Of a stretch of 64,000 nt of DNA, positions 1-64,000 are shown piece after piece; positions within the stretch are counted from its first letter, which is position 1; every line of letters begins with the position of its first letter. A program made the position numbers and the translations under genes. The notes beneath the pieces are model-generated. The model was given only the letters and a program-made list of their open reading frames with translations, was not told the DNA's origin and did no database searches. The DNA comes from Candidatus Nitrosotenuis sp. (GTDB lineage: Archaea; Thermoproteota; Nitrososphaeria; Nitrososphaerales; Nitrosopumilaceae): positions 6,983 to 70,982 of the forward strand of contig SCVO01000083.1 in the NCBI GenBank assembly GCA_004322465.1, read 5' to 3'.

Positions 1-1099
1 GATTTAGTCTATTTACTTCATTATAGCATTTGTCGGCTTCTCCTAAATAACCAAGGCGATTTAATATGTGACCTAAACGAACCCAGACTTGATAATCATC
101 AGGGCATAATTTGTTTATCTCATTGTAACATTCTTTGGCTTCTTCATATCGGTTGATTCCTAAATGCGCTATTGAGCGACCGATTTCATATGAGATCATA
201 GTGCCACTATTAAACATACCAGGAGGACGATTCCTCATTAAATTTGGCAGTGGTTCTAACTTGAGCGATTCATCAATGCATTGAATGGATTCACCAAGTT
301 TGCCTAGTTTTCTTAATGTGCGGCCTTTATGAGTCCATGCCGTAGTATCTTTAGGATTTAATTTTATTATCTTATCAAAACATTTTTCGGCTTCTTCATA
401 TTTTCCAAGATTGTATTGTATACTACCTTTGGTAAACTCAGCTAAAAAATTATTTGGTTCTAATTTGAGTGATTCCTCAACACAAAACATCGCCTCGTCA
501 TATTTTTGAAGATTAATTAAAATAACCGCTCTGTCAGCCCATTTCTTGGCATCTTTAGGATTTAATTTTATAATCTTATCGTAGCACTTTTTGGCTTCTT
601 CGTGTTTTCCAATATTGGACGATACAAAGGCTTTGCACTCTAATGCATCAATACTGTTTGGATTAATTACTAATGCTTTGTCAAATGCTGAAATGGCTTC
701 ATCAAATTTCCTATGCCGTAATTCCACACAACCTTTGGTAAACTCAGCTAAAAAATTATTTGGTTCTAACTTGAGTGATTCATCAACACAAAACATCGCC
801 TCGTCATATCTGGGAAAATCAAGTTTAAGTAAAATGCTAGCTCTGTTAGCCCATGCCCCTGCATCATTAGGTGTTAATCGGGTTAACTTATCGTAACACT
901 TGATGGATTCGTCATATTTACCAAGATTAGAAAGTGCTTTAGCTTTGTGGTTTAATGCATCAGAATGGTTTGGTTCTATTGATAGTGCTTTTGTGTAACA
1001 TGCAACAGCTTCTTCATACTTTGCTAGTCGTTCTAGTTCCTTACCTTTGTCAAACCACGCCTTAGAATCATCATTCTTGAACCTATCAAAAATGCCCAA
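1..1099 (-). CDS. TPR-repeat protein (runs off the left edge; absent from ORF track)
   Basis: Manual translation from TTG at 1099: MGIFDRFKNDDSKAWFDKGKELERLAKYEEAVACYTKALSIEPNHSDALNHKAKALSNLGKYDESIKCYDK...; repeated 34-aa TPR units, no stop before position 1. Confidence 0.9.
   Translation of the reverse strand, partial: MGIFDRFKNDDSKAWFDKGKELERLAKYEEAVACYTKALSIEPNHSDALNHKAKALSNLGKYDESIKCYDKLTRLTPNDAGAWANRASILLKLDFPRYDEAMFCVDESLKLEPNNFLAEFTKGCVELRHRKFDEAISAFDKALVINPNSIDALECKAFVSSNIGKHEEAKKCYDKIIKLNPKDAKKWADRAVILINLQKYDEAMFCVEESLKLEPNNFLAEFTKGSIQYNLGKYEEAEKCFDKIIKLNPKDTTAWTHKGRTLRKLGKLGESIQCIDESLKLEPLPNLMRNRPPGMFNSGTMISYEIGRSIAHLGINRYEEAKECYNEINKLCPDDYQVWVRLGHILNRLGYLGEADKCYNEVNRLN
426..809. 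repeat. Near-identical ~78-bp internal duplication in TPR gene (426-503 and 732-809)
   Basis: CCTTTGGTAAACTCAGCTAAAAAATTATTTGGTTCTAA..TGAGTGATT..TCAACACAAAACATCGCCTCGTCATAT twice, offset 306 bp = 3 x 34 aa. Confidence 0.9.
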
Positions 1100-1573
1100 T
1101 GGAGTATAGTATTAGTCCTTTGTTAAATCAATTTCTTAACTGAGCCCCCCTCAAATTTCTGAGTAAAAAAAAAGTACGGACATAATTAAAGCCGGATTTT
1201 CGTGCAAAATCACCAACTATTATCCCTCACATAATACGCTGGCAGTCAAATTTGAACCAAAATCCTTAACCCTGTCTTCGTGGAAGTTATTTGTTACCAG
1301 GTACGAATCCTATCAGACTAGAGTTGTTGTGAGAGTTATTTTCAGACTTGGTTCGAATCTATCTGGATTCGAACTCAATGACAAATGAGTTCATTGATTA
1401 TAAATAAAAAAGGAGCGCCCCCTAACGTGCGTAAAAACTTCGCCATAACCACAGTAATTACGTGAGTAGGATTTATTGGAGAGTAAATGATGTATTCAAG
1501 TTATAAAAAATTCACACGGAAGTAGTTTTGTTCTAGTTCTGATTGTTTTATCCAAATCATAAAATCATATCCA

Positions 1574-1846
1574 ATGCTACTTGAAATCATGATGATTTGC
1601 AGTCTTACTCAGACAGCACCATTTTACGACTGCTCAGAACAGTGGCAAATCCAAGTCTATAATCAGCCAGTAACATGCGATGTAGGTACACAAATTCTTG
1701 CCGCAGGATGCACTAATTTTGAATCAAAGACTATCAAGATTTACGATTATGCGATGAATAATTATGGAAAAGACCCTGAAGATGGATTCACCGTACTAGA
1801 ACATGAACTAGAACATCTCAAATGCATGTGTAATTTTCACTCATAA
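1574..1846 (+). CDS. Small putative exported protein with HExxH zincin-like motif
   Basis: Hydrophobic N-terminus, HELEH near C-terminus, 6 Cys. Confidence 0.55.
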   Translation: MLLEIMMICSLTQTAPFYDCSEQWQIQVYNQPVTCDVGTQILAAGCTNFESKTIKIYDYAMNNYGKDPEDGFTVLEHELEHLKCMCNFHS

Positions 1847-1847
1847 C

Positions 1848-2993
1848 CTATCTGAGTGTGGCTAGCTGAATCGTGTTGGTACAATCAACACTGCATGTTG
1901 TCAATCTTGGATGTATGTCGGAACCTTCAAAAACGGCGTAAATATCAGCTACAGAATCAATATCCATGTTTTTCACAGTCCACGATATGTTGAATCTGCC
2001 GGAAGAATCCACAATGCCGCCAGCCATAAAATCATCAGCGCCAAACGGATCCTCATCTTTGATGTATATTGTAGCACCTTCTGGATTTGCGTCCAAAAGA
2101 TGCAATCGACCAGAAAAGACAATCACATCACCAATTTTGGCAGTTGATGGTAGAGGATCCAAGGCGATAAAAGATGGCTGTTTTTGTGTAGGTTTGACAG
2201 TTTCAACTTTAGCTTGTTCAGATATTTTTTGAATACTTTGGATTTTTGGAACAGTTGGCTGAGGTTTCACTGCTTCTTTCTCAAAATCCAAAATTTTTGC
2301 AGTTTCTTTTTGTATGGGTTTTGTCTGCGTAGTTAATTGGATTTTTTTTGCTTCTTTTTGTGGATCTAGTTTTTTTGCAGCCTCTAGTTTTGGTGTGGTG
2401 TTTTTCTTATAATCCACATTGACTAGCTGTTGCTTTTTCTGTGGATATTGAACTTTTACATATTGTCCAACCTTGTAGAATCCATCCCCCACGTTGTTTT
2501 CTATTGTAGAATCATCAGGCATCACAAGGGATACTAAAAAGCCATATTCCAGAATCAGTTTTGTTTTTACGGTAGTGCCGCCGTTGGGAGTTCCGTCAAA
2601 TCCATATCTCTCTTTTAACGTTGTTACTATCTTGGAGCCTTTCAACTCACCAGAAACAATATCGACTGTAAAAGATCCATCAGATGATATGGTGGACTTG
2701 ACATCTGCCTCTCGAGTTATACCGGACGCTCCAACTATGAACTTTGCCTGATTTTTGTTGGTTGGGTCTAACTTGATGTCATTTATAAGATCTGGAAAAA
2801 TTTTCTTGTAGATTGTAAGGTCTGTTAGAGTTTTTGACATGAGATCTTTTCTGACATCCACATCTTTTGTGACTTCAATGGTTTTTGTTGCATAAACTGG
2901 TGTAATTATCACACTTGCAAGTAATACTGCCGATATGGTAAATACAATAATCCAGATACTCCCTATCGTGATACATTGAAAAAAGTAATTCAC
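1848..2993 (-). CDS. Membrane-anchored protein, SRPBCC/START-like N domain, Lys/Gln/Pro linker, Ig-like C domain
   Basis: N-terminal TM helix; beta-rich GRFNISWTV...IYAVFEG C-terminus. Confidence 0.55.
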   Translation of the reverse strand: MNYFFQCITIGSIWIIVFTISAVLLASVIITPVYATKTIEVTKDVDVRKDLMSKTLTDLTIYKKIFPDLINDIKLDPTNKNQAKFIVGASGITREADVKSTISSDGSFTVDIVSGELKGSKIVTTLKERYGFDGTPNGGTTVKTKLILEYGFLVSLVMPDDSTIENNVGDGFYKVGQYVKVQYPQKKQQLVNVDYKKNTTPKLEAAKKLDPQKEAKKIQLTTQTKPIQKETAKILDFEKEAVKPQPTVPKIQSIQKISEQAKVETVKPTQKQPSFIALDPLPSTAKIGDVIVFSGRLHLLDANPEGATIYIKDEDPFGADDFMAGGIVDSSGRFNISWTVKNMDIDSVADIYAVFEGSDIHPRLTTCSVDCTNTIQLATLR

Positions 2994-3221
2994 AGTAATA
3001 ATCTAATCTATAAAATCCCTAGTTACCATCGATATAATTTAATGAAATAGGCAGAGAATCAATCATCTTTCCATCAGTGATACTTTTCAAATCCTCAAAC
3101 CCCATTCGCTTTCTGTCCACACTCAGATTCACTTAGATAGTATGTGTTGCGGATCCAAATAGACTCGCTCACTTATCCAATCTTAAATCATTTGATTCTA
3201 ATTGTAAACAGGTGTAAACAA

Positions 3222-3425
3222 ATGTCTAGAACGATATCTGCCCGCATACCTACAGAACTTCATGAGGAATTAAGAGAACGTTGTAATTTGTTAGGAGAAT
3301 CGATTAATGATTTTGTTAAAGCTGCACTTGAGTTTGCAATTAATGGTTCTGTTGACTTCGACTTTGGTGATGAATTGATGGATGAATTAGAGGAAAAGAG
3401 GAAGAGATTGGAAAAAGACAAGTAA
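3222..3425 (+). CDS. Ribbon-helix-helix (CopG-like) DNA-binding protein
   Basis: MSRTISARIPTELHEELRERCNLLGESINDFVKAALE; start moved to ATG 3222. Confidence 0.7.
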   Translation: MSRTISARIPTELHEELRERCNLLGESINDFVKAALEFAINGSVDFDFGDELMDELEEKRKRLEKDK

Positions 3426-3636
3426 ACAAACTAAAAAACATTTCATCACGCTACAAACTATTATCTATTACTATTTTGGGCTCTGTTACCTCTATGGGAC
3501 ACGGTTATTCGTGTTACCCATCGGGACATGAGGTCAACGTGAAGATACTTCCCTAATTTGTCGGGGGATTGGCATTGAAAATTCCTCATGCTAAGATTCG
3601 TGGTTTATAATAAAATTAATCAACTAACATTGTATC

Positions 3637-4092
3637 ATGTTTCCATTGGTAGAAAATAGCATAATTGCTATAATCGGTGCTTTGACTGGAACTGTCAGTC
3701 TAGGCATTATCATCTATAAAACATGGCGAGAGAAGCCTCGTATTATAATTGCAATTGAAAATACATATTGGTATATTCACACTCCGTCCGATCCGACCTT
3801 CAATATGATTACCATTAGAGTTAGAATAGACAATAAAGGCGTTTATGGAACAACTTTTCATTCAATTAATATTTTATTTGATTATGATGGAAAGTTACAT
3901 AACATACCTGTTGATCACGATTTGATTCTTCAGATTTCACCACATAGTAGCATCAAACAATACCTTAGTTTTACTTTAAAAAGGAATGAACTAAAACTGG
4001 AAAATAATATTACAAATGTAAAATTGATAATGAATTATACTCATGGACAGAAACAAGTTGATATTCCAGTTATCGAAGAATTAAAACGTTAG
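3637..4092 (+). CDS. Hypothetical membrane-anchored protein
   Basis: 151-aa ORF, N-terminal TM helix, beta-rich remainder. Confidence 0.6.
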   Translation: MFPLVENSIIAIIGALTGTVSLGIIIYKTWREKPRIIIAIENTYWYIHTPSDPTFNMITIRVRIDNKGVYGTTFHSINILFDYDGKLHNIPVDHDLILQISPHSSIKQYLSFTLKRNELKLENNITNVKLIMNYTHGQKQVDIPVIEELKR

Positions 4093-4189
4093 AACCCACA
4101 AGTTCTGTTACCTGTCGGTTGATAAAGGGTTTTGTTAATTTAATGGTTGATAAAATAGTTCTTTTAAACAAGGTTTCTATTCTTTATTC

Positions 4190-4786
4190 ATGGTAGATCC
4201 AATTCAAATTATCAATAATACGGGTACGGTGAACATAGGACAATCTCATGTGGATTGGTTAATCTTGACAGCTCCACTTGTAGCGGCTGTAATTGGTTTC
4301 TTTACAATTTGGTATTCACGAAAACAACACAATCGAAATGCCATGATTGATATTTTTGAAATGTTAAATGAAGATAATCATAAAGGTAATCATAAAGCCG
4401 CACAAGAAATACTGTTTACCGCACATAAAGAAAATAGATTGTATGATTCTGGGGGTTTTATTATAGATGGTTACAAACCCACAGTTAACATAATCTCAAG
4501 AAACTATGATGAAATTGGTTTGTTAGCAAATAGAAAACTAATTCCAAGAAAGGATTTTTTCTATATGTATGGGAAACTTGTAGTTGTATCACATTTCATT
4601 CTTTTCTATGCGATAAATCATAAACGATTGCATGGTGAACCCGATTACATGACAAATTTTACAAAATTGGCTATTCATTGTTATTATTATTGGAAAGATG
4701 AGAGAAGATTACCGAGAGATCCAAGAACAAACAAAGAAATCGAAAAAAGTGTTATAAAAGAATGGGAAAAAAGTTTACCCAAATAA
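4190..4786 (+). CDS. Membrane-anchored hypothetical protein (DUF4760-like)
   Basis: TM helix then NYDEIGLLANRKLIP motif resembling DUF4760. Confidence 0.5.
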   Translation: MVDPIQIINNTGTVNIGQSHVDWLILTAPLVAAVIGFFTIWYSRKQHNRNAMIDIFEMLNEDNHKGNHKAAQEILFTAHKENRLYDSGGFIIDGYKPTVNIISRNYDEIGLLANRKLIPRKDFFYMYGKLVVVSHFILFYAINHKRLHGEPDYMTNFTKLAIHCYYYWKDERRLPRDPRTNKEIEKSVIKEWEKSLPK

Positions 4787-4922
4787 TTTATTGCTTACTT
4801 GCGTTTTGAATTAAAGTTAACCACTTGTTTTGTCCTTCAATCTTAATTCCTGCCTTGTCTGCTGGCGTTTCACCGTTCAAAGCCATGTGAGGTCTAACAT
4901 ATTGTGGTAAATCTGATAACAA

Positions 4923-6218
4923 TTAATCCTTTGAAAATACTTTGGAGCCTTTCTTTGACCATTCTATAAGAGATTGCCAATCTTCAAAAACAGAAGAAGA
5001 TTTGCAAAACTCTTTCAAACTATGAATTTGTTCTTCAGTATGATGATGTGTCGGATTTTCAAGTTCGTTTCTAATGTTGTTTTTCACTCGTTGTTCTGCT
5101 AATAGGGCTCCAAGAATATTTACTCCTTCTTTGAGATGAGTCATTTGTGCCTGATTTCTTTCAAGTTCGGAGATTATCTCGTCTTGGTTTCTTATCTTTA
5201 ATTGTTGACGATGCTCAGACGATATTGTAACCTCTGGAATTGCCTTTAGGTAATCTACCAATAACTCATTTTCATTAGGCCTGTAATAGCTGTCAGATAT
5301 GCCAGTTGAATGACCCATCAAAACTTCAACGTTGATTGGTTTCATGACTTGTTCGGTGTGGGTTTTGAAGAACTTTCTAAATCCATGATCAGCTTGAAAC
5401 TCGTATCTTTTCTGGCCAGTAGGAAGAGTTTTTCTGATTCCCTGAGCCTTGAGTGCCCGCTCAATCAGGCGTTTGACACCTGATGCTTTTAGTTTTTTTG
5501 AAGCAGTCACCATTCCACGTGCAAACTTTTCAATATTCCACAAATCGCGCATAAGCCAAGAGTCATCAGTGATTGTTTCTCCAGATTCGGATCTAAAGTC
5601 AATCCATTTTTTCAATTCAGAATACGCTTCTGGTGAAATGAATGAGAAGTATTGTTCAGAATCACCAGAATAAACCACAATTTTTGCAGCTATGATTTTG
5701 TCATTCTGTTGTATCGGTGTTATGTCTTTCCATTTCAGATAATCCCATGCACCAAGTCTTATTCCGCTAGAGCACATTGTAAAGACGATTGCTCGGATTC
5801 TACGGTCAGGATATTCTACTAGTTTTTGAATTTCGTCTATTGTTGGGGCTCGGTCAGACGCATACCTTCGTCCCCGTGGTAATCCACGGGTTATTTTTTT
5901 CCATTGCAACGTAACATCATTCATTTCCAAAAAGAGTTTTAGTGGTTTGTAGTAGTTACGGACTGTTGCGTCAGAGATTTCGCCCCGTTCTGCCCTCTCC
6001 TTATGATAATTGAGATAGTTCATGGTTTTGGCAGTTAACCATGTAAGGCCATGCTCTTTGATTTGCAAAATGAGCGTTTTTGCTTGATCTTCCGTACTGC
6101 CTTGTAATTCCAGAAAATCAAAGAAATTTTCCAGCCTTTTTTGATACCGTTGTTTGGACACTGGGCTCTTTAGAGCATACAAGAACATTCCCATTGGTTC
6201 GGATTCGCTTATGGTCAT
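4923..6218 (-). CDS. Tyrosine recombinase / integrase 1
   Basis: SSGIRLG (R), DHGFRKFF (HxxR), LMGHS (H), DSYY (Y). Confidence 0.92.
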   Translation of the reverse strand: MTISESEPMGMFLYALKSPVSKQRYQKRLENFFDFLELQGSTEDQAKTLILQIKEHGLTWLTAKTMNYLNYHKERAERGEISDATVRNYYKPLKLFLEMNDVTLQWKKITRGLPRGRRYASDRAPTIDEIQKLVEYPDRRIRAIVFTMCSSGIRLGAWDYLKWKDITPIQQNDKIIAAKIVVYSGDSEQYFSFISPEAYSELKKWIDFRSESGETITDDSWLMRDLWNIEKFARGMVTASKKLKASGVKRLIERALKAQGIRKTLPTGQKRYEFQADHGFRKFFKTHTEQVMKPINVEVLMGHSTGISDSYYRPNENELLVDYLKAIPEVTISSEHRQQLKIRNQDEIISELERNQAQMTHLKEGVNILGALLAEQRVKNNIRNELENPTHHHTEEQIHSLKEFCKSSSVFEDWQSLIEWSKKGSKVFSKD

Positions 6219-6287
6219 TTTTTACTCCTATTACGTAGGAATCCAATTTAAGAACCACTAAAGAAACGGGCCCGAAGGTTTTCCTAC

Positions 6288-6410
6288 TCACTGTGTACTG
6301 GAGTCACTTAGTTTTTCCAGAACGACTTTGCTGTTAGGTAGTACACCGATGAACTTCCATCCATCCGATATCAGATTTTCCGCTTCCTCGCTTGTTGCCA
6401 CTCTCTGAAT
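6288..6410 (-). other. Out-of-frame 40-aa tail directly after integrase 2 (IQRVATSEEAENLISDGWKFIGVLPNSKVVLEK...)
   Basis: Open -1 frame overlapping the integrase stop; resembles from memory the QxV...E.E.L...GWxFxxxLPNxK C-terminal tail of related archaeal integrases. Confidence 0.45.
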
Positions 6411-7600
6411 TAGGAATTGCAGACTCCCAACAAGCTGAGAATCTCTTGCACCCTTTCAGGTGTGGCTTTTTCTATTTCATTGCGAAGTTGTTCTTTCTGT
6501 TTTAACAGCGGATCTTCTTCTCTCAGCTCGAGGTCTAGGAATTCTTCACATCTCTTGAATGCATCATTCATCTCGTTGATGAGTGCTTCCGGAAGAAGTC
6601 CTTTGTTCGTTGTGTACTTTCCCTCAATTCCGCCTTTGTGCCCCATCCAGAACACTCTGAAGTCGCGGGCGACCCTACCCCTAGACTCTGCGATAAGCAG
6701 TTGGGTGTCAAAGAAGGCCCTGAAGACATATGGTCTCCACTGGAATCTAGGTCGCATGGTTTTTCGAATCCTGTCGAGTATTCTTGCTGTAGGCAGGAAT
6801 TTCTTTCCGCTGTTTCTTCCACGGTATGTTCTGTAAATTGAGTCTGGTGCTATCACAGGCGAGTCAGAACCCAACGCTTCACCCCTAGCCAATCTATCGT
6901 TGAGATACGCAAGGAGTTTTTTTGTTCCGCTGTTTGTGAGCAGCGTAAAGTATTGGTGCTTTGTCTTCGAAAGTGTCTTTCGTACCACAATCCTTGTCGG
7001 AGTGCGAAGGCATCTTGCAGTTCCCTGCTGTATGACTATGTCGGGAAGATCCCTCATTGTCAGACCATCAGTGCCGTTGTAGTTTCCCAGAACTTCGGGT
7101 CTCAATCCAGCCTTGGCAATAAGAGATATCGCCGTTCCAGTGCGAAGATCAGCCCTGTTGAGTATCTCTGACATTTCAGCTCCGTCAGGAACCCTTTCAT
7201 TTTCGAGGGTTGGCGTACTGTCGGCGTTGGCGATTTTCATCTTTCTTTTCACTTCTACATCGAAGTGTCTCAACCACGACTTGACGCACGTCATGACGGC
7301 CTTGATGTACTGTGGTGCCTTTCCGTCCTCTTCCATTCTGGTTATGTGGTCCTGTAACATATCCGAGATTGTCCTGACGTCCTTCATTCCTAGATGAATA
7401 AGTTCCATCGGAGTCATGCTGTAGATTTCACAGAAGTTTCCGAGTTTACGTAGTCTTGTTTCAGCAGTGTTGACGCTCGACCTTGCTGTGTTGTCATACC
7501 ATCTCTTCACGTCAGGATTTCGAAGGAGTCGTTCTTTCTTTGATGTTTTTTGTTTTTTGGCAGTGTTGTTTGTTAGTGTGTATGTCGTATTTTTTCCCAT
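6410..7600 (-). CDS. Tyrosine recombinase / integrase 2
   Basis: AGLRPEV (R), PYVFRAFF (YxxR), WMGHKG (H), GKYT (Y); start at 7600 follows RBS AGGAGGGG (ORF track extends to 7723). Confidence 0.9.
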   Translation of the reverse strand: MGKNTTYTLTNNTAKKQKTSKKERLLRNPDVKRWYDNTARSSVNTAETRLRKLGNFCEIYSMTPMELIHLGMKDVRTISDMLQDHITRMEEDGKAPQYIKAVMTCVKSWLRHFDVEVKRKMKIANADSTPTLENERVPDGAEMSEILNRADLRTGTAISLIAKAGLRPEVLGNYNGTDGLTMRDLPDIVIQQGTARCLRTPTRIVVRKTLSKTKHQYFTLLTNSGTKKLLAYLNDRLARGEALGSDSPVIAPDSIYRTYRGRNSGKKFLPTARILDRIRKTMRPRFQWRPYVFRAFFDTQLLIAESRGRVARDFRVFWMGHKGGIEGKYTTNKGLLPEALINEMNDAFKRCEEFLDLELREEDPLLKQKEQLRNEIEKATPERVQEILSLLGVCNS

Positions 7601-7719
7601 ATCAGTCCCCTCCTTTGTGGGGACCTCATCAGAAAGATAGACACTGCTTTCCGTATTTAGCTTTTCTTGGTGTGTACAGTTGACCAAATCATTGCTGTTA
7701 TCAGATAGAAAAGGATCTA

Positions 7720-8466
7720 TCAAAGTTCACCATCACCACCATCGTAAAGACTGTCCTTGCGTTTTCTTTGAGTCAGGTCATCAAAACTAGGTTCAAGTCG
7801 GTACTGATCCATAATCCTGTCTGCTGCCAGAGTCTCAGAGGGCGTTCCAGAACCTGAAAACAACTCGTCCGCCTTCTTCATCTCATCTGCCAGGTGCTCA
7901 AACTCAGGCATGCTTTCTCTTACTTCTAGGGCTTCGCTTTTCAGCTCATTCATCCGGTTTCTGATCTTGTCAACCTGTTCAAGGATGTCAGAGTGCCACG
8001 GTTGGGCTGGCTCATCTAGGAATTCTTTTGTAAATTCCAGTGCGGTGGTTTTGTCTTCGGAATTACTTGTAACCTCAAACGAGCGTTGGGCGACGCGGTC
8101 AGCCAGTTCGCTTGCCATCTCATATTTTTCTGCTGGAATCTCTTCGCCGTTCTTGAGATTCTTGAGTTTCTCCATTGCATCGTGAAGTATCTTGTCTGAG
8201 AACTCGTCCACCTCTTTTTGTGAGAATCTTGTCTCGTGTTGGATTTTTGGCACATTTACCTTGTAGGCGTTTGTGTCGGATCCAAAGTTTCCAGACATGC
8301 TGACTTCGTGCTTTTCGAGTTTGTTTCTTATCTTTCTGTCATACTCACTCATTGGAGGCGATGTGTGTCGGTATGCTGCTAGAGGATCCTTCTGTGAAAT
8401 GTGTCCTGACTTGTATCCACCATATCCACCGCCAAACCCCTTGGAGTTTTTCTTTCGGTAGGACAA
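7720..8466 (-). CDS. Hypothetical acidic helical protein, last gene of E2/JAB-E1 operon
   Basis: 248-aa ORF 1 nt after ATPase stop; Gly-rich N-terminus, ends LYDGGDGEL. Confidence 0.75.
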   Translation of the reverse strand: MSYRKKNSKGFGGGYGGYKSGHISQKDPLAAYRHTSPPMSEYDRKIRNKLEKHEVSMSGNFGSDTNAYKVNVPKIQHETRFSQKEVDEFSDKILHDAMEKLKNLKNGEEIPAEKYEMASELADRVAQRSFEVTSNSEDKTTALEFTKEFLDEPAQPWHSDILEQVDKIRNRMNELKSEALEVRESMPEFEHLADEMKKADELFSGSGTPSETLAADRIMDQYRLEPSFDDLTQRKRKDSLYDGGDGEL

Positions 8467-8467
8467 C

Positions 8468-16917: not shown

Positions 16918-18543
16918 ATGATTCTTATGAAGTCGGTCAGAAATGTTTTCTTGGTTTTGGTTATAGTTTCAGTCGTCTTTGCCTCGGGATATTTTTTGCT
17001 AGCCGTCAAAAGTTCAGAAACCAGATCTGATGCGATGGAAGTCAACGGGGTCTCTGCAGATAGGTCGCTACAGGGATCTACGGTGCTCAAATCGGAAGCA
17101 CAGTATTTCTCAAGCGGAGAGACCTTCAGCATAGATGCCCGGAAAGTAAGGAAGACGATCGATGGGAATGAGATATCGATGTACGGCTACAACGGCCAAA
17201 TACCAGGTCCAACTCTGAGAGTCAAACAAGGAAGCACACTGACCGTGAACTTTACCAATGATTTGGATGTGGACACGACGGTACACTGGCACGGAATAAG
17301 ACTCAAGAACGAGTTCGACGGAGTGCCCCGCGTCACTCAGAAAGCAATCAGGCCTGGTGATACATTCGTCTATAGGCTAGATTTTCCCGACCCGGGGGTG
17401 TACTGGTACCACCCGCACGTCAGGGAGGACTTTCAGCAAGAGCTTGGTCTCTACGGCAACATCATTGTAGAGCCATCCGACCCGAACTATTACAACCAGG
17501 TAGATGGGGAGGAGACCCTTATCCTTGACGACATCAGGATTGCGGGCGTGGACGTTGAGGCCTTCTCGGAGGACTATGTGAAGCGCGCCCTCATGGGAAG
17601 GCTCGGCAACGTGATGATGATCAACGGCGAGGAAAACTACGAACTCGGCATAGATAGGGGCGAGAAAGTTAGATTCTACATAACGGACGCAGCCAACGCC
17701 AGAACTTTCAACCTGTCTGTGGAAGGACAGGTGATGAGGCTCGTTGGCGACGATTCGGGAAGGTACGAGAGGGATGTCTCGGTCAACAGCATCATTATCT
17801 CTCCTGGGGAGAGGAGGATAGTCGAGATCCAGTTCGACAAGCCAGGCAAGTTCAATGTTACACATAGAACCCCAAGCTCCGAGTATGTAATGGGCAGTGT
17901 CGAGGTGTCGGACACTGGATTGAACGTAGGAAAGAAAAGAAGCATGTCATCTCCTCCCGACATCAAGAGCAGCGTATACGGATTTGACGGCTATCTGAAA
18001 AAGACCCCCGACATCGAGATCCAACTGGAGTCCGAGCTGTCCGGAATGATGTCGAGAACCGGGGGAGGGGGTACGATGGCCCACACCATGCCTGATGGGT
18101 CCGTGATGGGAAGCTCCATGGCAATGGGAGAGTCGGGCCCGATAGAATGGGAAGACGACATGTTCATGATGAATTCCATGTCGAACAGCGAAAACACCAG
18201 ATGGGTGATCAGGGACACAAAGACCGGGAAGAAGAACGATGAACTGGTGTACGGGGCTGCCGTCGGCGACATCAAAAAGCTGAGGATATACAACGACCCG
18301 AACTCTATGCATCCAATGCAGCACCCCCTGCATCTGCATGGGCAAAGGTTCCTGATCCTCAGCCAAGACGGCGTTCCAAACCAGAATTTGGCCTGGAAGG
18401 ACACCGTGCTTGTCCCAAAAGGGAGCACCGTGGACATTTTGGTTGACTTTTCTAATCCAGGCGTCTGGCTGCTTCATTGCCACATACCGGAACACATGGA
18501 GTCGGGAATGATGATAAAATTTTCCGTGAGTGAAAAACCATGA
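16918..18543 (+). CDS. Three-domain multicopper oxidase with Met-rich insert (CueO/laccase-like)
   Basis: TVHWHG, YWYHPH, HPLHLHG, HCHIPEHMESGM. Confidence 0.92.
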   Translation: MILMKSVRNVFLVLVIVSVVFASGYFLLAVKSSETRSDAMEVNGVSADRSLQGSTVLKSEAQYFSSGETFSIDARKVRKTIDGNEISMYGYNGQIPGPTLRVKQGSTLTVNFTNDLDVDTTVHWHGIRLKNEFDGVPRVTQKAIRPGDTFVYRLDFPDPGVYWYHPHVREDFQQELGLYGNIIVEPSDPNYYNQVDGEETLILDDIRIAGVDVEAFSEDYVKRALMGRLGNVMMINGEENYELGIDRGEKVRFYITDAANARTFNLSVEGQVMRLVGDDSGRYERDVSVNSIIISPGERRIVEIQFDKPGKFNVTHRTPSSEYVMGSVEVSDTGLNVGKKRSMSSPPDIKSSVYGFDGYLKKTPDIEIQLESELSGMMSRTGGGGTMAHTMPDGSVMGSSMAMGESGPIEWEDDMFMMNSMSNSENTRWVIRDTKTGKKNDELVYGAAVGDIKKLRIYNDPNSMHPMQHPLHLHGQRFLILSQDGVPNQNLAWKDTVLVPKGSTVDILVDFSNPGVWLLHCHIPEHMESGMMIKFSVSEKP

Positions 18544-18581
18544 TGCATGTTTTAATAACGAGGCCGACAACTGGTGCTTAA

Positions 18582-19121
18582 ATGAAAGTGGTCAGAAATA
18601 TTCTCGCCGTTGCAAGTAAACCGAAATACGCCCTGTTGACGTTTCTGGCATCGTCCGGCCTGTTTTCCGTGTTCATCTTTGTTAACAATATCTCGATGTT
18701 CACATCTGCGTTTGACGCCACAAAGGACTTTTGGATCATGACTAGCGTCTTTGCTAGGGCAGTCGAGATGATCTCAGGCGTTGGCGGCGCAATCGTAATT
18801 GCGTCATCTATCGCGATATCGATCCTTGGGGGCCTAAGCATTGCGATGCTGACCTATAAGATGAAAAACATGAATCAAAGCGCGGGTGGGGGTTTGCTAA
18901 GCTTTGGTGGTCTCTTCGGCGGTGCACTGTCATCCACATGTTCGGCGTGTTCCGCTACGCTGATATCGATTCTTGGAATTGCTGGCGGCTTGTCCATATT
19001 TCCTTTCAAGGGACTAGAGTTAAGCGCTGTGAGCATTGCAGTTTTGCTCGTGTCGATTTACTTCATGGCGAAAAACCTTGACGTACAAACGTGCGGTTTG
19101 AAAAATAAAATCAAGAATTGA
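18582..19121 (+). CDS. Membrane protein with intramembrane CxxC (CSAC)
   Basis: About 4 TM helices, SSTCSACS. Confidence 0.7.
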   Translation: MKVVRNILAVASKPKYALLTFLASSGLFSVFIFVNNISMFTSAFDATKDFWIMTSVFARAVEMISGVGGAIVIASSIAISILGGLSIAMLTYKMKNMNQSAGGGLLSFGGLFGGALSSTCSACSATLISILGIAGGLSIFPFKGLELSAVSIAVLLVSIYFMAKNLDVQTCGLKNKIKN

Positions 19122-19171
19122 CTCGGAAACCTGAAAGCAAGAACTATGCCATTAGAAACAAGTTATTGTAG

Positions 19172-19185
19172 TTTACATTTGTAAA
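19172..19185. promoter_or_regulatory. Island box TTTACATTTGTAAA
   Basis: Palindrome about 9 nt upstream of TTAATATA. Confidence 0.75.
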
Positions 19186-19222
19186 GTCTTGTATTAATAT
19201 ATCTCATCTTCAAACCAAGATT

Positions 19223-19396
19223 GTGTTCGGATTACTTAAGAAGCGCTGCCCAGTGTGTGGAATGGATGTTGATAAGGACTCTTCCATCAAAAGATTTGGA
19301 AAATACTTTTGCTCGGCAGAACATGCAGAAAAGTTCGGTGAAACAAACGCATCTGGGCAAGAAGACGATTCTCACGGTCACGGCGGTTGCTGCTAG
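19223..19396 (+). CDS. Small YHS/TRASH-like metal-binding protein ending GGCC (paralog 1; absent from ORF track)
   Basis: GTG start: MFGLLKKRCPVCGMDVDKDSSIKRFGKYFCSAEHAEKF...HGHGGCC. Confidence 0.85.
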   Translation: MFGLLKKRCPVCGMDVDKDSSIKRFGKYFCSAEHAEKFGETNASGQEDDSHGHGGCC

Positions 19397-19424
19397 GTTT
19401 AGGCATGTTGTAAGGTGATTTGAG

Positions 19425-20183
19425 ATGTCTAATGAAAATCCTGGGAGAACAATAAGCATAACAAAAACAACCATCATTTTTGGCGTCGTCCTTTTGGTGT
19501 TGGGTTACTTCATAGGAAATACCATCCCAATTACGAGCAATATTGCCAAACAACAACCCAATATTGGTATGATAACGTCGACTGTTGGCCAAGACGACAC
19601 CTCTACGACCAAGTTCGCTGGAAGCGTAAATTTTGATGTCCCCTCCATAGCAAAATTCAGAGGATCCGAATCCGCGAGATTGAATTTGGTAGAGTTTGGA
19701 GATTACCAATGTCCATTCTGTGAAAAATTCTTTAAAGAAACCGAGCCGATACTTGCAAAAGAATACATCGATGCCGGCAAAGTAAAGTTCTACTTTCTTG
19801 ACGTCTCAATAGTTGGCCCAGATTCAATAATCCTTGCACAGGCATCCTGGTGTGCAAATGATCAAGACAAGTACTACGAATATCACGATTATGTGTATGC
19901 AAACCAAGGGCAGGAAAATTCCGGTTGGGGAACCCCTGACAAGGTAAAGAATCTTGTCAAGAACATTTCCGGAATTGATATTGAGAAATTCGGTCAATGC
20001 CTCGACAGCAAAAAATACGAATCACGCAGCCAACAATTGACAAGTTTTGCCAATCAGATCGGACTTACAGGAACACCAACTATGTTTGTCGGAAACTCGG
20101 AACTTGGCTATACAAAGATCACAGGGGCACAGCCGTATTCTGTATTCAAGCAGGTAATTGACAAATACCTAGAGCAAACCTAA
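19425..20183 (+). CDS. dsbA: DsbA-family oxidoreductase (second copy)
   Basis: EFGDYQCPFC, GLTGTPTMF, GAQPY. Confidence 0.9.
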   Translation: MSNENPGRTISITKTTIIFGVVLLVLGYFIGNTIPITSNIAKQQPNIGMITSTVGQDDTSTTKFAGSVNFDVPSIAKFRGSESARLNLVEFGDYQCPFCEKFFKETEPILAKEYIDAGKVKFYFLDVSIVGPDSIILAQASWCANDQDKYYEYHDYVYANQGQENSGWGTPDKVKNLVKNISGIDIEKFGQCLDSKKYESRSQQLTSFANQIGLTGTPTMFVGNSELGYTKITGAQPYSVFKQVIDKYLEQT

Positions 20184-20311
20184 TTTCTTTTCTTTGATAT
20201 TTTTTAACAATTGATCTCACAATCTTAAAGGATATTCAATTAGGCGCATAATTTTTATTTGCTTTTTACAGAACGCTAAAAACCGAAAATTTAATGGTTA
20301 TCAAGAGAAGA

Positions 20312-20914
20312 TCATATTTTTTCTGGTTCAGAGTGATTTGCATGGCCGCTCCCGCCACACCCGTCTTCCAGATCCCAGGCTTTGGCAATTTGCTTTTCAT
20401 CAAAGTTGTATTCTGTAATGAGATATTTTGCCTGCCCTTCAAATGCAGTCCACCTCCAGCACTTGCAGCAACAAGGGCCTCCTTCCATCGACATGCTCAT
20501 TGCCTTATCATACACTTGTTGCTGCTGCGCAGTCAGCACTATTTCCTTATCATAGGCAATCAGCCTTTTTGCAAGAGAAGCCTCGATATCATACGGATCA
20601 GACGGGATCACATCTATGCCGGAATACTGCTTTAGACCTTCAACTTGCTCTGCATATCGATGAAAGTCCATTTTTGAGCAGCAAGAGCCCTGCAACCTAT
20701 CGTTGTCAGCCTTTGCGTCCAGAAAATTTGAAGGCGCACAATAGTTCGTATTGGCGCTACTGAGGATGACAAATTTTTCTTCCAGACCGCCTGTCGGGCT
20801 GTCAACGCTGGACTTGAAATTCCCGCTCATTGCAAGAAAGGCAATCACTAGCAGTACAGGGAGTATTCCCATCAGCAGGTATTTTGTTTGTGGAAGTTGT
20901 ATTTTGCGTGTCAT
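20312..20914 (-). CDS. Membrane-anchored Cys-rich protein downstream of copA
   Basis: TM anchor; GSCC, GPCCCKCW, DGCGG. Confidence 0.75.
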   Translation of the reverse strand: MTRKIQLPQTKYLLMGILPVLLVIAFLAMSGNFKSSVDSPTGGLEEKFVILSSANTNYCAPSNFLDAKADNDRLQGSCCSKMDFHRYAEQVEGLKQYSGIDVIPSDPYDIEASLAKRLIAYDKEIVLTAQQQQVYDKAMSMSMEGGPCCCKCWRWTAFEGQAKYLITEYNFDEKQIAKAWDLEDGCGGSGHANHSEPEKI

Positions 20915-20936
20915 TGTCGGATTCTCAATGTGGTTT

Positions 20937-23351
20937 TTACTTCTTTTTTGGCGACCATCTTTTGAGCAGCAACGAGCTGCCTGTTACAGAAACAGAGCTT
21001 GTAGCCATCGCCACACCGGCAAGTGCCGGATAAAGCAAGCCCAGTCCCGCAATTGGAATTAGTGCTGCATTATACATAAAGGCGTAAAAGAGGTTCTGCT
21101 TTATTTTGCCGACGGTTTTTTTGCTGATCTCAATTGCAGTTACTACATCTCTAATGTCATTTCTTATCAGAACGACTTTGCCAGATTCAATTGCAATGTC
21201 AGTGCCACTACCTACTGCTATCCCCACATCTGCCTGAGTAAGAGCCGCGGCATCGTTAACGCCGTCTCCTGCCATGGCCACCTTTTTTCCTTCAGCCTGG
21301 AGTTTTTTTATGACATCAAGTTTGTCGGAGGGGAGAACGTTTGCAATTACCCTGTCTATGCCTATCTCCTTTGCCACGGTGCTTGCCGTTCTTTGATTGT
21401 CTCCCGTCAACATGATTACTTCGATTCCTTTTTCTTTTAGTGACTTTACAGCATCTTTTGCGCCAGGTTTTGCCGTGTCAATTAGTCCAAGTATTCCAAT
21501 AATCTCACCGTTCAAAGCAACAAGTATGGTGGTTTTTCCCTCACTTTGCAATCTTACGATTATCTCTTTGGCCTTTGAATCGTCGATCCCTCTCTCTATG
21601 ATAAATCCCTGGCTTCCGACAAGAATTTTTTGATTATCATATACTGCATCAACGCCTCTTCCGGGGACAGAGACAAACTCTGTTGGATCTGCGATCCCCA
21701 GGTTACGCTCTTGGGCGTCTTTAACGATTGACTTTGCCAAGGGGTGCTCTGAGTTTTTTTCTACCATTGCGGCGACTTGGAGAATTTTGTTTTCATCTGA
21801 CTTGTCATCAATTGGAATTATGTCGGTAACTTTCGGATTTCCTTCGGTGAGAGTGCCGGTTTTATCAAAAACAGCTACTGTGATCTTACCAAGATTTTCA
21901 AGAGCCTCACCGCTTTTGAATATGACACCGTTTTGAGCACTTTTACTCATTCCAACCATCACTGCAGTTGGGGTGGCAAGGCCAAGTGCACATGGACATG
22001 CAACCACCAAGACTGCCACCGCTGGAATGAGAGATGCTGCAAAGTGGTGCTCGCCATGCGCAGTAAATGCATACCATCCAAGAAAAGTCGCAATCGACAC
22101 GCCAATAACTACGAGTGCAAAATAGCCGGATATCTTGTCGACCATTCGTTGCATTGGGGGTTTCATACCCATCGCATCTTCGACTAGTTTTACAATTTGT
22201 GAAAGTGCACTCTCGCTGCCCACTTTTGTTGTCCTGATTACCAGAGCGCCGTCTTTGTTGACTGTGCTTCCTATCACGTAATCTCCTTGCTTTTTTTCAA
22301 CCGGCACAGATTCTCCCGTGATCATCGATTCATCCACTGCAGAGCGTCCTTCAATCACTATGCCATCGACAGGAATCTTTTCCCCCGGTCGCACCACAAT
22401 GATGTCATCCTGCTTTATCATCTCGATTGAGATGTCAGTTTCCTTTCCATCTTTTTTTATTCTGGCAGTTTTTGGTTGCAGCTCTAGCATCTTTTTGATA
22501 ATGGATGAAGCCTTGCCCTTTGTCTTGTTTTCAAGGTATTTTCCTAGAACGATGAATGTGATTACTACTGCGGCTGCGTCATAGTAGATGTTGTGCCATA
22601 CAGGAGTCGGGAATGTGTTGTATGCACTGAATAGATACGCCGCAGTGGTGCCGACTACAACAAGGGTATCCATGTTTGCAGATTTCATTTTTGCAATTCT
22701 GAACGCCCCGACGTAAAACCTGCTGCCTGCGATGAACTGTACCGCACTTGCGCAAACAAACATGACGTATCCTGCCATGGCAGTTCCGGCCCACGGAACA
22801 AACGAGAGATATTCAGGATATGCAAAAAGCAGAATTGGGATGGTAAATCCGAGTCCAATCAGGAACAATTTTTTGAGTTTTTTTGCCTCGATTTCTTCGG
22901 CCGATGCCGAAAGATCCTCGCTTAGTATCTGGTAACCGCGTTTGTGAATGAGTTGTCTGATGTCTGAAAGCGAAAATAATGCTTGATTGTATTCGATGAT
23001 TGCCTGACTATTTCCATAGTTTACAGATGCAAATCTAATCCCTTCAAGTTCACTTAACCTCTTTTCAAGATTACCTGCATCGCTTGAATCGGTGATTCCG
23101 CTTAGCTTGAGTGTGAGCTTTTCATAAATGACTTTGTAACCAACGTCCTGTATTGCGTCTTCGATCTTGCTTAGATCAATGGAAGAAGGATCAAACTCCA
23201 AGACAGCTTTTTCAGCAGCCAGATTAACTTCGCATTTTTTGACGCCGGGAAGATCCATTATGTAGTTTTGTATGGAATTTACACACCCGGCGCAGTGCAT
23301 ACCACCTATTTTTATTGCCGTTCGTTTGGTTTGGACTTGTTCTGAGTTCAT
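20937..23351 (-). CDS. copA: Cu(I)-transporting P1B-1 ATPase
   Basis: HMA GMHCAGC, CPC, DKTGT, HP, GDGVND, YN and MxxSS motifs. Confidence 0.95.
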
Positions 23352-23400
23352 CGGATTTCCTACTGTAGTTGTTATTCTATGTGCTACTTAACCCCCTATC

Positions 23401-23414
23401 TTTACAATTGTAAA
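23401..23414. promoter_or_regulatory. Island box TTTACAATTGTAAA between divergent copA and regulator
   Basis: Perfect palindrome. Confidence 0.8.
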
Positions 23415-23449
23415 GTAAATAACTAGGATGGCCGTAAATCTCATGTACA

Positions 23450-23890
23450 ATGCCCTTCAAATTAGATAAAATCGACACGGATATTCTGGAATCGTTATTG
23501 GAGGACGGCCGAAAGTCTTTCCGGCAGGTTTCAAGAGAGATCAAAGTCAGCACGCCTACCGTCAAGGCAAGATATCAGAGACTCGTAAACATAGGCCTCA
23601 TAAAGGCAGTATTGCCAGTAATTGATCTTGGAAAAATCGAAGACAAGACGGGTTCAAGGCTTGATAAAATACGCTCAAAGGCAATAAAAAATCACAACAT
23701 AAAGCTGAGCAAAGATGCAGTCATAAAATTATCATGCGATTACTGCAAGGGTCCAGTTCACGGAAAGCCAAGCATACTCAAGTTTGCAATTTTTGAGAGA
23801 TTCTTTTGCTGCCCCTCATGTAAAACCCTCTACAAGGAAAAGCACAGGGGTAGAATACAAAGCCTTTCCGGCAAGGACTTACAAGCGTAA
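23450..23890 (+). CDS. AsnC/Lrp-type HTH + TRASH metal-sensing regulator (CopR/CopT-like)
   Basis: LDKIDTDIL..L.EDGRKSFRQ HTH; CDYC...FFCCPSC. Confidence 0.88.
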   Translation: MPFKLDKIDTDILESLLEDGRKSFRQVSREIKVSTPTVKARYQRLVNIGLIKAVLPVIDLGKIEDKTGSRLDKIRSKAIKNHNIKLSKDAVIKLSCDYCKGPVHGKPSILKFAIFERFFCCPSCKTLYKEKHRGRIQSLSGKDLQA

Positions 23891-23900
23891 GATCTTCGTT

Positions 23901-24914
23901 TTAATTTTTAACATCAAAAATCCCAGTCCAGCCCTTTTCTGAAAATTCTACTTTGTGCGCATGAAACAGATATTTTCCGGGATACGTGTAATTGAATTCC
24001 ATTATTCCTCTCTCCGTTTGTGATAATGTGATCATGTCAGTATATGTGGAAGGAACTGTCGAGGTTCCTGTCGGATAATAATTGTACAGATTTCCATGTA
24101 AATGGAAATTGTTTATCGGATCAAACTCCACCATGTTTACTACATAGATTCTGATTAGATCATTTGCATTTATCTGGATTGGATTGTACTGGTAGTAAAA
24201 CGGAATCGTGTTTGCCGCGTAAAAGTTGTTTTCCTTGTCAAAATCCGTATCGAACCCGTTTAGGACCATTACCATCTCATCTGCCTTAGGCCTTGGTTCC
24301 TTTGGATCCACAATGTATACGCCATAAAGGCCGCGTGATATGTGTTCTTCAAGTGGCATCACATGGCAGTGATATGGGTGTACTCCAACTGGCCCTGCCT
24401 CAAACTCATAAGTGAACTGTCCACCTCCAGGGCCAACCGTTTCAAAAACTCCGTCCATTTCAGCTGGATGAATCCCATGAAAGTGAATCGTATGAGATTT
24501 TGAGCCGTTATTGATGAACTTGACTCGAATCATGTCACCTTCGGTTGCCCGGATTGTAGGACCTGGAACTGTGCCGTTGAAGGTCCAGACATTGTAAAAA
24601 ACTCCAGGTGAGATCTCTTCGATTTTATCATCTTCTGCTATTATTGTGAATTCGCGAAGGGTTTTTCCATCTTCCAGTTTTGAGATGCGGCCATAGTTGA
24701 ACTGTCGCAGATACTTGTCAGGGTCAAACTCGACAGTTTTGCCAGAATATATTGGATCCAAGATGTCGCCAGTTGTTTTGATTACTACGCCATTGTGGGA
24801 GACGAGTGTTTTCTCATCAGGTTTTGCATCAATTGTATTTGGAAAAACAAAATAAACTACAGTTATAGATGATATTGCTACTAATACGGTCAACATTTTA
24901 AAAAATTGTTTCAA
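23901..24914 (-). CDS. Two-domain multicopper oxidase
   Basis: HTIHFHG, YHCH...EH, NFHLHG, FHAH. Confidence 0.88.
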   Translation of the reverse strand: MKQFFKMLTVLVAISSITVVYFVFPNTIDAKPDEKTLVSHNGVVIKTTGDILDPIYSGKTVEFDPDKYLRQFNYGRISKLEDGKTLREFTIIAEDDKIEEISPGVFYNVWTFNGTVPGPTIRATEGDMIRVKFINNGSKSHTIHFHGIHPAEMDGVFETVGPGGGQFTYEFEAGPVGVHPYHCHVMPLEEHISRGLYGVYIVDPKEPRPKADEMVMVLNGFDTDFDKENNFYAANTIPFYYQYNPIQINANDLIRIYVVNMVEFDPINNFHLHGNLYNYYPTGTSTVPSTYTDMITLSQTERGIMEFNYTYPGKYLFHAHKVEFSEKGWTGIFDVKN

Positions 24915-24950
24915 GATGTAGTTGATCAGATATTTCTATTTACTTATTTA

Positions 24951-24972
24951 AAATTTAGCCAAAGCTAAATTT
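24951..24972. promoter_or_regulatory. Palindrome AAATTTAGC-CAAA-GCTAAATTT (DtxR/MntR-like operator)
   Basis: Perfect 9-bp arms upstream of the two-domain MCO. Confidence 0.55.
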
Positions 24973-25012
24973 GTTAGCTAAGGTGAAGATAACGATAATC
25001 GCGTTTTGTAAA

Positions 25013-25026
25013 TTTACAAGTGTAAA
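25013..25026. promoter_or_regulatory. Island box TTTACAAGTGTAAA
   Basis: Matches consensus; overlaps TTGTAAATTTACAA palindrome. Confidence 0.65.
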
Positions 25027-25102
25027 ACGATTGATTAGAATCTACATATTATGATAATGGGATTCAGTGCGGCATTTTCTACAAGGCAAAATGATTCCAA
25101 AT

Positions 25103-25726
25103 TTAGTCTGAACTCATAGATGTCTTGGTTAGCTTCATTATTATCCCACTAAACGTGATTGATCCCAAAAAATACCACGCCCAAAAATAGACTTCGTTTA
25201 CATTTTTGCAGATTTTTCCATCAATTTTTTCAGCACTGCAGGTAAGCTCAAAAAAGTTTCCAGGTATTACATTCAATGGGATTGGCGACATGGCGACAGT
25301 GTAAGAGAATAGTGGCGGCAATACTAGATAGAAAATCAACATCAGTGGAACAAAGGTTATCATCATTGGTCTCATGTTCATTTGCATCATTTCTTGGTTC
25401 AGTTTACTCATGTATGCTGATTTTTTGTTGAGCTCTGCTTGTTTTTCGATGTCTTTGGCTCTGAATGCTGACATTCTTTCTTTTTGCCAGGCTTTAGTTT
25501 CCCTCATTATTCTTTTGAGCTTGTCCGGATCAACGAGTTTTTTTCGTACAACCGCATTAAACAGGTTTAGAAGAACTGCAAATCCAATGATTCCAAACAT
25601 CGCAGGAATCATTCCTTTTACTATTGGATCCGCACTTCCAAGCGGTCCACGATTAAGAAGATCGGTTTGCAAAAATACAGATTGCAATAATTGTAATATT
25701 ATGATTGGTTCCATTTCAAAGACCAA
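25103..25726 (-). CDS. EMC3/TMCO1 (DUF106) family membrane insertase-like protein
   Basis: TM - coiled coil - MRPMMITFVP...WYF pattern. Confidence 0.85.
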   Translation of the reverse strand: MVFEMEPIIILQLLQSVFLQTDLLNRGPLGSADPIVKGMIPAMFGIIGFAVLLNLFNAVVRKKLVDPDKLKRIMRETKAWQKERMSAFRAKDIEKQAELNKKSAYMSKLNQEMMQMNMRPMMITFVPLMLIFYLVLPPLFSYTVAMSPIPLNVIPGNFFELTCSAEKIDGKICKNVNEVYFWAWYFLGSITFSGIIMKLTKTSMSSD

Positions 25727-25756
25727 CGTAAAGGGTCTGTGACATACAGAAATTAA

Positions 25757-25939
25757 TTAACAGCAACCGTCACGCCTTGGGTGCCACTTTTGATACTCTT
25801 CTTCTCGTCTTTCATCTTCTGCTATTTTTGCGCCGAACTGATTGGCGTGTTCATCATTACAAAAATGCTTTCCAAACCTTTTGACTTCAGTCTCTTTCTT
25901 TACCTCAATACCGCATACTCGACAATGTTTTTCAAACAT
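25757..25939 (-). CDS. Small YHS/TRASH-like protein ending DGCC (paralog 2)
   Basis: CRVCG...KRFGKHFCNDEHA. Confidence 0.85.
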   Translation of the reverse strand: MFEKHCRVCGIEVKKETEVKRFGKHFCNDEHANQFGAKIAEDERREEEYQKWHPRRDGCC

Positions 25940-25976
25940 GGTGTCTTGATCCTCTCATGATATTTTAATACCGATG

Positions 25977-25990
25977 TTTACAAATGCAAA
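25977..25990. promoter_or_regulatory. Island box TTTACAAATGCAAA
   Basis: One mismatch; 38-51 nt upstream of paralog 2. Confidence 0.6.
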
Positions 25991-26061
25991 TTTTCCCATT
26001 GTTAACATTTGTTCTTTGATTCAACATGTGAGCGTTTTGATTAGCCTGAGTCTTTGATGAT

Positions 26062-26721
26062 CTAAACTTGTGGCTTTTTGAAAAACTCGTCAAGTTTTAC
26101 TTTTTTGCTTACCAAATTTGCAATGATAATTCCAAAAACAGTTCCACCAAAAACATCCATAGGATAGTGCTGGAGAACATAGACTCTACTAATTGATTCA
26201 AAGATAGGAAATAGCCAGATAAGGTATCGTCCCCTTGGGAATCTTTCTGATAAGGCATATCCAAGAACAAAGGCCACAATTGCTGCACGTGTTGCATGCC
26301 CTGATGGAAAAGAACCGTCAGTTCCGATAACAAAGGTGTCCTTACCTATTGCATATGGGAGATTTGAGCCTAAAAACTCGAGATCTGGCCGTGGGCTGTC
26401 AATTACATATCCCTTGAAGTATCCAGAGGCAAGTGTTCCAATCACTATGCACAGCAACAGGGTGATTCCTATTCTTCGTGTCCTGCGTATGATGGCAAGT
26501 ATGATGCTCAGAAGAAGAATTGATGTGACGCTGCCCACTTCGGTAATTCCCCACATGAAAAGATCCACTGCACGGTTTCCTGCAGCCGACTGAAAATATA
26601 GTAGAATTGACCTATCATAGCCCGAAGTAACGTGCGCTTGTACTAAAACAGACATTATGATAAAGGCAAGTACAAACAGAAGAAACGCCCTTGATCTAAC
26701 ATCGAACAACCAATTTTGCAA
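26062..26721 (-). CDS. PAP2-family membrane phosphatase
   Basis: K..I..PRP, SFPSGH, SRVYVLQHYPMDV. Confidence 0.9.
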   Translation of the reverse strand: MQNWLFDVRSRAFLLFVLAFIIMSVLVQAHVTSGYDRSILLYFQSAAGNRAVDLFMWGITEVGSVTSILLLSIILAIIRRTRRIGITLLLCIVIGTLASGYFKGYVIDSPRPDLEFLGSNLPYAIGKDTFVIGTDGSFPSGHATRAAIVAFVLGYALSERFPRGRYLIWLFPIFESISRVYVLQHYPMDVFGGTVFGIIIANLVSKKVKLDEFFKKPQV

Positions 26722-26971
26722 TTATAACGCACCTGAATGTGACATTTTAATTTCTCAAATCAGGTAAAACGGTATGCACTGTAAAATGTTTTGCAGGTTT
26801 GAGATATCGCAATTTGTTGGGAAAAAATAAAAGTTCTGATCTTAGCAATTGATTTGCGGTATTGGGGTTTGCATTCAAAAATGATCAATCACTAAAACCA
26901 TTTCACAGTTGAACTGTGTTTTAGAACTTTCAACACACTGTATTCTAATTCCAGATATATTAACACCCAAA

Positions 26972-26985
26972 TTTACAAATGTAAG
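26972..26985. promoter_or_regulatory. Island box TTTACAAATGTAAG
   Basis: Matches consensus; next to ATATATTAA. Confidence 0.7.
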
Positions 26986-27017
26986 ATTTGTACGTCTGTT
27001 ATTGTAGAATATGATAT

Positions 27018-27031
27018 TTTACAAACGTAAA
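27018..27031. promoter_or_regulatory. Island box TTTACAAACGTAAA
   Basis: Matches consensus. Confidence 0.7.
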
Positions 27032-27106
27032 GTAGAATCGATAAATATGTCCATTTTACTCCCAGATCGTTGACTCAATCTCCGACTTGTTTGAAGGAAA
27101 AGTGAC

Positions 27107-27493
27107 TTGAGAATAAGAACAGTAACAGGGATGGCATTTGCAGCCATAATTTTGATCCTTGTGTATGTGGGAAACGTATTATTTTCCATTTATTTTGGGA
27201 AATCGTTTCTGCCATTAGATGTAACGACACTTGGAATAATCATAGGTATGCCTTCGGCAGCCTTGCAGATCATAGCATTTTTCTTGGCAAGAAAAACAAA
27301 ATCGAGATTTATTGGCCTGTTAATTCTCATCACGGGAATTCTAATGATGGGTGGTTCACTTGCCACAACCACGTCTAGTGATCAAAGCATTTCCGATTTG
27401 GAGTCTTTTGGGAAACACATCGCGGCATTTTTGCCTGTTATGGTTTTGGGTATGTTCATTGTCATTTTGGGCATAAGCAAGCTAAACGACTAG
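27107..27493 (+). CDS. Four-TM membrane protein (paralog of 32465-32854)
   Basis: Shared FLPLD..T.G..G.PS motif. Confidence 0.75.
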   Translation: MRIRTVTGMAFAAIILILVYVGNVLFSIYFGKSFLPLDVTTLGIIIGMPSAALQIIAFFLARKTKSRFIGLLILITGILMMGGSLATTTSSDQSISDLESFGKHIAAFLPVMVLGMFIVILGISKLND

Positions 27494-27559
27494 AACTGGG
27501 CGTGGAATTCAGTAAAAAAGCCTTTTACAAAAATCGAGCCAGATCTTTTTGCAAAATAA

Positions 27560-28750
27560 CTAGTTGGAAGATCTCTCTTTCAGTATGGTAGTCAATTTAA
27601 TCGTGCTGCCGTCTCTGTTTACCTCTAATGCTATTTTATCGCCTACATTTTTGTTTTCAGATAGATACATTATCAATTCTGTAATGTCTTTTATTTTATG
27701 TTCGTCAACTGAGGTTATGACGTCACCACTCTTAATTTCTTGATTGATGTTATAGGTGGCTTCGCGCAACCCTGCTTTTTCTGCTGGGCTATCTTTTACG
27801 ACTTTTGTGACGAGAACTCCCTTGTAGTTCTTTGGAAGATCTAATTTTTTGACAATATCTGAAGTTAAGCTCGTTCCAGCTATTCCAAGCCAAGGGTGAC
27901 TGTACCCACCCTTCTCAATTAACATAGGAACAATCTTTTTGATGGCATTAGATGGAATTGCGAAACCGACGCCGGCAAACTCGCCCGTATTGGATTGAAT
28001 TGCAGTATTGATTCCTATGACTTTGCCCCACTGGTTCAGCAAGGGGCCGCCAGAGTTGCCCGGATTTATTGCAGCATCGGTTTGTATTACATTAGGTATG
28101 GAAAAGCCTTCCTGATTTGGAAGGAGTCGACCAATCTGACTCACTATGCCCGCAGTCATTGTACCGCTTAATCCAAAAGGATTTCCTATCGCAACCACCT
28201 GATCCCCAACTTCAATTTTAGACGAGTCGCCCAAAACTAGGGGTATGATGATCTCTTCAGATAAATCATCCATGATCTGTAAAACCGCAATATCGATGGA
28301 GGGATCTGTCCCAGTAACGTTGGCAGAATAAGTATTGCCATCTACAAATGTAACATCAACCGTTTTTGAGCCCTTTATGACGTGATTGTTGGTAATTATC
28401 AGGCCCGAATCCGAATATATGAATCCAGACCCGAGTTTTGTTGATTGTTTTTCCAATGGATTTCCGTTTACTGTGATGTCCGAATTCGTCTCAGATACCT
28501 TGCTTGTTATTTGGACGACTGAATTCTCTGTGCGTTTAAAGATCGATGATAACGACAGAACTTCATTAGAACCAGTTACATCACTTGAGATTGATGTTTG
28601 AACGTCTTTTGTCTCTGGCTGCCTTTCAATGACTTTAATCTCTTCGGCACGACTTTCTGAGCTTCTGCCAAAATTTGTAAAAACACCAATTAGAAGCAAA
28701 ACGCCCAAGATTCCTATTGTCGTCAACTGTATTGTTTGGCGACTTTTCAC
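27560..28750 (-). CDS. htrA: HtrA/DegP-like serine protease with PDZ domain
   Basis: ITNNHV, IDIAVL, GNPFG, QTDAAINPGNSGGPL. Confidence 0.95.
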   Translation of the reverse strand: MKSRQTIQLTTIGILGVLLLIGVFTNFGRSSESRAEEIKVIERQPETKDVQTSISSDVTGSNEVLSLSSIFKRTENSVVQITSKVSETNSDITVNGNPLEKQSTKLGSGFIYSDSGLIITNNHVIKGSKTVDVTFVDGNTYSANVTGTDPSIDIAVLQIMDDLSEEIIIPLVLGDSSKIEVGDQVVAIGNPFGLSGTMTAGIVSQIGRLLPNQEGFSIPNVIQTDAAINPGNSGGPLLNQWGKVIGINTAIQSNTGEFAGVGFAIPSNAIKKIVPMLIEKGGYSHPWLGIAGTSLTSDIVKKLDLPKNYKGVLVTKVVKDSPAEKAGLREATYNINQEIKSGDVITSVDEHKIKDITELIMYLSENKNVGDKIALEVNRDGSTIKLTTILKERSSN

Positions 28751-28849
28751 TCAACACACCGACTCTAGAGCCTCAACTGACGGCATTTTGCTATTTGAAG
28801 AGTTTTTCAATATTGACTCTGTATCGACTACGGGATGCACGTAACTCAC
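28751..28849 (-). CDS. 32-aa upstream ORF in frame with htrA, separated by one TGA
   Basis: GTG 22-30 nt after TTAATATAT; MSYVHPVVDTESILKNSSNSKMPSVEALESVC*. Confidence 0.35.
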   Translation of the reverse strand: MSYVHPVVDTESILKNSSNSKMPSVEALESVC

Positions 28850-28887
28850 GCCGACTCTGGGCAGTGCGAGATATATTAACACAGTAA

Positions 28888-28901
28888 TTTACAAACGTAA
28901 A
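28888..28901. promoter_or_regulatory. Island box TTTACAAACGTAAA
   Basis: Upstream of TATA for htrA. Confidence 0.7.
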
Positions 28902-28931
28902 ATTATGCTAGATGCAATTTTTTTAATTGCA

Positions 28932-30596
28932 TCAATGAGAATCTCTCTTAATTTGTAACTTGTCAGATTTATTCATTTTAACATTAATGTAAGCAAACCA
29001 AGCAATCACTATCGATAATAACAATGAAATTGTCACATAGGTGCTAGTTGGCATGTTGGCCTCTGCAATAGATTCTTTCTCATCAACGTCAAGAGGTTTG
29101 TTGGTAACTGGATTGATGAGGTGCTCAACTGGGGCAAATTGATCTGTTAACACAGAAACATCATCCGTCTTCATTTGGGAACCAACATAATTTTCAAGAA
29201 ATCTATCATGATACGCAAAATCGGTGTTTCTTTCAAATGCGGCATTAAAGTCAAGATTTGAGCGGGAAGTGACAAACATTATGTTCTGTACCGAAACAGA
29301 GTCAGATCCCTTAGTCTTGAACACGTAAATGGTAGGAAAGACTTGATTCATGGTTTTGTACACCGATCTCACTAACGTGGATGTGTCTCCCTCTGTCGTC
29401 CCTATTAGATTGGATACGACAACACCATTTGGCTCCAGTCGGCTCTTTAATAGTTCAAAATATTCCTGCGTCATAAGATGGAAGGGAACATAATATTTTG
29501 AGAAGGCATCCAAAATAATCACATCGTACTTTTCATCAGTGTTTGCAAGAAAGGTCCTGGCATCTTCATTAAAAATTCTTAGTCTCGGATCCTCGTTTAC
29601 CTTAAAGTAGGTTTTAGCAGCGCTAATTATGTCAGGATCTATTTCCACTACGTCAATCTGTGCGTTTGGGTAGGTTGCAAGAAAGTTTTTTGGTCCTGAA
29701 AAACCTCCACCTCCAATGAAAAGAACCTTTTGAAAATTCGGATTAAAGATCTCACCCATATGGAAATATTTTGTATATTCGACCACAAGTTCCTCTGGTT
29801 GATTCGGGTCCATCCGGCTATGGAGCATGCCATTTAGGTACATGGTTCTCATTTGTTTGGAATCAATAACATCAAGATGGCTGTACGGTGTTTCTTTTTC
29901 ATAAACTAGAGTCCCCGAATGCAAAATCGCACCTCCTACAACCGATGTGGGAAGGAAAACAAGAATTCCCACAAACACCACTAGTAACCTTGGAAATTTT
30001 GATAACCCTACGAGCGACACAAGCAGCAGAGAGATCCCTAAAGAAAAGATGATCTGGTTTACCTCAAAAAATGGGATCAGGCCAAATACCGCAAGAAAGG
30101 TTCCAGCGATGCTTCCAGCGGTCGATAAAAAATAAAGATTACCTGTCACACTGCCGACTCTGCTCAGCATTGTTGTACCCAGCTTTACCGAATACGGAGA
30201 AACCATGCCAAGTAGAAAAGATGGAACTGTAAGTAGTGTAAACGTGCTTAAAAGAACCGTTAAAGAATTTAGTGAATCTGAATCGTAAATGCCTATGATG
30301 AGTGGTGCGATATATGGTATGAATACCACATACAGTCCTGCAGAAAAAATCATCGTACTGAATTTGAACAAGGTGGGATTCCTGTCTGCAATTCTGCCCC
30401 CATAAAAATAACCTAGGCTTAATCCTGTGAGGACTACTCCGATTAAACTACCCCATGTGTACGTGGTACTTCCAAATACTGGGGTAAGTATGCGGCTTGA
30501 AACTATTTCGAGTGCCATCACAGATGCACCACAAATAAACACCAGGACAGCAAGACGCCAAAACTTTACTGTTGTAGATCTAGTCTGCACCTTCAT
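28932..30596 (-). CDS. Membrane-fused spermidine synthase-like methyl/aminopropyl-transferase
   Basis: 7-TM N-terminus; VLFIGGGGFS, VEIDP, EDAR, YDVIILDAF. Confidence 0.88.
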   Translation of the reverse strand: MKVQTRSTTVKFWRLAVLVFICGASVMALEIVSSRILTPVFGSTTYTWGSLIGVVLTGLSLGYFYGGRIADRNPTLFKFSTMIFSAGLYVVFIPYIAPLIIGIYDSDSLNSLTVLLSTFTLLTVPSFLLGMVSPYSVKLGTTMLSRVGSVTGNLYFLSTAGSIAGTFLAVFGLIPFFEVNQIIFSLGISLLLVSLVGLSKFPRLLVVFVGILVFLPTSVVGGAILHSGTLVYEKETPYSHLDVIDSKQMRTMYLNGMLHSRMDPNQPEELVVEYTKYFHMGEIFNPNFQKVLFIGGGGFSGPKNFLATYPNAQIDVVEIDPDIISAAKTYFKVNEDPRLRIFNEDARTFLANTDEKYDVIILDAFSKYYVPFHLMTQEYFELLKSRLEPNGVVVSNLIGTTEGDTSTLVRSVYKTMNQVFPTIYVFKTKGSDSVSVQNIMFVTSRSNLDFNAAFERNTDFAYHDRFLENYVGSQMKTDDVSVLTDQFAPVEHLINPVTNKPLDVDEKESIAEANMPTSTYVTISLLLSIVIAWFAYINVKMNKSDKLQIKRDSH

Positions 30597-30650
30597 TGAT
30601 TCACATCATGACTTTTGGTTTGATATTTTACTTTTGTGAATGTAGGCGAC

Positions 30651-30664
30651 TTTACAATTGTAAA
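30651..30664. promoter_or_regulatory. Island box TTTACAATTGTAAA
   Basis: Perfect palindrome between divergent genes. Confidence 0.8.
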
Positions 30665-30702
30665 TTACTATCTTTATCTAAGAGCATCATATCTTGTATG
30701 AT

Positions 30703-30849
30703 ATGAACAAAGATCCTGTATGCAATATGAATCTCTCTGATGATTCAACTTCAGTATCTTCGCAATTTGAAGGCAAAACTTACTACTTTTGCTGTCCGTC
30801 ATGCAAGAATGTATTTGAAAAAAACCCTCAAAAGTTCAAACAACAATGA
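30703..30849 (+). CDS. YHS-domain protein (absent from ORF track)
   Basis: MNKDPVCNM...EGKTYYFCCPSCKNVFEKNPQKF. Confidence 0.9.
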   Translation: MNKDPVCNMNLSDDSTSVSSQFEGKTYYFCCPSCKNVFEKNPQKFKQQ

Positions 30850-30947
30850 TCTGCATAACAATATTTGCAGCCCAAAACGCTAAAACATAATCAATAATCC
30901 AAATATACCGTCGCCGCATTAGTTGAAATCTGCTTTACGTTTGTATT

Positions 30948-30961
30948 CTTACGTTTGTAAA
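30948..30961. promoter_or_regulatory. Island box CTTACGTTTGTAAA (partial second copy just upstream)
   Basis: Upstream of regulator paralog 2. Confidence 0.7.
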
Positions 30962-30998
30962 GTACTGTTGTTAAATATGTTCCAAAGTGACATAAGCC

Positions 30999-31442
30999 AT
31001 GCCTATTAAACTGGACTCGATTGACACTGCTATTCTTAATGCCTTGTCAAAAGATGGCCGTAAATCATTCCGGCAGATGGCAAGAGAGATAGGAGCTAGC
31101 GCACCAACAGTAAAACTCAGGTATGAACGTCTTGTCAGTGTAGGTCTGATAAAATCTGTTTCACCAGTACTGGATCTCAGTAAAATAACTAGGACCGCCA
31201 AAGACAAACTGGACAATAATCTAACAAAAACACAGACAAACCAAATTGATCTTGAAAATGAGATTCTTCTTGATGTGGACTGTGAGTATTGTAAGGCACA
31301 AATTGCAGGAAAGCCGCTTACCTTGAAAATACTAGAACAGGAGCGGTTTTTCTGTTGTACCTCGTGCCGCTCGCTTTACAAAGAAAAGTATCGTGGAAGA
31401 ATAGACGCATTACTGTCAAAAGAATCAGCGAATAACGTCTGA
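30999..31442 (+). CDS. AsnC/Lrp HTH + TRASH regulator (paralog 2)
   Basis: Clearly similar to 23450-23890; CEYC...FFCCTSC. Confidence 0.88.
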   Translation: MPIKLDSIDTAILNALSKDGRKSFRQMAREIGASAPTVKLRYERLVSVGLIKSVSPVLDLSKITRTAKDKLDNNLTKTQTNQIDLENEILLDVDCEYCKAQIAGKPLTLKILEQERFFCCTSCRSLYKEKYRGRIDALLSKESANNV

Positions 31443-31454
31443 GTGAGCGGAAAT

Positions 31455-31468
31455 TTTACGTTTGTAAA
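31455..31468. promoter_or_regulatory. Island box TTTACGTTTGTAAA upstream of tfb
   Basis: About 10 nt upstream of TTATATA. Confidence 0.75.
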
Positions 31469-31508
31469 TTACTGTTGTTATATACGTCTGCGATTTTGAT
31501 CATTTGAA

Positions 31509-32468
31509 TTGTTGGCAAAGAAATCTACATGTCCTGAAAGAAATGACAAGGTTGACGCGTTAAACGGACCCGTTCCTCAAAATGGCAAAATTGATTATTC
31601 ATCCAGACATGACCATAAATCTGAGGAAAATCTGATCCTAGACAAAGAAAGCGACGAAGTCATTTGCAACATATGTGGCAGAGTTGTGATGGATAAAGAA
31701 TATTCGACACTTGGGCAAAACCCTTCCCAAAATGGACTCGATCAAGAAGATTTCAAAACAGCATCTTCAAGAATGTATGACAAAGGTTTGCCTACGATCA
31801 TGGGCTCTATTCACAAAGATTTTGGAGGCAAATCACTAGCAACTGATGCAAAAGATAAGTTTGGTAGATTGCGTCTTTTGGACAACCGTATCAAGTTGCA
31901 ATCGTTTAGCACTACTGTTGTGAAATCATTTTCCTTACTTGATGGGGTTAAAACAAAACTTGCAATACCTGATCACACTGCGGAAAAAGCAGTCTATCTT
32001 TTTAGAAAATTAATGGCAAAACAACCACGACAAGCAAGACTCTACACGTCAATGATTCTTGCGTCGCTTTACGCAGCATGCAAGCTTACAGGTACCCCAC
32101 GTACCATGCAAGAAATAGCCACAGCTGCGGATGTAAAAAAACGACGAATACTGCGAGACTATCGAATCCTAGTTGAAGCATTAGACTTGAGTTTTGAGCC
32201 CTACAAGCCATCCGAATTTGTTACAAGAATTTGCACAGGTCTTAGTCTGACCGAAAAAACTCGCCGACAGGCAATTTCAATATTATCGAAAGTAACACAA
32301 GATGTATTTTATGGAAAGAATCCAATTGCCTTGGCTGCGGCCGCAGTTTACATCTCATGCAAAAATAATACTGAACGAATAAACCAATTACGAATAGCAA
32401 GTTTGGTCGGGATAAGTAATGTCTCGTTAAGGAACATGTATGTTCTGCTGAGGGGAAACATAGCATGA
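31509..32468 (+). CDS. tfb: Transcription initiation factor B (accessory paralog)
   Basis: Degenerate Zn ribbon (..ICNICG), DKGLPT, two cyclin repeats, GKNPIALAAAAVY, C-terminal HTH. Confidence 0.92.
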   Translation: MLAKKSTCPERNDKVDALNGPVPQNGKIDYSSRHDHKSEENLILDKESDEVICNICGRVVMDKEYSTLGQNPSQNGLDQEDFKTASSRMYDKGLPTIMGSIHKDFGGKSLATDAKDKFGRLRLLDNRIKLQSFSTTVVKSFSLLDGVKTKLAIPDHTAEKAVYLFRKLMAKQPRQARLYTSMILASLYAACKLTGTPRTMQEIATAADVKKRRILRDYRILVEALDLSFEPYKPSEFVTRICTGLSLTEKTRRQAISILSKVTQDVFYGKNPIALAAAAVYISCKNNTERINQLRIASLVGISNVSLRNMYVLLRGNIA

Positions 32469-32854
32469 AACTAACAATCGCTTTTGTCATAACCGCAATC
32501 TCAATAGTGTTGCTTTTGGTCTATGGTGCTGATGCAGTCTGGAGCATAGGGAAGACACATGGATTTCTGCCGCTGGATGCACGAACAAGAGGGATGGTTC
32601 TTGGCTTTCCATCCGTAATACTGCCGGTAATAGCTTACATAATGACAAAAAGCTCGCCCTCAAGAAACCTTGGGGTTATGATTGCAATAGCAGGCGTGTT
32701 GACGTTCAGCGGTTCCATAGTTTTCTTGGGATTGCAAGATCAAAATCAAGCAACAGATCCAAATCAACTAAGAAGCGCCGTTTCGTCGTTTGTAGTAATA
32801 CTTGTAGGCATTGTCATTTCAGTTTTAGGCGCACTTAAAATTAAAAAATCATAG
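32465..32854 (+). CDS. Four-TM membrane protein
   Basis: Paralog of 27107-27493. Confidence 0.75.
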   Translation: MKLTIAFVITAISIVLLLVYGADAVWSIGKTHGFLPLDARTRGMVLGFPSVILPVIAYIMTKSSPSRNLGVMIAIAGVLTFSGSIVFLGLQDQNQATDPNQLRSAVSSFVVILVGIVISVLGALKIKKS

Positions 32855-32870
32855 CAATCTTTGATCACTT

Positions 32871-33380
32871 ATGACCAGTATGAGAACGGTAGCAATAATC
32901 TTCGGAGTGGCTGGGATATCAGCTATTATGTTTTACATCCCAAGCATCCACACTTACACTGAGACTACATTAGAATCACAAGACGAGAAAATAAGAGAAA
33001 AATATCATCAAGCAAAGGTGGATGTGAATGGATTTGAAATAATGGCAGACATTGCAATGACGCCAGACCAGCAGGAAAAGGGTCTTTCAGTAAAGGACAC
33101 GTTAAAAGAAAACGAGGGGATGCTTTTCATATTCCAAAGAGAGGGCAAATATAATTTTTGGATGAATGGAATGAAATTCCCAATCGACATTTTGTGGCTT
33201 GACACGGCAGGAAAAGTAGTGCATATCGAATCAAACTTGCAGCCTTGTGTGTCAGAGAAGGATTGTCCTGACTTTGCCCCCTCCAAAGATGCGCTCTATG
33301 TACTCGAGACTGCGTCTGGGTTTGCAGAAAGGCACGACATCAAGATCGGCACAGACATCGATTTTCAATTAATAAAATAA
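32871..33380 (+). CDS. DUF192-family protein
   Basis: A.TP..Q.KGL, GMLFIF, FWMNGMKFPIDILWLD. Confidence 0.9.
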   Translation: MTSMRTVAIIFGVAGISAIMFYIPSIHTYTETTLESQDEKIREKYHQAKVDVNGFEIMADIAMTPDQQEKGLSVKDTLKENEGMLFIFQREGKYNFWMNGMKFPIDILWLDTAGKVVHIESNLQPCVSEKDCPDFAPSKDALYVLETASGFAERHDIKIGTDIDFQLIK

Positions 33381-33427
33381 ACTTGAGATTCTGATCGTTT
33401 TATCTAATAGAACTTTGTTAGTTTGAT

Positions 33428-33550
33428 ATGGAGATAAAATGTGCAGATTGTGGTTGTTCGCCTGAGGATTGCAGGCAATCAAAATCTTCAAAAGAATGTC
33501 CCAAGTGTACCTTGGATGAATGTTGTTGCTGGAATGCAATTAATCTGTAA
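33428..33550 (+). CDS. Metallothionein-like Cys-rich microprotein (absent from ORF track)
   Basis: MEIKCADCGCSPEDCRQSKSSKECPKCTLDECCCWNAINL, 9 Cys in 40 aa. Confidence 0.7.
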   Translation: MEIKCADCGCSPEDCRQSKSSKECPKCTLDECCCWNAINL

Positions 33551-33570
33551 ATGAGTGTCAGATAGGATGT

Positions 33571-34653
33571 TTAATGCATTGATGAAAACGGATGCGGTGC
33601 TGTCAGCACAGCAAGTGCCATCGCAATTACAAACACCATTTTTCTTCTTTTGGATAATGGTGATATGTCGTCAAGTGGCCTTACATCAAAATTCCTCATG
33701 CTGAACGAAAGAATAAAGAGCGCCATAAACCAGTATCCGAGACCAAACAGCACTGCGATTCCAATGTATGTTGTTATTTTGTGCCATTTTCTTCCAAGTG
33801 TGGCCCTTGCAATGTGCCCCCCATCAAGCTGCCATGCAGGAAGCAAGTTCAAAAATGTAATCAAAAAGCCAAGCCATGCCGCATAAAGCACAGGCGACAT
33901 GAGCATCTCCATTCCTTCCGTCGTTCTGCCCGTGAGTGTGATTATTCCATTCATCAGTATGCTTGGATGGACCTGAACAAAATCCGATTTTGAAAATAAT
34001 GCCTGAGCTTCACTAATTGGCACTATTGGAGAGACATATGCGCCATAAACTGTTACAATTATAGCTATTATCAGGCCGGCAATCGGACCTGCAAACCCGA
34101 CATCAAATAGAATGTCCCGATTTTTCATAAAGCCCCTCTGCATGATCAGTGCCCCAAACGTTGGAATGCCGAGCACCGGAATGCCTGGAATGAAGTAAGG
34201 CCACGTAGCACGTATTTTGTGTTTTTTCAAGGCTATGAGATGTCCTAGCTCATGGATTCCAAGTATGCCAATTAGTGATGCAGTGTACAGTACAGCAATT
34301 TGTAGAGGATCTCCAATTGGAATAATCTTGTTTGCATATACTGTGCGAAAATACCCATCAATCATCACCATCACAATGGTTACTGCAAAAAGTATTCTTG
34401 GAATCCAAACCCTTGAAGGACGCGGAGGCTGAAATCTTGCAACCAATACAAACAATCTTCCATCGACTCTTTCAAGCCTTGCTGCAAGGTTTAATGGCTC
34501 AAGTCTCTGAATCAGCGTGACAAATTTTTCCTTGAACCTATCCCCGTCTATTTCAAATTGAAGTGCATCAAGATTCTGCCGCATTCCTCTTACTGTAAAA
34601 ATTGACGATACAATAGAAATCGCATCTTGTGACGGAGTTTCAGGACTGGTCAT
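33571..34653 (-). CDS. Site-2 protease (peptidase M50)
   Basis: HELGH, AGP, NLLPAWQLDGGH. Confidence 0.93.
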   Translation of the reverse strand: MTSPETPSQDAISIVSSIFTVRGMRQNLDALQFEIDGDRFKEKFVTLIQRLEPLNLAARLERVDGRLFVLVARFQPPRPSRVWIPRILFAVTIVMVMIDGYFRTVYANKIIPIGDPLQIAVLYTASLIGILGIHELGHLIALKKHKIRATWPYFIPGIPVLGIPTFGALIMQRGFMKNRDILFDVGFAGPIAGLIIAIIVTVYGAYVSPIVPISEAQALFSKSDFVQVHPSILMNGIITLTGRTTEGMEMLMSPVLYAAWLGFLITFLNLLPAWQLDGGHIARATLGRKWHKITTYIGIAVLFGLGYWFMALFILSFSMRNFDVRPLDDISPLSKRRKMVFVIAMALAVLTAPHPFSSMH

Positions 34654-34687
34654 ATTGATACCTCACTAGAATCCGGCAAAGATTGTA

Positions 34688-36865
34688 TCAACGCGTTTTC
34701 TCCAGAACGACCTGCATTTCTTTTTGGGATTTTGCATCTTCGGTCACGATGAGAGGTTTTTTCTCGTCGATTTTAAATCGCTTTAGAAAATACGAGTTGC
34801 CAATTACTGATATGGAGCTAAACGCCATTGCCGCCGCCGCAATAATTGGACTGAGCAGTCCGATTGCCGCAATCGGGATGGCTGCAGCGTTGTAGATCAA
34901 GGCCCAAAACAGATTCTGTTTTATCTTTCTCATGGTAGCCCGGGCAAGTCTTACTGCTCGTGCAACATCCATGATGTCGTCTCTGATCAGTATGATCCCG
35001 CCAGTTTCTTTTGCAATATCAGAACCGCTCCCGATTGCAATTCCAATGTCTGCCTGAGCAAGGGCAGGGGCATCGTTAATGCCATCTCCTACCATAGCCA
35101 CTATTTTTTTCTCAGACTGGAGTCTCTTGATTACGTCTGCCTTTTCTGCAGGCAAAACGTTTGCAATCACTTTGTCGATTCCAACATTTTTTGCGACTGC
35201 TTTAGCAGTCTTTTCGTTGTCGCCTGTTAACATCACGGTTTCTATTTTAAGTGATTTTAGGGATTCTATTGCGGATCTTGAGGACTCTTTGAGTGTGTCT
35301 GCGACTGCAATCAGTCCTGCAATGCCTTGATCAACTGCGACAATCATCACGGTTTTTCCCTCCGATTCGAGCGATTCCATTTTTTGTTCTATGTGATCCG
35401 TTGATATGGCAAATTTACCAAGCAGTTTTCTGTTTCCAAAAAGAACCTGTTTTCCATCTACTTGGGCCCTTACGCCCATCCCAGAAACGGCTTCAAAGTT
35501 TTGTGGGTTTTTAATCAAAATATCTTTCATTTTGGCTTCCTTTAGAATTGCCTGGGCAAGCGGGTGCTCAGAGCCGGTCTCAACACTTGACGCATACCCG
35601 ATAATCTGATTTTCTGAAAATTGCCCAAAAACGACAATGTCTGTTACCGATGGCTCCCCCTTTGTCAGAGTCCCTGTCTTGTCGAACACTATTGTGGTAA
35701 TTTTTTGTGATCTTTCCAGGTATTCGGCACCACGAATCAAAATTCCGGCCTCTGCGCCCTTTCCGACTCCTACCATCAGGGCTGCAGGTGTCGCAATCCC
35801 CAATGCGCAAGGACATGAAATTATTAGAACGGCAATAAAAGCAAGCAACCCTGTCACAAAGCTTCCAAATATGAAAAACCATACCACGAAGGTAGCAACG
35901 GCCATAAGTACGACTGCCGGAACAAACTTGGCCGATATGGAATCCGCAAGTCTTTGAATTTTCGTGCTGGATGATTGTGCCTGCTCAACAATGTGCGCTA
36001 TCTGGGACAACGTTGTGTCTTTGCCCACTTTTGTCGCCCTTATCTTTAGCAGCCCTTGTTTGTTCATCGTAGCCCCAATTACGCCGTCTCCTATGTTTTT
36101 GTCAACTGGCATGCTTTCGCCTGTGATCATCTTTTCATCAACACTTGATGTTCCCTCAATTACGATTCCATCCGTTGGAATTTTTTCGCCAGGCCTTATT
36201 ATCAGAACGTCTCCTACCTGTACCTGTATTGCCGGGATCTCAACTTCGTTGCCGTCTTTGAGAAGTGTCGCCATCGTGGGCCTAAGATCTAATAGCTTTC
36301 TTACTGCTGCAGATCCTTTTTTCTTGATTGCTTCCTCCATAAACTTCCCAAGTAATACAAACGCGATAATGACCGCTGATACCTCAAAGTAGACGTCGCG
36401 TTCTTTTACTGGAAGGGCATCAGGGAGGAACACGACTATTGTACTGTAAATGTAAGCAACCAATGTACCAACAGAAATTAAAAGATCCATGTTTGCTGTC
36501 TTTCTCTTTATTCCCTCATATGCTCCAACATAGAACGTCCAACCCCCAATCAGCTGAATCGGTGTGACTATGATGAAAAGTAGTAGGCCCCACGTAAGAT
36601 ACGGAATGTTGGGAATCGGAACCCAAGTTACTGTAACTGCGCCAACCGCCAGTCCTAGATACAATCCAGCCCTTAGGATTGCTAGAACAAGCGCGCCTGA
36701 TGCTGCGACATACATCCTTTTTTTGAGACTGGCCAACTCTTTTTCCGGGTTTACAAATGTCTTCTGACAGTTAGGGCTGCAAAAGAAAAACTGCTTTCCA
36801 CCAATTTCCGAACTTAAAGCGGTTTTTTCATTCACTATCATTCCGCAAACTGGGTCTTTGGCCAT
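34688..36865 (-). CDS. copA: Cu(I) P1B-1 ATPase with N-terminal YHS/TRASH domain
   Basis: KDPVCGM..FFCSPNC, CPC, DKTGT, HP, GDGIND, YN, MAFSS. Confidence 0.95.
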
Positions 36866-36997
36866 GTTTCATTTTGGGTTTTTATGACTATAAACGAGAC
36901 ATCTATTATCAAGGCTGAATTTCAGAGATGATAACACATTGTTACCAGAAAGAATCGCTGTCCATATTATTGTGACATCTCAGTATAACATTGATGA

Positions 36998-37011
36998 TTT
37001 ACAAATGTAAA
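36998..37011. promoter_or_regulatory. Island box TTTACAAATGTAAA
   Basis: Between divergent copA2 and paralog 3. Confidence 0.75.
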
Positions 37012-37092
37012 GTTACAAATAGAAACTTCAATCGCTTATCAATTTTGATTATTGTATGTGATGTTTAAATTCAAATCTGTTCATAATACAAT

Positions 37093-37272
37093 ATGTTCGA
37101 AAAATATTGTCCAATGTGCGGTGTCGAGGTAAAAAAAGGAACTGAAATCAAGAGATTCGGAAAATACTTCTGCTCCCAAGATCACGCTCAGCAATATGTA
37201 ACTAGGAGAGATGAAGAAGAGCAGAGAATGTCAGAAGAACGAAGACGACAGCCCCGTGGCGGCAGTTGCTGA
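37093..37272 (+). CDS. Small YHS/TRASH-like protein ending GGSC (paralog 3; absent from ORF track)
   Basis: MFEKYCPMCGVEVKKGTEIKRFGKYFCSQDHAQQY...PRGGSC. Confidence 0.88.
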   Translation: MFEKYCPMCGVEVKKGTEIKRFGKYFCSQDHAQQYVTRRDEEEQRMSEERRRQPRGGSC

Positions 37273-37285
37273 CCGGGAATCAAAA

Positions 37286-37717
37286 ATGAATACGCCTCAT
37301 GACAGGGCCACACTGCAAGAGATCTTGTCGATAACTGCCGGTCTGTTCATGTCAATCGGTGGAATCTCTACTCTTTTGATGAGCGGCTGGTACCAATCAA
37401 TGCCAATCGGACAATCCATGAAGGATGCAATGATGAGCAGTTGGTGGCAGACAATCATGCCTCAGACATATCTGTCAGTGATGTGGATAATGGCGGCAGT
37501 ATCTCTGATGGCTGGAATAACCGTGATTATCGCTTCCTACCGAATTCACAAAGAGCCTGAAAGAATCAGACAATGGGGTTTTGTCGTATTAATCGCATCC
37601 ATAGTTGGGATATTCTGCGCAAGTGGATTTGGAATAGGTGGGGCCATTCTAGGAATTATTGCTGGTGCATCATCGCTAAGAAAGGGAACAAGGCAGCATC
37701 ATGAAAGGCTCAACTAG
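37286..37717 (+). CDS. Met-rich membrane protein
   Basis: 4 TM; start moved to ATG 37286. Confidence 0.7.
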   Translation: MNTPHDRATLQEILSITAGLFMSIGGISTLLMSGWYQSMPIGQSMKDAMMSSWWQTIMPQTYLSVMWIMAAVSLMAGITVIIASYRIHKEPERIRQWGFVVLIASIVGIFCASGFGIGGAILGIIAGASSLRKGTRQHHERLN

Positions 37718-38120
37718 GATCCTAGTGTTTCTTGTTTCAACGTTAGTGTTCCTAACTGCGCTCGTTTATTTTCTTGCGGCATACTCTGAATATATTGATG
37801 GTATTTCAGACCATGGAGCGCAAATTGAGATCATGCTTTTCTCAGTAGTCGGAATAGCACATGTGCCATTGGCTATTTGGATGCTAAGGAATAAGATGAA
37901 CAGTAGAGCGCCATATGTGATATCGATAATAATTTCTCTGGCCTTAATTGGACTTTATGGCTTAGCCAGAATCACAATCTTGCCGATTGTCGGTTTAGAA
38001 AGTAGTTTTGGCGAAATTGACATCATTAGTAAAATCCTACAGGCATCAATAGTAGTCATTTCCTTATTTTTGTTACCAGAACTGAGGAGAAGGCAGAGTT
38101 ATGAAATACATGGAACCTGA
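37701..38120 (+). CDS. Four-TM membrane protein
   Basis: Hydrophobic ORF overlapping the previous gene. Confidence 0.75.
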   Translation: MKGSTRILVFLVSTLVFLTALVYFLAAYSEYIDGISDHGAQIEIMLFSVVGIAHVPLAIWMLRNKMNSRAPYVISIIISLALIGLYGLARITILPIVGLESSFGEIDIISKILQASIVVISLFLLPELRRRQSYEIHGT

Positions 38121-38175
38121 ATCAATATTTTTCCGCCTAAAAAGCTCTTTAAGTTACTCATAATATGTGGTTAGA

Positions 38176-38760
38176 ATGACAGAAAAGTTCCCCATCAAAA
38201 ATTTATTGCTTGGAGTAACGGGTTCTGTAGGAGTTCTTGTTGTACCGCACTACGTTAAACTCCTCAGGGAAGGAATTGCAGAAAATGTACATATTATGAT
38301 GTCCTATTCCGCAAAAAAGTTTGTTACACCATACTCATTGAGGCTTTATTCCGGAAATTATGTCTTCACTGATTCTTTTGATATTTCTGACGAAGTAAGA
38401 GTTCCACATATCGATCTCACAAGGAAATGCGACATGTTTGTGATCATGCCTGCGACTGCCAACATCATAGGTAAGGTGGCAAATGGAATATGCGACGATC
38501 TGATATCTACAGCAGTGATGGCCTGCATGTCTCCTGTAGTGTTTATCCCCTCCATGAATCCCAACATGTGGTTCAGTAAGGCAAATCAAAAAAACGTATC
38601 CATACTAAAGGAGCTTGGCCATCATGTCCTTCCGCCGTCAGAGGGGTATGAGGTAGCTGACATGAAGCCAAGTTTCGGAAGCATGCCGGAATTCGAGGAA
38701 GTAGCGGATTTCCTAAAGAATGTTCATCTATTGAATTTACAGAAAAAGAACAAAAAATAG
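38176..38760 (+). CDS. HFCD-family flavoprotein (CoaC/EpiD-like Cys decarboxylase)
   Basis: LGVTGSV, PHIDL, PATANIIGKVANG, PSMNPNMW. Confidence 0.88.
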   Translation: MTEKFPIKNLLLGVTGSVGVLVVPHYVKLLREGIAENVHIMMSYSAKKFVTPYSLRLYSGNYVFTDSFDISDEVRVPHIDLTRKCDMFVIMPATANIIGKVANGICDDLISTAVMACMSPVVFIPSMNPNMWFSKANQKNVSILKELGHHVLPPSEGYEVADMKPSFGSMPEFEEVADFLKNVHLLNLQKKNKK

Positions 38761-38793
38761 AAATAATATAATGCATGGATCTACTAACATTCA

Positions 38794-40116
38794 CTAAGAT
38801 CGCTCAGTGAGCCATTTTCCAACCTCTGGCCACAGTTTTTCATGCGCATCTGCACTAACGCATAGCCCGACATGACCTGTTGGAAATTCTATCAGTTTTT
38901 TGTCAGTGCTCGATATGGCATTCATTATTGATCTGCTTGAATCGGGAGGGACCAAGTCGTCCTTTGTCCCAATTATGTTCAAGACAGGCATTGTTATTTT
39001 TCTGAGATCTACTAGATCAGAACCAACTCTCATTTTGTTTTTTATTAGCAGGTTCTTCTTGTAGATCTGATTTACTATCTCTTTATACACTGGTCCTATG
39101 ATTGGCACACTGTCATAAAGCCAGATTTCAATTGCAAAAAATTGCCGGACCTCATCAAGACTTTTTGGCTCACTAAAATACCTCCAATATTTTAGCAAGG
39201 CTTCTACAGGATTGCGCATGATGAAGGCTGCATTAAGAAACCAACCTGGGATGTTCCCGAAAGTGTTTACTAACTCGTCGGCATCTATGTGTTTGGTCCA
39301 GTTTTCGATTACCGTATTAGTTTGTCCCAAATCCATTGGTGTTGCATGCAGAATCAGATTCTTTACATTTTCAGGATGTATAGCAGAGTGAATCAGGGCA
39401 AAAATTCCTCCCCAACAATACCCAAACAGAGAGACCTTTTCAGAACCCGTGATTTCTTTGATTTTTTCAACTGCATTTTCAACATATTCATGTGCATAGT
39501 TCTCAAGTGTCATGTTTTGATACGATGAGTCAGGCGTGCCCCAGTCTGTTGCATAGACATCAAATCCTTGCTTTAGTAGACTGTTTATCACACTGACCTT
39601 GGGTAAGAGATCCAAGATATAGTGCCTGTTGATAAGAGAATATACGACAAGCAATGGTGTCTTGTGTTTTTGTTCTACTATTGGTTTGTAATGGAGTAAG
39701 CTGAATCTCCCCTTAGTCGAAATAACCTCCGATGGAGTACGGTTGATGTTGTCGCGGATTGGCTCAAGTGTTCTGCTGCCAGCAAGAAAAAAATCTGCTA
39801 AATTATTGTAAATTTTATCATAACCAAAAAGCCTAGCAAGCTTTATTCTAGCACTTACAAGGTTAGCCACACTTGTTGCAAAGCCTTCTTCATTTATTTT
39901 CTGCTGTAGCGTAGAGTCAAATGCTGCCCGCATTACATTTTGTATTTTTCCTACCCGGCCGTCTCCAACATTAAACAAAGACTCTACAGATTTTACAGCT
40001 GATTCAAAAAACGCATCGTTGTATTTCAGCACAAAGTCGTACCATGCATACCAGTAATCGTAATAGGTACTAGGAATGATTTTGTGTTTGTTATCAGAGT
40101 GATTTATTTGAGACAT
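38794..40116 (-). CDS. phaC: Class III polyhydroxyalkanoate synthase PhaC with long N-terminal extension
   Basis: YSLINRHYILDL, GYCWGG lipase box, DDLVPP, GHVG. Confidence 0.88.
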   Translation of the reverse strand: MSQINHSDNKHKIIPSTYYDYWYAWYDFVLKYNDAFFESAVKSVESLFNVGDGRVGKIQNVMRAAFDSTLQQKINEEGFATSVANLVSARIKLARLFGYDKIYNNLADFFLAGSRTLEPIRDNINRTPSEVISTKGRFSLLHYKPIVEQKHKTPLLVVYSLINRHYILDLLPKVSVINSLLKQGFDVYATDWGTPDSSYQNMTLENYAHEYVENAVEKIKEITGSEKVSLFGYCWGGIFALIHSAIHPENVKNLILHATPMDLGQTNTVIENWTKHIDADELVNTFGNIPGWFLNAAFIMRNPVEALLKYWRYFSEPKSLDEVRQFFAIEIWLYDSVPIIGPVYKEIVNQIYKKNLLIKNKMRVGSDLVDLRKITMPVLNIIGTKDDLVPPDSSRSIMNAISSTDKKLIEFPTGHVGLCVSADAHEKLWPEVGKWLTERS

Positions 40117-40192
40117 TAGCTTTATTCCTAAAGTTTTCTCCCTTCAAGGCCACATCCACCTGCAATCCCGCTTATGATCTTCCAAAATGTTC

Positions 40193-40432
40193 TCATGGTG
40201 TATTTTTCACACTTTCGATTTTTTCGACCAGTTTTTGCTTCTTTGGCACGCCAGTGAATTCCAATTTTCCGTTTATGACAACGCCGGGAGCGGTGTATAT
40301 TGGATATTTTTGGAGATATTCGGGTTTTTCAGTGACATCGATTATATCGTAAGAGATATTCATTTCATCAAGCATTTTTTCTACTACACTGCAGTTTGAG
40401 CAGCCGGGCGTGGTCAGTATCTCGACTTTCAT
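40193..40432 (-). CDS. Glutaredoxin/thioredoxin-like protein
   Basis: TPGCSNC, TAPGVVING. Confidence 0.88.
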   Translation of the reverse strand: MKVEILTTPGCSNCSVVEKMLDEMNISYDIIDVTEKPEYLQKYPIYTAPGVVINGKLEFTGVPKKQKLVEKIESVKNTP

Positions 40433-40572
40433 TTTTCCTCACCCACAAACTGCTTTGGATTCTTTTCAAATGCCCACTTACAGCTGGCGCAGCAAAAACG
40501 ATACTCTTTATTGTTGTATGTGATGGACTCGGATTTTTCGCTTACTTCAGAGCCGCAGACTGGATCTTTCAT
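40429..40572 (-). CDS. YHS-domain protein (absent from ORF track)
   Basis: MKDPVCGSEV...NKEYRFCCASCKWAFEKNPKQF; 4-nt overlaps with both neighbours. Confidence 0.9.
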   Translation of the reverse strand: MKDPVCGSEVSEKSESITYNNKEYRFCCASCKWAFEKNPKQFVGEEK

Positions 40573-41726
40573 TGCATCCCCACCATTCCTTTCATTCCAT
40601 CAGGCAGACCTTCAGACAGGCCAAGTATTTGCATGGAATCAAGACCGATATTGAATAGCAATGCACTCCATACCAGGACAATTGCAAGTATTTTCAGAGC
40701 TTGTTTACGTTCCTGTGGATATTTGCGCCAATACCAGAAAACTGGCACTGCCGAAACAATCAGGTTAAGTAACGCCCCATATTCCATAAAGGGAACTTTC
40801 TCCTCTATTTGTCCAATTGGAATGGCTGCCTCGCCTATCATTTTTCCTCCAGTCGCCATGAAAGCCACGTTGAGGCCCTCATGGAACACACCACCCTCAT
40901 ACCAAAGATGACCAAAGGCACCATTAAGTACGATAAACGATCCAAGAACAACTAATGCCCACCCAGTAAATTTTCGTACAGCCTCAACTCTTTTTACAAG
41001 CCCGCCAGTCGCGTTGACTCCTAAAATTCCAAGTGCGCTAAGAAGAAGAAGCGGAATAACTCTTCCCGCCCCGTTTATTGCCATCAAAAGGCCTCCCTGC
41101 AGCCAGTCTCCAGTAGACGCAGAAAATATCAGTATGATGTATGTCACAGGATTCGGGCAACCGACACCAGCATTACCTAAAAGCAACCCAAGAAGAAACA
41201 CCTTGGTGTAATCTCGTTGTTTTTGAATAAATTGCGGCATGCCAGAGTATGTAGGTATTTTGAATTTGATCAGCTTCAATTCCGAAAGACCAAAGACAAA
41301 GGCCGCAATTCCTGCAGCGGCATACATTATTCTTGTTGCGCTGTCAAGGCCAACATATTTCCCGATTTGTGCCACTGCAGCCCCATAAATCGACAACGTT
41401 ATGATCAATCCAATTCCAAAGAGGGCGGCCATGATCAGCCCTTTTTTCCCTGAAGTGCCCATTGCAATTGGAACTATGATGAATACGAGCGGAAGAGTGC
41501 AAGGAAGTACAATATTGGATACTCCTCCGGTAAAGGAAAGGAGCATTGTAAGCGTAGTTGCCGGCGTTGTTGCGAGATAGATAAAACCAAAAAGCGTAAT
41601 GGATCCGAGAACAAAAATTGCAACAACTAGGAATGACTTGAATCTTTTTCCTTCCTGTGCCTGAACGCTCATTATTTGTGGCTCCAATTCGTCTTTAATG
41701 TCATCTATTTTAAAGACCCAAGCCAA
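40569..41726 (-). CDS. ccdA: CcdA/DsbD-family transmembrane electron transporter
   Basis: LPCTLP and GCPNP Cys motifs, multiple TM. Confidence 0.85.
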   Translation of the reverse strand: MAWVFKIDDIKDELEPQIMSVQAQEGKRFKSFLVVAIFVLGSITLFGFIYLATTPATTLTMLLSFTGGVSNIVLPCTLPLVFIIVPIAMGTSGKKGLIMAALFGIGLIITLSIYGAAVAQIGKYVGLDSATRIMYAAAGIAAFVFGLSELKLIKFKIPTYSGMPQFIQKQRDYTKVFLLGLLLGNAGVGCPNPVTYIILIFSASTGDWLQGGLLMAINGAGRVIPLLLLSALGILGVNATGGLVKRVEAVRKFTGWALVVLGSFIVLNGAFGHLWYEGGVFHEGLNVAFMATGGKMIGEAAIPIGQIEEKVPFMEYGALLNLIVSAVPVFWYWRKYPQERKQALKILAIVLVWSALLFNIGLDSMQILGLSEGLPDGMKGMVGMQ

Positions 41727-41755
41727 GTATCAAAACTGATAATGAAATGTTGAAT

Positions 41756-41783
41756 TTTACAAATGTAAACATACATCTGTAAA
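41756..41783. promoter_or_regulatory. Island box TTTACAAATGTAAA plus adjacent ATACATCTGTAAA
   Basis: Tandem sites between divergent operons. Confidence 0.75.
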
Positions 41784-41861
41784 TACGATGGCGTTCGTAC
41801 AAACTATCAAACTTGAATTTTATGAAGGTGTTTAAAAGTAAGAATTGGAAACTGATGATCA

Positions 41862-42044
41862 ATGTTTGAAAAACATTGCCTGATTTGTGGCATCGACGTT
41901 GACAAGACAGCACCAAAAAGATTTGGCAAATACTTTTGTTCAGAAGATCACGCTCAGCAATACGTAACAAAAAGAGAAGAGCAGGAAAGAGCAATGGCCG
42001 AAGAAGAAAGGAAAAATCCCCGTAGAGGTGGAGGCTGTTGCTAA
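41862..42044 (+). CDS. Small YHS/TRASH-like protein ending GGGCC (paralog 4)
   Basis: CLICG...KRFGKYFCSEDHA. Confidence 0.88.
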   Translation: MFEKHCLICGIDVDKTAPKRFGKYFCSEDHAQQYVTKREEQERAMAEEERKNPRRGGGCC

Positions 42045-42045
42045 C

Positions 42046-42549
42046 ATGGTTAGCAAATACGCATTAATCGGAGTGTCAGTAGGCGTATTCTTTGTAGGAC
42101 TTGGAATAGGCTATGCTGCTTTCACAAATGTATACAATCCTAATGCGATGTTCCAAAACCCACAATTTATGCAAACCATGCTAAATGATCCCCAGCACAT
42201 GCGAGCCATGATGCAAAATCCGTTATTTATGCAGCAAACGTTGGAGCATATGAAACAGAATCATCAATTCTCACAAGATATGATGTCTTCCATGATGGTG
42301 GATGAGCAGCTAAGTCAGCAGATGATGGGTATGGTGATGCAAGACCCACAACACGTGCAACAAATGTCAAAAGCAATGAAAGAAAATCACGAGTTTATGC
42401 AGAAAATGATGCTTTCCATCATAAACGATCCCGACCTGAGATTACAAATGCTTGGGCACATGACGGAAAATCAAGAAGCAATGCAACAAATGAGAAACAT
42501 GATGCAAGGAAACATGACCAGCTCTGGCATGATGATGGGTGGAAACTAA
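42046..42549 (+). CDS. Membrane-anchored Met/Gln/His-rich helical repeat protein
   Basis: TM then M..DPQ repeats. Confidence 0.75.
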   Translation: MVSKYALIGVSVGVFFVGLGIGYAAFTNVYNPNAMFQNPQFMQTMLNDPQHMRAMMQNPLFMQQTLEHMKQNHQFSQDMMSSMMVDEQLSQQMMGMVMQDPQHVQQMSKAMKENHEFMQKMMLSIINDPDLRLQMLGHMTENQEAMQQMRNMMQGNMTSSGMMMGGN

Positions 42550-42568
42550 ATGTCTGAGGATCCTAATT

Positions 42569-43018
42569 ATGTCAGATACTAAGATACCGCCCGTTCAATC
42601 GGAAAGACCTGCTGGTATTACTGTTCTTGGGGTCATCTACATAATTTTCGGTGTTCTTATGATAGCAACAGTCGCAATGGTAATGACATTTAGCACAATA
42701 ATGGGTAGCTATTCTTCCACGATTGGAGGAATGATGGGAAATACCATGTCTGTTTTTGGAGGAGTCATTGCAGTCGGTGTTGGAATCCTTGCGGCAATCG
42801 AGTTTGCGATAGCATGGGCCCTATTTAGCGGAAAGAGAGGAGGACGAATAACTGTCATCGTGTTATCTGTGATTGATTTGGTTGTACACTGCATAACCCT
42901 CGCAGCTGGCAATCTTTTTGCAATTCCACACGTTGTTTTAGATCTGATTGTTCTCTTTTACATGTGGAAACCTAGCGTCGTTTCTTATTTTAATAAAGAA
43001 ATGTTGTCACTTAGATGA
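42569..43018 (+). CDS. Four-TM membrane protein
   Basis: ERPAGITVL...YMWKPSV.SYF pattern. Confidence 0.75.
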   Translation: MSDTKIPPVQSERPAGITVLGVIYIIFGVLMIATVAMVMTFSTIMGSYSSTIGGMMGNTMSVFGGVIAVGVGILAAIEFAIAWALFSGKRGGRITVIVLSVIDLVVHCITLAAGNLFAIPHVVLDLIVLFYMWKPSVVSYFNKEMLSLR

Positions 43019-43178
43019 TTCAAATTTCTATAAACCACTCATAATTCTGGCAAATAGGACATGCCAGAATTTGAGGAAATGGTGAATTCCTTAAAGACCA
43101 TGTAAACAAAAGTCAATGATTATCGGTTTTGATAATCAAAGCCTACATTATAACATATTTTTTGATAAAAAAATCATA

Positions 43179-43613
43179 ATGAATTTCAAAAACATCTTAA
43201 TTCCACATGATGGTTCGAATTTTTCTGATCGTGCATTTAAAACTGCACTGGATTTAGCCAAAAAGTACAATTCGGAAATGACGATAATAATTTGCATCGA
43301 TATCCATTATTCTGGCACATGGTATCTTGATAATCGCATATCTGATCAGAATTTCAAGAGACTTTACAAAGCTGCAGAGGTGGAAATTGGGAAATTGGGT
43401 ACAGAGGCTAAAAAATTCAATATAACCCTCAATTCGGCAATTGTTGAATCCACACAGATAACAAAATCAATAGTAGATTATGCAAAATCGCATAACTCCG
43501 ACCTAATAGTGATGGGCGCTCATGGAAGAAGCGGACTGGATAAGCTGATTCTTGGAAGTGTGGCAAACGGAGTATTGCAGAAAGCCAGTTGTCCAGTACT
43601 TGTTGTAAAATAA
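43179..43613 (+). CDS. Universal stress protein (UspA family)
   Basis: ILIPHDGS, DLIVMGAHGRSG, GSVA, CPVLVVK. Confidence 0.93.
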   Translation: MNFKNILIPHDGSNFSDRAFKTALDLAKKYNSEMTIIICIDIHYSGTWYLDNRISDQNFKRLYKAAEVEIGKLGTEAKKFNITLNSAIVESTQITKSIVDYAKSHNSDLIVMGAHGRSGLDKLILGSVANGVLQKASCPVLVVK

Positions 43614-43702
43614 CGATCAAACTACATAGGAATTCCAGAAGGCAACTCGTAGTTTTGTTTTAAAACACTTCAAAGATTATCAATTGTAAAGTTCATCGAA
43701 AT

Positions 43703-43716
43703 CTTACATTTGTAAA
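43703..43716. promoter_or_regulatory. Island box CTTACATTTGTAAA
   Basis: About 10 nt upstream of TTATACA. Confidence 0.75.
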
Positions 43717-43754
43717 GTACAATCCTTATACATCTGTGAATTCCAAGATGTGCA

Positions 43755-44564
43755 ATGTCAAATAACAAATACCGGCTTGGAACGATTATGGCGATATTTG
43801 TCTTGAGCATGAGCCTGACAACATTTCAAACAACTGGCAAATCCAATGGTTTTGCGGCATATGCTCAGACTGCATCAAAAACGACAGGGGATTCAGAAAA
43901 ACTGCTAAAGGATCCACAATTTCGTCAAAAAATCATCGATAGCATGAAAAAAGATCATGAAATTGCCCAGGACTTGATCATGGCAATGATAAATGATCCT
44001 GCCTTGCGTTTGCAGCTGATGGGCCATCTAACGGAAAGCAAGGCAGCAATGCAAGATCTGGCTAAACTCTTTGGACAAAATGCAACTAAAATCAGTGCAA
44101 CTGGAATGATAGATCATGGAAGCATGTCCATGAAGGACTCGATGAAAGATCAAATGAAGAAGGATGCCAAGAAAGAACCGATGAAAAGTGACTCGATGAA
44201 AAAGAACTCTGGAACGATGGATCATGGAAGCATGTCCATGGAAAAAGACTCGATGAAGATAGGAACATCGGCAAATGTTGACTTCAGTAACGTCAAAATC
44301 ACAAACATCTCGGCAAACAGTGCAACCATACAAGGAAGTACAAACCAGGCTGTAAACTGCCAAGTTGAATACTGGTCTGCAAAAGATCCAAAACACTACT
44401 TTGCATCTGATACTGGAGACATGATGGATATGAAACACACCGATCATACTGTGACAATCAAGAGCCTTATGCCGAATACGACATATAATTACAAATTCAA
44501 GGCAACACTTGACGGAAAGATATTCTACTCAAACCAGCAGACATTCGCCACAAAGGCAGCATAA
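43755..44564 (+). CDS. Exported Met/His-rich protein with C-terminal fibronectin-III-like domain
   Basis: Signal peptide, DHGSMSM x2, H.VTIKSLMPNTTYNY. Confidence 0.8.
   Translation: MSNNKYRLGTIMAIFVLSMSLTTFQTTGKSNGFAAYAQTASKTTGDSEKLLKDPQFRQKIIDSMKKDHEIAQDLIMAMINDPALRLQLMGHLTESKAAMQDLAKLFGQNATKISATGMIDHGSMSMKDSMKDQMKKDAKKEPMKSDSMKKNSGTMDHGSMSMEKDSMKIGTSANVDFSNVKITNISANSATIQGSTNQAVNCQVEYWSAKDPKHYFASDTGDMMDMKHTDHTVTIKSLMPNTTYNYKFKATLDGKIFYSNQQTFATKAA
44112..44240. repeat. 21-bp direct repeat GATCATGGAAGCATGTCCATG (44112, 44220) encoding DHGSMSM
   Basis: Exact copies. Confidence 0.85.
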
Positions 44565-44651
44565 ATCATAATTCTTTATTATTTTATTTTGGGTTTAGCA
44601 AGTTGTTTTCAGTGTGTGTCAAAATCGTCGACTTGGAAACGCATGTGGTAT

Positions 44652-45620
44652 TTACCTGACACAGGTACACTTGTATGCCTGCCTGATGAGGCGCATCGCA
44701 TCTTCTATATTTTCCTGGGTTCTGACTGTAAACACTCTGTCAAAAGTCCATGAAGGAGTCCTTTCGATTTTCTTTGTGATACTCTTTTCATCCATAAAAG
44801 AATCATTGCACTTTATGTGAACTTCCAAACAGTCCGGGAGAACTTTTATTGTGCAGAAGTTCTTAAGCGGAGAAGTCTGATAAGTAATCCAACTCTTTCT
44901 TGATTTTTCCTTGACGTTTGGCAGCAAACAAATCTGTTTACTCAGTGTCGAGAAAACACCTTTCAGGTCGCTATCGGTCTTATCAAGGTGTTCGTTCACA
45001 GGAACTGTCGTCCACTTGAATGTCCACTTTTTAGCCTCCTTCTCCAGAGTCTCTTTAGTGAATGTGGTGAATTTGTGGAGAAGCTGGTTCCGACCGTTTG
45101 TGTATGTCTCAAAAGGTATTGCCCTTACATCCGTCCCATCCTTCGCTAGATACTCCACTACTTCCGTAAGCTGCTCTGAGACGCTATCGATAATTATGAA
45201 GATTCCCACTCCCTGTCCGATAATCCGAGCCAGGTAATCCCTATCAGAAACCTTCCCTCCCTTTTTAACCGTGCTAGCTAGAAACTTTGCCAAATCATTT
45301 CTTGTCTCAGAGTTACCCATGGCCAGTTTGAATCTAGAGAGCTGATTCATTACATGACGTACAATATCATGAGAACTCAGCTCCACTTCAATGATAAAGA
45401 ATTTGTCACTGACGAAATCGACCAAGTAGCCATCTGGCGTGCTACCTATCCCACTCTTGCTTACTATTTTTCTCTTGACATTGAAAAAATGGCTATTCTT
45501 TCCAAATAATTTCTCAGTATGTTCTACTGCCAGCTTTTCTAATTCTTCTTCCAGCTTGTAAGAATATGGACTGTAAATTTCATCATTAAGTATGACGACT
45601 GGTACACCTTCTTGCTGCAT
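44652..45620 (-). CDS. PD-(D/E)xK-like nuclease with C-terminal DUF5655-like domain
   Basis: TPDGYL...FIIEVEL; ends MRLIRQAY. Confidence 0.65.
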   Translation of the reverse strand: MQQEGVPVVILNDEIYSPYSYKLEEELEKLAVEHTEKLFGKNSHFFNVKRKIVSKSGIGSTPDGYLVDFVSDKFFIIEVELSSHDIVRHVMNQLSRFKLAMGNSETRNDLAKFLASTVKKGGKVSDRDYLARIIGQGVGIFIIIDSVSEQLTEVVEYLAKDGTDVRAIPFETYTNGRNQLLHKFTTFTKETLEKEAKKWTFKWTTVPVNEHLDKTDSDLKGVFSTLSKQICLLPNVKEKSRKSWITYQTSPLKNFCTIKVLPDCLEVHIKCNDSFMDEKSITKKIERTPSWTFDRVFTVRTQENIEDAMRLIRQAYKCTCVR

Positions 45621-45696
45621 TTACAAACTTTTTGTTTTCCTCTTATTGTATAAATCTTCACCGATTCCAGTCATCGCATTCAACAAAATCTCCTAA

Positions 45697-46347
45697 TTAG
45701 AAATGCTTGTGATGGTCTGCTACTGTCATTAATGCAGCATATTTAGAGGCAAGATCGGCTGTTTTTTTATCATCCGCACTTGCTATGATTATGGCGTCGT
45801 CATTTTGTGGTAAAAGATTCTCCATTATTGATTCTCTTATCTTACGCTCATTTTTCAACGAGTCTTGGGTTTGCCCCGGCATCAGGAATCTTTTGTTTTT
45901 GTACACTAGCGTGGTGGCTCCAGTTGCGCCCATGAATTTGGCAAAATCTCTCTGTTCAAGCCCTGAATTGATTTCAGAGCCAAATCCTTTTAGCAAGACA
46001 GCATGATTGAATGTTCCTAACCCTATTGAACATTTTTGAATTGGGGATTCGCGTGGAACAGTAGCAGATATTTTTGAATAAAGGATTTTTCCTTTTTCTG
46101 ATAATCGCATCCCTCCTTTTGAGGTCTCTACAAGCCCGTGCATTTTTAGGTGTTTTACCAGTGTTTTCACGGACCCTTCACCCAGACCAAGATCGGCAAC
46201 GAGAGTCATTCTACTCACTCTGATTTGTTCACTGGCCAGCTGCATGGTTTTGAAGACATGCGCTATGTTAAAGCTAAGTACTCTACTTGGTGAATATCTG
46301 TCAGCTACTTTTGTGAGTGTCTTGATCACCTGATGCACAGAAATCAA
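45697..46347 (-). CDS. HTH transcriptional regulator (DUF4443-like)
   Basis: SRMTLVADLGLGEGSVKTL wHTH; EQRDFA...GA.GATTL. Confidence 0.75.
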   Translation of the reverse strand: MISVHQVIKTLTKVADRYSPSRVLSFNIAHVFKTMQLASEQIRVSRMTLVADLGLGEGSVKTLVKHLKMHGLVETSKGGMRLSEKGKILYSKISATVPRESPIQKCSIGLGTFNHAVLLKGFGSEINSGLEQRDFAKFMGATGATTLVYKNKRFLMPGQTQDSLKNERKIRESIMENLLPQNDDAIIIASADDKKTADLASKYAALMTVADHHKHF

Positions 46348-46369
46348 AGGATGATGTTTATTTTAAATG

Positions 46370-46386
46370 TTGGATAAACCATCCAA
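46370..46386. promoter_or_regulatory. Palindrome TTGGAT-AAACC-ATCCAA between regulator and cbtB
   Basis: 6-bp arms in a 72-bp divergent gap. Confidence 0.5.
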
Positions 46387-46419
46387 GAACTTAAATAGAT
46401 TCCTCAGAAAACTCTCGTA

Positions 46420-46635
46420 ATGTCACAATCAAAACACATGACAGTACTGGATTCAAAGGTGCCTGTCTCTGCAGTGGTAATTCTTGCAGCTGTATTTGGC
46501 TTTGGCTTATTCGTAGTGGGATACGATCAGGGACATCTGCTGAGTTTGGTAATTGGCGAACAGGCATTCAAGGATCTCTACATACATGAGCTGACACACG
46601 ACATGAGACATGCCGCTGGGTTTCCATGTCATTAG
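46420..46635 (+). CDS. cbtB: Cobalt transporter subunit CbtB
   Basis: HELTHDMRHAAGFPCH. Confidence 0.92.
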   Translation: MSQSKHMTVLDSKVPVSAVVILAAVFGFGLFVVGYDQGHLLSLVIGEQAFKDLYIHELTHDMRHAAGFPCH

Positions 46636-46645
46636 GTGAATCGTC

Positions 46646-47377
46646 ATGAAAGCGTATCTTTTTGTTTTAGTTGTTCTTCTTTCGGGTTTTTCCGCAGGAG
46701 TTGTCTATGGTTTCATCAATTTTGTCACAACAGAGCCATTTCTTGACTCTGCAATAGAGCTAGAAAACCGAGCAGACTTTCAATCGGGCAAAGAAAAAGA
46801 CACGCCAGAATTTAGAGCAGAGTACAATGCCTATAGGTACTGGCAAAAAGGCGGCATGGTATTGGCTGGTGGAATCTTTGGTCTTGCTACCGGTTCGCTT
46901 TTTGGAATAGTCTTTGCCTATTCAAGAAAGTCCTTGCCCGGAAAACACGACGTGCAAAAAGCACTTGTCCTGGCAGGCCTGATGTGGCTTGCTGTATTTA
47001 TGATTCCATTTCTAAAGTATCCTGCAAATCCACCTACTGTGGGCGACCCAAATACCGTAGTTTACAGAGCAATTCTGTATCTTTCATTCATTGCAATCTC
47101 GGGCCTTGGCGCATTAGCGTTTTACAAACTGTACAAAAAGATTTCAAAGAACAAAAAAGTTCTGGCGTTTGTAGGTTATGCGATATTTATCGGCATAGCG
47201 TTTGTGATGATGCCTCAAAACCCAGACAAGGTATTAGCCCCAATGGATTTGGTGAGCGGATTCAGGACAATGTCTGCAACCAGCGTTACAATATACTGGA
47301 TAATCAACGCGGTAATACTTGGTGCACTGTGGCACAGATTTCAAGCTCGACACGAATTGCAAAAAGAACTTGGATAA
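46646..47377 (+). CDS. cbtA: Cobalt transporter subunit CbtA
   Basis: TEPFLDSAIELE, PFLKYPANPPTVG. Confidence 0.92.
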   Translation: MKAYLFVLVVLLSGFSAGVVYGFINFVTTEPFLDSAIELENRADFQSGKEKDTPEFRAEYNAYRYWQKGGMVLAGGIFGLATGSLFGIVFAYSRKSLPGKHDVQKALVLAGLMWLAVFMIPFLKYPANPPTVGDPNTVVYRAILYLSFIAISGLGALAFYKLYKKISKNKKVLAFVGYAIFIGIAFVMMPQNPDKVLAPMDLVSGFRTMSATSVTIYWIINAVILGALWHRFQARHELQKELG

Positions 47378-47418
47378 AATTTTACAGCAATAAAGTCATC
47401 TGGATTCAAAATAACAAG

Positions 47419-48003
47419 TTACGTTCTTTTTATCTCCATGGCATTCAGAATGTCAAGTTCTGTTTTGATCTTCTCCGGATTGCCATATCTGAGCAAAATC
47501 CTATCCCCGTCCTTTGGCACATAGTGTTGGAATTGTGAGTTCTGTCTGCCGTTTACCAAAAATGACACCTGATTGTCAAAGTCGCTACAGTATGAGGAAC
47601 CATTATTCAATGTGAGGCAGTTCTTGGCAAGAGTCATATTCAGGGTTTGAAAAAACATGCCGAGCCAAGCCTTTCTTGAATGGTTATGGAGCGTAACTCC
47701 GTCGCCATTCTCAAAATGCGTTAGTATGTCTTGGTCCTGATATTTTTCGTTAGAAAAATCGACGGCTCTGTCATTGACAAAGACCATGATGGCGGCATGA
47801 GCGTGGCCTTGATTTGGTTGAACTGCTTTCGATGTTATCGTGTTGTCAATCGATGTGGTCTGGATATTTTTTGATGGCGAGATTATGAATGAAATTGCAG
47901 AAGAACCCGCAAATATAACGACTGTAATTAAAACCACAAAGATTGAAACCAGAATGATTCTTCGTGGGCTTTTCAGATCCATGTGCTGATCTAAGCGTGT
48001 CAA
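47419..48003 (-). CDS. Membrane-anchored hypothetical protein with His motifs
   Basis: HAHAAIMVFVN, HFENGDG..LHNH, YVPKDGDRILL. Confidence 0.7.
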   Translation of the reverse strand: MTRLDQHMDLKSPRRIILVSIFVVLITVVIFAGSSAISFIISPSKNIQTTSIDNTITSKAVQPNQGHAHAAIMVFVNDRAVDFSNEKYQDQDILTHFENGDGVTLHNHSRKAWLGMFFQTLNMTLAKNCLTLNNGSSYCSDFDNQVSFLVNGRQNSQFQHYVPKDGDRILLRYGNPEKIKTELDILNAMEIKRT

Positions 48004-48112
48004 ATATTTGTACCATAGTTCTTTGATGACAGACTATATATCAAAAAATCATAATGTCAGAAAAACCATGAATTCCATAAATCTTCATTAACTACTCCTC
48101 CCATTACTACCA

Positions 48113-48565
48113 ATGCCTGCTGTCAATATACCACAAAGCATGATAACAGAACACGTTAATTGGCACACCAAACCGGGTAAACCAAACCAAGGCGGTCGCG
48201 CGATACCGCAAGGCCAGCCCGGCTCTGGCGCAGAATTTCTTAACTGGCACAACGGATTCATCTCGCGCTACAAACAGTGGAGGAAACAAAACGGCGAGAC
48301 TGCAATAAATGCGTGGCCCAAGATTCCAGCAAAGCTAAACCCGATTCCGCCAAATGTGAATCCGCCTAACTTTATGGCATTTAACACGCTTGATAGCTTT
48401 GGCATATTCCTTGAAGGCGGGATTCATGTCATCTTGCACAACAGAGCCGCATCAGTATACAACGAGCCGGTTCTTGCGTCATTTGAGTCTCCAAGGAGCT
48501 CGTACTTTTGGAAACTCCATGGCCTAATCGACAAGTGGAGAAAAGATTGGGCAAGCGCACACTGA
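48113..48565 (+). CDS. Minimal type-3 copper (tyrosinase/hemocyanin-like) protein
   Basis: H14xxxH18...FLNWH46 and H105xxxH109...FWKLH136GLID. Confidence 0.7.
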   Translation: MPAVNIPQSMITEHVNWHTKPGKPNQGGRAIPQGQPGSGAEFLNWHNGFISRYKQWRKQNGETAINAWPKIPAKLNPIPPNVNPPNFMAFNTLDSFGIFLEGGIHVILHNRAASVYNEPVLASFESPRSSYFWKLHGLIDKWRKDWASAH

Positions 48566-48633
48566 ATCTGCAGTTTGTCTTGTGAAACAACACACAAAAA
48601 CATCTTGCAAAATTTGAATCGATGCGGGTTAAT

Positions 48634-48647
48634 CTTACGTTTGTAAA
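48634..48647. promoter_or_regulatory. Island box CTTACGTTTGTAAA upstream of tbp
   Basis: About 10 nt upstream of TTAAATA. Confidence 0.75.
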
Positions 48648-48679
48648 GTATGTTGGTTAAATATGATCTAAAGTGCATC

Positions 48680-49240
48680 ATGCATGTGCTACAAACAAAA
48701 CCAGTAATCACCATACAGAATGTGGTGGCCTCGGCATCAGTCGGACAAAGAATAGATCTCGATCTTGTCACAAAGATCTTTCCCGATGTAGAGTACAACC
48801 CTGACCAATTCCCAGGACTGGTCTTCAGGCTGGAATCTCCGATGACTGCAACATTGATTTTTCGTACCGGCAAAATGGTCTGTACAGGATCAAAATCCGA
48901 AGAAAAAGCAATCCAAGCAGTAGGACTTGTGGTACAAAATCTCCGAACGGGCGGCATAAAAATAGAAAATGATGCAGTAATAACAATCCAGAACATAGTC
49001 GCTTCTGCAGACTTGGGCAGCAGAATACACTTGGAGGAGGCAGCAAGAACGTTGCCGCGAAGCATGTACGAGCCAGAACAGTTTCCCGGCCTCATATACA
49101 GAATGCCTGATCCAAAAACAGTGAGCCTGATCTTTGCATCAGGAAAAATAGTGTGCACCGGCGCAAAGAAGGAATCCGAAGTACACAGATCAGTACACAC
49201 ACTGCATGCGTTGCTTGAAGAAAAAAAGCTGATGGTCTAG
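48680..49240 (+). CDS. tbp: TATA-box-binding protein (accessory paralog)
   Basis: Two repeats IQNVVAS...YNPDQFPGL / IQNIVAS...YEPEQFPGL. Confidence 0.96.
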   Translation: MHVLQTKPVITIQNVVASASVGQRIDLDLVTKIFPDVEYNPDQFPGLVFRLESPMTATLIFRTGKMVCTGSKSEEKAIQAVGLVVQNLRTGGIKIENDAVITIQNIVASADLGSRIHLEEAARTLPRSMYEPEQFPGLIYRMPDPKTVSLIFASGKIVCTGAKKESEVHRSVHTLHALLEEKKLMV

Positions 49241-49257
49241 TTCTTTGTTTTTACAAA

Positions 49258-49566
49258 TTAGAGTTTCACAGCGTCATCAATGCTTGAAATTATGACAAGT
49301 CCTTTACTTCCATCGCCTACATGTTTTTTTATTTTTGTTACTATCGAGTCAACCAGTTTGTCCTCTACAACAGCAACAATACAGTCAACCATGTTGAACA
49401 TGGATTCTTGCATTTTTACTCCTCGTTGGCCATGTACTTTAGATCGTTCTGCGTCTCCACGCCCTCGTGCATAAAAGACAGTCAGCCCTTTCTGACCTGC
49501 TTGCTCTATCACCTCGACTATCTGCTCCAGTTTTCCAGATTGAAGATAGACTTCAATTTTTTTCAT
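49258..49566 (-). CDS. P-II-like signal transduction protein
   Basis: MKKIEVY...KGLTV...GRG...G.V.IS.IDD. Confidence 0.85.
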   Translation of the reverse strand: MKKIEVYLQSGKLEQIVEVIEQAGQKGLTVFYARGRGDAERSKVHGQRGVKMQESMFNMVDCIVAVVEDKLVDSIVTKIKKHVGDGSKGLVIISSIDDAVKL

Positions 49567-49652
49567 TGATGACGGAAGATGCTTGCCAAGTATAAACATA
49601 TTCGTCGAGATGTCTACAAAAAAACCATCTGCTAAAAATTATCAAATTTAAA

Positions 49653-49666
49653 TTGACATTTGTAAA
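49653..49666. promoter_or_regulatory. Island box TTGACATTTGTAAA
   Basis: One mismatch to consensus. Confidence 0.55.
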
Positions 49667-49813
49667 ATCACTGTCCAAATTATTGTCTGCATCTTTACCA
49701 TGAACTATAAATTAACTAAAACATGTCCGGAATATCGATGTCAGGAAAGTGGAAGTATGTGATTAATCCCCATCTATTCAAAATTCAAACATACTGTGGG
49801 AAACTGGTGTCTA

Positions 49814-50755
49814 ATGTTTAAGGCAATATTAAAACAATCATCAACCAAACTTTTCATTTTGGTAGTTGGAGTTGCATTGGTTATAGGTGGCGTGGCTGCA
49901 TTGTTTCTGGCAAATTTTGCAGTTAAAACTCATGAAAACTCAGAAACCAGCCCAAGAACCGTGTTTTGGCGCCACATTCATGGCTTAGGATTTGATCCTA
50001 CCAACAGAAACATCCTGTATATAGCAACGCATGGTGACTTTTATTGGAGCGTAGATGATGCACCCCCAAGCAAAATAGATGAACAAAGAGCAGATTACAT
50101 GGCGTTCAACGCTCCATACTCTCAAGGACTGCCACTTTATGCAAGCGGTCATCCAGCAACTGGAGGAAACACAGGACTGATCAAAAGCACAGACGGTGGA
50201 AAGACATGGCAACAAGTTGCTACAACTCTAGATCCGCCATTCGACTTCCATGCAATGGGCGTAACCAAATCTGATCCTAATCTTATAATTGGATTTGATA
50301 GTGAAGGGAGGGGCCTTTTCAAGACCGTCGATGCTGGGAAAACCTGGCAGACATTGCAATTTCCTGATTATATTACGGCGCTTGCAATTTCTCCAACTGA
50401 TTCCAATGTGATGTTTGTAGGAACCGGAAAGGGAATATACCAAACAAATGACGGTGCGCAAACTTGGACGCAGATTGAACAGTACAAAGGGCTGCTCGTA
50501 TTTGTCCTCACGTTTGATGAAAATGGAGTCCTATATGCTTCAACTGACCAGTTCGGTCTCTCAAAATCAGCAGACCTTGGACAAACTTGGGAAAAAATTA
50601 ACTCGCCAAATCTTACCATAACGAGCATAACCGTTGATGCGCAAAACAACATCATATATGTCGCAGGATATTCCTCTGACGGATTTCAGGAAGTGCACAA
50701 AAGCCCAGACGGAGGAAACAATTGGAATTTGATCGGGACGAACAAAGAATTGTAA
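49814..50755 (+). CDS. BNR/Asp-box beta-propeller protein (F510_1955-like)
   Basis: HIHGL, ATHG, SGHP, repeated S.DGG.TW. Confidence 0.85.
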   Translation: MFKAILKQSSTKLFILVVGVALVIGGVAALFLANFAVKTHENSETSPRTVFWRHIHGLGFDPTNRNILYIATHGDFYWSVDDAPPSKIDEQRADYMAFNAPYSQGLPLYASGHPATGGNTGLIKSTDGGKTWQQVATTLDPPFDFHAMGVTKSDPNLIIGFDSEGRGLFKTVDAGKTWQTLQFPDYITALAISPTDSNVMFVGTGKGIYQTNDGAQTWTQIEQYKGLLVFVLTFDENGVLYASTDQFGLSKSADLGQTWEKINSPNLTITSITVDAQNNIIYVAGYSSDGFQEVHKSPDGGNNWNLIGTNKEL

Positions 50756-50794
50756 AATGATTGAAATACTGATTGTCACGAAGAAATGAAATGA

Positions 50795-52294
50795 CTACAT
50801 ATAAAATTTGAATTTGGTGCCGACTTCGTCTTTGATGTCTATATCTGGCGGCATTTCTCTGAGAATGCTACCAACTCGTCTTGCAAAGCCAATTGTGATC
50901 GGCGCTTTGGTGCAGAACTTTGCATTATTCCAGTTCAGCTTAGTCAGGGCCAAAATTTCTTTGCAAATTGTCTCAATTGATGTCTGTCCATGATGTTCCA
51001 AAATTTCAAGTGGCGACGGTACCCTGGGGCCAGGATATACATCCAAGTAAGGAATGTACCCGGAGGTGTAAAGCAAGACGCTATTGTCAGGAAGGCGAAC
51101 CATTGTGCCTCTGATTGGCGGGTTTGTGCCCCATCTCATGAGTTTGATATCCCTTTCTCCAAACGCAACAAGATCAACTCTGTGAACGTCTTTTGATCCC
51201 TCGGCAAATCCTGCCTGTTCTCCATCATCAAATCGCGAAGTCTTGTGGATAACAATTCTGCTTGGTGGCTGACCATTTCTGTTTCTTTTGTACACATCGA
51301 TTGCCTGCTGAATCAGGCTAGTCGCGTCGTTTTTTGATATATGCGCTGCGTTATTTTCATCAGTTGTGGCCTTGTTTCCTTTCAGAACATAGCCCTCAGT
51401 ATCCAGGGAAAACATTTGTGCCAATGCGGTTCTTACCATTGCGCTGTCTCCCCTGTCGCGGAAAAAGGAAATCCCGATATAGCAGGTGTCCTGCATCAGG
51501 CCACGCACTTGCCAAGGTATGTTGTTTGACTTGTAGAACATTGCGACTACAAGATTCCAAAACGTTGTAGCATCATCTTCTCTTCTTGGCTTTTCCGGAT
51601 TGTATGGTTCGGTTGTTTGAGGCCGTATGATTTGCACAGGAATGTTGTGCTGCATGCAGATTGCTTTCACAATGCTTCTCAGATCAACTGCGTTGTACTT
51701 TTTTGGGGGAGGTGGAGTGCCAAAAAAGTGATCCAGGGTCACATGCTTTGCCCTCATTCTTTCGATGTATTTTTCTAGAGATGTTTTGGTAATAGATCCA
51801 CGTTTTCCTATAGCACCGTCTATGCAGTAATGATCGATTTTCTTCGGATACGCCAAGACAAGAACGTTAGGCTGCGGATCCCTGTCCATCAGAGCCTTAA
51901 TCTTGTCCTTGATTATTCGAGCAGAGATCTCGACTCTCTCAGAAAAGGAACTGGTATTATCGAGCTGCTTGAGTTCTTTTTCATCAATTTCCGCAGTTGA
52001 CTTGACATTGAATTTGATGTTGAGTTTCTCAAGGCCTGGAAAATTCACATGAAGAAAGCTTTCGTCTTTGCCATACGTTGTCACATTCCATCTGGAAATG
52101 AAGTCTTTGGTTTTTTCTAGCGATTCAGAATCCCCTATCAGACCTATGTTTATCTCGTATCCCGATGGTTTGTTTCCCAATGGTCCCAGGAGTGTCCAGC
52201 CCATCTTTGGCTCTGGAACTGCTATTCCTTGGCCGACATCGACAAAAGGTTCTTCCAGATGTTTTATTGTGGGTTGGAATCGCGGTAATTTCAT
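50795..52294 (-). CDS. ago: Short prokaryotic Argonaute (MID-PIWI), catalytically inactive
   Basis: DLRSIVKA/PVQI/FYK..IPW MID, CYIGISF, IVIHKTSRF, YTSG, LTKLNWNN...PITI.FARRVG; no N/PAZ; DEDX replaced; start ATG 52294. Confidence 0.93.
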   Translation of the reverse strand: MKLPRFQPTIKHLEEPFVDVGQGIAVPEPKMGWTLLGPLGNKPSGYEINIGLIGDSESLEKTKDFISRWNVTTYGKDESFLHVNFPGLEKLNIKFNVKSTAEIDEKELKQLDNTSSFSERVEISARIIKDKIKALMDRDPQPNVLVLAYPKKIDHYCIDGAIGKRGSITKTSLEKYIERMRAKHVTLDHFFGTPPPPKKYNAVDLRSIVKAICMQHNIPVQIIRPQTTEPYNPEKPRREDDATTFWNLVVAMFYKSNNIPWQVRGLMQDTCYIGISFFRDRGDSAMVRTALAQMFSLDTEGYVLKGNKATTDENNAAHISKNDATSLIQQAIDVYKRNRNGQPPSRIVIHKTSRFDDGEQAGFAEGSKDVHRVDLVAFGERDIKLMRWGTNPPIRGTMVRLPDNSVLLYTSGYIPYLDVYPGPRVPSPLEILEHHGQTSIETICKEILALTKLNWNNAKFCTKAPITIGFARRVGSILREMPPDIDIKDEVGTKFKFYM

Positions 52295-52298
52295 TCTC

Positions 52299-53792
52299 TT
52301 ATTCCTCCATTGATGTTTCCGTGAGCGGATTGTCATCTTGAGAATCATTGTAGCTTATCTGATATTCTAACGGCTCCGACTTGAGCGAGTCAAGAAAGTC
52401 TCCGCCTGCATGCAAGTCGTTTAGTATGCCAAAATTCGTCTTGGAATTGATGGACAAAATTGATACTGTGATTCTTCCCTGACCATTGCCAAAGTGTATT
52501 TCTTCCCGGTTTCCTGCCAGAATGTGCAGCATAAGTTTTACATCATAAAGATAATTATTGTTATGATACCATGAATTTTTCTTGGTACTGATTCTCGTAT
52601 TCCATCTCTGATCTAGAGGGTTGCTTCCATCTTCGGTAAGCACGCGAATCGGTTCTATGGTGAGATAGATTCCGCCGCCAAGTATGATGAAACGCATTCT
52701 TGCGCCAAAATGTTCACAGTAAAGAAGATTGCCTTCTTTACTCAATCTTATGAAAACTAGTTTTCTTGTACTTGTCGACTTGTATGGCTTCCATGTTATC
52801 TCTGGAACCGGCCCGTCAAAATATCGGATAAAATATCTGTCACGTTTTACATCATGATAAAATCTTTTCTTCCTACACAGATCTTTTAGGTTGTAGTTTA
52901 GAAGCTTGATTAGATTTTGGTGTTTTGTTTCATCTACCAACCATTCTTGTGTAGGTATTGCTGGAAACTGAGTGTCTGTGCAAAAGGTAAGCGGGTTCAT
53001 ATCATCAAAGGGGCTGAATGAGTAGATTTTTTTGTCAGATAGCAGAAATGATGGAATGTCGTATTTTGTTATTCCCTGTTTGGCAAATTCTTCGCGTATG
53101 TGATCATAAACATCCTTTGGAGAGCGAGATTCAGTGCTTGCAACATGAATAAAATCAGGCAGTTCTGTTATTGGAAACAAATTGAACCACAAAGTCTCTT
53201 CAATTACGTCTGGCTGTGCTTTTCTATTCAGCACCGAGATCACTTCTAGAGGAGTTCCCTCAGAACCTGTTGTCTGTGCAGTTCTTTTTGTTAAAGATAC
53301 AAACAACTTCCAAAACTCCCCTCCCGTTGCAGAAACAGTGCTAGTGTTTTCCCTTGTGTAGATTATTCCTCTGTTGAACGCAATGGTAGGTTGTCCGCTG
53401 GGCAGATTATAAATTCCATCAGTTTTTGGTATTGCAAGAGATGAAACCGAGCCATGAATGTACAGTATTGGAAATTTGACTGCGTTTCCATCAACCTTAC
53501 CTGCATATTCCAAGTAGGTCAGGTTGATTTTTCCGTCAATCCATTTTGAAAATTTGTCGGCCCAAGTTTGAGAGTCTATGTGAAAACTTTGATCCATACC
53601 AATTGGTTTGAACGTTGCATCCTGTACTCCGAACACTATGTATCCACCCCCATGGTTGGCCATGCCATAGACATCTTTGGCAACTTCCATCCAAGATCCG
53701 GTGCTGTTGTCGAATTTTTCCTTATAATCAAGATCTGGGGATTCGTATCCTCTATGAACGAGTTCTTCCGCAAGTTCCGATGTCAGTTCCAT
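52299..53792 (-). CDS. Schlafen (AlbA_2) domain fused to APAZ: short-pAgo partner
   Basis: ESPDLDYKE...KDVYGMANHGGGYIVFGVQD; C-terminal WFNLFPITELP...YLTIEPIRVLTEDG...NNNY; 4 nt upstream of ago. Confidence 0.85.
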   Translation of the reverse strand: MELTSELAEELVHRGYESPDLDYKEKFDNSTGSWMEVAKDVYGMANHGGGYIVFGVQDATFKPIGMDQSFHIDSQTWADKFSKWIDGKINLTYLEYAGKVDGNAVKFPILYIHGSVSSLAIPKTDGIYNLPSGQPTIAFNRGIIYTRENTSTVSATGGEFWKLFVSLTKRTAQTTGSEGTPLEVISVLNRKAQPDVIEETLWFNLFPITELPDFIHVASTESRSPKDVYDHIREEFAKQGITKYDIPSFLLSDKKIYSFSPFDDMNPLTFCTDTQFPAIPTQEWLVDETKHQNLIKLLNYNLKDLCRKKRFYHDVKRDRYFIRYFDGPVPEITWKPYKSTSTRKLVFIRLSKEGNLLYCEHFGARMRFIILGGGIYLTIEPIRVLTEDGSNPLDQRWNTRISTKKNSWYHNNNYLYDVKLMLHILAGNREEIHFGNGQGRITVSILSINSKTNFGILNDLHAGGDFLDSLKSEPLEYQISYNDSQDDNPLTETSMEE

Positions 53793-53882
53793 ATTACCAC
53801 TGAATAATTAACTGCCTGACAAATAGATAAACAACTAGTAGATCTGGTAATAACAGAATAACCAACTAATGATAAAACAGAG

Positions 53883-54350
53883 TCAATCTTTTTTCTCCTT
53901 TTCTAAAACGTCCTGATAGATCCTCTTGCAGAACGTCTCAAAGAACTCCCGGTTCTTGCACATCTGGTCGTACTCTGCAATCAGGTCTACAATATGGTAT
54001 CTCTTCCAAGTATCGTATTTTGCAGATTCTAGCGACTTTCTGAGCTTTTCATCTGACATCAAATCTTCTTCTGACATCAGCCGGAGGCCCGTTTTGATGA
54101 AACCGGGAACAAATCCAAACGAGTCGATCTCGTACAGCATTATGTGGCCAAACCTGGAATACGGGTCGTATTTTTTGGCCTCCCCCACCACCTTTCCGTA
54201 ATCATCCACAAGATAGCCGTCGTAGAGCGACTCGTATCTTTTTGAATCATCAGTAGGTATGTCGACGCTAAAGTCATCAGCGAACCTGTCGTCGTCATCT
54301 GAGATGGCGCTCCCTCCTGTACTGCTGCATCTTTTTCTGGGCCTCCTCAA
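53883..54350 (-). CDS. Hypothetical acidic protein
   Basis: 155-aa ORF co-oriented with neighbours. Confidence 0.55.
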   Translation of the reverse strand: MRRPRKRCSSTGGSAISDDDDRFADDFSVDIPTDDSKRYESLYDGYLVDDYGKVVGEAKKYDPYSRFGHIMLYEIDSFGFVPGFIKTGLRLMSEEDLMSDEKLRKSLESAKYDTWKRYHIVDLIAEYDQMCKNREFFETFCKRIYQDVLEKEKKD

Positions 54351-54600
54351 ACGAGCAGGGCTGCCAACTGTGACATTTCGTGACGTTGTTCTCCGTCAGC
54401 TCGTCTAGGCTGATGTAGCCCCATTCCGCAAACTGATCATCGTTCAGGTTCGCATATCCGTAGGCAAGATTTTCCTTCTTGTCCAATTCTGCAACCAGCC
54501 AGTAGAAACCAATCTGCGGAATTTCCCATTTCTGGTAGATTATCTTCTTCTCAGCCGGTATGTCTTCGGTTTCGTATAGTTTTGGTATTTCATCTTCCAC
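54295..54600 (-). CDS. DUF2958-family protein
   Basis: IPKLYETE...W.V.E...AYG...EWGYISLDEL. Confidence 0.8.
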   Translation of the reverse strand: MEDEIPKLYETEDIPAEKKIIYQKWEIPQIGFYWLVAELDKKENLAYGYANLNDDQFAEWGYISLDELTENNVTKCHSWQPCSFEEAQKKMQQYRRERHLR

Positions 54601-54615
54601 TTGCTCACCTCATTA

Positions 54616-56451
54616 TCAAGTATTCAAGAAATCCTCTCCAGCCCGCATCTTTTCAAATACGGCCGGGACTTTTTGGATTGGCAGAAACAAAATCCGATTC
54701 TCCTTTGTTTTGGCAGAGAGGGCTTGGATGAGCTTGGAATCATCCGAGCAGACAATCACTTTCTTGAATTCTTGCAGATTTCTTTTCAGGTTGCCTGAGA
54801 TGTTTGATTTGCCGAGCTCCACTTCGATCACCATACTGTGTTCCAATACCTCTATGTCTGGACCATCTTTGTTTTTTCTGACATGATATCCCTTTGCGGT
54901 GAGACTTTCCGCTAGCCAGTTTACGTAGAACTCGTGCTTGACACTAGGTACAGCTCCGGGCTTCTGGTACAGGATCCTGGGAGATCCTCTGCCGAGCCTG
55001 ACTCTGACCATCTCAATTTTCTTCTTCCTCAGAAGGTCGTCAACTGTACTGGTGTACCTTTTGTCGTCCCATCCGAGCTTTGTGCGCCTTTCGATGACTG
55101 AGAGAAATGGTTCCTTGTCTATGCTTTCAAGGAAAGTGTAATTGTCGTCGTTGTCATCACCATTACCTTTGTCTCCTTTGTCTTCTTTGCTTGCTGTTGC
55201 TTCTGTTGCTGTTGCTGCAACTGCATCAACTGCTGTTGCTGCTGCAATTGTTGCTGCTTCAAGCGGCATAATGTCAAAGTTGTCAGCTGACACGAGGAAA
55301 GGTTCGTAACCGGACACAATTGCAATTGCAGTTGCGCGTGGCAACTTGACGAATCTGTCAGCAAGGTACTCGTATTCGACTTGGTCCACAAAGGCAGCTG
55401 CCTCTGCCAGAAGGCGTATGTCCTCCTGGTGCTGTAGACGAAAGGCTATCTTTGCGCCCGTGTTCTTGAATATGTCTTTCTCTATGTTGCTCGGCGACTG
55501 GGTGATCAGCACAAGACCGCAGCCTCGTTTTCTGAGGCGCGTCGCAAATTCAGTAGCCGGCCAGGACTCCGTCACGACGATTTTATGGAGAATCTTAGGG
55601 ACCAGCAACTGGGCCTCATCTGCTATGAACAGATTGGAGACCCATTCGCAGGTCCCACGATTCAGCATTTTTCTCAGATAGTAGGTCGTGATGGTGTTGT
55701 AGATGAGTCGTAGCTCCGAGTTGTATGCTACTAGCGCATCCAGCGCGTGCAAATCTATTATGACATTCTTTTCATCGAGCTTGGAAAAGTCCGGATTTGA
55801 TTTGTTGCAGAGAAAAATCTCCTTCAACGGAGAGCGCATGAACGGGTCGAGTCTGACTAGGAGGGCTGTCTTTGTCTTGTCAAGCGCGGTCAGCTTCTGC
55901 CTGTCATAGGATCTGATGTTTCTGATCAGTTCGTCTATACTGTGACTCTCGCTGATAGTCTCTTGCAGGACAAAATTCATTTGAGCTGATAAATCGATGT
56001 ATTCCTTCTCTATTCCCTTGAAAACTGTCTCTCTCATCAATTCCCTGATCAGTGCAGGATCTCCCAAATCAAACGGATTGATCTTCAGATTCCTGTCAAC
56101 TGAAAAATATTCAGTTGGGCCCTTCAGCTTCGGGATGATGTTTTTCCACTCACCCTCTACGTCTACTACCAAAAGCCTGATTTTTTGGAAAGATTCGTAG
56201 TTTGCTGACTTGACAGCAAGGTTCATCGCAAATCTGGTCTTACCAGTCCCGGTCTGACCGCTCACAAGAACATGAGTTGTCAAAAAGTTCACCGGAAAAT
56301 TGAATGGAAGGCCGTTGGACAGCTGACCGAGTCTCGGGCCCCAATAATCAAGGATTGGCGAGTTCTCTATTCTAAAGCGGAAGAACTTGCATCTCGGGCA
56401 GAACCTCTTGTCACGGACGAAGTTACCGCATATGCAGTACCAGCTCACCAT
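54616..56451 (-). CDS. HerA-like (DUF87) ATPase with N-terminal Zn ribbon and C-terminal wHTH + PD-(D/E)xK-like domain
   Basis: CICG..CPRC; GQTGTGKT; FIADEAQ; LRKRG..LITQSP; GPDIEV...IEVELG. Confidence 0.88.
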   Translation of the reverse strand: MVSWYCICGNFVRDKRFCPRCKFFRFRIENSPILDYWGPRLGQLSNGLPFNFPVNFLTTHVLVSGQTGTGKTRFAMNLAVKSANYESFQKIRLLVVDVEGEWKNIIPKLKGPTEYFSVDRNLKINPFDLGDPALIRELMRETVFKGIEKEYIDLSAQMNFVLQETISESHSIDELIRNIRSYDRQKLTALDKTKTALLVRLDPFMRSPLKEIFLCNKSNPDFSKLDEKNVIIDLHALDALVAYNSELRLIYNTITTYYLRKMLNRGTCEWVSNLFIADEAQLLVPKILHKIVVTESWPATEFATRLRKRGCGLVLITQSPSNIEKDIFKNTGAKIAFRLQHQEDIRLLAEAAAFVDQVEYEYLADRFVKLPRATAIAIVSGYEPFLVSADNFDIMPLEAATIAAATAVDAVAATATEATASKEDKGDKGNGDDNDDNYTFLESIDKEPFLSVIERRTKLGWDDKRYTSTVDDLLRKKKIEMVRVRLGRGSPRILYQKPGAVPSVKHEFYVNWLAESLTAKGYHVRKNKDGPDIEVLEHSMVIEVELGKSNISGNLKRNLQEFKKVIVCSDDSKLIQALSAKTKENRILFLPIQKVPAVFEKMRAGEDFLNT

Positions 56452-56509
56452 CCAGATGTTGACTGTGTTAAGAACTAGGTTACGGGTGTGAGATTCCGCT
56501 AGATGTCAG

Positions 56510-57301
56510 TTACTTGAGAAACTTTTCCAAAGATTTTCTGAGCTGACTGATGATGGTTTGGAGTGAAGGCATTTTTCCTCTACTGAGTCTGGTGAGACCG
56601 GTTTCAAGGTGCGGCTCTAGCGTCTTTATGATGTCTTTTGGAAAGAACTGATCTAATCCGGTAAATTTCACACCTTTGGCATTGCATTTTTCAACAAACA
56701 GCTCTTTTGTCTTCTTCTTGTCGAACTTTCCGATCTTTAACAGCCTCCAGACATCGTAATAGTCTCTGATATATCCACGCTCGATGATTGCTCTGGTCTT
56801 TTCGGCAACCAGTGTTTCAAGAGTATAGACATTCACGGAAAACTTTGGATAATCGAATTTCTTTGGAACTTGCTTCTTAACAACGTCTCCAACAAATTTT
56901 TCCCGAGTGATCTCAATTTTGATTGTGTTAGTATTTACCGGCCCCTTGTACTTCATCTTGGCTTGTAGATAGTCAGGGTTTGTGTGAGGTTTCGGCCTGA
57001 GACTGACCTCTATGCCGACCGAACCCTTGACTATTTTTGGCACTTCGTTTTTCAATGCTTCTATGATGGTCTTCCAATCGGTGTTGTCAAGCAATGTGAA
57101 ATCAAGGTCTTCAGAAAGCCTCCATCTGGTCGGGAAGTAAACCTTTGAAAGTGCAGTGCCTCCTTTGAATGCAAGCTTGCTTGCCAATGAGCTTGACGCT
57201 ATTGCAAAAAGCAGCCATCCCAAGACGTAGTCTTTTTCGAGCATTGAGACGTCAAGGTTTTCTTTACCTGCTTGTCTTCTGAGCGATTTTCCGTCTATCA
57301 T
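56510..57301 (-). CDS. abiEii: AbiEii-family nucleotidyltransferase toxin
   Basis: LEKDY, FKGGTAL, RLSEDLDF, EK.RA, RDYYD. Confidence 0.93.
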   Translation of the reverse strand: MIDGKSLRRQAGKENLDVSMLEKDYVLGWLLFAIASSSLASKLAFKGGTALSKVYFPTRWRLSEDLDFTLLDNTDWKTIIEALKNEVPKIVKGSVGIEVSLRPKPHTNPDYLQAKMKYKGPVNTNTIKIEITREKFVGDVVKKQVPKKFDYPKFSVNVYTLETLVAEKTRAIIERGYIRDYYDVWRLLKIGKFDKKKTKELFVEKCNAKGVKFTGLDQFFPKDIIKTLEPHLETGLTRLSRGKMPSLQTIISQLRKSLEKFLK

Positions 57302-58117
57302 CTAATGCCTCATCCACCTTGTCAGTGAGTCCTTTGTCCTGTTGAGAATAAGTCCATACTCGTGTGAGTATTCTATGTTTTCTTTTGGCCAGCTAGGATC
57401 GAGCAACAAAAATCCTTTTGGTTTTGGCATCTCTATCATGTTCTTTACTTTCTTACTCATCTTCAATATTTCGAGCAGATACAAAAGCCTCCTGGTCACC
57501 ACATCCACCTTTATGTCTCTGGCATAGTTGAATAGTTTGAGAAAATCTAGTCCGTCTCCTTCTTCCCATATGGCCTTTGCCACTTCGTCGAGGCCTCCAC
57601 AATATTCTGGGTGCAAAAGACAATCGATTATTGTTTTTTCTTTGTCAGATACGTTAAAACTATCATTACCGATCTTCCCTTCTGTCGTCCCAAAGAATCT
57701 CTTTTTTGTTATTGTAACAAACTTGAATGTGAGTGGTCCGAACTTGATATTCTCTTTTCTCTTGGTTGTCACTACAAAGGTCACACTCGGGACCTGTTCT
57801 GTCATGCCCCAATAGTTGAGGGCAGATGCAAATCCGATGTAGTATGGTTTCACTAGGTGGTTGGCTATGACAAAAGGCACTTCTGCCCATTTACCTTTGT
57901 ATCCTGCCTTGGCCGGTATGAGAAGATACTTTCCGCGTTCTATCTTTTCGACTCTTCCCTTCTTTCTGAGTCTGTATAATGCAGTGTTGACGGAGTCTCT
58001 TGTTGATTTGAGTATCTTGTAGGCATCTGCTGTAGTAAAGATGCTCTTCTCTTCCCCCTCGAGCGTTAGTATCAACTTCAATTCCGTGCTTCCTAGCCTT
58101 ATGTTCTTTGTAGACAT
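57302..58117 (-). CDS. abiEi: AbiEi-family antitoxin / type IV TA regulator
   Basis: wHTH (LRKKGRVEKIERGKY), YIGFASALNYWG, SDKEKTIID. Confidence 0.92.
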   Translation of the reverse strand: MSTKNIRLGSTELKLILTLEGEEKSIFTTADAYKILKSTRDSVNTALYRLRKKGRVEKIERGKYLLIPAKAGYKGKWAEVPFVIANHLVKPYYIGFASALNYWGMTEQVPSVTFVVTTKRKENIKFGPLTFKFVTITKKRFFGTTEGKIGNDSFNVSDKEKTIIDCLLHPEYCGGLDEVAKAIWEEGDGLDFLKLFNYARDIKVDVVTRRLLYLLEILKMSKKVKNMIEMPKPKGFLLLDPSWPKENIEYSHEYGLILNRTKDSLTRWMRH

Positions 58118-58199
58118 AATGTCTCCTAAAGACATTATAGTGACACAAGTATTAAAATATGTTCTTTGTAATCATAATGTCTCCTAACGACACTATAGT
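58100..58199. promoter_or_regulatory. abiE operator: two 42-bp direct repeats (58100-58141, 58158-58199) each containing ATAATGTC-N7-GACATTAT
   Basis: 4 mismatches between copies; AT-rich TATA-like sequence between them. Confidence 0.8.
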
Positions 58200-58218
58200 T
58201 ACAAAAGAATTATTGGAA

Positions 58219-58446
58219 CTAAACCCAGATCTGTTTGCATATCCAGCATAGTCTGTGTACATACGGCTGCTGATTTCTCATCACTATCTTTGCCTCCACG
58301 TGCAGCATGCAGCATATCTCCTGGCATCTGTCGCAGATCCTCTTGCAGTGGTTGCACGTGTGGTTCTTGCACGTTTTGCACACTCCGTCTATCTGGTCCC
58401 TTGTGACAAGCGACCGGCAGATTCCGCATTGCCAAAGCTCATTCAT
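58219..58446 (-). CDS. Cys/His-rich zinc-finger microprotein
   Basis: CGIC, CKTC..HTCNHC..ICDRC..ICCMLH, LCWIC. Confidence 0.8.
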   Translation of the reverse strand: MNELWQCGICRSLVTRDQIDGVCKTCKNHTCNHCKRICDRCQEICCMLHVEAKIVMRNQQPYVHRLCWICKQIWV

Positions 58447-58621
58447 TCTTTTCCCTCATCCTGTCATCGAAGCACTTTGGGCATAGCAGATGCTCACCAA
58501 TTACTTGCAGACACTTGCCGCACTTGTTCATCTTGCACTTGATACATTTACCAAGGCCAGAATTGGTGTTGATGGCGTGACCACACGACAGGATCACAGA
58601 TTCGAATTCCTCTTCCATCAC
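58439..58621 (-). CDS. B-box-like zinc-finger microprotein
   Basis: CGH, CIKC..KCGKC, LCPKC. Confidence 0.8.
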   Translation of the reverse strand: MMEEEFESVILSCGHAINTNSGLGKCIKCKMNKCGKCLQVIGEHLLCPKCFDDRMREKNE

Positions 58622-58743
58622 TGATCCTCCAGATCAACGAAAGCCCCGCACTTGTCGCACATAGGAAAGTTCTCCCAGAAGTGAATGTCCCACTCCTCCC
58701 CCACCCCCCTATACTCCTTGCATCTAGTGCATAGTCCTCTCAT
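58618..58743 (-). CDS. 41-aa Zn-ribbon microprotein (absent from ORF track)
   Basis: MRGLCTRCKEYRGVGEEWDIHFWENFPMCDKCGAFVDLEDQ; stop overlaps next start. Confidence 0.75.
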   Translation of the reverse strand: MRGLCTRCKEYRGVGEEWDIHFWENFPMCDKCGAFVDLEDQ

Positions 58744-58802
58744 TTTGAATCCAGACAACTCTGTTCTGGCAATTAAAAATAGGCTGTGTAGGTATGATTC
58801 CG

Positions 58803-60008
58803 CTAGGATTGATCATCTCTGTTGATCTTCGTCAGTGCAACTCTCAGCTTCTCGAATTTCTGCGGTTCTGCGGCAATTCCGTAGATGAGCTTGTCTAGCA
58901 TAGTTTTATTTTGGTCAACATCACTGGATGTAGATGTGTCTAGTAGTGCACCGCATCTGTTGCAGAACTTGGAGACATGAGAATTCTCAAGGCTGCATCT
59001 GAAACACTTTTTCGGTTGTGAATTGACAACGACTGTTTTCTCTTGCGGCTTTATCCCGTTCATGATCGACTGCGCATTGTCGATGTGCTTTCCGTATCTT
59101 TTCATGTATGTGGCAGGCATGGCAGAGCCGAACCTCCATCCAAACATCATGCATTGCTGGGGCTCGGTAAGAATTCCCTGCGTCTCGTCTACCCTGGTGT
59201 GCCTGAAAAGGTAGTAGAAGATCCTCTTCTTGATTCCAGCTCTCTTTGCCGCCTTTTTCAGAATAGACACGGCAGCAGCATATGTGATCTGGTTCATCAG
59301 ATTAGTGCTGCCAAACCCAATCCATACCGGGCAATCGGGATGGTTCCTTCCTGGGTGATGGTCAAGCCATATGGCAAGCGAGGGCGCGGAAGAGATTATC
59401 CTCACAAAGTCGGATCCTATCTTTCCGTCAACGTAGAGTTTGGCTCCTATGGTGTCGAATTCTATGTCACTGAGATGCAGTGTGAGAATCTCCTCAAGTC
59501 TTCTTCCTGACTCAAATAGAATCTCAAACAACGCCCTGTCTCTTGGATTGTAGGTTGCACGTAGGAGGGCATCCTTCTCCTCCGGCGTGAGGAGGTCCTT
59601 TGGAAGTATCGGCCTTTTGTTTTGCGCACTGGAAGTCTTTTTGATCCACCTAACCTCCGGCGGCGCACCGTCCTCCCAGTTCCTGAACCATTTGTAAAAA
59701 TGCTTTAGAATCACCTTGTAGTCTCTCTTGGTCCAGTCCGACCAGTCGGTGCTTTCAAACTCTGAAACAAGCTTCACAAAGTCGTCCTTTGTGGCGTCCG
59801 CAAATGACTTTCCAAGCATTCTGGAAATGAGCTTGATGGTATTGAGACACTTATGGATCCTTGCAGGGCTGATGCCCTCCGCCACCCTGGACTGATGATA
59901 CTTTAGAATTGATTCGGCATTGTGTGGATCCTCTTTGATAAATTCCAGTTCTCTTTCTATTCTCTTCCTGAGTGGATAGATCTCTAGTGCTCGGCTCATC
60001 CGCATCAC
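58803..60008 (-). CDS. Tyrosine recombinase / integrase 3 with C-terminal Zn ribbon
   Basis: SGRRLEE (R), YLFRH, MFGW, ATY; CFRC..CNRC. Confidence 0.92.
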   Translation of the reverse strand: MMRMSRALEIYPLRKRIERELEFIKEDPHNAESILKYHQSRVAEGISPARIHKCLNTIKLISRMLGKSFADATKDDFVKLVSEFESTDWSDWTKRDYKVILKHFYKWFRNWEDGAPPEVRWIKKTSSAQNKRPILPKDLLTPEEKDALLRATYNPRDRALFEILFESGRRLEEILTLHLSDIEFDTIGAKLYVDGKIGSDFVRIISSAPSLAIWLDHHPGRNHPDCPVWIGFGSTNLMNQITYAAAVSILKKAAKRAGIKKRIFYYLFRHTRVDETQGILTEPQQCMMFGWRFGSAMPATYMKRYGKHIDNAQSIMNGIKPQEKTVVVNSQPKKCFRCSLENSHVSKFCNRCGALLDTSTSSDVDQNKTMLDKLIYGIAAEPQKFEKLRVALTKINRDDQS

Positions 60009-60084
60009 ATTGTTTTATGTTATATTCCGTTTTGCGACTGTAACGTTCCGTTACATTTCCGCAAGATTCTCAGATGGAGACATT

Positions 60085-60193
60085 AGCCGATACCAGTGGC
60101 TCGCAGGGAGCATCACTCATTAGGTTCAAATCTTCTCCGCAGAGGAGATTTGTTCCGATGTGATGTGCTCCCAGCGAGCACCTAATTACGGCT
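60085..60193. other. Long imperfect stem-loop between integrase 3 and cdc6
   Basis: GCTCGCAGGGAGCATCAC pairs with GTGATGTGCTCCCAGCGAGC; inner CAAATCTTCTC-CGCA-GAGGAGATTTG. Confidence 0.7.
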
Positions 60194-60316
60194 CATATCT
60201 CGCGCCGAAAATCTCTGAAAGATCACGGTTTTCAACTAAGAAATCTATAGCTGTCCCAGAATAGCTATTTTCCAAAAGCGATTTTCTATCGGAAAATCAC
60301 CGTGGCAAAGGTTAAG

Positions 60317-60332
60317 CTGGACAAATGTCCAG
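60317..60332. promoter_or_regulatory. Palindrome CTGGACA-AA-TGTCCAG (mini-ORB-like) upstream of cdc6
   Basis: TCCAG/CTGGA core resembles archaeal origin-recognition boxes. Confidence 0.4.
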
Positions 60333-60347
60333 TTTTACGAAGATACG

Positions 60348-61331
60348 ATGGGGAGGCCTATAATATTGGATGAAGGTCTGCTGCATGAGGCCTTCCTACC
60401 TCAAAAGACGCTTTGCAGAGATAGTCACAAAAATGAGATTCTCAACTGTTTATCTCCAATAAAGACTGGCAATCTGGCAAGAAACCTCTACGTATACGGC
60501 TCTCCTGGAGCCGGCAAATCAACCGTAGTCCGGTCGATATTACGTGATCACTTCAAAGACATGCATGTGTATGTCAATTGCTGGTCGAACAGGACCTCTC
60601 ACAAGGTCATGGAGGAGATACTCAGTCAGATGGGTTTCATGATCCACGGAAAAGAGTCTACAAGTGAACTGATTCGCAAATTTGAGAAGTTAAAGCGCAA
60701 GGTCATAATCTGCCTTGACGAAGCAGACCACCTGAAGGACAATGATCTACTCTATACTTTTACACGAAACTCATGTCCTTTGATTCTGATATCAAACTAC
60801 TCTTATTCTCCAATAAACATGGACAACAGGATCAGAAGCAGCCTGCACCTGCATGAGGTGGAGTTTGGCGGCTACGAGCCACATGAGATTACACAGATAC
60901 TGCAAGACAGAATAGATTCTGGACTTCATCCTCAATCCATTTCTGATGAGCTCATCTCAGAGATTGCAAAGTCAAGCGGTGGGGATGCTCGAGCCAGCAT
61001 ACAGATTCTGAAAAACGCGGCAATCGATGCGGAATCAAGAGGTTCCGAAACTATTGCCTTGGACCATGTAAAGGTCGCAACAAAGTGCGCAAGAAAATAC
61101 CGACTATCATATCTTCTTAGAAAACTAAACGAGCACCAACAGACCCTCTATGAATTGCTAAAGCAGAACAAGGTAATGGACTCTGGACGACTGTTCAACC
61201 AATATAGAAAATCAATGGATGAAACCGTCACCGACCGCTCGTACCGCAACTACATGACAAAAATGGTTGAACTTGGCCTAGTAAGGCAGATTGGTTCCGG
61301 ACGATGGAAAAAATATGAAGTTACATTGTAG
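60348..61331 (+). CDS. cdc6: Cdc6/Orc1-family replication initiator
   Basis: GSPGAGKS, YVNC, LDEAD, GDAR, C-terminal wHTH. Confidence 0.93.
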   Translation: MGRPIILDEGLLHEAFLPQKTLCRDSHKNEILNCLSPIKTGNLARNLYVYGSPGAGKSTVVRSILRDHFKDMHVYVNCWSNRTSHKVMEEILSQMGFMIHGKESTSELIRKFEKLKRKVIICLDEADHLKDNDLLYTFTRNSCPLILISNYSYSPINMDNRIRSSLHLHEVEFGGYEPHEITQILQDRIDSGLHPQSISDELISEIAKSSGGDARASIQILKNAAIDAESRGSETIALDHVKVATKCARKYRLSYLLRKLNEHQQTLYELLKQNKVMDSGRLFNQYRKSMDETVTDRSYRNYMTKMVELGLVRQIGSGRWKKYEVTL

Positions 61332-61411
61332 GATAAAACTTGATACATCATTTCAATATCATACTAATTGAAATCTAAACTGGATTAAATCTATTCTAAA
61401 AACATATATCC

Positions 61412-61430
61412 TATCCTCCCCCAGAGGATA
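61412..61430. promoter_or_regulatory. CsoR/RcnR-like operator TATCCTC-CCCCA-GAGGATA
   Basis: Inverted repeat around a C tract, 2 nt before the ATPase start; CsoR-family gene downstream. Confidence 0.6.
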
Positions 61431-61432
61431 TT

Positions 61433-63457
61433 ATGTCAGGGGCATGTGAATTTGACCCAAAAAAGGCACATGAGTCATTTGATGAACCCGAAGACAAGAG
61501 AATAGAAATTCTACGCATGGCTGGGCTTGGCATAATCACAATATTCATTGCATGGCTACGGCTCGCACAGCCTGATTGGATTGGAAATACAATCGTTACA
61601 CTTGGCGTATTGATTGGCGGCTATCCTATTCTCAAGGAATCACTGTATGCCCTAAGAAAAGGCCGCGTAAACATGGAACTTTCCATGGTTATTGCAATAG
61701 TTGCATCGCTGGTCTCGTTACAATTTCTTCCTGCAATAGTGGTTACTTTTTTTGCGATACTGTCAGAATTTGTTGAAGGTTTTATTGTAAAAAAAGGAAG
61801 GAAGAACATTGAGTCTCTCTACAAGATGGTTCCAAGAAGGGCGCTGGTAAAAAACGAAAATGGGCAACAATTAGTTGAGATTGAACGAGTAAACGTTAAC
61901 GATATAATAATCGTGAGAGAGGGCGATGTGATTCCAGTCGATGGCACAATAATCACGGGCTCATCTGCAGTAGATCAGTCAAGTATCACCGGAGAGAGCA
62001 TTCCAATTGATAAGAAGAAAGGCGACCGTGTTTTTGCCGGGACAATAAACCTGACAGGTCATCTGGAAATCAGGTGTGAAAAAATCTCTTCCGATACAAC
62101 TTTTGCAAAGATAATACACCTTGTAGAGGAAGCCGAAATCTCAAAGGCCCCAATACAGAAAATAAGCGACAGAATGGCCACGAGGCTGATTCAATTCGCA
62201 ATAGGCCTTTCAATCATAACTTATCTTGTGACACAAAATCTGACATCCACACTGTCTGTGATCATAGTTGCGGGAGCATGTGGTCTTGCAGTCGGCACCC
62301 CAATAGCACTGCTTGCCACCACCGGCAAGCTTTCAAAGCGAGGAATTGTCATCAAAGGCGGCCTCCAGATTGAGAACCTGAGTCATGCTGGCACGATTGT
62401 ATTTGACAAGACCGGTACTCTGACATATGGAAAACCTGTTGTTTCTCAGGTTGTTTCGCTAGAGCATTCACTGAAACCCATGAAAATACTGGAATATGCA
62501 GCAATGGTCGAGAAAAACATCAACCATCCCCTTGCCAGGGCAATAGAAGAAAGGGCAAGTCAGGAGGGACTATCAATGACTCAATCAAGTCCTGATGCTT
62601 CTGATACTATATCTGTTGGAAGAGGGGTAACAAGAACATATGACCGCCAGCAAATCAGTCTTGGAAACTTGGAGTTTATAGACAAAGTGATTAATGATGG
62701 CGATTCTGAATCTGCCACTCAGAGAATCTCCGAACTGCTAAAATCAAAAAGAACCTCTTTTCAATATTTAGTAAATGAATACCGTGACAATGCAGGTCGT
62801 ACCTTGCAGATTGTCAGACAGCAGGATTCCGATCTTCTACAGTTTGCTCTAACTGCTACGTTTTTAGCTATTGACAAGCAACTTGTGGGAGCCGTGTTCT
62901 TTGAGGACTCGTTGAGAACAGAAGCAAAGAAGGCGGTAGCAGAAATAAAAAAGATGAAAATTAAAGTCGTAATGCTAACTGGAGACAATGAAAAGATTGC
63001 GAAAAGAATAGCGGAGGAAGTCGGCATTGACGAATACCATGCAGAACTACTCCCACAAGACAAAGTCTCAAAAATTGAGGAAATAGTCGGAGGACACTCC
63101 GATGGCAAGATGGTTGTAATGGTTGGAGATGGCGTCAACGATGCGCCAGCACTTGCCAAGTCCCATATCGGAATAGCGATGGGCAAGACTGGAACGGACG
63201 TCGCCATAGAGACTGCCGATATTGTACTGATGACAGAAGATCTGATGAGGATTCCGTATCTTGTGAGAAACTCGAGGCAGTCGATTTTTGCAATCCGGCA
63301 GAACTTTTTTGGAACATTAGGAGTTGACGGTCTCGGAATCTTTCTTGCCTTTACTGGCCACATAAATCCGCTTTTGGCCGCACTCATCCATGTGTCTTCT
63401 GAGCTGGTGTTTATGGCAAATTCTGCAAGACTGATTTTAGACAAAAGAGCGTATTGA
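61433..63457 (+). CDS. Heavy-metal P1B-type ATPase with atypical TM motif (GAC)
   Basis: TGES, AGACGLAVGTP, DKTGT, HP, GDGVND, HVSSE. Confidence 0.92.
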   Translation: MSGACEFDPKKAHESFDEPEDKRIEILRMAGLGIITIFIAWLRLAQPDWIGNTIVTLGVLIGGYPILKESLYALRKGRVNMELSMVIAIVASLVSLQFLPAIVVTFFAILSEFVEGFIVKKGRKNIESLYKMVPRRALVKNENGQQLVEIERVNVNDIIIVREGDVIPVDGTIITGSSAVDQSSITGESIPIDKKKGDRVFAGTINLTGHLEIRCEKISSDTTFAKIIHLVEEAEISKAPIQKISDRMATRLIQFAIGLSIITYLVTQNLTSTLSVIIVAGACGLAVGTPIALLATTGKLSKRGIVIKGGLQIENLSHAGTIVFDKTGTLTYGKPVVSQVVSLEHSLKPMKILEYAAMVEKNINHPLARAIEERASQEGLSMTQSSPDASDTISVGRGVTRTYDRQQISLGNLEFIDKVINDGDSESATQRISELLKSKRTSFQYLVNEYRDNAGRTLQIVRQQDSDLLQFALTATFLAIDKQLVGAVFFEDSLRTEAKKAVAEIKKMKIKVVMLTGDNEKIAKRIAEEVGIDEYHAELLPQDKVSKIEEIVGGHSDGKMVVMVGDGVNDAPALAKSHIGIAMGKTGTDVAIETADIVLMTEDLMRIPYLVRNSRQSIFAIRQNFFGTLGVDGLGIFLAFTGHINPLLAALIHVSSELVFMANSARLILDKRAY

Positions 63458-63544
63458 TCTCAATTTTACGTCCTGATGAAAGCGTATTAAATATTGGACG
63501 AATTAGCCAGATAATTAAATAGTATAGAAAAACAAGAGTAGAGC

Positions 63545-63802
63545 ATGACTCATCACAAGTTGCCCGAAGTGGCAAGGAGGCTGGCAAGAATAGAAGGGCA
63601 TGTCAAGGGGATCAGAAAAATGATAGACGAAGGTAAAAGTTATCCAGAAATCGTTCAACAGATAACCGCAGTTCGAGCAGCACTTGATGGGGCGATGGGA
63701 GTCATAATCGATGATCTGGTTGAAGGGGTCAGTCAATCGCCTCATGGAAAGAGAAAGCAGGCCGCCACCGAACTAAAAGATACCGTATCAAAAATTCTCT
63801 AA
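63545..63802 (+). CDS. CsoR/RcnR-family regulator lacking the canonical Cys-His-Cys ligands
   Basis: RRLARIEGHVKGIRKMIDEGK...Q..AV..AL. Confidence 0.88.
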   Translation: MTHHKLPEVARRLARIEGHVKGIRKMIDEGKSYPEIVQQITAVRAALDGAMGVIIDDLVEGVSQSPHGKRKQAATELKDTVSKIL

Positions 63803-64000
63803 TATTATCTGATGGTAGACCATAAAAAATCGAACAGACGTCGAAGATTCAGTACCATTTCCGTTTAGAAATAACCTAATGTTTTAGCTTGCCACTAACA
63901 TCAAAATGATGTGGAGTCGAATCATCTTTATTTCCAAGATATACTAATTGGTCTGAAAATGAGACCTTCTGGGTTGAATCCTTGTTGGATAGAATTGGCT

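Follow-up and report, generated by a model that had tools for sequence, protein, structure and literature searches.

A 14-bp palindrome, TTTACAWWTGTAAA, which recurs in copper-gene promoters of a Candidatus Nitrosotenuis archaeon, is the predicted operator of CopR-type regulators (probability about 0.85); among known operators, the CopR box of Pyrococcus furiosus and not the CopY box of Firmicutes comes nearest to it, judged by half-site form and position. Ammonia-oxidising archaea need copper enzymes for nitrification, and copper also poisons them. The window analyzed here, a stretch of 64,000 nucleotides, belongs to a metagenome-assembled genome of 1.68 Mb (92% complete, 43% G+C) and carries an accessory copper island of 31 kb. 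The public sequencing runs that contain its sequence are DNA metagenomes only, with no RNA runs among them, and no tRNA gene was found in the window.

Distribution of the box in the window and in the genome

The exact sequence TTTACANNTGTAAA occurs six times in the window against 0.01 expected. Allowing up to two mismatches yields 28 sites where 5.3 are expected, a number reached in none of 100 shuffles. The original prediction listed at least 15 copies of TTTACA-N2-TGTAAA over the island. All 15 positions carry the motif, but just six are exact (19172, 23401, 25013, 30651, 36998 and 41756), seven having one mismatch (25977, 26972, 27018, 28888, 31455, 43703 and 49653) and two having two (30948 and 48634), so that the count of 15 holds only with degenerate copies included. 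All 15 are located in non-coding DNA, in an island that is 89% coding and 11% non-coding. The sites and the genes behind them are as follows.

19172–19185: exact box (TTTACATTTGTAAA), TATA-like TTAATATA 8 nt downstream; Cys-rich 57-aa ORF (19223–19396, plus) and DsbA-like gene (19425–20183, plus)
20937–23351, minus strand: CopA1, Cu-type P1B ATPase with two HMA domains (TIGR01511, 575 bits; cut-off 397)
23401–23414: exact box in the middle of the 98-bp divergent copA1/copR1 intergenic region, TATA-like sequences about 9 nt off on both sides
23450–23890, plus strand: CopR1, 146 aa, with AsnC-type HTH, 37-aa linker and TRASH domain
25013–25026: exact box 98 nt upstream of a two-domain multicopper oxidase gene (23901–24914, minus); no clear TATA found at the canonical offset
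25977–25990: box with one mismatch, on the minus strand TTAAAATA 8 nt downstream and ATG at 37 nt; Cys-rich 60-aa ORF (25757–25939, minus) and EMC3/DUF106 gene (25103–25726, minus)
26972–26985: box with one mismatch, on the minus strand TTAATATA 8 nt downstream; PAP2 phosphatase gene (26062–26721, minus) starting at a distance of 250 nt
27018–27031: box with one mismatch, on the plus strand ATAAATAT 9 nt downstream; gene of a 128-aa membrane protein (27107–27493, plus)
28888–28901: box with one mismatch (reverse complement TTTACGTTTGTAAA), on the minus strand TTAATATA 8 nt downstream; HtrA protease gene (27560–28750, minus)
30651–30664: exact box with a two-mismatch partner at 30627–30640; 48-aa YHS-domain ORF (30703–30849, plus) and, the opposite way, spermine-synthase-like membrane protein gene (28932–30596, minus)
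30948–30961: box with two mismatches (CTTACGTTTGTAAA), then GTACTGTTG, TTAAATAT, 20 nt and the copR2 ATG
30999–31442, plus strand: CopR2, 147 aa, with AsnC-type HTH and TRASH domain, 53% identical to CopR1
31455–31468: box with one mismatch (TTTACGTTTGTAAA), then TTACTGTTG and TTATATAC; accessory TFB gene
31509–32468, plus strand: paralogous accessory TFB, with no more than 37.5% identity to any of the seven other TFB matches in the genome; TM129 and DUF192 genes downstream on the same strand
33571–34653, minus strand: M50 protease gene, next after the CopB-like YHS-ATPase gene
36998–37011: exact box between the CopB-like YHS-ATPase gene (34688–36865, minus) and a Cys-rich 59-aa ORF (37093–37272, plus)
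41756–41769: exact box with an adjoining two-mismatch copy at 41770–41783; DsbD-like gene (40569–41726, minus) and Cys-rich 60-aa ORF (41862–42044, plus)
42028–42549, plus strand: Gln/Met-rich protein gene, after the 60-aa ORF 41862–42044
43703–43716: box with one mismatch (CTTACATTTGTAAA), two-mismatch copies on either side (43677 and 43727), TTATACAT 9 nt downstream and ATG at 38 nt; gene of a secreted protein that is rich in Gln/Met and has a PAP_N/fn3-like domain (43755–44564, plus)
48634–48647: box with two mismatches (CTTACGTTTGTAAA), then GTATGTTGG and TTAAATAT; accessory TBP ATG 32 nt past the box
48680–49240, plus strand: paralogous accessory TBP; the genome has four TBP genes in all
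49653–49666: box with one mismatch between a P-II-like gene (49258–49599, minus) and a BNR/sortilin-like gene (49796–50755, plus)

A box thus precedes each of the two AsnC-TRASH regulators, as had been predicted (23401 before copR1, 30948 before copR2). The four small Cys-rich ORFs gave no significant family in Pfam and NCBIfam scans, and the third P1B ATPase of the window, which is of the Cd/Zn type, is without a box.

The check for genome-wide enrichment that accompanied the original prediction reveals that the island is strongly enriched: of 27 copies with at most one mismatch, 15 fall into this 1.8% of the genome (binomial P = 1e-19), as do six of the eight exact copies present in the whole 1.68 Mb. 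The two exact copies outside the island are found in the divergent promoters of two paralogous loci, copA-copR (contig C33) and copB-like (contig C50). An island-specific regulon, as the earlier wording would have it, is therefore not tenable, since these native cop loci and most Nitrosopumilaceae also have the box. The flanking backbones of the window, in which no copy had been noticed, are indeed free of non-coding copies, but contain a single one-mismatch copy (4009) and a single two-mismatch copy (3205), each inside an ORF.

A box matrix, derived from copR promoters of other genomes, was run on the source genome and gave 12 sites with a score of at least 16, against a null of 0. The intergenic matches are all at copper loci and the weaker ones inspected fall inside genes. 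Weak matches on contigs C4, C6, C18, C43, C56, C71, C90 and C108 were discarded as chance because they all lie within ORFs and away from copper genes; one exception is the ORF holding the C4 match, which is a DUF192 homologue.

Regulators, promoter geometry and conservation

CopR1 and CopR2 consist of an N-terminal winged HTH of the AsnC/Lrp type (PF13404, 46.2 and 49.1 bits, respectively; cut-off 27), a region that matches the PDB entries LrpC and FL11, and a C-terminal TRASH domain (PF08394, 28.4 and 29.7 bits; cut-off 27). No PF01037 match, the signature of the RAM (AsnC_trans_reg) domain, was obtained in either protein. In the AlphaFold2 model of CopR1, which is informative on the monomer only (mean pLDDT 67.6), residues 1–50 are at 74–90 and the TRASH domain is moderate; the 37-residue linker between HTH and TRASH stays below 50 and is without the β-α-β-β-α-β fold. 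Five cysteines (C96, C99, C120, C121 and C124) do not vary among 23 orthologues, and 21 of 22 orthologues are 140–149 aa long, the exception having 169 aa (locus L012). The island encodes two regulator paralogues, and the chromosome has one more. The regulator gene is adjacent and divergent to that of a Cu-exporting P1B ATPase both at copA1/copR1 (98 bp apart) and on C33. The putative copper sensors combine an AsnC-type winged HTH, a linker of about 37 aa and a Cys-rich TRASH domain, and a dimer most likely sits on each palindrome.

The position of the box relative to the core promoter was analyzed with a TATA matrix made from the source genome's own promoters and applied to five islands of three genera, with 76 boxes in all. 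The box-to-TATA offset shows a sharp peak at 8 nt, with some boxes at 9–10 nt, and random positions give a flat distribution; the originally reported spacing of about 9–10 nt is real, with its maximum slightly lower. Genome-wide, the TATA starts at about −30 relative to the ATG, and the box promoters agree with this. Because the box ends 8–9 nt upstream of the TATA, it would span about −53 to −40 and abut the BRE, with the ATG 32–41 nt past the box and promoters that are predicted to be mostly leaderless. Unlike the average promoter of the genome, box promoters have a BRE region (kTACTGTTG) that is not A-rich, which suggests weak intrinsic recruitment of TFB.

Conservation of the box extends well beyond the source genome. 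Of 24 orthologous copR loci, 16 have it 30–46 nt upstream of the gene and a 17th (L003) has it at 58 nt; orthologous loci also repeat its central placement in the divergent copA1/copR1 region. The copR-upstream box persists to 50% protein identity, including one Nitrososphaeraceae contig, with differing flanks, and in 11 orthologous promoter pairs between the window and a congeneric genome (G045) the box is 94% identical, the flanks 70%. Screening of 151 Nitrosopumilaceae genomes recovered 316 boxes in total, against 78 matches to the reversed control pattern, with at least one box in 109 genomes. At least one exact box is present in 58 of the 60 genomes with a regulator (mean 3.9) and still in 51 of the 91 in which no regulator was detected (mean 0.9), a co-occurrence with Fisher P = 6e-9 when each of the 151 genomes is counted as independent and phylogeny is ignored. 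Some clusters of boxes in other genera are denser than that of the present island. A division of the sites between CopR1 and CopR2, into perfect dyads and CTTACR-type sites, was also considered. It is weakened by A/G swaps at box position 6 between orthologous promoters of this genome and G045, and by the occurrence of CTTAC-type sites in genome G132, where one regulator was detected (two in G017).

Known operators and alternative readings

The description of the box as a CopY-box look-alike applies to its core. The cop box of CopY/CopR is TACANNTGTA and the extended operator RNYKACANNTGTMRNY (O'Brien et al. 2020, PMC7253601); of the 12 copies of the 10-bp core (KACANNTGTA) that the window contains, 8 fall within the 15 boxes, but the extended 16-bp operator has no match there, and the P. 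furiosus CopR box is closer. Both are dyad operators in front of Cu-ATPase genes, copper-responsive in the case of CopY and predicted to be so here. However, CopY represses transcription in bacteria from an operator that overlaps a sigma-70 promoter, whereas the present box lies upstream of an archaeal BRE/TATA. As stated earlier, no CopY is encoded: profile PF03965 (Penicillinase_R; BlaI/CopY/MecI family) found nothing in this genome, which is 92% complete, but was positive in 8 of 14 control genomes. The resemblance to the CopY box is, on these comparisons, convergent or coincidental.

In P. furiosus, CopR (PF0739) has a ChIP-seq-derived box, TTNNCAWWWTGNNAA, directly upstream of the BRE, from which it activates copA and, from the same site, represses its own promoter (Grünberger et al. 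2021, PMC7830388); related CopR/CopT proteins are those of S. solfataricus, T. onnurineus and H. salinarum (VNG1179C). Both systems share a regulator made of an AsnC-type HTH and a TRASH metal-sensing domain, a copR gene divergent from a Cu-ATPase gene with a single box between both core promoters, and the half-sites TTNNCA / TGNNAA. In both, moreover, many promoters have the box immediately before the BRE, which points to a global rather than a single-operon role of CopR. On the other hand, the present box has a 2-bp centre (14 bp) and that of Pyrococcus a 3-bp centre, and most present sites are perfect dyads whereas the Pyrococcus box is a weak semi-palindrome. The present regulators are short, and because a RAM-like middle domain for oligomerisation was not detected in them, the octamer-wrapping mechanism proposed for Pyrococcus may not transfer. 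Their predicted regulon also differs in its many genes for envelope thiol-redox proteins, proteases and multicopper oxidases, in including TFB and TBP, and in residing on an accessory island that has two regulator paralogues of its own in addition to the chromosomal one. The literal 15-bp Pyrococcus consensus gives one match in the present sequence, intragenic and at chance level, so operator homology rests on half-site form and position.

Among the operators of Lrp/FFRP regulators, that of Ss-LrpB is TTGYAWWWWWTRCAA, and the binding sites of the activators Ptr2 and LysM lie upstream of the BRE. The present box resembles these operators as an A/T-centred dyad for an AsnC/Lrp-type winged HTH, in the upstream-of-BRE position associated with activation. 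It differs from them in its even length with a 2-bp centre, in the effector domain of the regulator (TRASH instead of RAM) and in predicted binding to a single site at most promoters, not to cooperative arrays.

The term activator derives from the position of the box and from the homologues, and we lean slightly toward activation over derepression; a CopR-type operator that acts by activation, as a full explanation including the island regulon, is fairly probable. By analogy with CopR of P. furiosus, S. solfataricus and H. salinarum, the regulator would be DNA-bound throughout, and Cu(I) on the TRASH domain would convert it to an activating form, which assists the loading of TFB and TBP at promoters with a non-consensus BRE. 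With the opposite sign, apo-CopR on the box would block TFB from the adjacent BRE until Cu(I) releases or reshapes it. Indeed, with the box ending so close to the TATA, a winged-HTH dimer seated on it would border on the BRE or overlap it, and T. onnurineus CopR is given as a repressor in the account of PMC7830388, besides the autorepression in P. furiosus reported there. The near-consensus TATA of many box promoters (e.g. TTAATATA and TTAAATAT) could be read in the same way, but equally fits an activated promoter. Since knock-outs of CopR homologues in P. furiosus, S. solfataricus 98/2 and H. salinarum, as related in PMC7830388, reveal positive control of copA, the site upstream of the BRE is a typical activator position in archaea, and the BRE appears intrinsically weak, we regard derepression as possible but rather doubtful.

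The protein bound to the box could also be another one of the island, such as the DUF4443 HTH protein (45697–46347), or the accessory TFB through an extended upstream promoter element. The island does encode further HTH proteins as well as its own TFB and TBP, and the box-TATA interval is strikingly conserved in one promoter subclass. However, an orthologue of the accessory TFB is present in only 2 of the 151 genomes, against 109 with the box, and the box clusters of genomes G132, G142 and G017 are always accompanied by copR and are without a DUF4443 homologue (tblastn, with the DUF4443 protein of the window among the queries). The box is, moreover, found in copA-copR promoters of loci without any island, and a perfect dyad suits a homodimeric HTH protein, not TFB, which makes such a binder very unlikely. 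That the repeats are a compositional or repeat-element artefact without regulatory role is hardly credible: the motif is A/T-rich in a genome of 43% G+C, but its observed counts were reached by no shuffle, the reversed control pattern is four times rarer over the 151 genomes, and the boxes are confined to non-coding DNA, keep a fixed TATA phase and are conserved where flanks diverge. The preferred reading, the box as operator of CopR/CopT-like regulators with a metal regulon that includes HtrA, PAP2, TFB and TBP, had been put forward in the original prediction; restriction to copper loci, conservation at copR, co-occurrence, TATA phasing and agreement with Pyrococcus all speak for it.

Predicted regulon and its significance

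About 15 box promoters would control some 30 genes of the 31-kb accessory copper island. The predicted regulon comprises two Cu-type P1B ATPases, multicopper oxidases, DsbA- and DsbD-like thiol-redox proteins, the HtrA and M50 proteases, the PAP2 phosphatase, small Cys-rich and YHS proteins, CopR1 and CopR2 themselves, and one accessory TFB and one accessory TBP. The island TFB has an atypical zinc ribbon (HxH...CxxC). A box before the accessory TFB and TBP is also present in G045, and in a second genus (G017) the box precedes a TFB that is not orthologous to that of the island; by contrast, a box was absent from the promoters of all 49 generic TFB loci and all 28 housekeeping TBP loci that were inspected. 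One promoter subclass, whose members include copR2, tfb and tbp, is built as the module CTTACRTTTGTAAA-GTACTGTTG-TTAWATAT. Tentatively, copper stress might operate a basal-factor switch, in which the accessory TFB and TBP, both driven by the box and borne by a mobile copper island, redirect RNA polymerase toward a further set of promoters, perhaps this subclass; if so, the presence of copR2, tfb and tbp in the subclass would create a positive feedback loop.

A transcriptome study of Nitrososphaera viennensis calls the regulation of cop genes in ammonia-oxidising archaea an open question, and the copper-limitation motifs reported there differ from the present box (PMC7785015). In the literature library searched, no description of this box in ammonia oxidisers was found. 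The present result thus offers a sharply defined candidate operator and a candidate sensor, and in most Nitrosopumilaceae genomes the predicted regulon can be derived directly from the sequence. The content of the regulon, with its Dsb proteins, HtrA and multicopper oxidases, suggests a copper response centred on the envelope and going beyond efflux. As the native chromosomal copA-copR and copB-like loci share the box, host and island regulators should cross-talk, and the island would illustrate how a horizontally acquired resistance module plugs into a host regulator via a common predicted operator. Finally, TFB and TBP paralogues under predicted control of the box may provide a rare handle on the purpose of the many TFB copies of thaumarchaea.

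Specificity of the box for copper loci

The 14-bp palindrome TTTACA-N2-TGTAAA (the box) is present at every one of the 15 positions originally proposed for it in the copper-resistance island, the copies being graded as follows:

Boxes in the island (start coordinates in the window)
19172, 23401, 25013, 30651, 36998, 41756: exact (six)
25977, 26972, 27018, 28888, 31455, 43703, 49653: one mismatch (seven)
30948, 48634: two mismatches (two)

Exact copies of TTTACANNTGTAAA number six in the 64-kb window vs. 0.01 expected, and copies with at most two mismatches 28 vs. 5.3 expected, a number reached in none of 100 shuffles. All 15 boxes are non-coding in a region that is 89% coding, a count made after addition of small ORFs absent from the longest-ORF list. 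No box had been noticed in the flanks; they indeed hold no exact copy, but two degenerate ones (one and two mismatches, both within ORFs) lie in the window outside 19–50 kb.

The whole assembly (1.68 Mb, 126 contigs, 92% complete, 42.6% G+C) contains eight exact copies, six of them in the island. The motif is not equally frequent genome-wide, since the island, 1.8% of the genome, holds 15 of the 27 copies with at most one mismatch (binomial P = 1.4e-19). One of the two other exact copies (contig C33) lies between the divergent genes of a 795-aa P-type ATPase, 69% identical to CopA1, and a 145-aa AsnC-TRASH protein, 72% identical to CopR1. The second (contig C50) lies 5' of the gene for a 702-aa YHS-ATPase, 80% identical to the CopB-like pump of the island, and also faces a small Cys-rich ORF and the gene for a Gln/Met-rich protein, both of which have island paralogues. 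Moreover, a position matrix trained solely on copR promoters of other genomes yielded 12 sites scoring at least 16 vs. none in simulated sequence: eight in the island, those of C33 and C50, and others that are intragenic, as were the weaker hits inspected. The motif thus marks copper loci specifically, within the island and outside it.

Genes and promoters of the island

Gene identities were obtained from Pfam and NCBIfam.

Gene content of the island (~16–50 kb of the window)
23450–23890 (+) and 30999–31442 (+): copR1 and copR2, AsnC-HTH and TRASH regulators of 146 and 147 aa, 53% mutual identity
31509–32468: TFB; 48680–49240: TBP
19223–19396 (+), 25757–25939 (-), 37093–37272 (+), 41862–42044 (+): four paralogous 57–60-aa Cys-rich ORFs (MFEKHCxxCG...GGCC)
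Two P1B ATPases of Cu type that exceed the TIGR01511 cut-off: one carries a pair of HMA domains, the other a YHS domain
Three-domain and two-domain multicopper oxidases; DsbA-like and DsbD-like proteins
HtrA protease, M50 protease, PAP2 phosphatase
Spermine-synthase-like membrane protein, Usp protein, CbtA, P-II-like protein, BNR protein, YHS mini-protein

Integrases, an Orc1/Cdc6 gene and defence modules are found in the flanks, together with a third P1B ATPase, of Cd/Zn (IB2) type (61433–63457), which adjoins Orc1/Cdc6 (60348–61331) and an integrase (58803–60008). This ATPase has no box, and the putative operator is therefore specific to Cu-type loci. Related contigs place the organism in Candidatus Nitrosotenuis (Nitrosopumilaceae), from groundwater. 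Three copR copies together with the island TFB occur only in this genome and in one of nine sampled congeners (G045), so the island is accessory.

Each Cys-rich ORF, including a further member on C50 (3215–3400), is the first gene after a box. The family (57–61 aa, consensus MFEKHCxxCG...KRFGKYFCSxxHAxQ...GGCC), missed by the longest-ORF list, has no significant match in Pfam or NCBIfam; its members are candidate CopM-like metallochaperones. The secreted or membrane Gln/Met-rich repeat proteins (MMQDPESRQQMM...) found 3' of boxes (42028–42549 and 43755–44564; C50, 3387–3929) gave only sub-threshold Pfam matches to unrelated families and are possible Met-rich Cu(I) binders.

Toward the gene, the layout comprises the box, 8–9 nt (often kTACTGTTG), a TATA-like octamer (TTAATATA, TTAAATAT or TTATATAC), ~20–22 nt and the start codon, with 32–41 nt from box to ATG in nine promoters. 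A TATA matrix derived de novo from 190 promoters of the genome puts the start of the TATA at ~-30 from the ATG, so that transcripts are mostly leaderless, and shows only a weakly A-rich BRE. Box promoters share this TATA geometry exactly, which places the box at ~-53 to -40, immediately 5' of the BRE. When 76 boxes were scanned (five islands, three genera), a strong TATA lay within 24 nt of 57%, vs. 15% for random positions. The spacing had been noted as about 9–10 nt at many boxes; it is indeed fixed, but its one sharp peak is at 8 nt (20 of 50 matches), with eight more at 9–10 nt and a flat control. Divergent intergenic regions such as copA1/copR1 contain a single box with a TATA-like element ~9 nt away on either side. 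Boxes 26972 and 28888 have a canonical TATA, yet the annotated starts of PAP2 and HtrA are 250 nt (26722–26971) and 137 nt (28751–28887) downstream; small ORFs that escaped recognition, misassigned start codons or long leaders could account for these gaps.

Association of the box with copR across genomes

The copR loci compared come from Nitrosotenuis, Nitrosotalea, other Nitrosopumilaceae, a Nitrososphaeraceae contig and unclassified Thaumarchaeota, their proteins being as little as 50% identical. The box, exact or with one or two mismatches, lies 30–46 nt 5' of the copR ATG in 16 of 24 loci, in differing surrounding sequence, and 58 nt before it in a 17th (L003). The exact box was counted 316 times across 151 Nitrosopumilaceae genomes, vs. 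78 for a reversed control pattern. At least one is present in 58 of 60 regulator-bearing genomes (mean 3.9) and in 51 of the 91 others (mean 0.9), a co-occurrence significant with kinship ignored (Fisher P = 6e-9, Mann-Whitney P = 6e-15). The complete genome of G045 contains a rearranged homologous island with 16 boxes at equivalent promoters; comparison of 11 orthologous promoter pairs gave 94% identity within the box vs. 70% for the 60-nt flanks. Genomes of other genera have clusters around copR denser than the island (26 boxes in 27 kb in G132, 17 in 19 kb in G142, 10 in 7 kb in G017), with a recurring core of copR, HtrA, spermine-synthase-like and DsbA-like genes, joined in G132 and G142 by DsbD and multicopper oxidase genes. 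The box would therefore be a family-wide operator whose regulon grows in accessory clusters, and the proposed island-wide regulon was too narrow a description given the C33 and C50 loci, the copR loci of the family and these denser clusters.

The TBP/P-II/BNR block occupies a different place in G045, which lacks the CopB-like, M50, PAP2, EMC3 and two-domain multicopper oxidase genes. Defence and mobile genes flanking the island (HerA-like, ThiF/JAB, AbiEii, integrase, Orc1/Cdc6; 6410–15884 and 53883–61331) also surround that of G045 (C1, 1572–1624 kb) with 58–95% identity. Two contigs are probably mis-binned: a thaumarchaeal-type copR with boxes sits on JAJCYI010000193.1, binned as 'Saprospiraceae bacterium', and a Nitrosotenuis-like copR (72% identity) on JBDUUJ010000016.1, labelled Nitrososphaera.

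The inclusion of TFB and TBP among the box-preceded genes is borne out in G045. The island TFB, at most 37.5% identical to the seven other TFB hits of its genome, has one close orthologue among the 151 genomes, in G045 (69% identity), with the promoter CTTACATTTGTAAA-GTACTGTTG-TTATATAC; the closest relative of the TBP, also in G045 (89%), has CTTACGTTTGTAAA-GTACGTTGG-TTAAATAT, preceded at 87 nt by another, perfect box. The G017 copper cluster includes a non-orthologous TFB (33% identical to that of the island) behind CTTACAATTGTAAA-GTACTGCTC-TTAATTAT, 20 nt and ATG. None of 49 generic TFB loci and none of 28 housekeeping TBP loci has a promoter box, which indicates that the predicted connection between CopR box and accessory basal factors is both specific and recurrent. 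A single CxxC knuckle (VICNICG) is present in the accessory TFB and in its G045 orthologue; a conserved RHDHK replaces the first, hence an atypical zinc ribbon (HxH...CxxC). Because conservation with G045 does not extend to the N-terminal 30 codons, the start codon is uncertain.

Mode of action and relation to known regulators

Judged from sequence comparison, the box is very probably (about 0.85) the operator of the CopR-type regulators. That another factor binds it, or that it has no function at all, is unlikely in view of its comparative tie to the regulator (copR loci, co-occurrence, G045 footprint, clusters). CopR1 and CopR2 might split the sites between them, a possibility against which it counts that CTTAC-type sites also occur in G132, where only one regulator was detected, and that position 6 differs between orthologous promoters.

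For Pyrococcus furiosus CopR (PF0739), ChIP-seq, EMSA and footprinting show binding to the semi-palindrome TTNNCAWWWTGNNAA, and the protein activates copA; knock-out mutants of S. solfataricus and of H. salinarum likewise reveal positive control, and T. onnurineus CopR is cited as a repressor (PMC7830388). We lean towards activation, in which a DNA-resident regulator, switched by Cu(I), would activate box promoters, because the box lies upstream of the BRE, that BRE is not A-rich in these promoters and three characterised homologues behave in this way. Derepression, the main rival, is a tentative reading, to which the box abutting the BRE, the strength of many TATA boxes at box promoters and the one repressing homologue lend weight.

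P. furiosus CopR shares with the island regulator the HTH and TRASH design and a gene divergent from copA, and its box has half-sites (TT-NN-CA / TG-NN-AA) and position equal to those of the thaumarchaeal box, whose centre differs in being 2 bp; the literal 15-bp Pyrococcus consensus is not enriched here. The regulators are short (140–149 aa in 21 of 22 orthologues), CopR1 and CopR2 gave no AsnC_trans_reg profile match, and a 37-residue linker has pLDDT below 50 in the model. A RAM-like domain, through which Lrp proteins form octamers, thus seems to be missing from them, and we infer that its absence may be the cause of discrete perfect dyads instead of a weak motif in wrapped DNA. The suggested resemblance to the CopY box holds for the core TACANNTGTA, found in eight of 15 boxes, but not beyond it: the refined 16-bp operator RNYKACANNTGTMRNY (PMC7253601) has no match within the window, and no PF03965 protein, hence no CopY as stated originally, is encoded in the 92%-complete genome.

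No description of this operator or regulon in ammonia oxidisers was found in the literature searched; for N. viennensis under copper limitation different motifs were reported, and cop regulation was called an open question (PMC7785015). The predicted CopR-type regulon would be distinguished by its 14-bp operator, by short regulators that appear to have no RAM domain, by its place on an accessory island, by a much larger, envelope-centred target set and by the inclusion of TFB and TBP paralogues.

What the first reader, a model, noticed from the sequence alone, without database searches (positions are those of the whole stretch)
50795..53792. Short prokaryotic Argonaute coupled to a Schlafen-APAZ effector
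Seen: two-gene operon with a 4-nt gap. The pAgo is MID-PIWI only, with the catalytic Asp positions replaced (GISF, HKT). The partner has an N-terminal AlbA_2/Schlafen domain with E17, D22, K24 and D58, matching the spacing of SLFN11 E209/E214/D252, and a C-terminal APAZ-like region. Known: short pAgo-APAZ complexes use guides to detect invading nucleic acid and activate TIR, SIR2 or DNase effectors; Schlafen domains cleave tRNA/rRNA. Inference: a guide-triggered tRNase/ribonuclease abortive-infection system in an archaeon. I know of no characterised example, but cannot check the literature.
Basis: partly seen in the sequence, partly recalled or inferred. Interest (0 to 1): 0.9.

Follow-up and report, generated by a model that had tools for sequence, protein, structure and literature searches.

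The report
Archaeal short Argonaute with Schlafen-APAZ partner
An ammonia-oxidiser-type archaeon carries an intact two-gene defence cassette: a non-cutting short Argonaute sensor and a partner that joins a Schlafen-type RNase to the Argonaute-docking APAZ domain. It probably cuts tRNA when foreign DNA is detected; this pairing is already listed in surveys but has never been tested.

Summary
On the minus strand, a 497-aa gene (52299-53792) is followed after a 4-nt gap by a 499-aa gene (50795-52294).

- **Partner protein.** It has an N-terminal single-lobe Schlafen/AlbA_2 domain. The nuclease motif E17-x4-D22-x-K24, the Schlafen-box N46 and D58 are all conserved. Its C-terminal half is a genuine APAZ domain by sequence and by fold; the closest solved relatives are the SPARHA and SPARDA APAZ domains.
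- **Argonaute.** It is a MID-PIWI short pAgo. The catalytic DEDD tetrad is replaced by S/A/T/R, while the 5'-phosphate pocket (R206/K210/Q221/K255) is intact.
- **Conservation.** The pair is conserved as adjacent genes in about 74 protein clusters from Nitrososphaerota and Bathyarchaeia. More distant SLFN-APAZ proteins exist, including single-chain SLFN-APAZ-pAgo fusions.
- **Setting.** The cassette sits in an integrase-bearing accessory block next to an AbiE toxin-antitoxin pair.

The most likely mechanism is guide-directed target recognition, then oligomerisation, then Schlafen tRNase activity and abortive infection. This is inferred, not shown.

SLFN-APAZ partners of short pAgos are listed in published surveys, and Argonaute-to-Schlafen tRNase coupling was shown in 2026 for a fused long-B pAgo (RzAgo). 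No paper I could search characterises the short-pAgo/SLFN-APAZ form. Verdict: a new member of a catalogued, untested kind.

The parts
52299..53792 (-). SLFN-APAZ effector gene (497 aa). Layout: Schlafen/AlbA_2 nuclease domain about residues 1-155; helical linker about 157-192; APAZ about 192-445; acidic C-terminal tail about 459-497.
   Evidence: Pfam PF04326, E=9e-11. PADLOC APAZ models, E=3e-25. PDB 9om4_A HNH-APAZ, E=3.6e-10. Foldseek on the APAZ half and on the Schlafen domain. 74 orthologue clusters.
53721..53744 (-). Codons for the Schlafen catalytic motif E17-x4-D22-x-K24.
   Evidence: E17 72/72, D22 70 D plus 2 E, K24 72/72 across SLFN-APAZ proteins. The same triad, with the same numbering, is the proven catalytic centre of CbCash (PMC13462974).
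53619..53669 (-). Codons 42-58: Schlafen box (YGMAN, N46), glycine/hydrophobic core (GGGYIVFGV) and the candidate third acidic ligand D58.
   Evidence: N46 72/72, G50 and G55 72/72, D58 is D/E in 63/72. The motif is described for SLFN-pAgos and mammalian SLFNs in bioRxiv 10.64898/2026.05.29.728809, section 10.
52302..52418 (-). Codons about 459-497: conserved acidic C-terminal tail (DFLDSLKSEPLEY...NPLTETSMEE).
   Evidence: Net charge of the last 40 residues averages -12.5 (range -16 to -9) in 41 orthologues. Motifs are conserved. AF2 confidence is low here. An autoinhibitory role is inferred by analogy with the SPARTA C-tail (bioRxiv 10.1101/2023.07.12.548734).
50795..52294 (-). Short pAgo gene (499 aa, MID-PIWI only, catalytically inactive).
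   Evidence: PADLOC pAgo_I, E=1.7e-127. PDB best hits: SPARHA pAgo 9om4_B at 4.3e-61, SPARDA pAgos at 1e-55 to 1e-58, SPARTA at 1e-40 to 1e-42, SPARSA at 1e-24. Tetrad is S276/A317/T352/R472; MID pocket R206/K210/Q221/K255 is kept.
53793..53882 (-). 90-nt A+T-rich intergenic region upstream of the operon; presumed promoter.
   Evidence: Sequence. Not conserved with the congeneric locus L011, where homology stops at 53894, so it moves with the cassette. No archaeal promoter tool was available, so this is an inference.

Best explanation
This is a two-subunit short-Argonaute defence system whose effector is a Schlafen-type ribonuclease.

**Shown by computation.**
- The two genes form a tightly linked, conserved pair.
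- The pAgo cannot slice but keeps the pocket for a 5'-phosphorylated guide.
- The partner has a genuine APAZ domain, the module that docks onto short pAgos and completes the nucleic-acid channel.
- The partner also has a single-lobe Schlafen domain with the complete E-x4-D-x-K / Schlafen-box / acidic-residue signature.

**Inferred from characterised relatives.**
1. The heterodimer loads a small 5'-P guide, most likely RNA.
2. It scans for complementary invader DNA.
3. Target binding rearranges the pAgo/APAZ core and drives assembly of tetramers or filaments, as in SPARTA, SPARDA and SPARHA.
4. Assembly brings the single-lobe Schlafen domains together into the paired geometry they need for activity.
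5. The activated, metal-dependent nuclease cleaves host tRNAs, stops translation, and aborts infection or plasmid establishment.

The strongly acidic, conserved C-terminal tail of the partner may occupy the nucleic-acid channel as an autoinhibitory mimic until a guide-target duplex displaces it. That last step is speculative.
For: **Domain identity.** Pfam SLFN_AlbA_2, E=9e-11. PADLOC APAZ models at 3e-25 and pAgo_I at 1.7e-127. PDB sequence hits to SPARHA chains A and B. The Foldseek top 50 for the full-length model are all short-pAgo-system chains, essentially all APAZ-bearing partner subunits. The top 30 for the N-domain model (pLDDT 95) are all Schlafen-fold proteins, including SLFN13/11/5/12/14 and the SAMD9 tRNase.

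**Catalytic signature.** E17 72/72, D22 72/72 as D or E, K24 72/72, N46 72/72, D58 63/72 as D or E. E17/D22/K24 is the experimentally proven catalytic triad of CbCash (PMC13462974). Ex4(E/D)xK is the defining motif of prokaryotic Schlafen tRNases (PMC13056530).

**pAgo.** DEDD is replaced by S/A/T/R, and MID R/K/Q/K is retained in 69/69 close and 37/37 more distant relatives for K, Q and K.

**Coupling of the two genes.**
- Adjacent with 3-5 nt gaps in L002, L003 and L004.
- Adjacent in two divergent congeneric loci.
- Single-chain SLFN-APAZ-pAgo fusions exist: P0246, 981 aa, E=7e-79 to the window pAgo; P0209.

**Selection.** pN is 0.13-0.14 against pS of about 0.8 versus the 78%-identical orthologue.

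**Defence and mobile context.** AbiEi/AbiEii, integrase and a VirB4/CedD-like ATPase are adjacent. Type I R-M lies next to the pair in L003 and an R-M-like methylase in L011. Distribution is patchy: full-length SLFN-APAZ in 4 of 401 genomes of the phylum.

**Mechanistic precedents.** RzAgo shows guide- and target-licensed SLFN tRNA cleavage that needs SLFN dimerisation (bioRxiv 10.64898/2026.05.29.728809). SPARHA describes a 'universal activation pathway' in short pAgo systems (PMC12738770).
Against: - There are no experimental data for any short-pAgo/SLFN-APAZ system, and nothing here tests activity, guide type, target type or substrate.
- No multimer prediction was available, so the heterodimer interface and the oligomer geometry are unverified.
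- D58 is less conserved in the broad family (63/72) than D40, D73 or E95, and I could not inspect model coordinates. The third metal ligand is therefore not pinned down.
- Schlafen-fold proteins differ in substrate: tRNA, rRNA, ssRNA, or DNA binding only.
- RzAgo needs a GHKL ATPase to pair its SLFN domains. That module is absent here, so assembly would have to rely on the pAgo/APAZ scaffold alone.
Confidence: 0.7

Rival explanations
1. Same sensor logic, different substrate. The activated Schlafen domain degrades rRNA, mRNA or single-stranded nucleic acid non-specifically (collateral nuclease, like SPARDA/SPARHA) rather than specifically cleaving tRNA.
For: The pAgo is closest to the nuclease-associated clade, SPARHA and SPARDA, whose effectors are indiscriminate. 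Among the Foldseek hits are SLFN14 and SLFN5, described as acting on or binding rRNA/ssRNA/DNA.
Against: All three characterised prokaryotic Schlafen effectors cleave tRNA and carry the same Ex4(D/E)xK centre: RorSlfn5 (PMC13056530), CbCash (PMC13462974) and RzAgo (bioRxiv 10.64898/2026.05.29.728809).
Confidence: 0.18
2. The AlbA_2/Schlafen domain is a non-catalytic nucleic-acid-binding or regulatory module, as older surveys labelled it. The system then acts by binding or sequestering nucleic acid, or needs a further effector.
For: Ryazansky et al. 2018 (PMC6299218) listed Schlafen/AlbA_2 as a DNA-binding domain, and PMC5995195 as a 'predicted regulatory ATPase'. Several mammalian SLFNs lack catalytic residues.
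Against: The catalytic E, D/E and K are invariant across 72 sequences that share as little as 22% identity overall, which is hard to explain without catalysis. No third gene is conserved across loci.
Confidence: 0.05
3. The cassette mainly serves the mobile element that carries it, through competition with rival plasmids or elements or through element maintenance, rather than protecting the host from viruses. The biochemistry would be the same.
For: The operon ends a collinear block with a VirB4/CedD-like ATPase, a toxin-antitoxin slot and an integrase. Distribution within the genus is patchy. SPARTA and SPARSA act on plasmids (PMC9097488).
Against: No att sites were found, so the element boundaries are unproven. 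The pair also occurs outside this block, next to R-M systems. No viral contig carries it.
Confidence: 0.15

Closest known systems
SPARHA (short pAgo + HNH-APAZ; AcaSPARHA, PDB 9om4; PMC12738770) and SPARDA (short pAgo + DREN-APAZ; PDB 9qbp, 9jsb)
   Same: Two-gene layout with the effector-APAZ gene first and an inactive MID-PIWI pAgo second. These are the closest solved relatives of both subunits: pAgo 4.3e-61, APAZ 3.6e-10, Foldseek 1e-12. Activation by RNA-guided DNA recognition and filament assembly is therefore likely shared.
   Different: The effector domain here is a Schlafen RNase fold, not an HNH or PD-(D/E)xK DNase. The expected substrate is tRNA/RNA rather than DNA. The host is archaeal.
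SLFN-pAgo (RzAgo of Runella zeae; bioRxiv 10.64898/2026.05.29.728809)
   Same: An Argonaute sensor coupled to a single-lobe Schlafen nuclease with the Ex4(D/E)xK motif and Schlafen box. Target DNA recognition licenses tRNA cleavage, which causes abortive infection.
   Different: RzAgo is one polypeptide of the long-B clade with a GHKL ATPase that drives tetramerisation. The window system is a heterodimer of a short pAgo and SLFN-APAZ. No GHKL domain is present (no HATPase hit), and that paper reports the SLFN-APAZ Schlafen domains as only distantly related to its own.
Stand-alone prokaryotic Schlafen effectors: RorSlfn5 (PMC13056530) and CRISPR-associated CbCash (PMC13462974)
   Same: N-terminal single-lobe Schlafen domain. 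The catalytic triad sits at the same positions (E17/D22/K24 in CbCash). The sensor domain is fused C-terminally, and oligomerisation or filamentation activates the enzyme.
   Different: Their sensors are an Ig-like phage-protein receptor or a cA4-binding Csx15 domain. Here the sensor is APAZ plus a guide-loaded pAgo.
SPARTA (short pAgo + TIR-APAZ; PDB 8fex, 8isy)
   Same: Heterodimer architecture, and an acidic C-terminal tail on the APAZ protein. In SPARTA that tail occupies the nucleic-acid channel and autoinhibits the complex (bioRxiv 10.1101/2023.07.12.548734).
   Different: The SPARTA effector is a TIR NADase. Its pAgo is more distant (about 1e-42). The role of the tail in the window protein is only an analogy.

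Membership tests
Short prokaryotic Argonaute (MID-PIWI) | Only MID and PIWI domains, about 450-520 aa, no N or PAZ domain | tested here: met
   499 aa. The end-to-end match to PADLOC pAgo_I covers model positions 3-455 of 455. Full-length alignments to the short pAgos of SPARHA, SPARDA and SPARTA.
Short prokaryotic Argonaute (MID-PIWI) | PIWI catalytic DEDX tetrad substituted | tested here: met
   Aligned to TtAgo D478/E512/D546/D660, the window protein has S276/A317/T352/R472. None of the 69 close relatives has an acidic residue at any of the four positions.
Short prokaryotic Argonaute (MID-PIWI) | MID pocket for the guide 5'-phosphate (R/Y/H-K-Q-K) | tested here: met
   R206, K210, Q221 and K255 align to TtAgo R418, K422, Q433 and K457. 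K, Q and K are invariant in 106 relatives.
APAZ-effector partner of short pAgos | APAZ domain (N-L1-L2-like) encoded in the same operon | tested here: met
   PADLOC Aga_*-PNTD1-PNTD2 on residues 192-432, E=3e-25. 9om4_A, E=3.6e-10. Foldseek E=1e-12, TM 0.74 on the target. 4-nt gap to the pAgo gene.
APAZ-effector partner of short pAgos | Forms a heterodimer with the pAgo | not testable with these tools
   No multimer prediction was available. Indirect support comes from conserved adjacency and natural fusions.
Schlafen (SLFN_AlbA_2) nuclease | Schlafen C-lobe-like alpha+beta fold | tested here: met
   PF04326 at 42.8 bits against a cut-off of 25.3. The AF2 N-domain model has pLDDT 95.1, and Foldseek hits 1-30 are all Schlafen-fold proteins.
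Schlafen (SLFN_AlbA_2) nuclease | E-x4-(D/E)-x-K catalytic motif | tested here: met
   E17, D22 and K24 are present, and conserved 72/72, 72/72 (70 D, 2 E) and 72/72.
Schlafen (SLFN_AlbA_2) nuclease | Schlafen box (SAFAN-like) followed by a Gly/hydrophobic core and a third acidic metal ligand | tested here: inconclusive
   YGMAN with invariant N46 and GGGYIVFGV are present. D58 lies 12 residues after N46 and is D/E in 63/72, with an acidic residue within one position in 70/72. I could not inspect coordinates to confirm that D58 is the ligand.
Schlafen (SLFN_AlbA_2) nuclease | Divalent-metal-dependent tRNA/RNA cleavage | not testable with these tools
   Requires biochemistry.
SPARHA / SPARDA (clade S2B nuclease systems) | HNH or DREN (PD-(D/E)xK) DNase fused to APAZ | tested here: not met
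   The N-terminal domain is Schlafen/AlbA_2, not HNH or a restriction-endonuclease fold. PADLOC REase-APAZ models match only the APAZ part, residues 192-432.
SLFN-pAgo (RzAgo type) | Single polypeptide: SLFN + GHKL ATPase + long-B Ago core | tested here: not met
   Two separate genes. There is no GHKL/HATPase hit, and the Ago is of the short clade.

The most novel reading that the evidence does not exclude
Short-pAgo/SLFN-APAZ would be an experimentally uncharted, ATPase-independent route from an Argonaute sensor to a Schlafen tRNase.
- Target-induced assembly of the pAgo/APAZ scaffold alone, with no GHKL module, would pair single-lobe Schlafen domains into the active bilobed enzyme.
- The conserved, strongly acidic C-terminal tail would act as a nucleic-acid-mimic safety catch.
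- In this archaeal genus, the same element backbone (VirB4/CedD-like ATPase, orf101, orf155; 76% nt identity) carries two SLFN-APAZ/pAgo lineages that share only 25% and 33% protein identity. This points to cassette exchange between deeply diverged versions of one system type.
Probability: 0.35. Interest if true: 0.55.

Novelty: new member of a known kind. Interest (0 to 1): 0.38.

Why it matters
If the inferred mechanism holds, this would be the heterodimeric, ATPase-free counterpart of the recently described fused Schlafen-Argonaute. It would show that the short-pAgo/APAZ scaffold can drive an RNase that shuts down translation, as well as NADases and DNases.

It would also add a guide-programmable tRNase from ammonia-oxidising and Bathyarchaeia-type archaea, whose antiviral systems are almost unstudied experimentally. 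The family is compact (two proteins of about 500 aa), well conserved and has clear catalytic residues, so it is directly testable in E. coli. It is not a new concept, because both the architecture and the Ago-to-Schlafen logic are in the literature.

Tried and rejected
**Searches that found nothing or failed.**
- Profile search of the word-indexed protein database with the broad alignment A2 returned only the close family again, so it added no taxonomic names for distant members.
- The search for related loci with A2 failed because the alignment had no stretch conserved enough to search with. With A1 it found 3 genomes and no viral contigs.
- The search for att-like direct repeats flanking the block found nothing (whole window at seed 14; targeted k-mer search around 50.4-50.9 kb against 58.1-61 kb). 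No tRNA genes are in the window. The element boundaries stay undefined.
- The sigma-70 promoter and terminator scan does not apply to an archaeon and was no better than shuffles.
- Synonymous sites are saturated against the nearest orthologue, so dN/dS could not be computed; only pN and pS are given.
- Model coordinates are not exposed, so clustering of E17, D22 and D58 in 3D could not be checked.

**Ideas rejected.**
- orf155, orf101 and the HerA-like ATPase are not obligate parts of the system. They accompany the pair only in three loci of this genus-level lineage and are absent from L002, L003, L005, L006 and L012.
- The 50-nt overlap of the mechanical pAgo ORF is not real; orthologue lengths support the 52294 start.
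Full report
**What is in the sequence**

Two minus-strand ORFs occupy exactly the flagged interval. The upstream gene (52299-53792, 497 aa) ends in TAA. Four bases later (GAGA) comes an ATG at 52294 that opens a 499-aa frame ending at 50795. The ORF finder extends the second frame to an ATG inside the first gene (52348). Orthologues are 493-499 aa and begin MK(L/F), so 52294 is the real start and the '4-nt gap' is right. A 90-nt A+T-rich spacer precedes the first gene.

**The partner protein**

Sequence and fold evidence:
- Pfam places SLFN_AlbA_2 (PF04326) on residues 17-152, at 42.8 bits against a cut-off of 25.3.
- PADLOC models of Argonaute-associated APAZ proteins (Aga_REase-, Aga_SIR2-PNTD1-PNTD2) match residues 192-432 at up to E=3e-25.
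- The only solved-structure sequence hit is the HNH-APAZ subunit of AcaSPARHA (9om4_A, E=3.6e-10), over the APAZ part only.
- An AlphaFold2 model built on 41 orthologues has mean pLDDT 82. Its Foldseek hits are short-pAgo-system chains from SPARHA, SPARDA, SPARTA and SPARSA, essentially all APAZ-bearing partner subunits. The best is 9om4_A (E=1e-12, TM 0.74 on the target).
- A separate model of residues 1-180 has pLDDT 95.1 and pTM 0.90. Its Foldseek hits 1-30 are all Schlafen-fold proteins: DIP2311, SLFN13, SLFN5, SLFN11, SLFN12, SLFN14 and the SAMD9 tRNase domain.

The domain is a single lobe of about 155 residues, like the catalytic C-lobe of mammalian Schlafens.

**Catalytic signature**

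I counted residues across 72 SLFN-APAZ proteins, 41 close and 31 distant, the latter down to 22% overall identity.

| Position | Conservation |
|---|---|
| E17 | 72/72 |
| D22 | 70 D + 2 E |
| K24 | 72/72 |
| N46 (Schlafen box) | 72/72 |
| G50, G55 | 72/72 |
| D58 | D/E in 63/72; acidic within one position in 70/72 |

- E-x4-(D/E)-x-K is the defining motif of prokaryotic Schlafen tRNases (PMC13056530).
- In CbCash the proven catalytic triad is E17/D22/K24, literally the same positions. E17Q, D22N and K24A abolish tRNA cleavage there (PMC13462974).
- The SAFAN box with a downstream Gly/hydrophobic stretch and an acidic metal triad is described for RzAgo and human SLFN11 (bioRxiv 10.64898/2026.05.29.728809, section 10).
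- D40, D73 and E95 are even better conserved than D58, and I could not inspect coordinates. The third metal ligand is therefore not settled.

**The Argonaute**

- PADLOC pAgo_I matches end to end (E=1.7e-127).
- Solved relatives rank SPARHA pAgo (4.3e-61), then the SPARDA pAgos (1e-55 to 1e-58), SPARTA (about 1e-42) and SPARSA (1e-24). It therefore sits nearest the nuclease-associated short pAgos.
- I fetched TtAgo from plasmid pTT27 as a ruler and aligned it with 106 relatives.
- TtAgo D478/E512/D546/D660 correspond to S276/A317/T352/R472 in the window protein. No acidic residue occurs at these positions in the 69 close relatives.
- The MID 5'-phosphate pocket is kept: R206, K210, Q221 and K255 align with TtAgo R418, K422, Q433 and K457, and K, Q and K are invariant.

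The protein is therefore a guide-binding, non-slicing sensor.

**Is the pair a unit?**

- The partner has 74 clusters at 45% identity or more over full length, and the pAgo has a matching set.
- In every locus examined the two genes are adjacent and co-oriented, with gaps of a few bases: L002, L003 and L004, plus two divergent pairs in complete genomes of the same genus.
- An exhaustive search of 1.8 billion representative proteins found about 38 further 50%-identity clusters that span both the Schlafen and APAZ domains at 22-39% identity.
- Two hits are single chains in which SLFN-APAZ is fused to a short pAgo: P0246 (981 aa, E=7e-79 to the window pAgo) and P0209. This is a classical gene-fusion ('Rosetta stone') indication of physical coupling.
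- Against the 78%-identical orthologue, non-synonymous differences are 0.13-0.14 per site while synonymous sites are saturated at about 0.8, so both genes are under purifying selection.

**Host and setting**

- The window encodes TBP, Cdc6/Orc1 and P-II.
- The nearest named carriers are a Candidatus Nitrosotenuis MAG (78%) and two Bathyarchaeia MAGs (58-61%).
- The system is rare and patchy. Full-length SLFN-APAZ occurs in 4 of 401 genomes sampled across the phylum. Within the genus, only this genome has this lineage and 3 of 36 others have a distant one.
- It is absent from the viral contig collection.
- The operon closes a block that is collinear at 77% nucleotide identity with the Nitrosotenuis MAG (window 50785-56502). 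In the window, that block continues through an AbiEi/AbiEii pair to a tyrosine integrase.
- The AbiE slot holds other genes in the MAG.
- In a congeneric complete genome, the backbone (VirB4/CedD-like ATPase, orf101, orf155) is conserved at 76% nucleotide identity. The slot downstream, however, holds a SLFN-APAZ/pAgo pair only 25% and 33% identical to this one.
- I found no att repeats, so mobility is suggested but not shown.

**How it most likely works**

Shown: the parts list above. Inferred from characterised relatives:
1. The heterodimer binds a 5'-P guide, which is RNA in all short pAgo systems studied.
2. It recognises complementary DNA.
3. It oligomerises. SPARTA forms tetramers and SPARDA and SPARHA form filaments, and the SPARHA paper argues for a universal activation cascade in short pAgo systems (PMC12738770).
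4. Oligomerisation matters because prokaryotic Schlafen domains have one lobe and become active only when paired or polymerised: RzAgo by dimerisation, CbCash by filaments, RorSlfn5 by trigger-induced oligomers.
5. The activated enzyme would cut tRNA loops, arrest translation and abort the infection.

The last 40 residues carry a mean net charge of -12.5 across orthologues, with conserved DFLD.LKSEP and NPLTE motifs. SPARTA's acidic C-tail blocks the nucleic-acid channel (bioRxiv 10.1101/2023.07.12.548734), so a similar safety catch is plausible here but untested.

**Comparison with what is known, and novelty**

- It works like SPARHA/SPARDA (sensor and scaffold) combined with RzAgo/CbCash (effector).
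- It is a member of neither SPARHA/SPARDA (no HNH or DREN domain) nor the SLFN-pAgo family (two genes, short clade, no GHKL ATPase).
- The architecture itself is already listed. 'Schlafen/Alba' appears among APAZ-appended domains (bioRxiv 10.1101/2023.07.12.548734). Schlafen and APAZ boxes appear in archaeal pAgo neighbourhoods (PMC5995195). An APAZ orthogroup with SIR2 plus Schlafen is reported in PMC6299218. [quoted passage not shown] 1e of the RzAgo preprint.
- Four full-text searches found no experimental study of this subtype.
- Neither NCBIfam nor PADLOC has a dedicated model. NCBIfam gave no hit for the partner, and PADLOC matched only its APAZ part through models of other effector types. 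Public records name these proteins 'ATP-binding' or 'helix-turn-helix domain-containing'.
- Earlier notes from this scan describe the same subtype in other archaeal genomes and reach the same conclusion. They are not independent evidence.

**Verdict**

Novelty is modest: a new member of a catalogued but uncharacterised kind. Interest is 0.38. It is a good, tractable candidate for biochemistry but would not surprise a specialist after the 2026 Schlafen papers.

Noticed in passing
window 56510-58135 (minus), repeats at 58100-58212: There is an AbiEi/AbiEii type IV toxin-antitoxin pair (PADLOC E=8e-83 and 3e-68). Two tandem 55-nt repeats (87% identical, spacing 58 nt) sit over and upstream of the abiEi start, and look like an AbiEi operator. 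The whole TA module is missing from the otherwise collinear Nitrosotenuis MAG locus L004, where other genes fill the slot.
   Followed up: partly
window 53883-56451 (minus); L004 2370-4911; L011 7416-9999: The backbone consists of a 611-aa HerA/VirB4/CedD-like ATPase (N-terminal zinc ribbon, C-terminal PD..ExK-like segment), orf101 (weak DUF2958 hit) and orf155. It is conserved at 76-93% protein identity in two other genomes. In one of them (G022) the slot downstream holds a SLFN-APAZ/pAgo pair only 25%/33% identical to this one, so deeply diverged versions of the same system type occupy the same locus.
   Followed up: partly
L005 6499-7988 (Bathyarchaeia MAG CAZOPV010000005.1): The pAgo partner gene here is split across three reading frames, with one in-frame TAA, while the adjacent SLFN-APAZ gene is intact. 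This is either a decaying copy or an assembly error.
   Followed up: no
P0246 (981 aa) and P0209 (913 aa): These are natural single-chain fusions of SLFN-APAZ with a short pAgo (MID-PIWI), analogous to the SIR2-APAZ-pAgo fusions of clade S1A.
   Followed up: partly
G061 (Ca. Nitrosotenuis MAG) C5:122149-123654: A second short pAgo, 36% identical to the window's, lies elsewhere in the genome that also carries the 79%-identical orthologue. Its partner gene was not examined.
   Followed up: no
window 58803-61331: A tyrosine integrase (XerA-like, 401 aa, minus strand) lies next to a Cdc6/Orc1-type AAA+ protein (327 aa, plus strand). Together with the accessory TBP at 48650-49240, this suggests a large integrated element or island. 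No att repeats or tRNA genes were found.
   Followed up: partly
window 19173-48675 (e.g. 30944, 31451, 36998, 41756, 43699, 48630): A palindromic box, TTTAC(A/G)(A/T)(A/T)(T/C)GTAAA, recurs upstream of many genes in the 19-49 kb part of the window. It is absent from the pAgo operon's upstream region.
   Followed up: no
window 52299-53792, public annotation: Public records name orthologues of the SLFN-APAZ protein 'ATP-binding protein', 'helix-turn-helix domain-containing protein' or 'hypothetical protein'. NCBIfam has no model for it and PADLOC 2.0 has no dedicated Schlafen-APAZ model, so automated pipelines will miss this subtype.
   Followed up: yes
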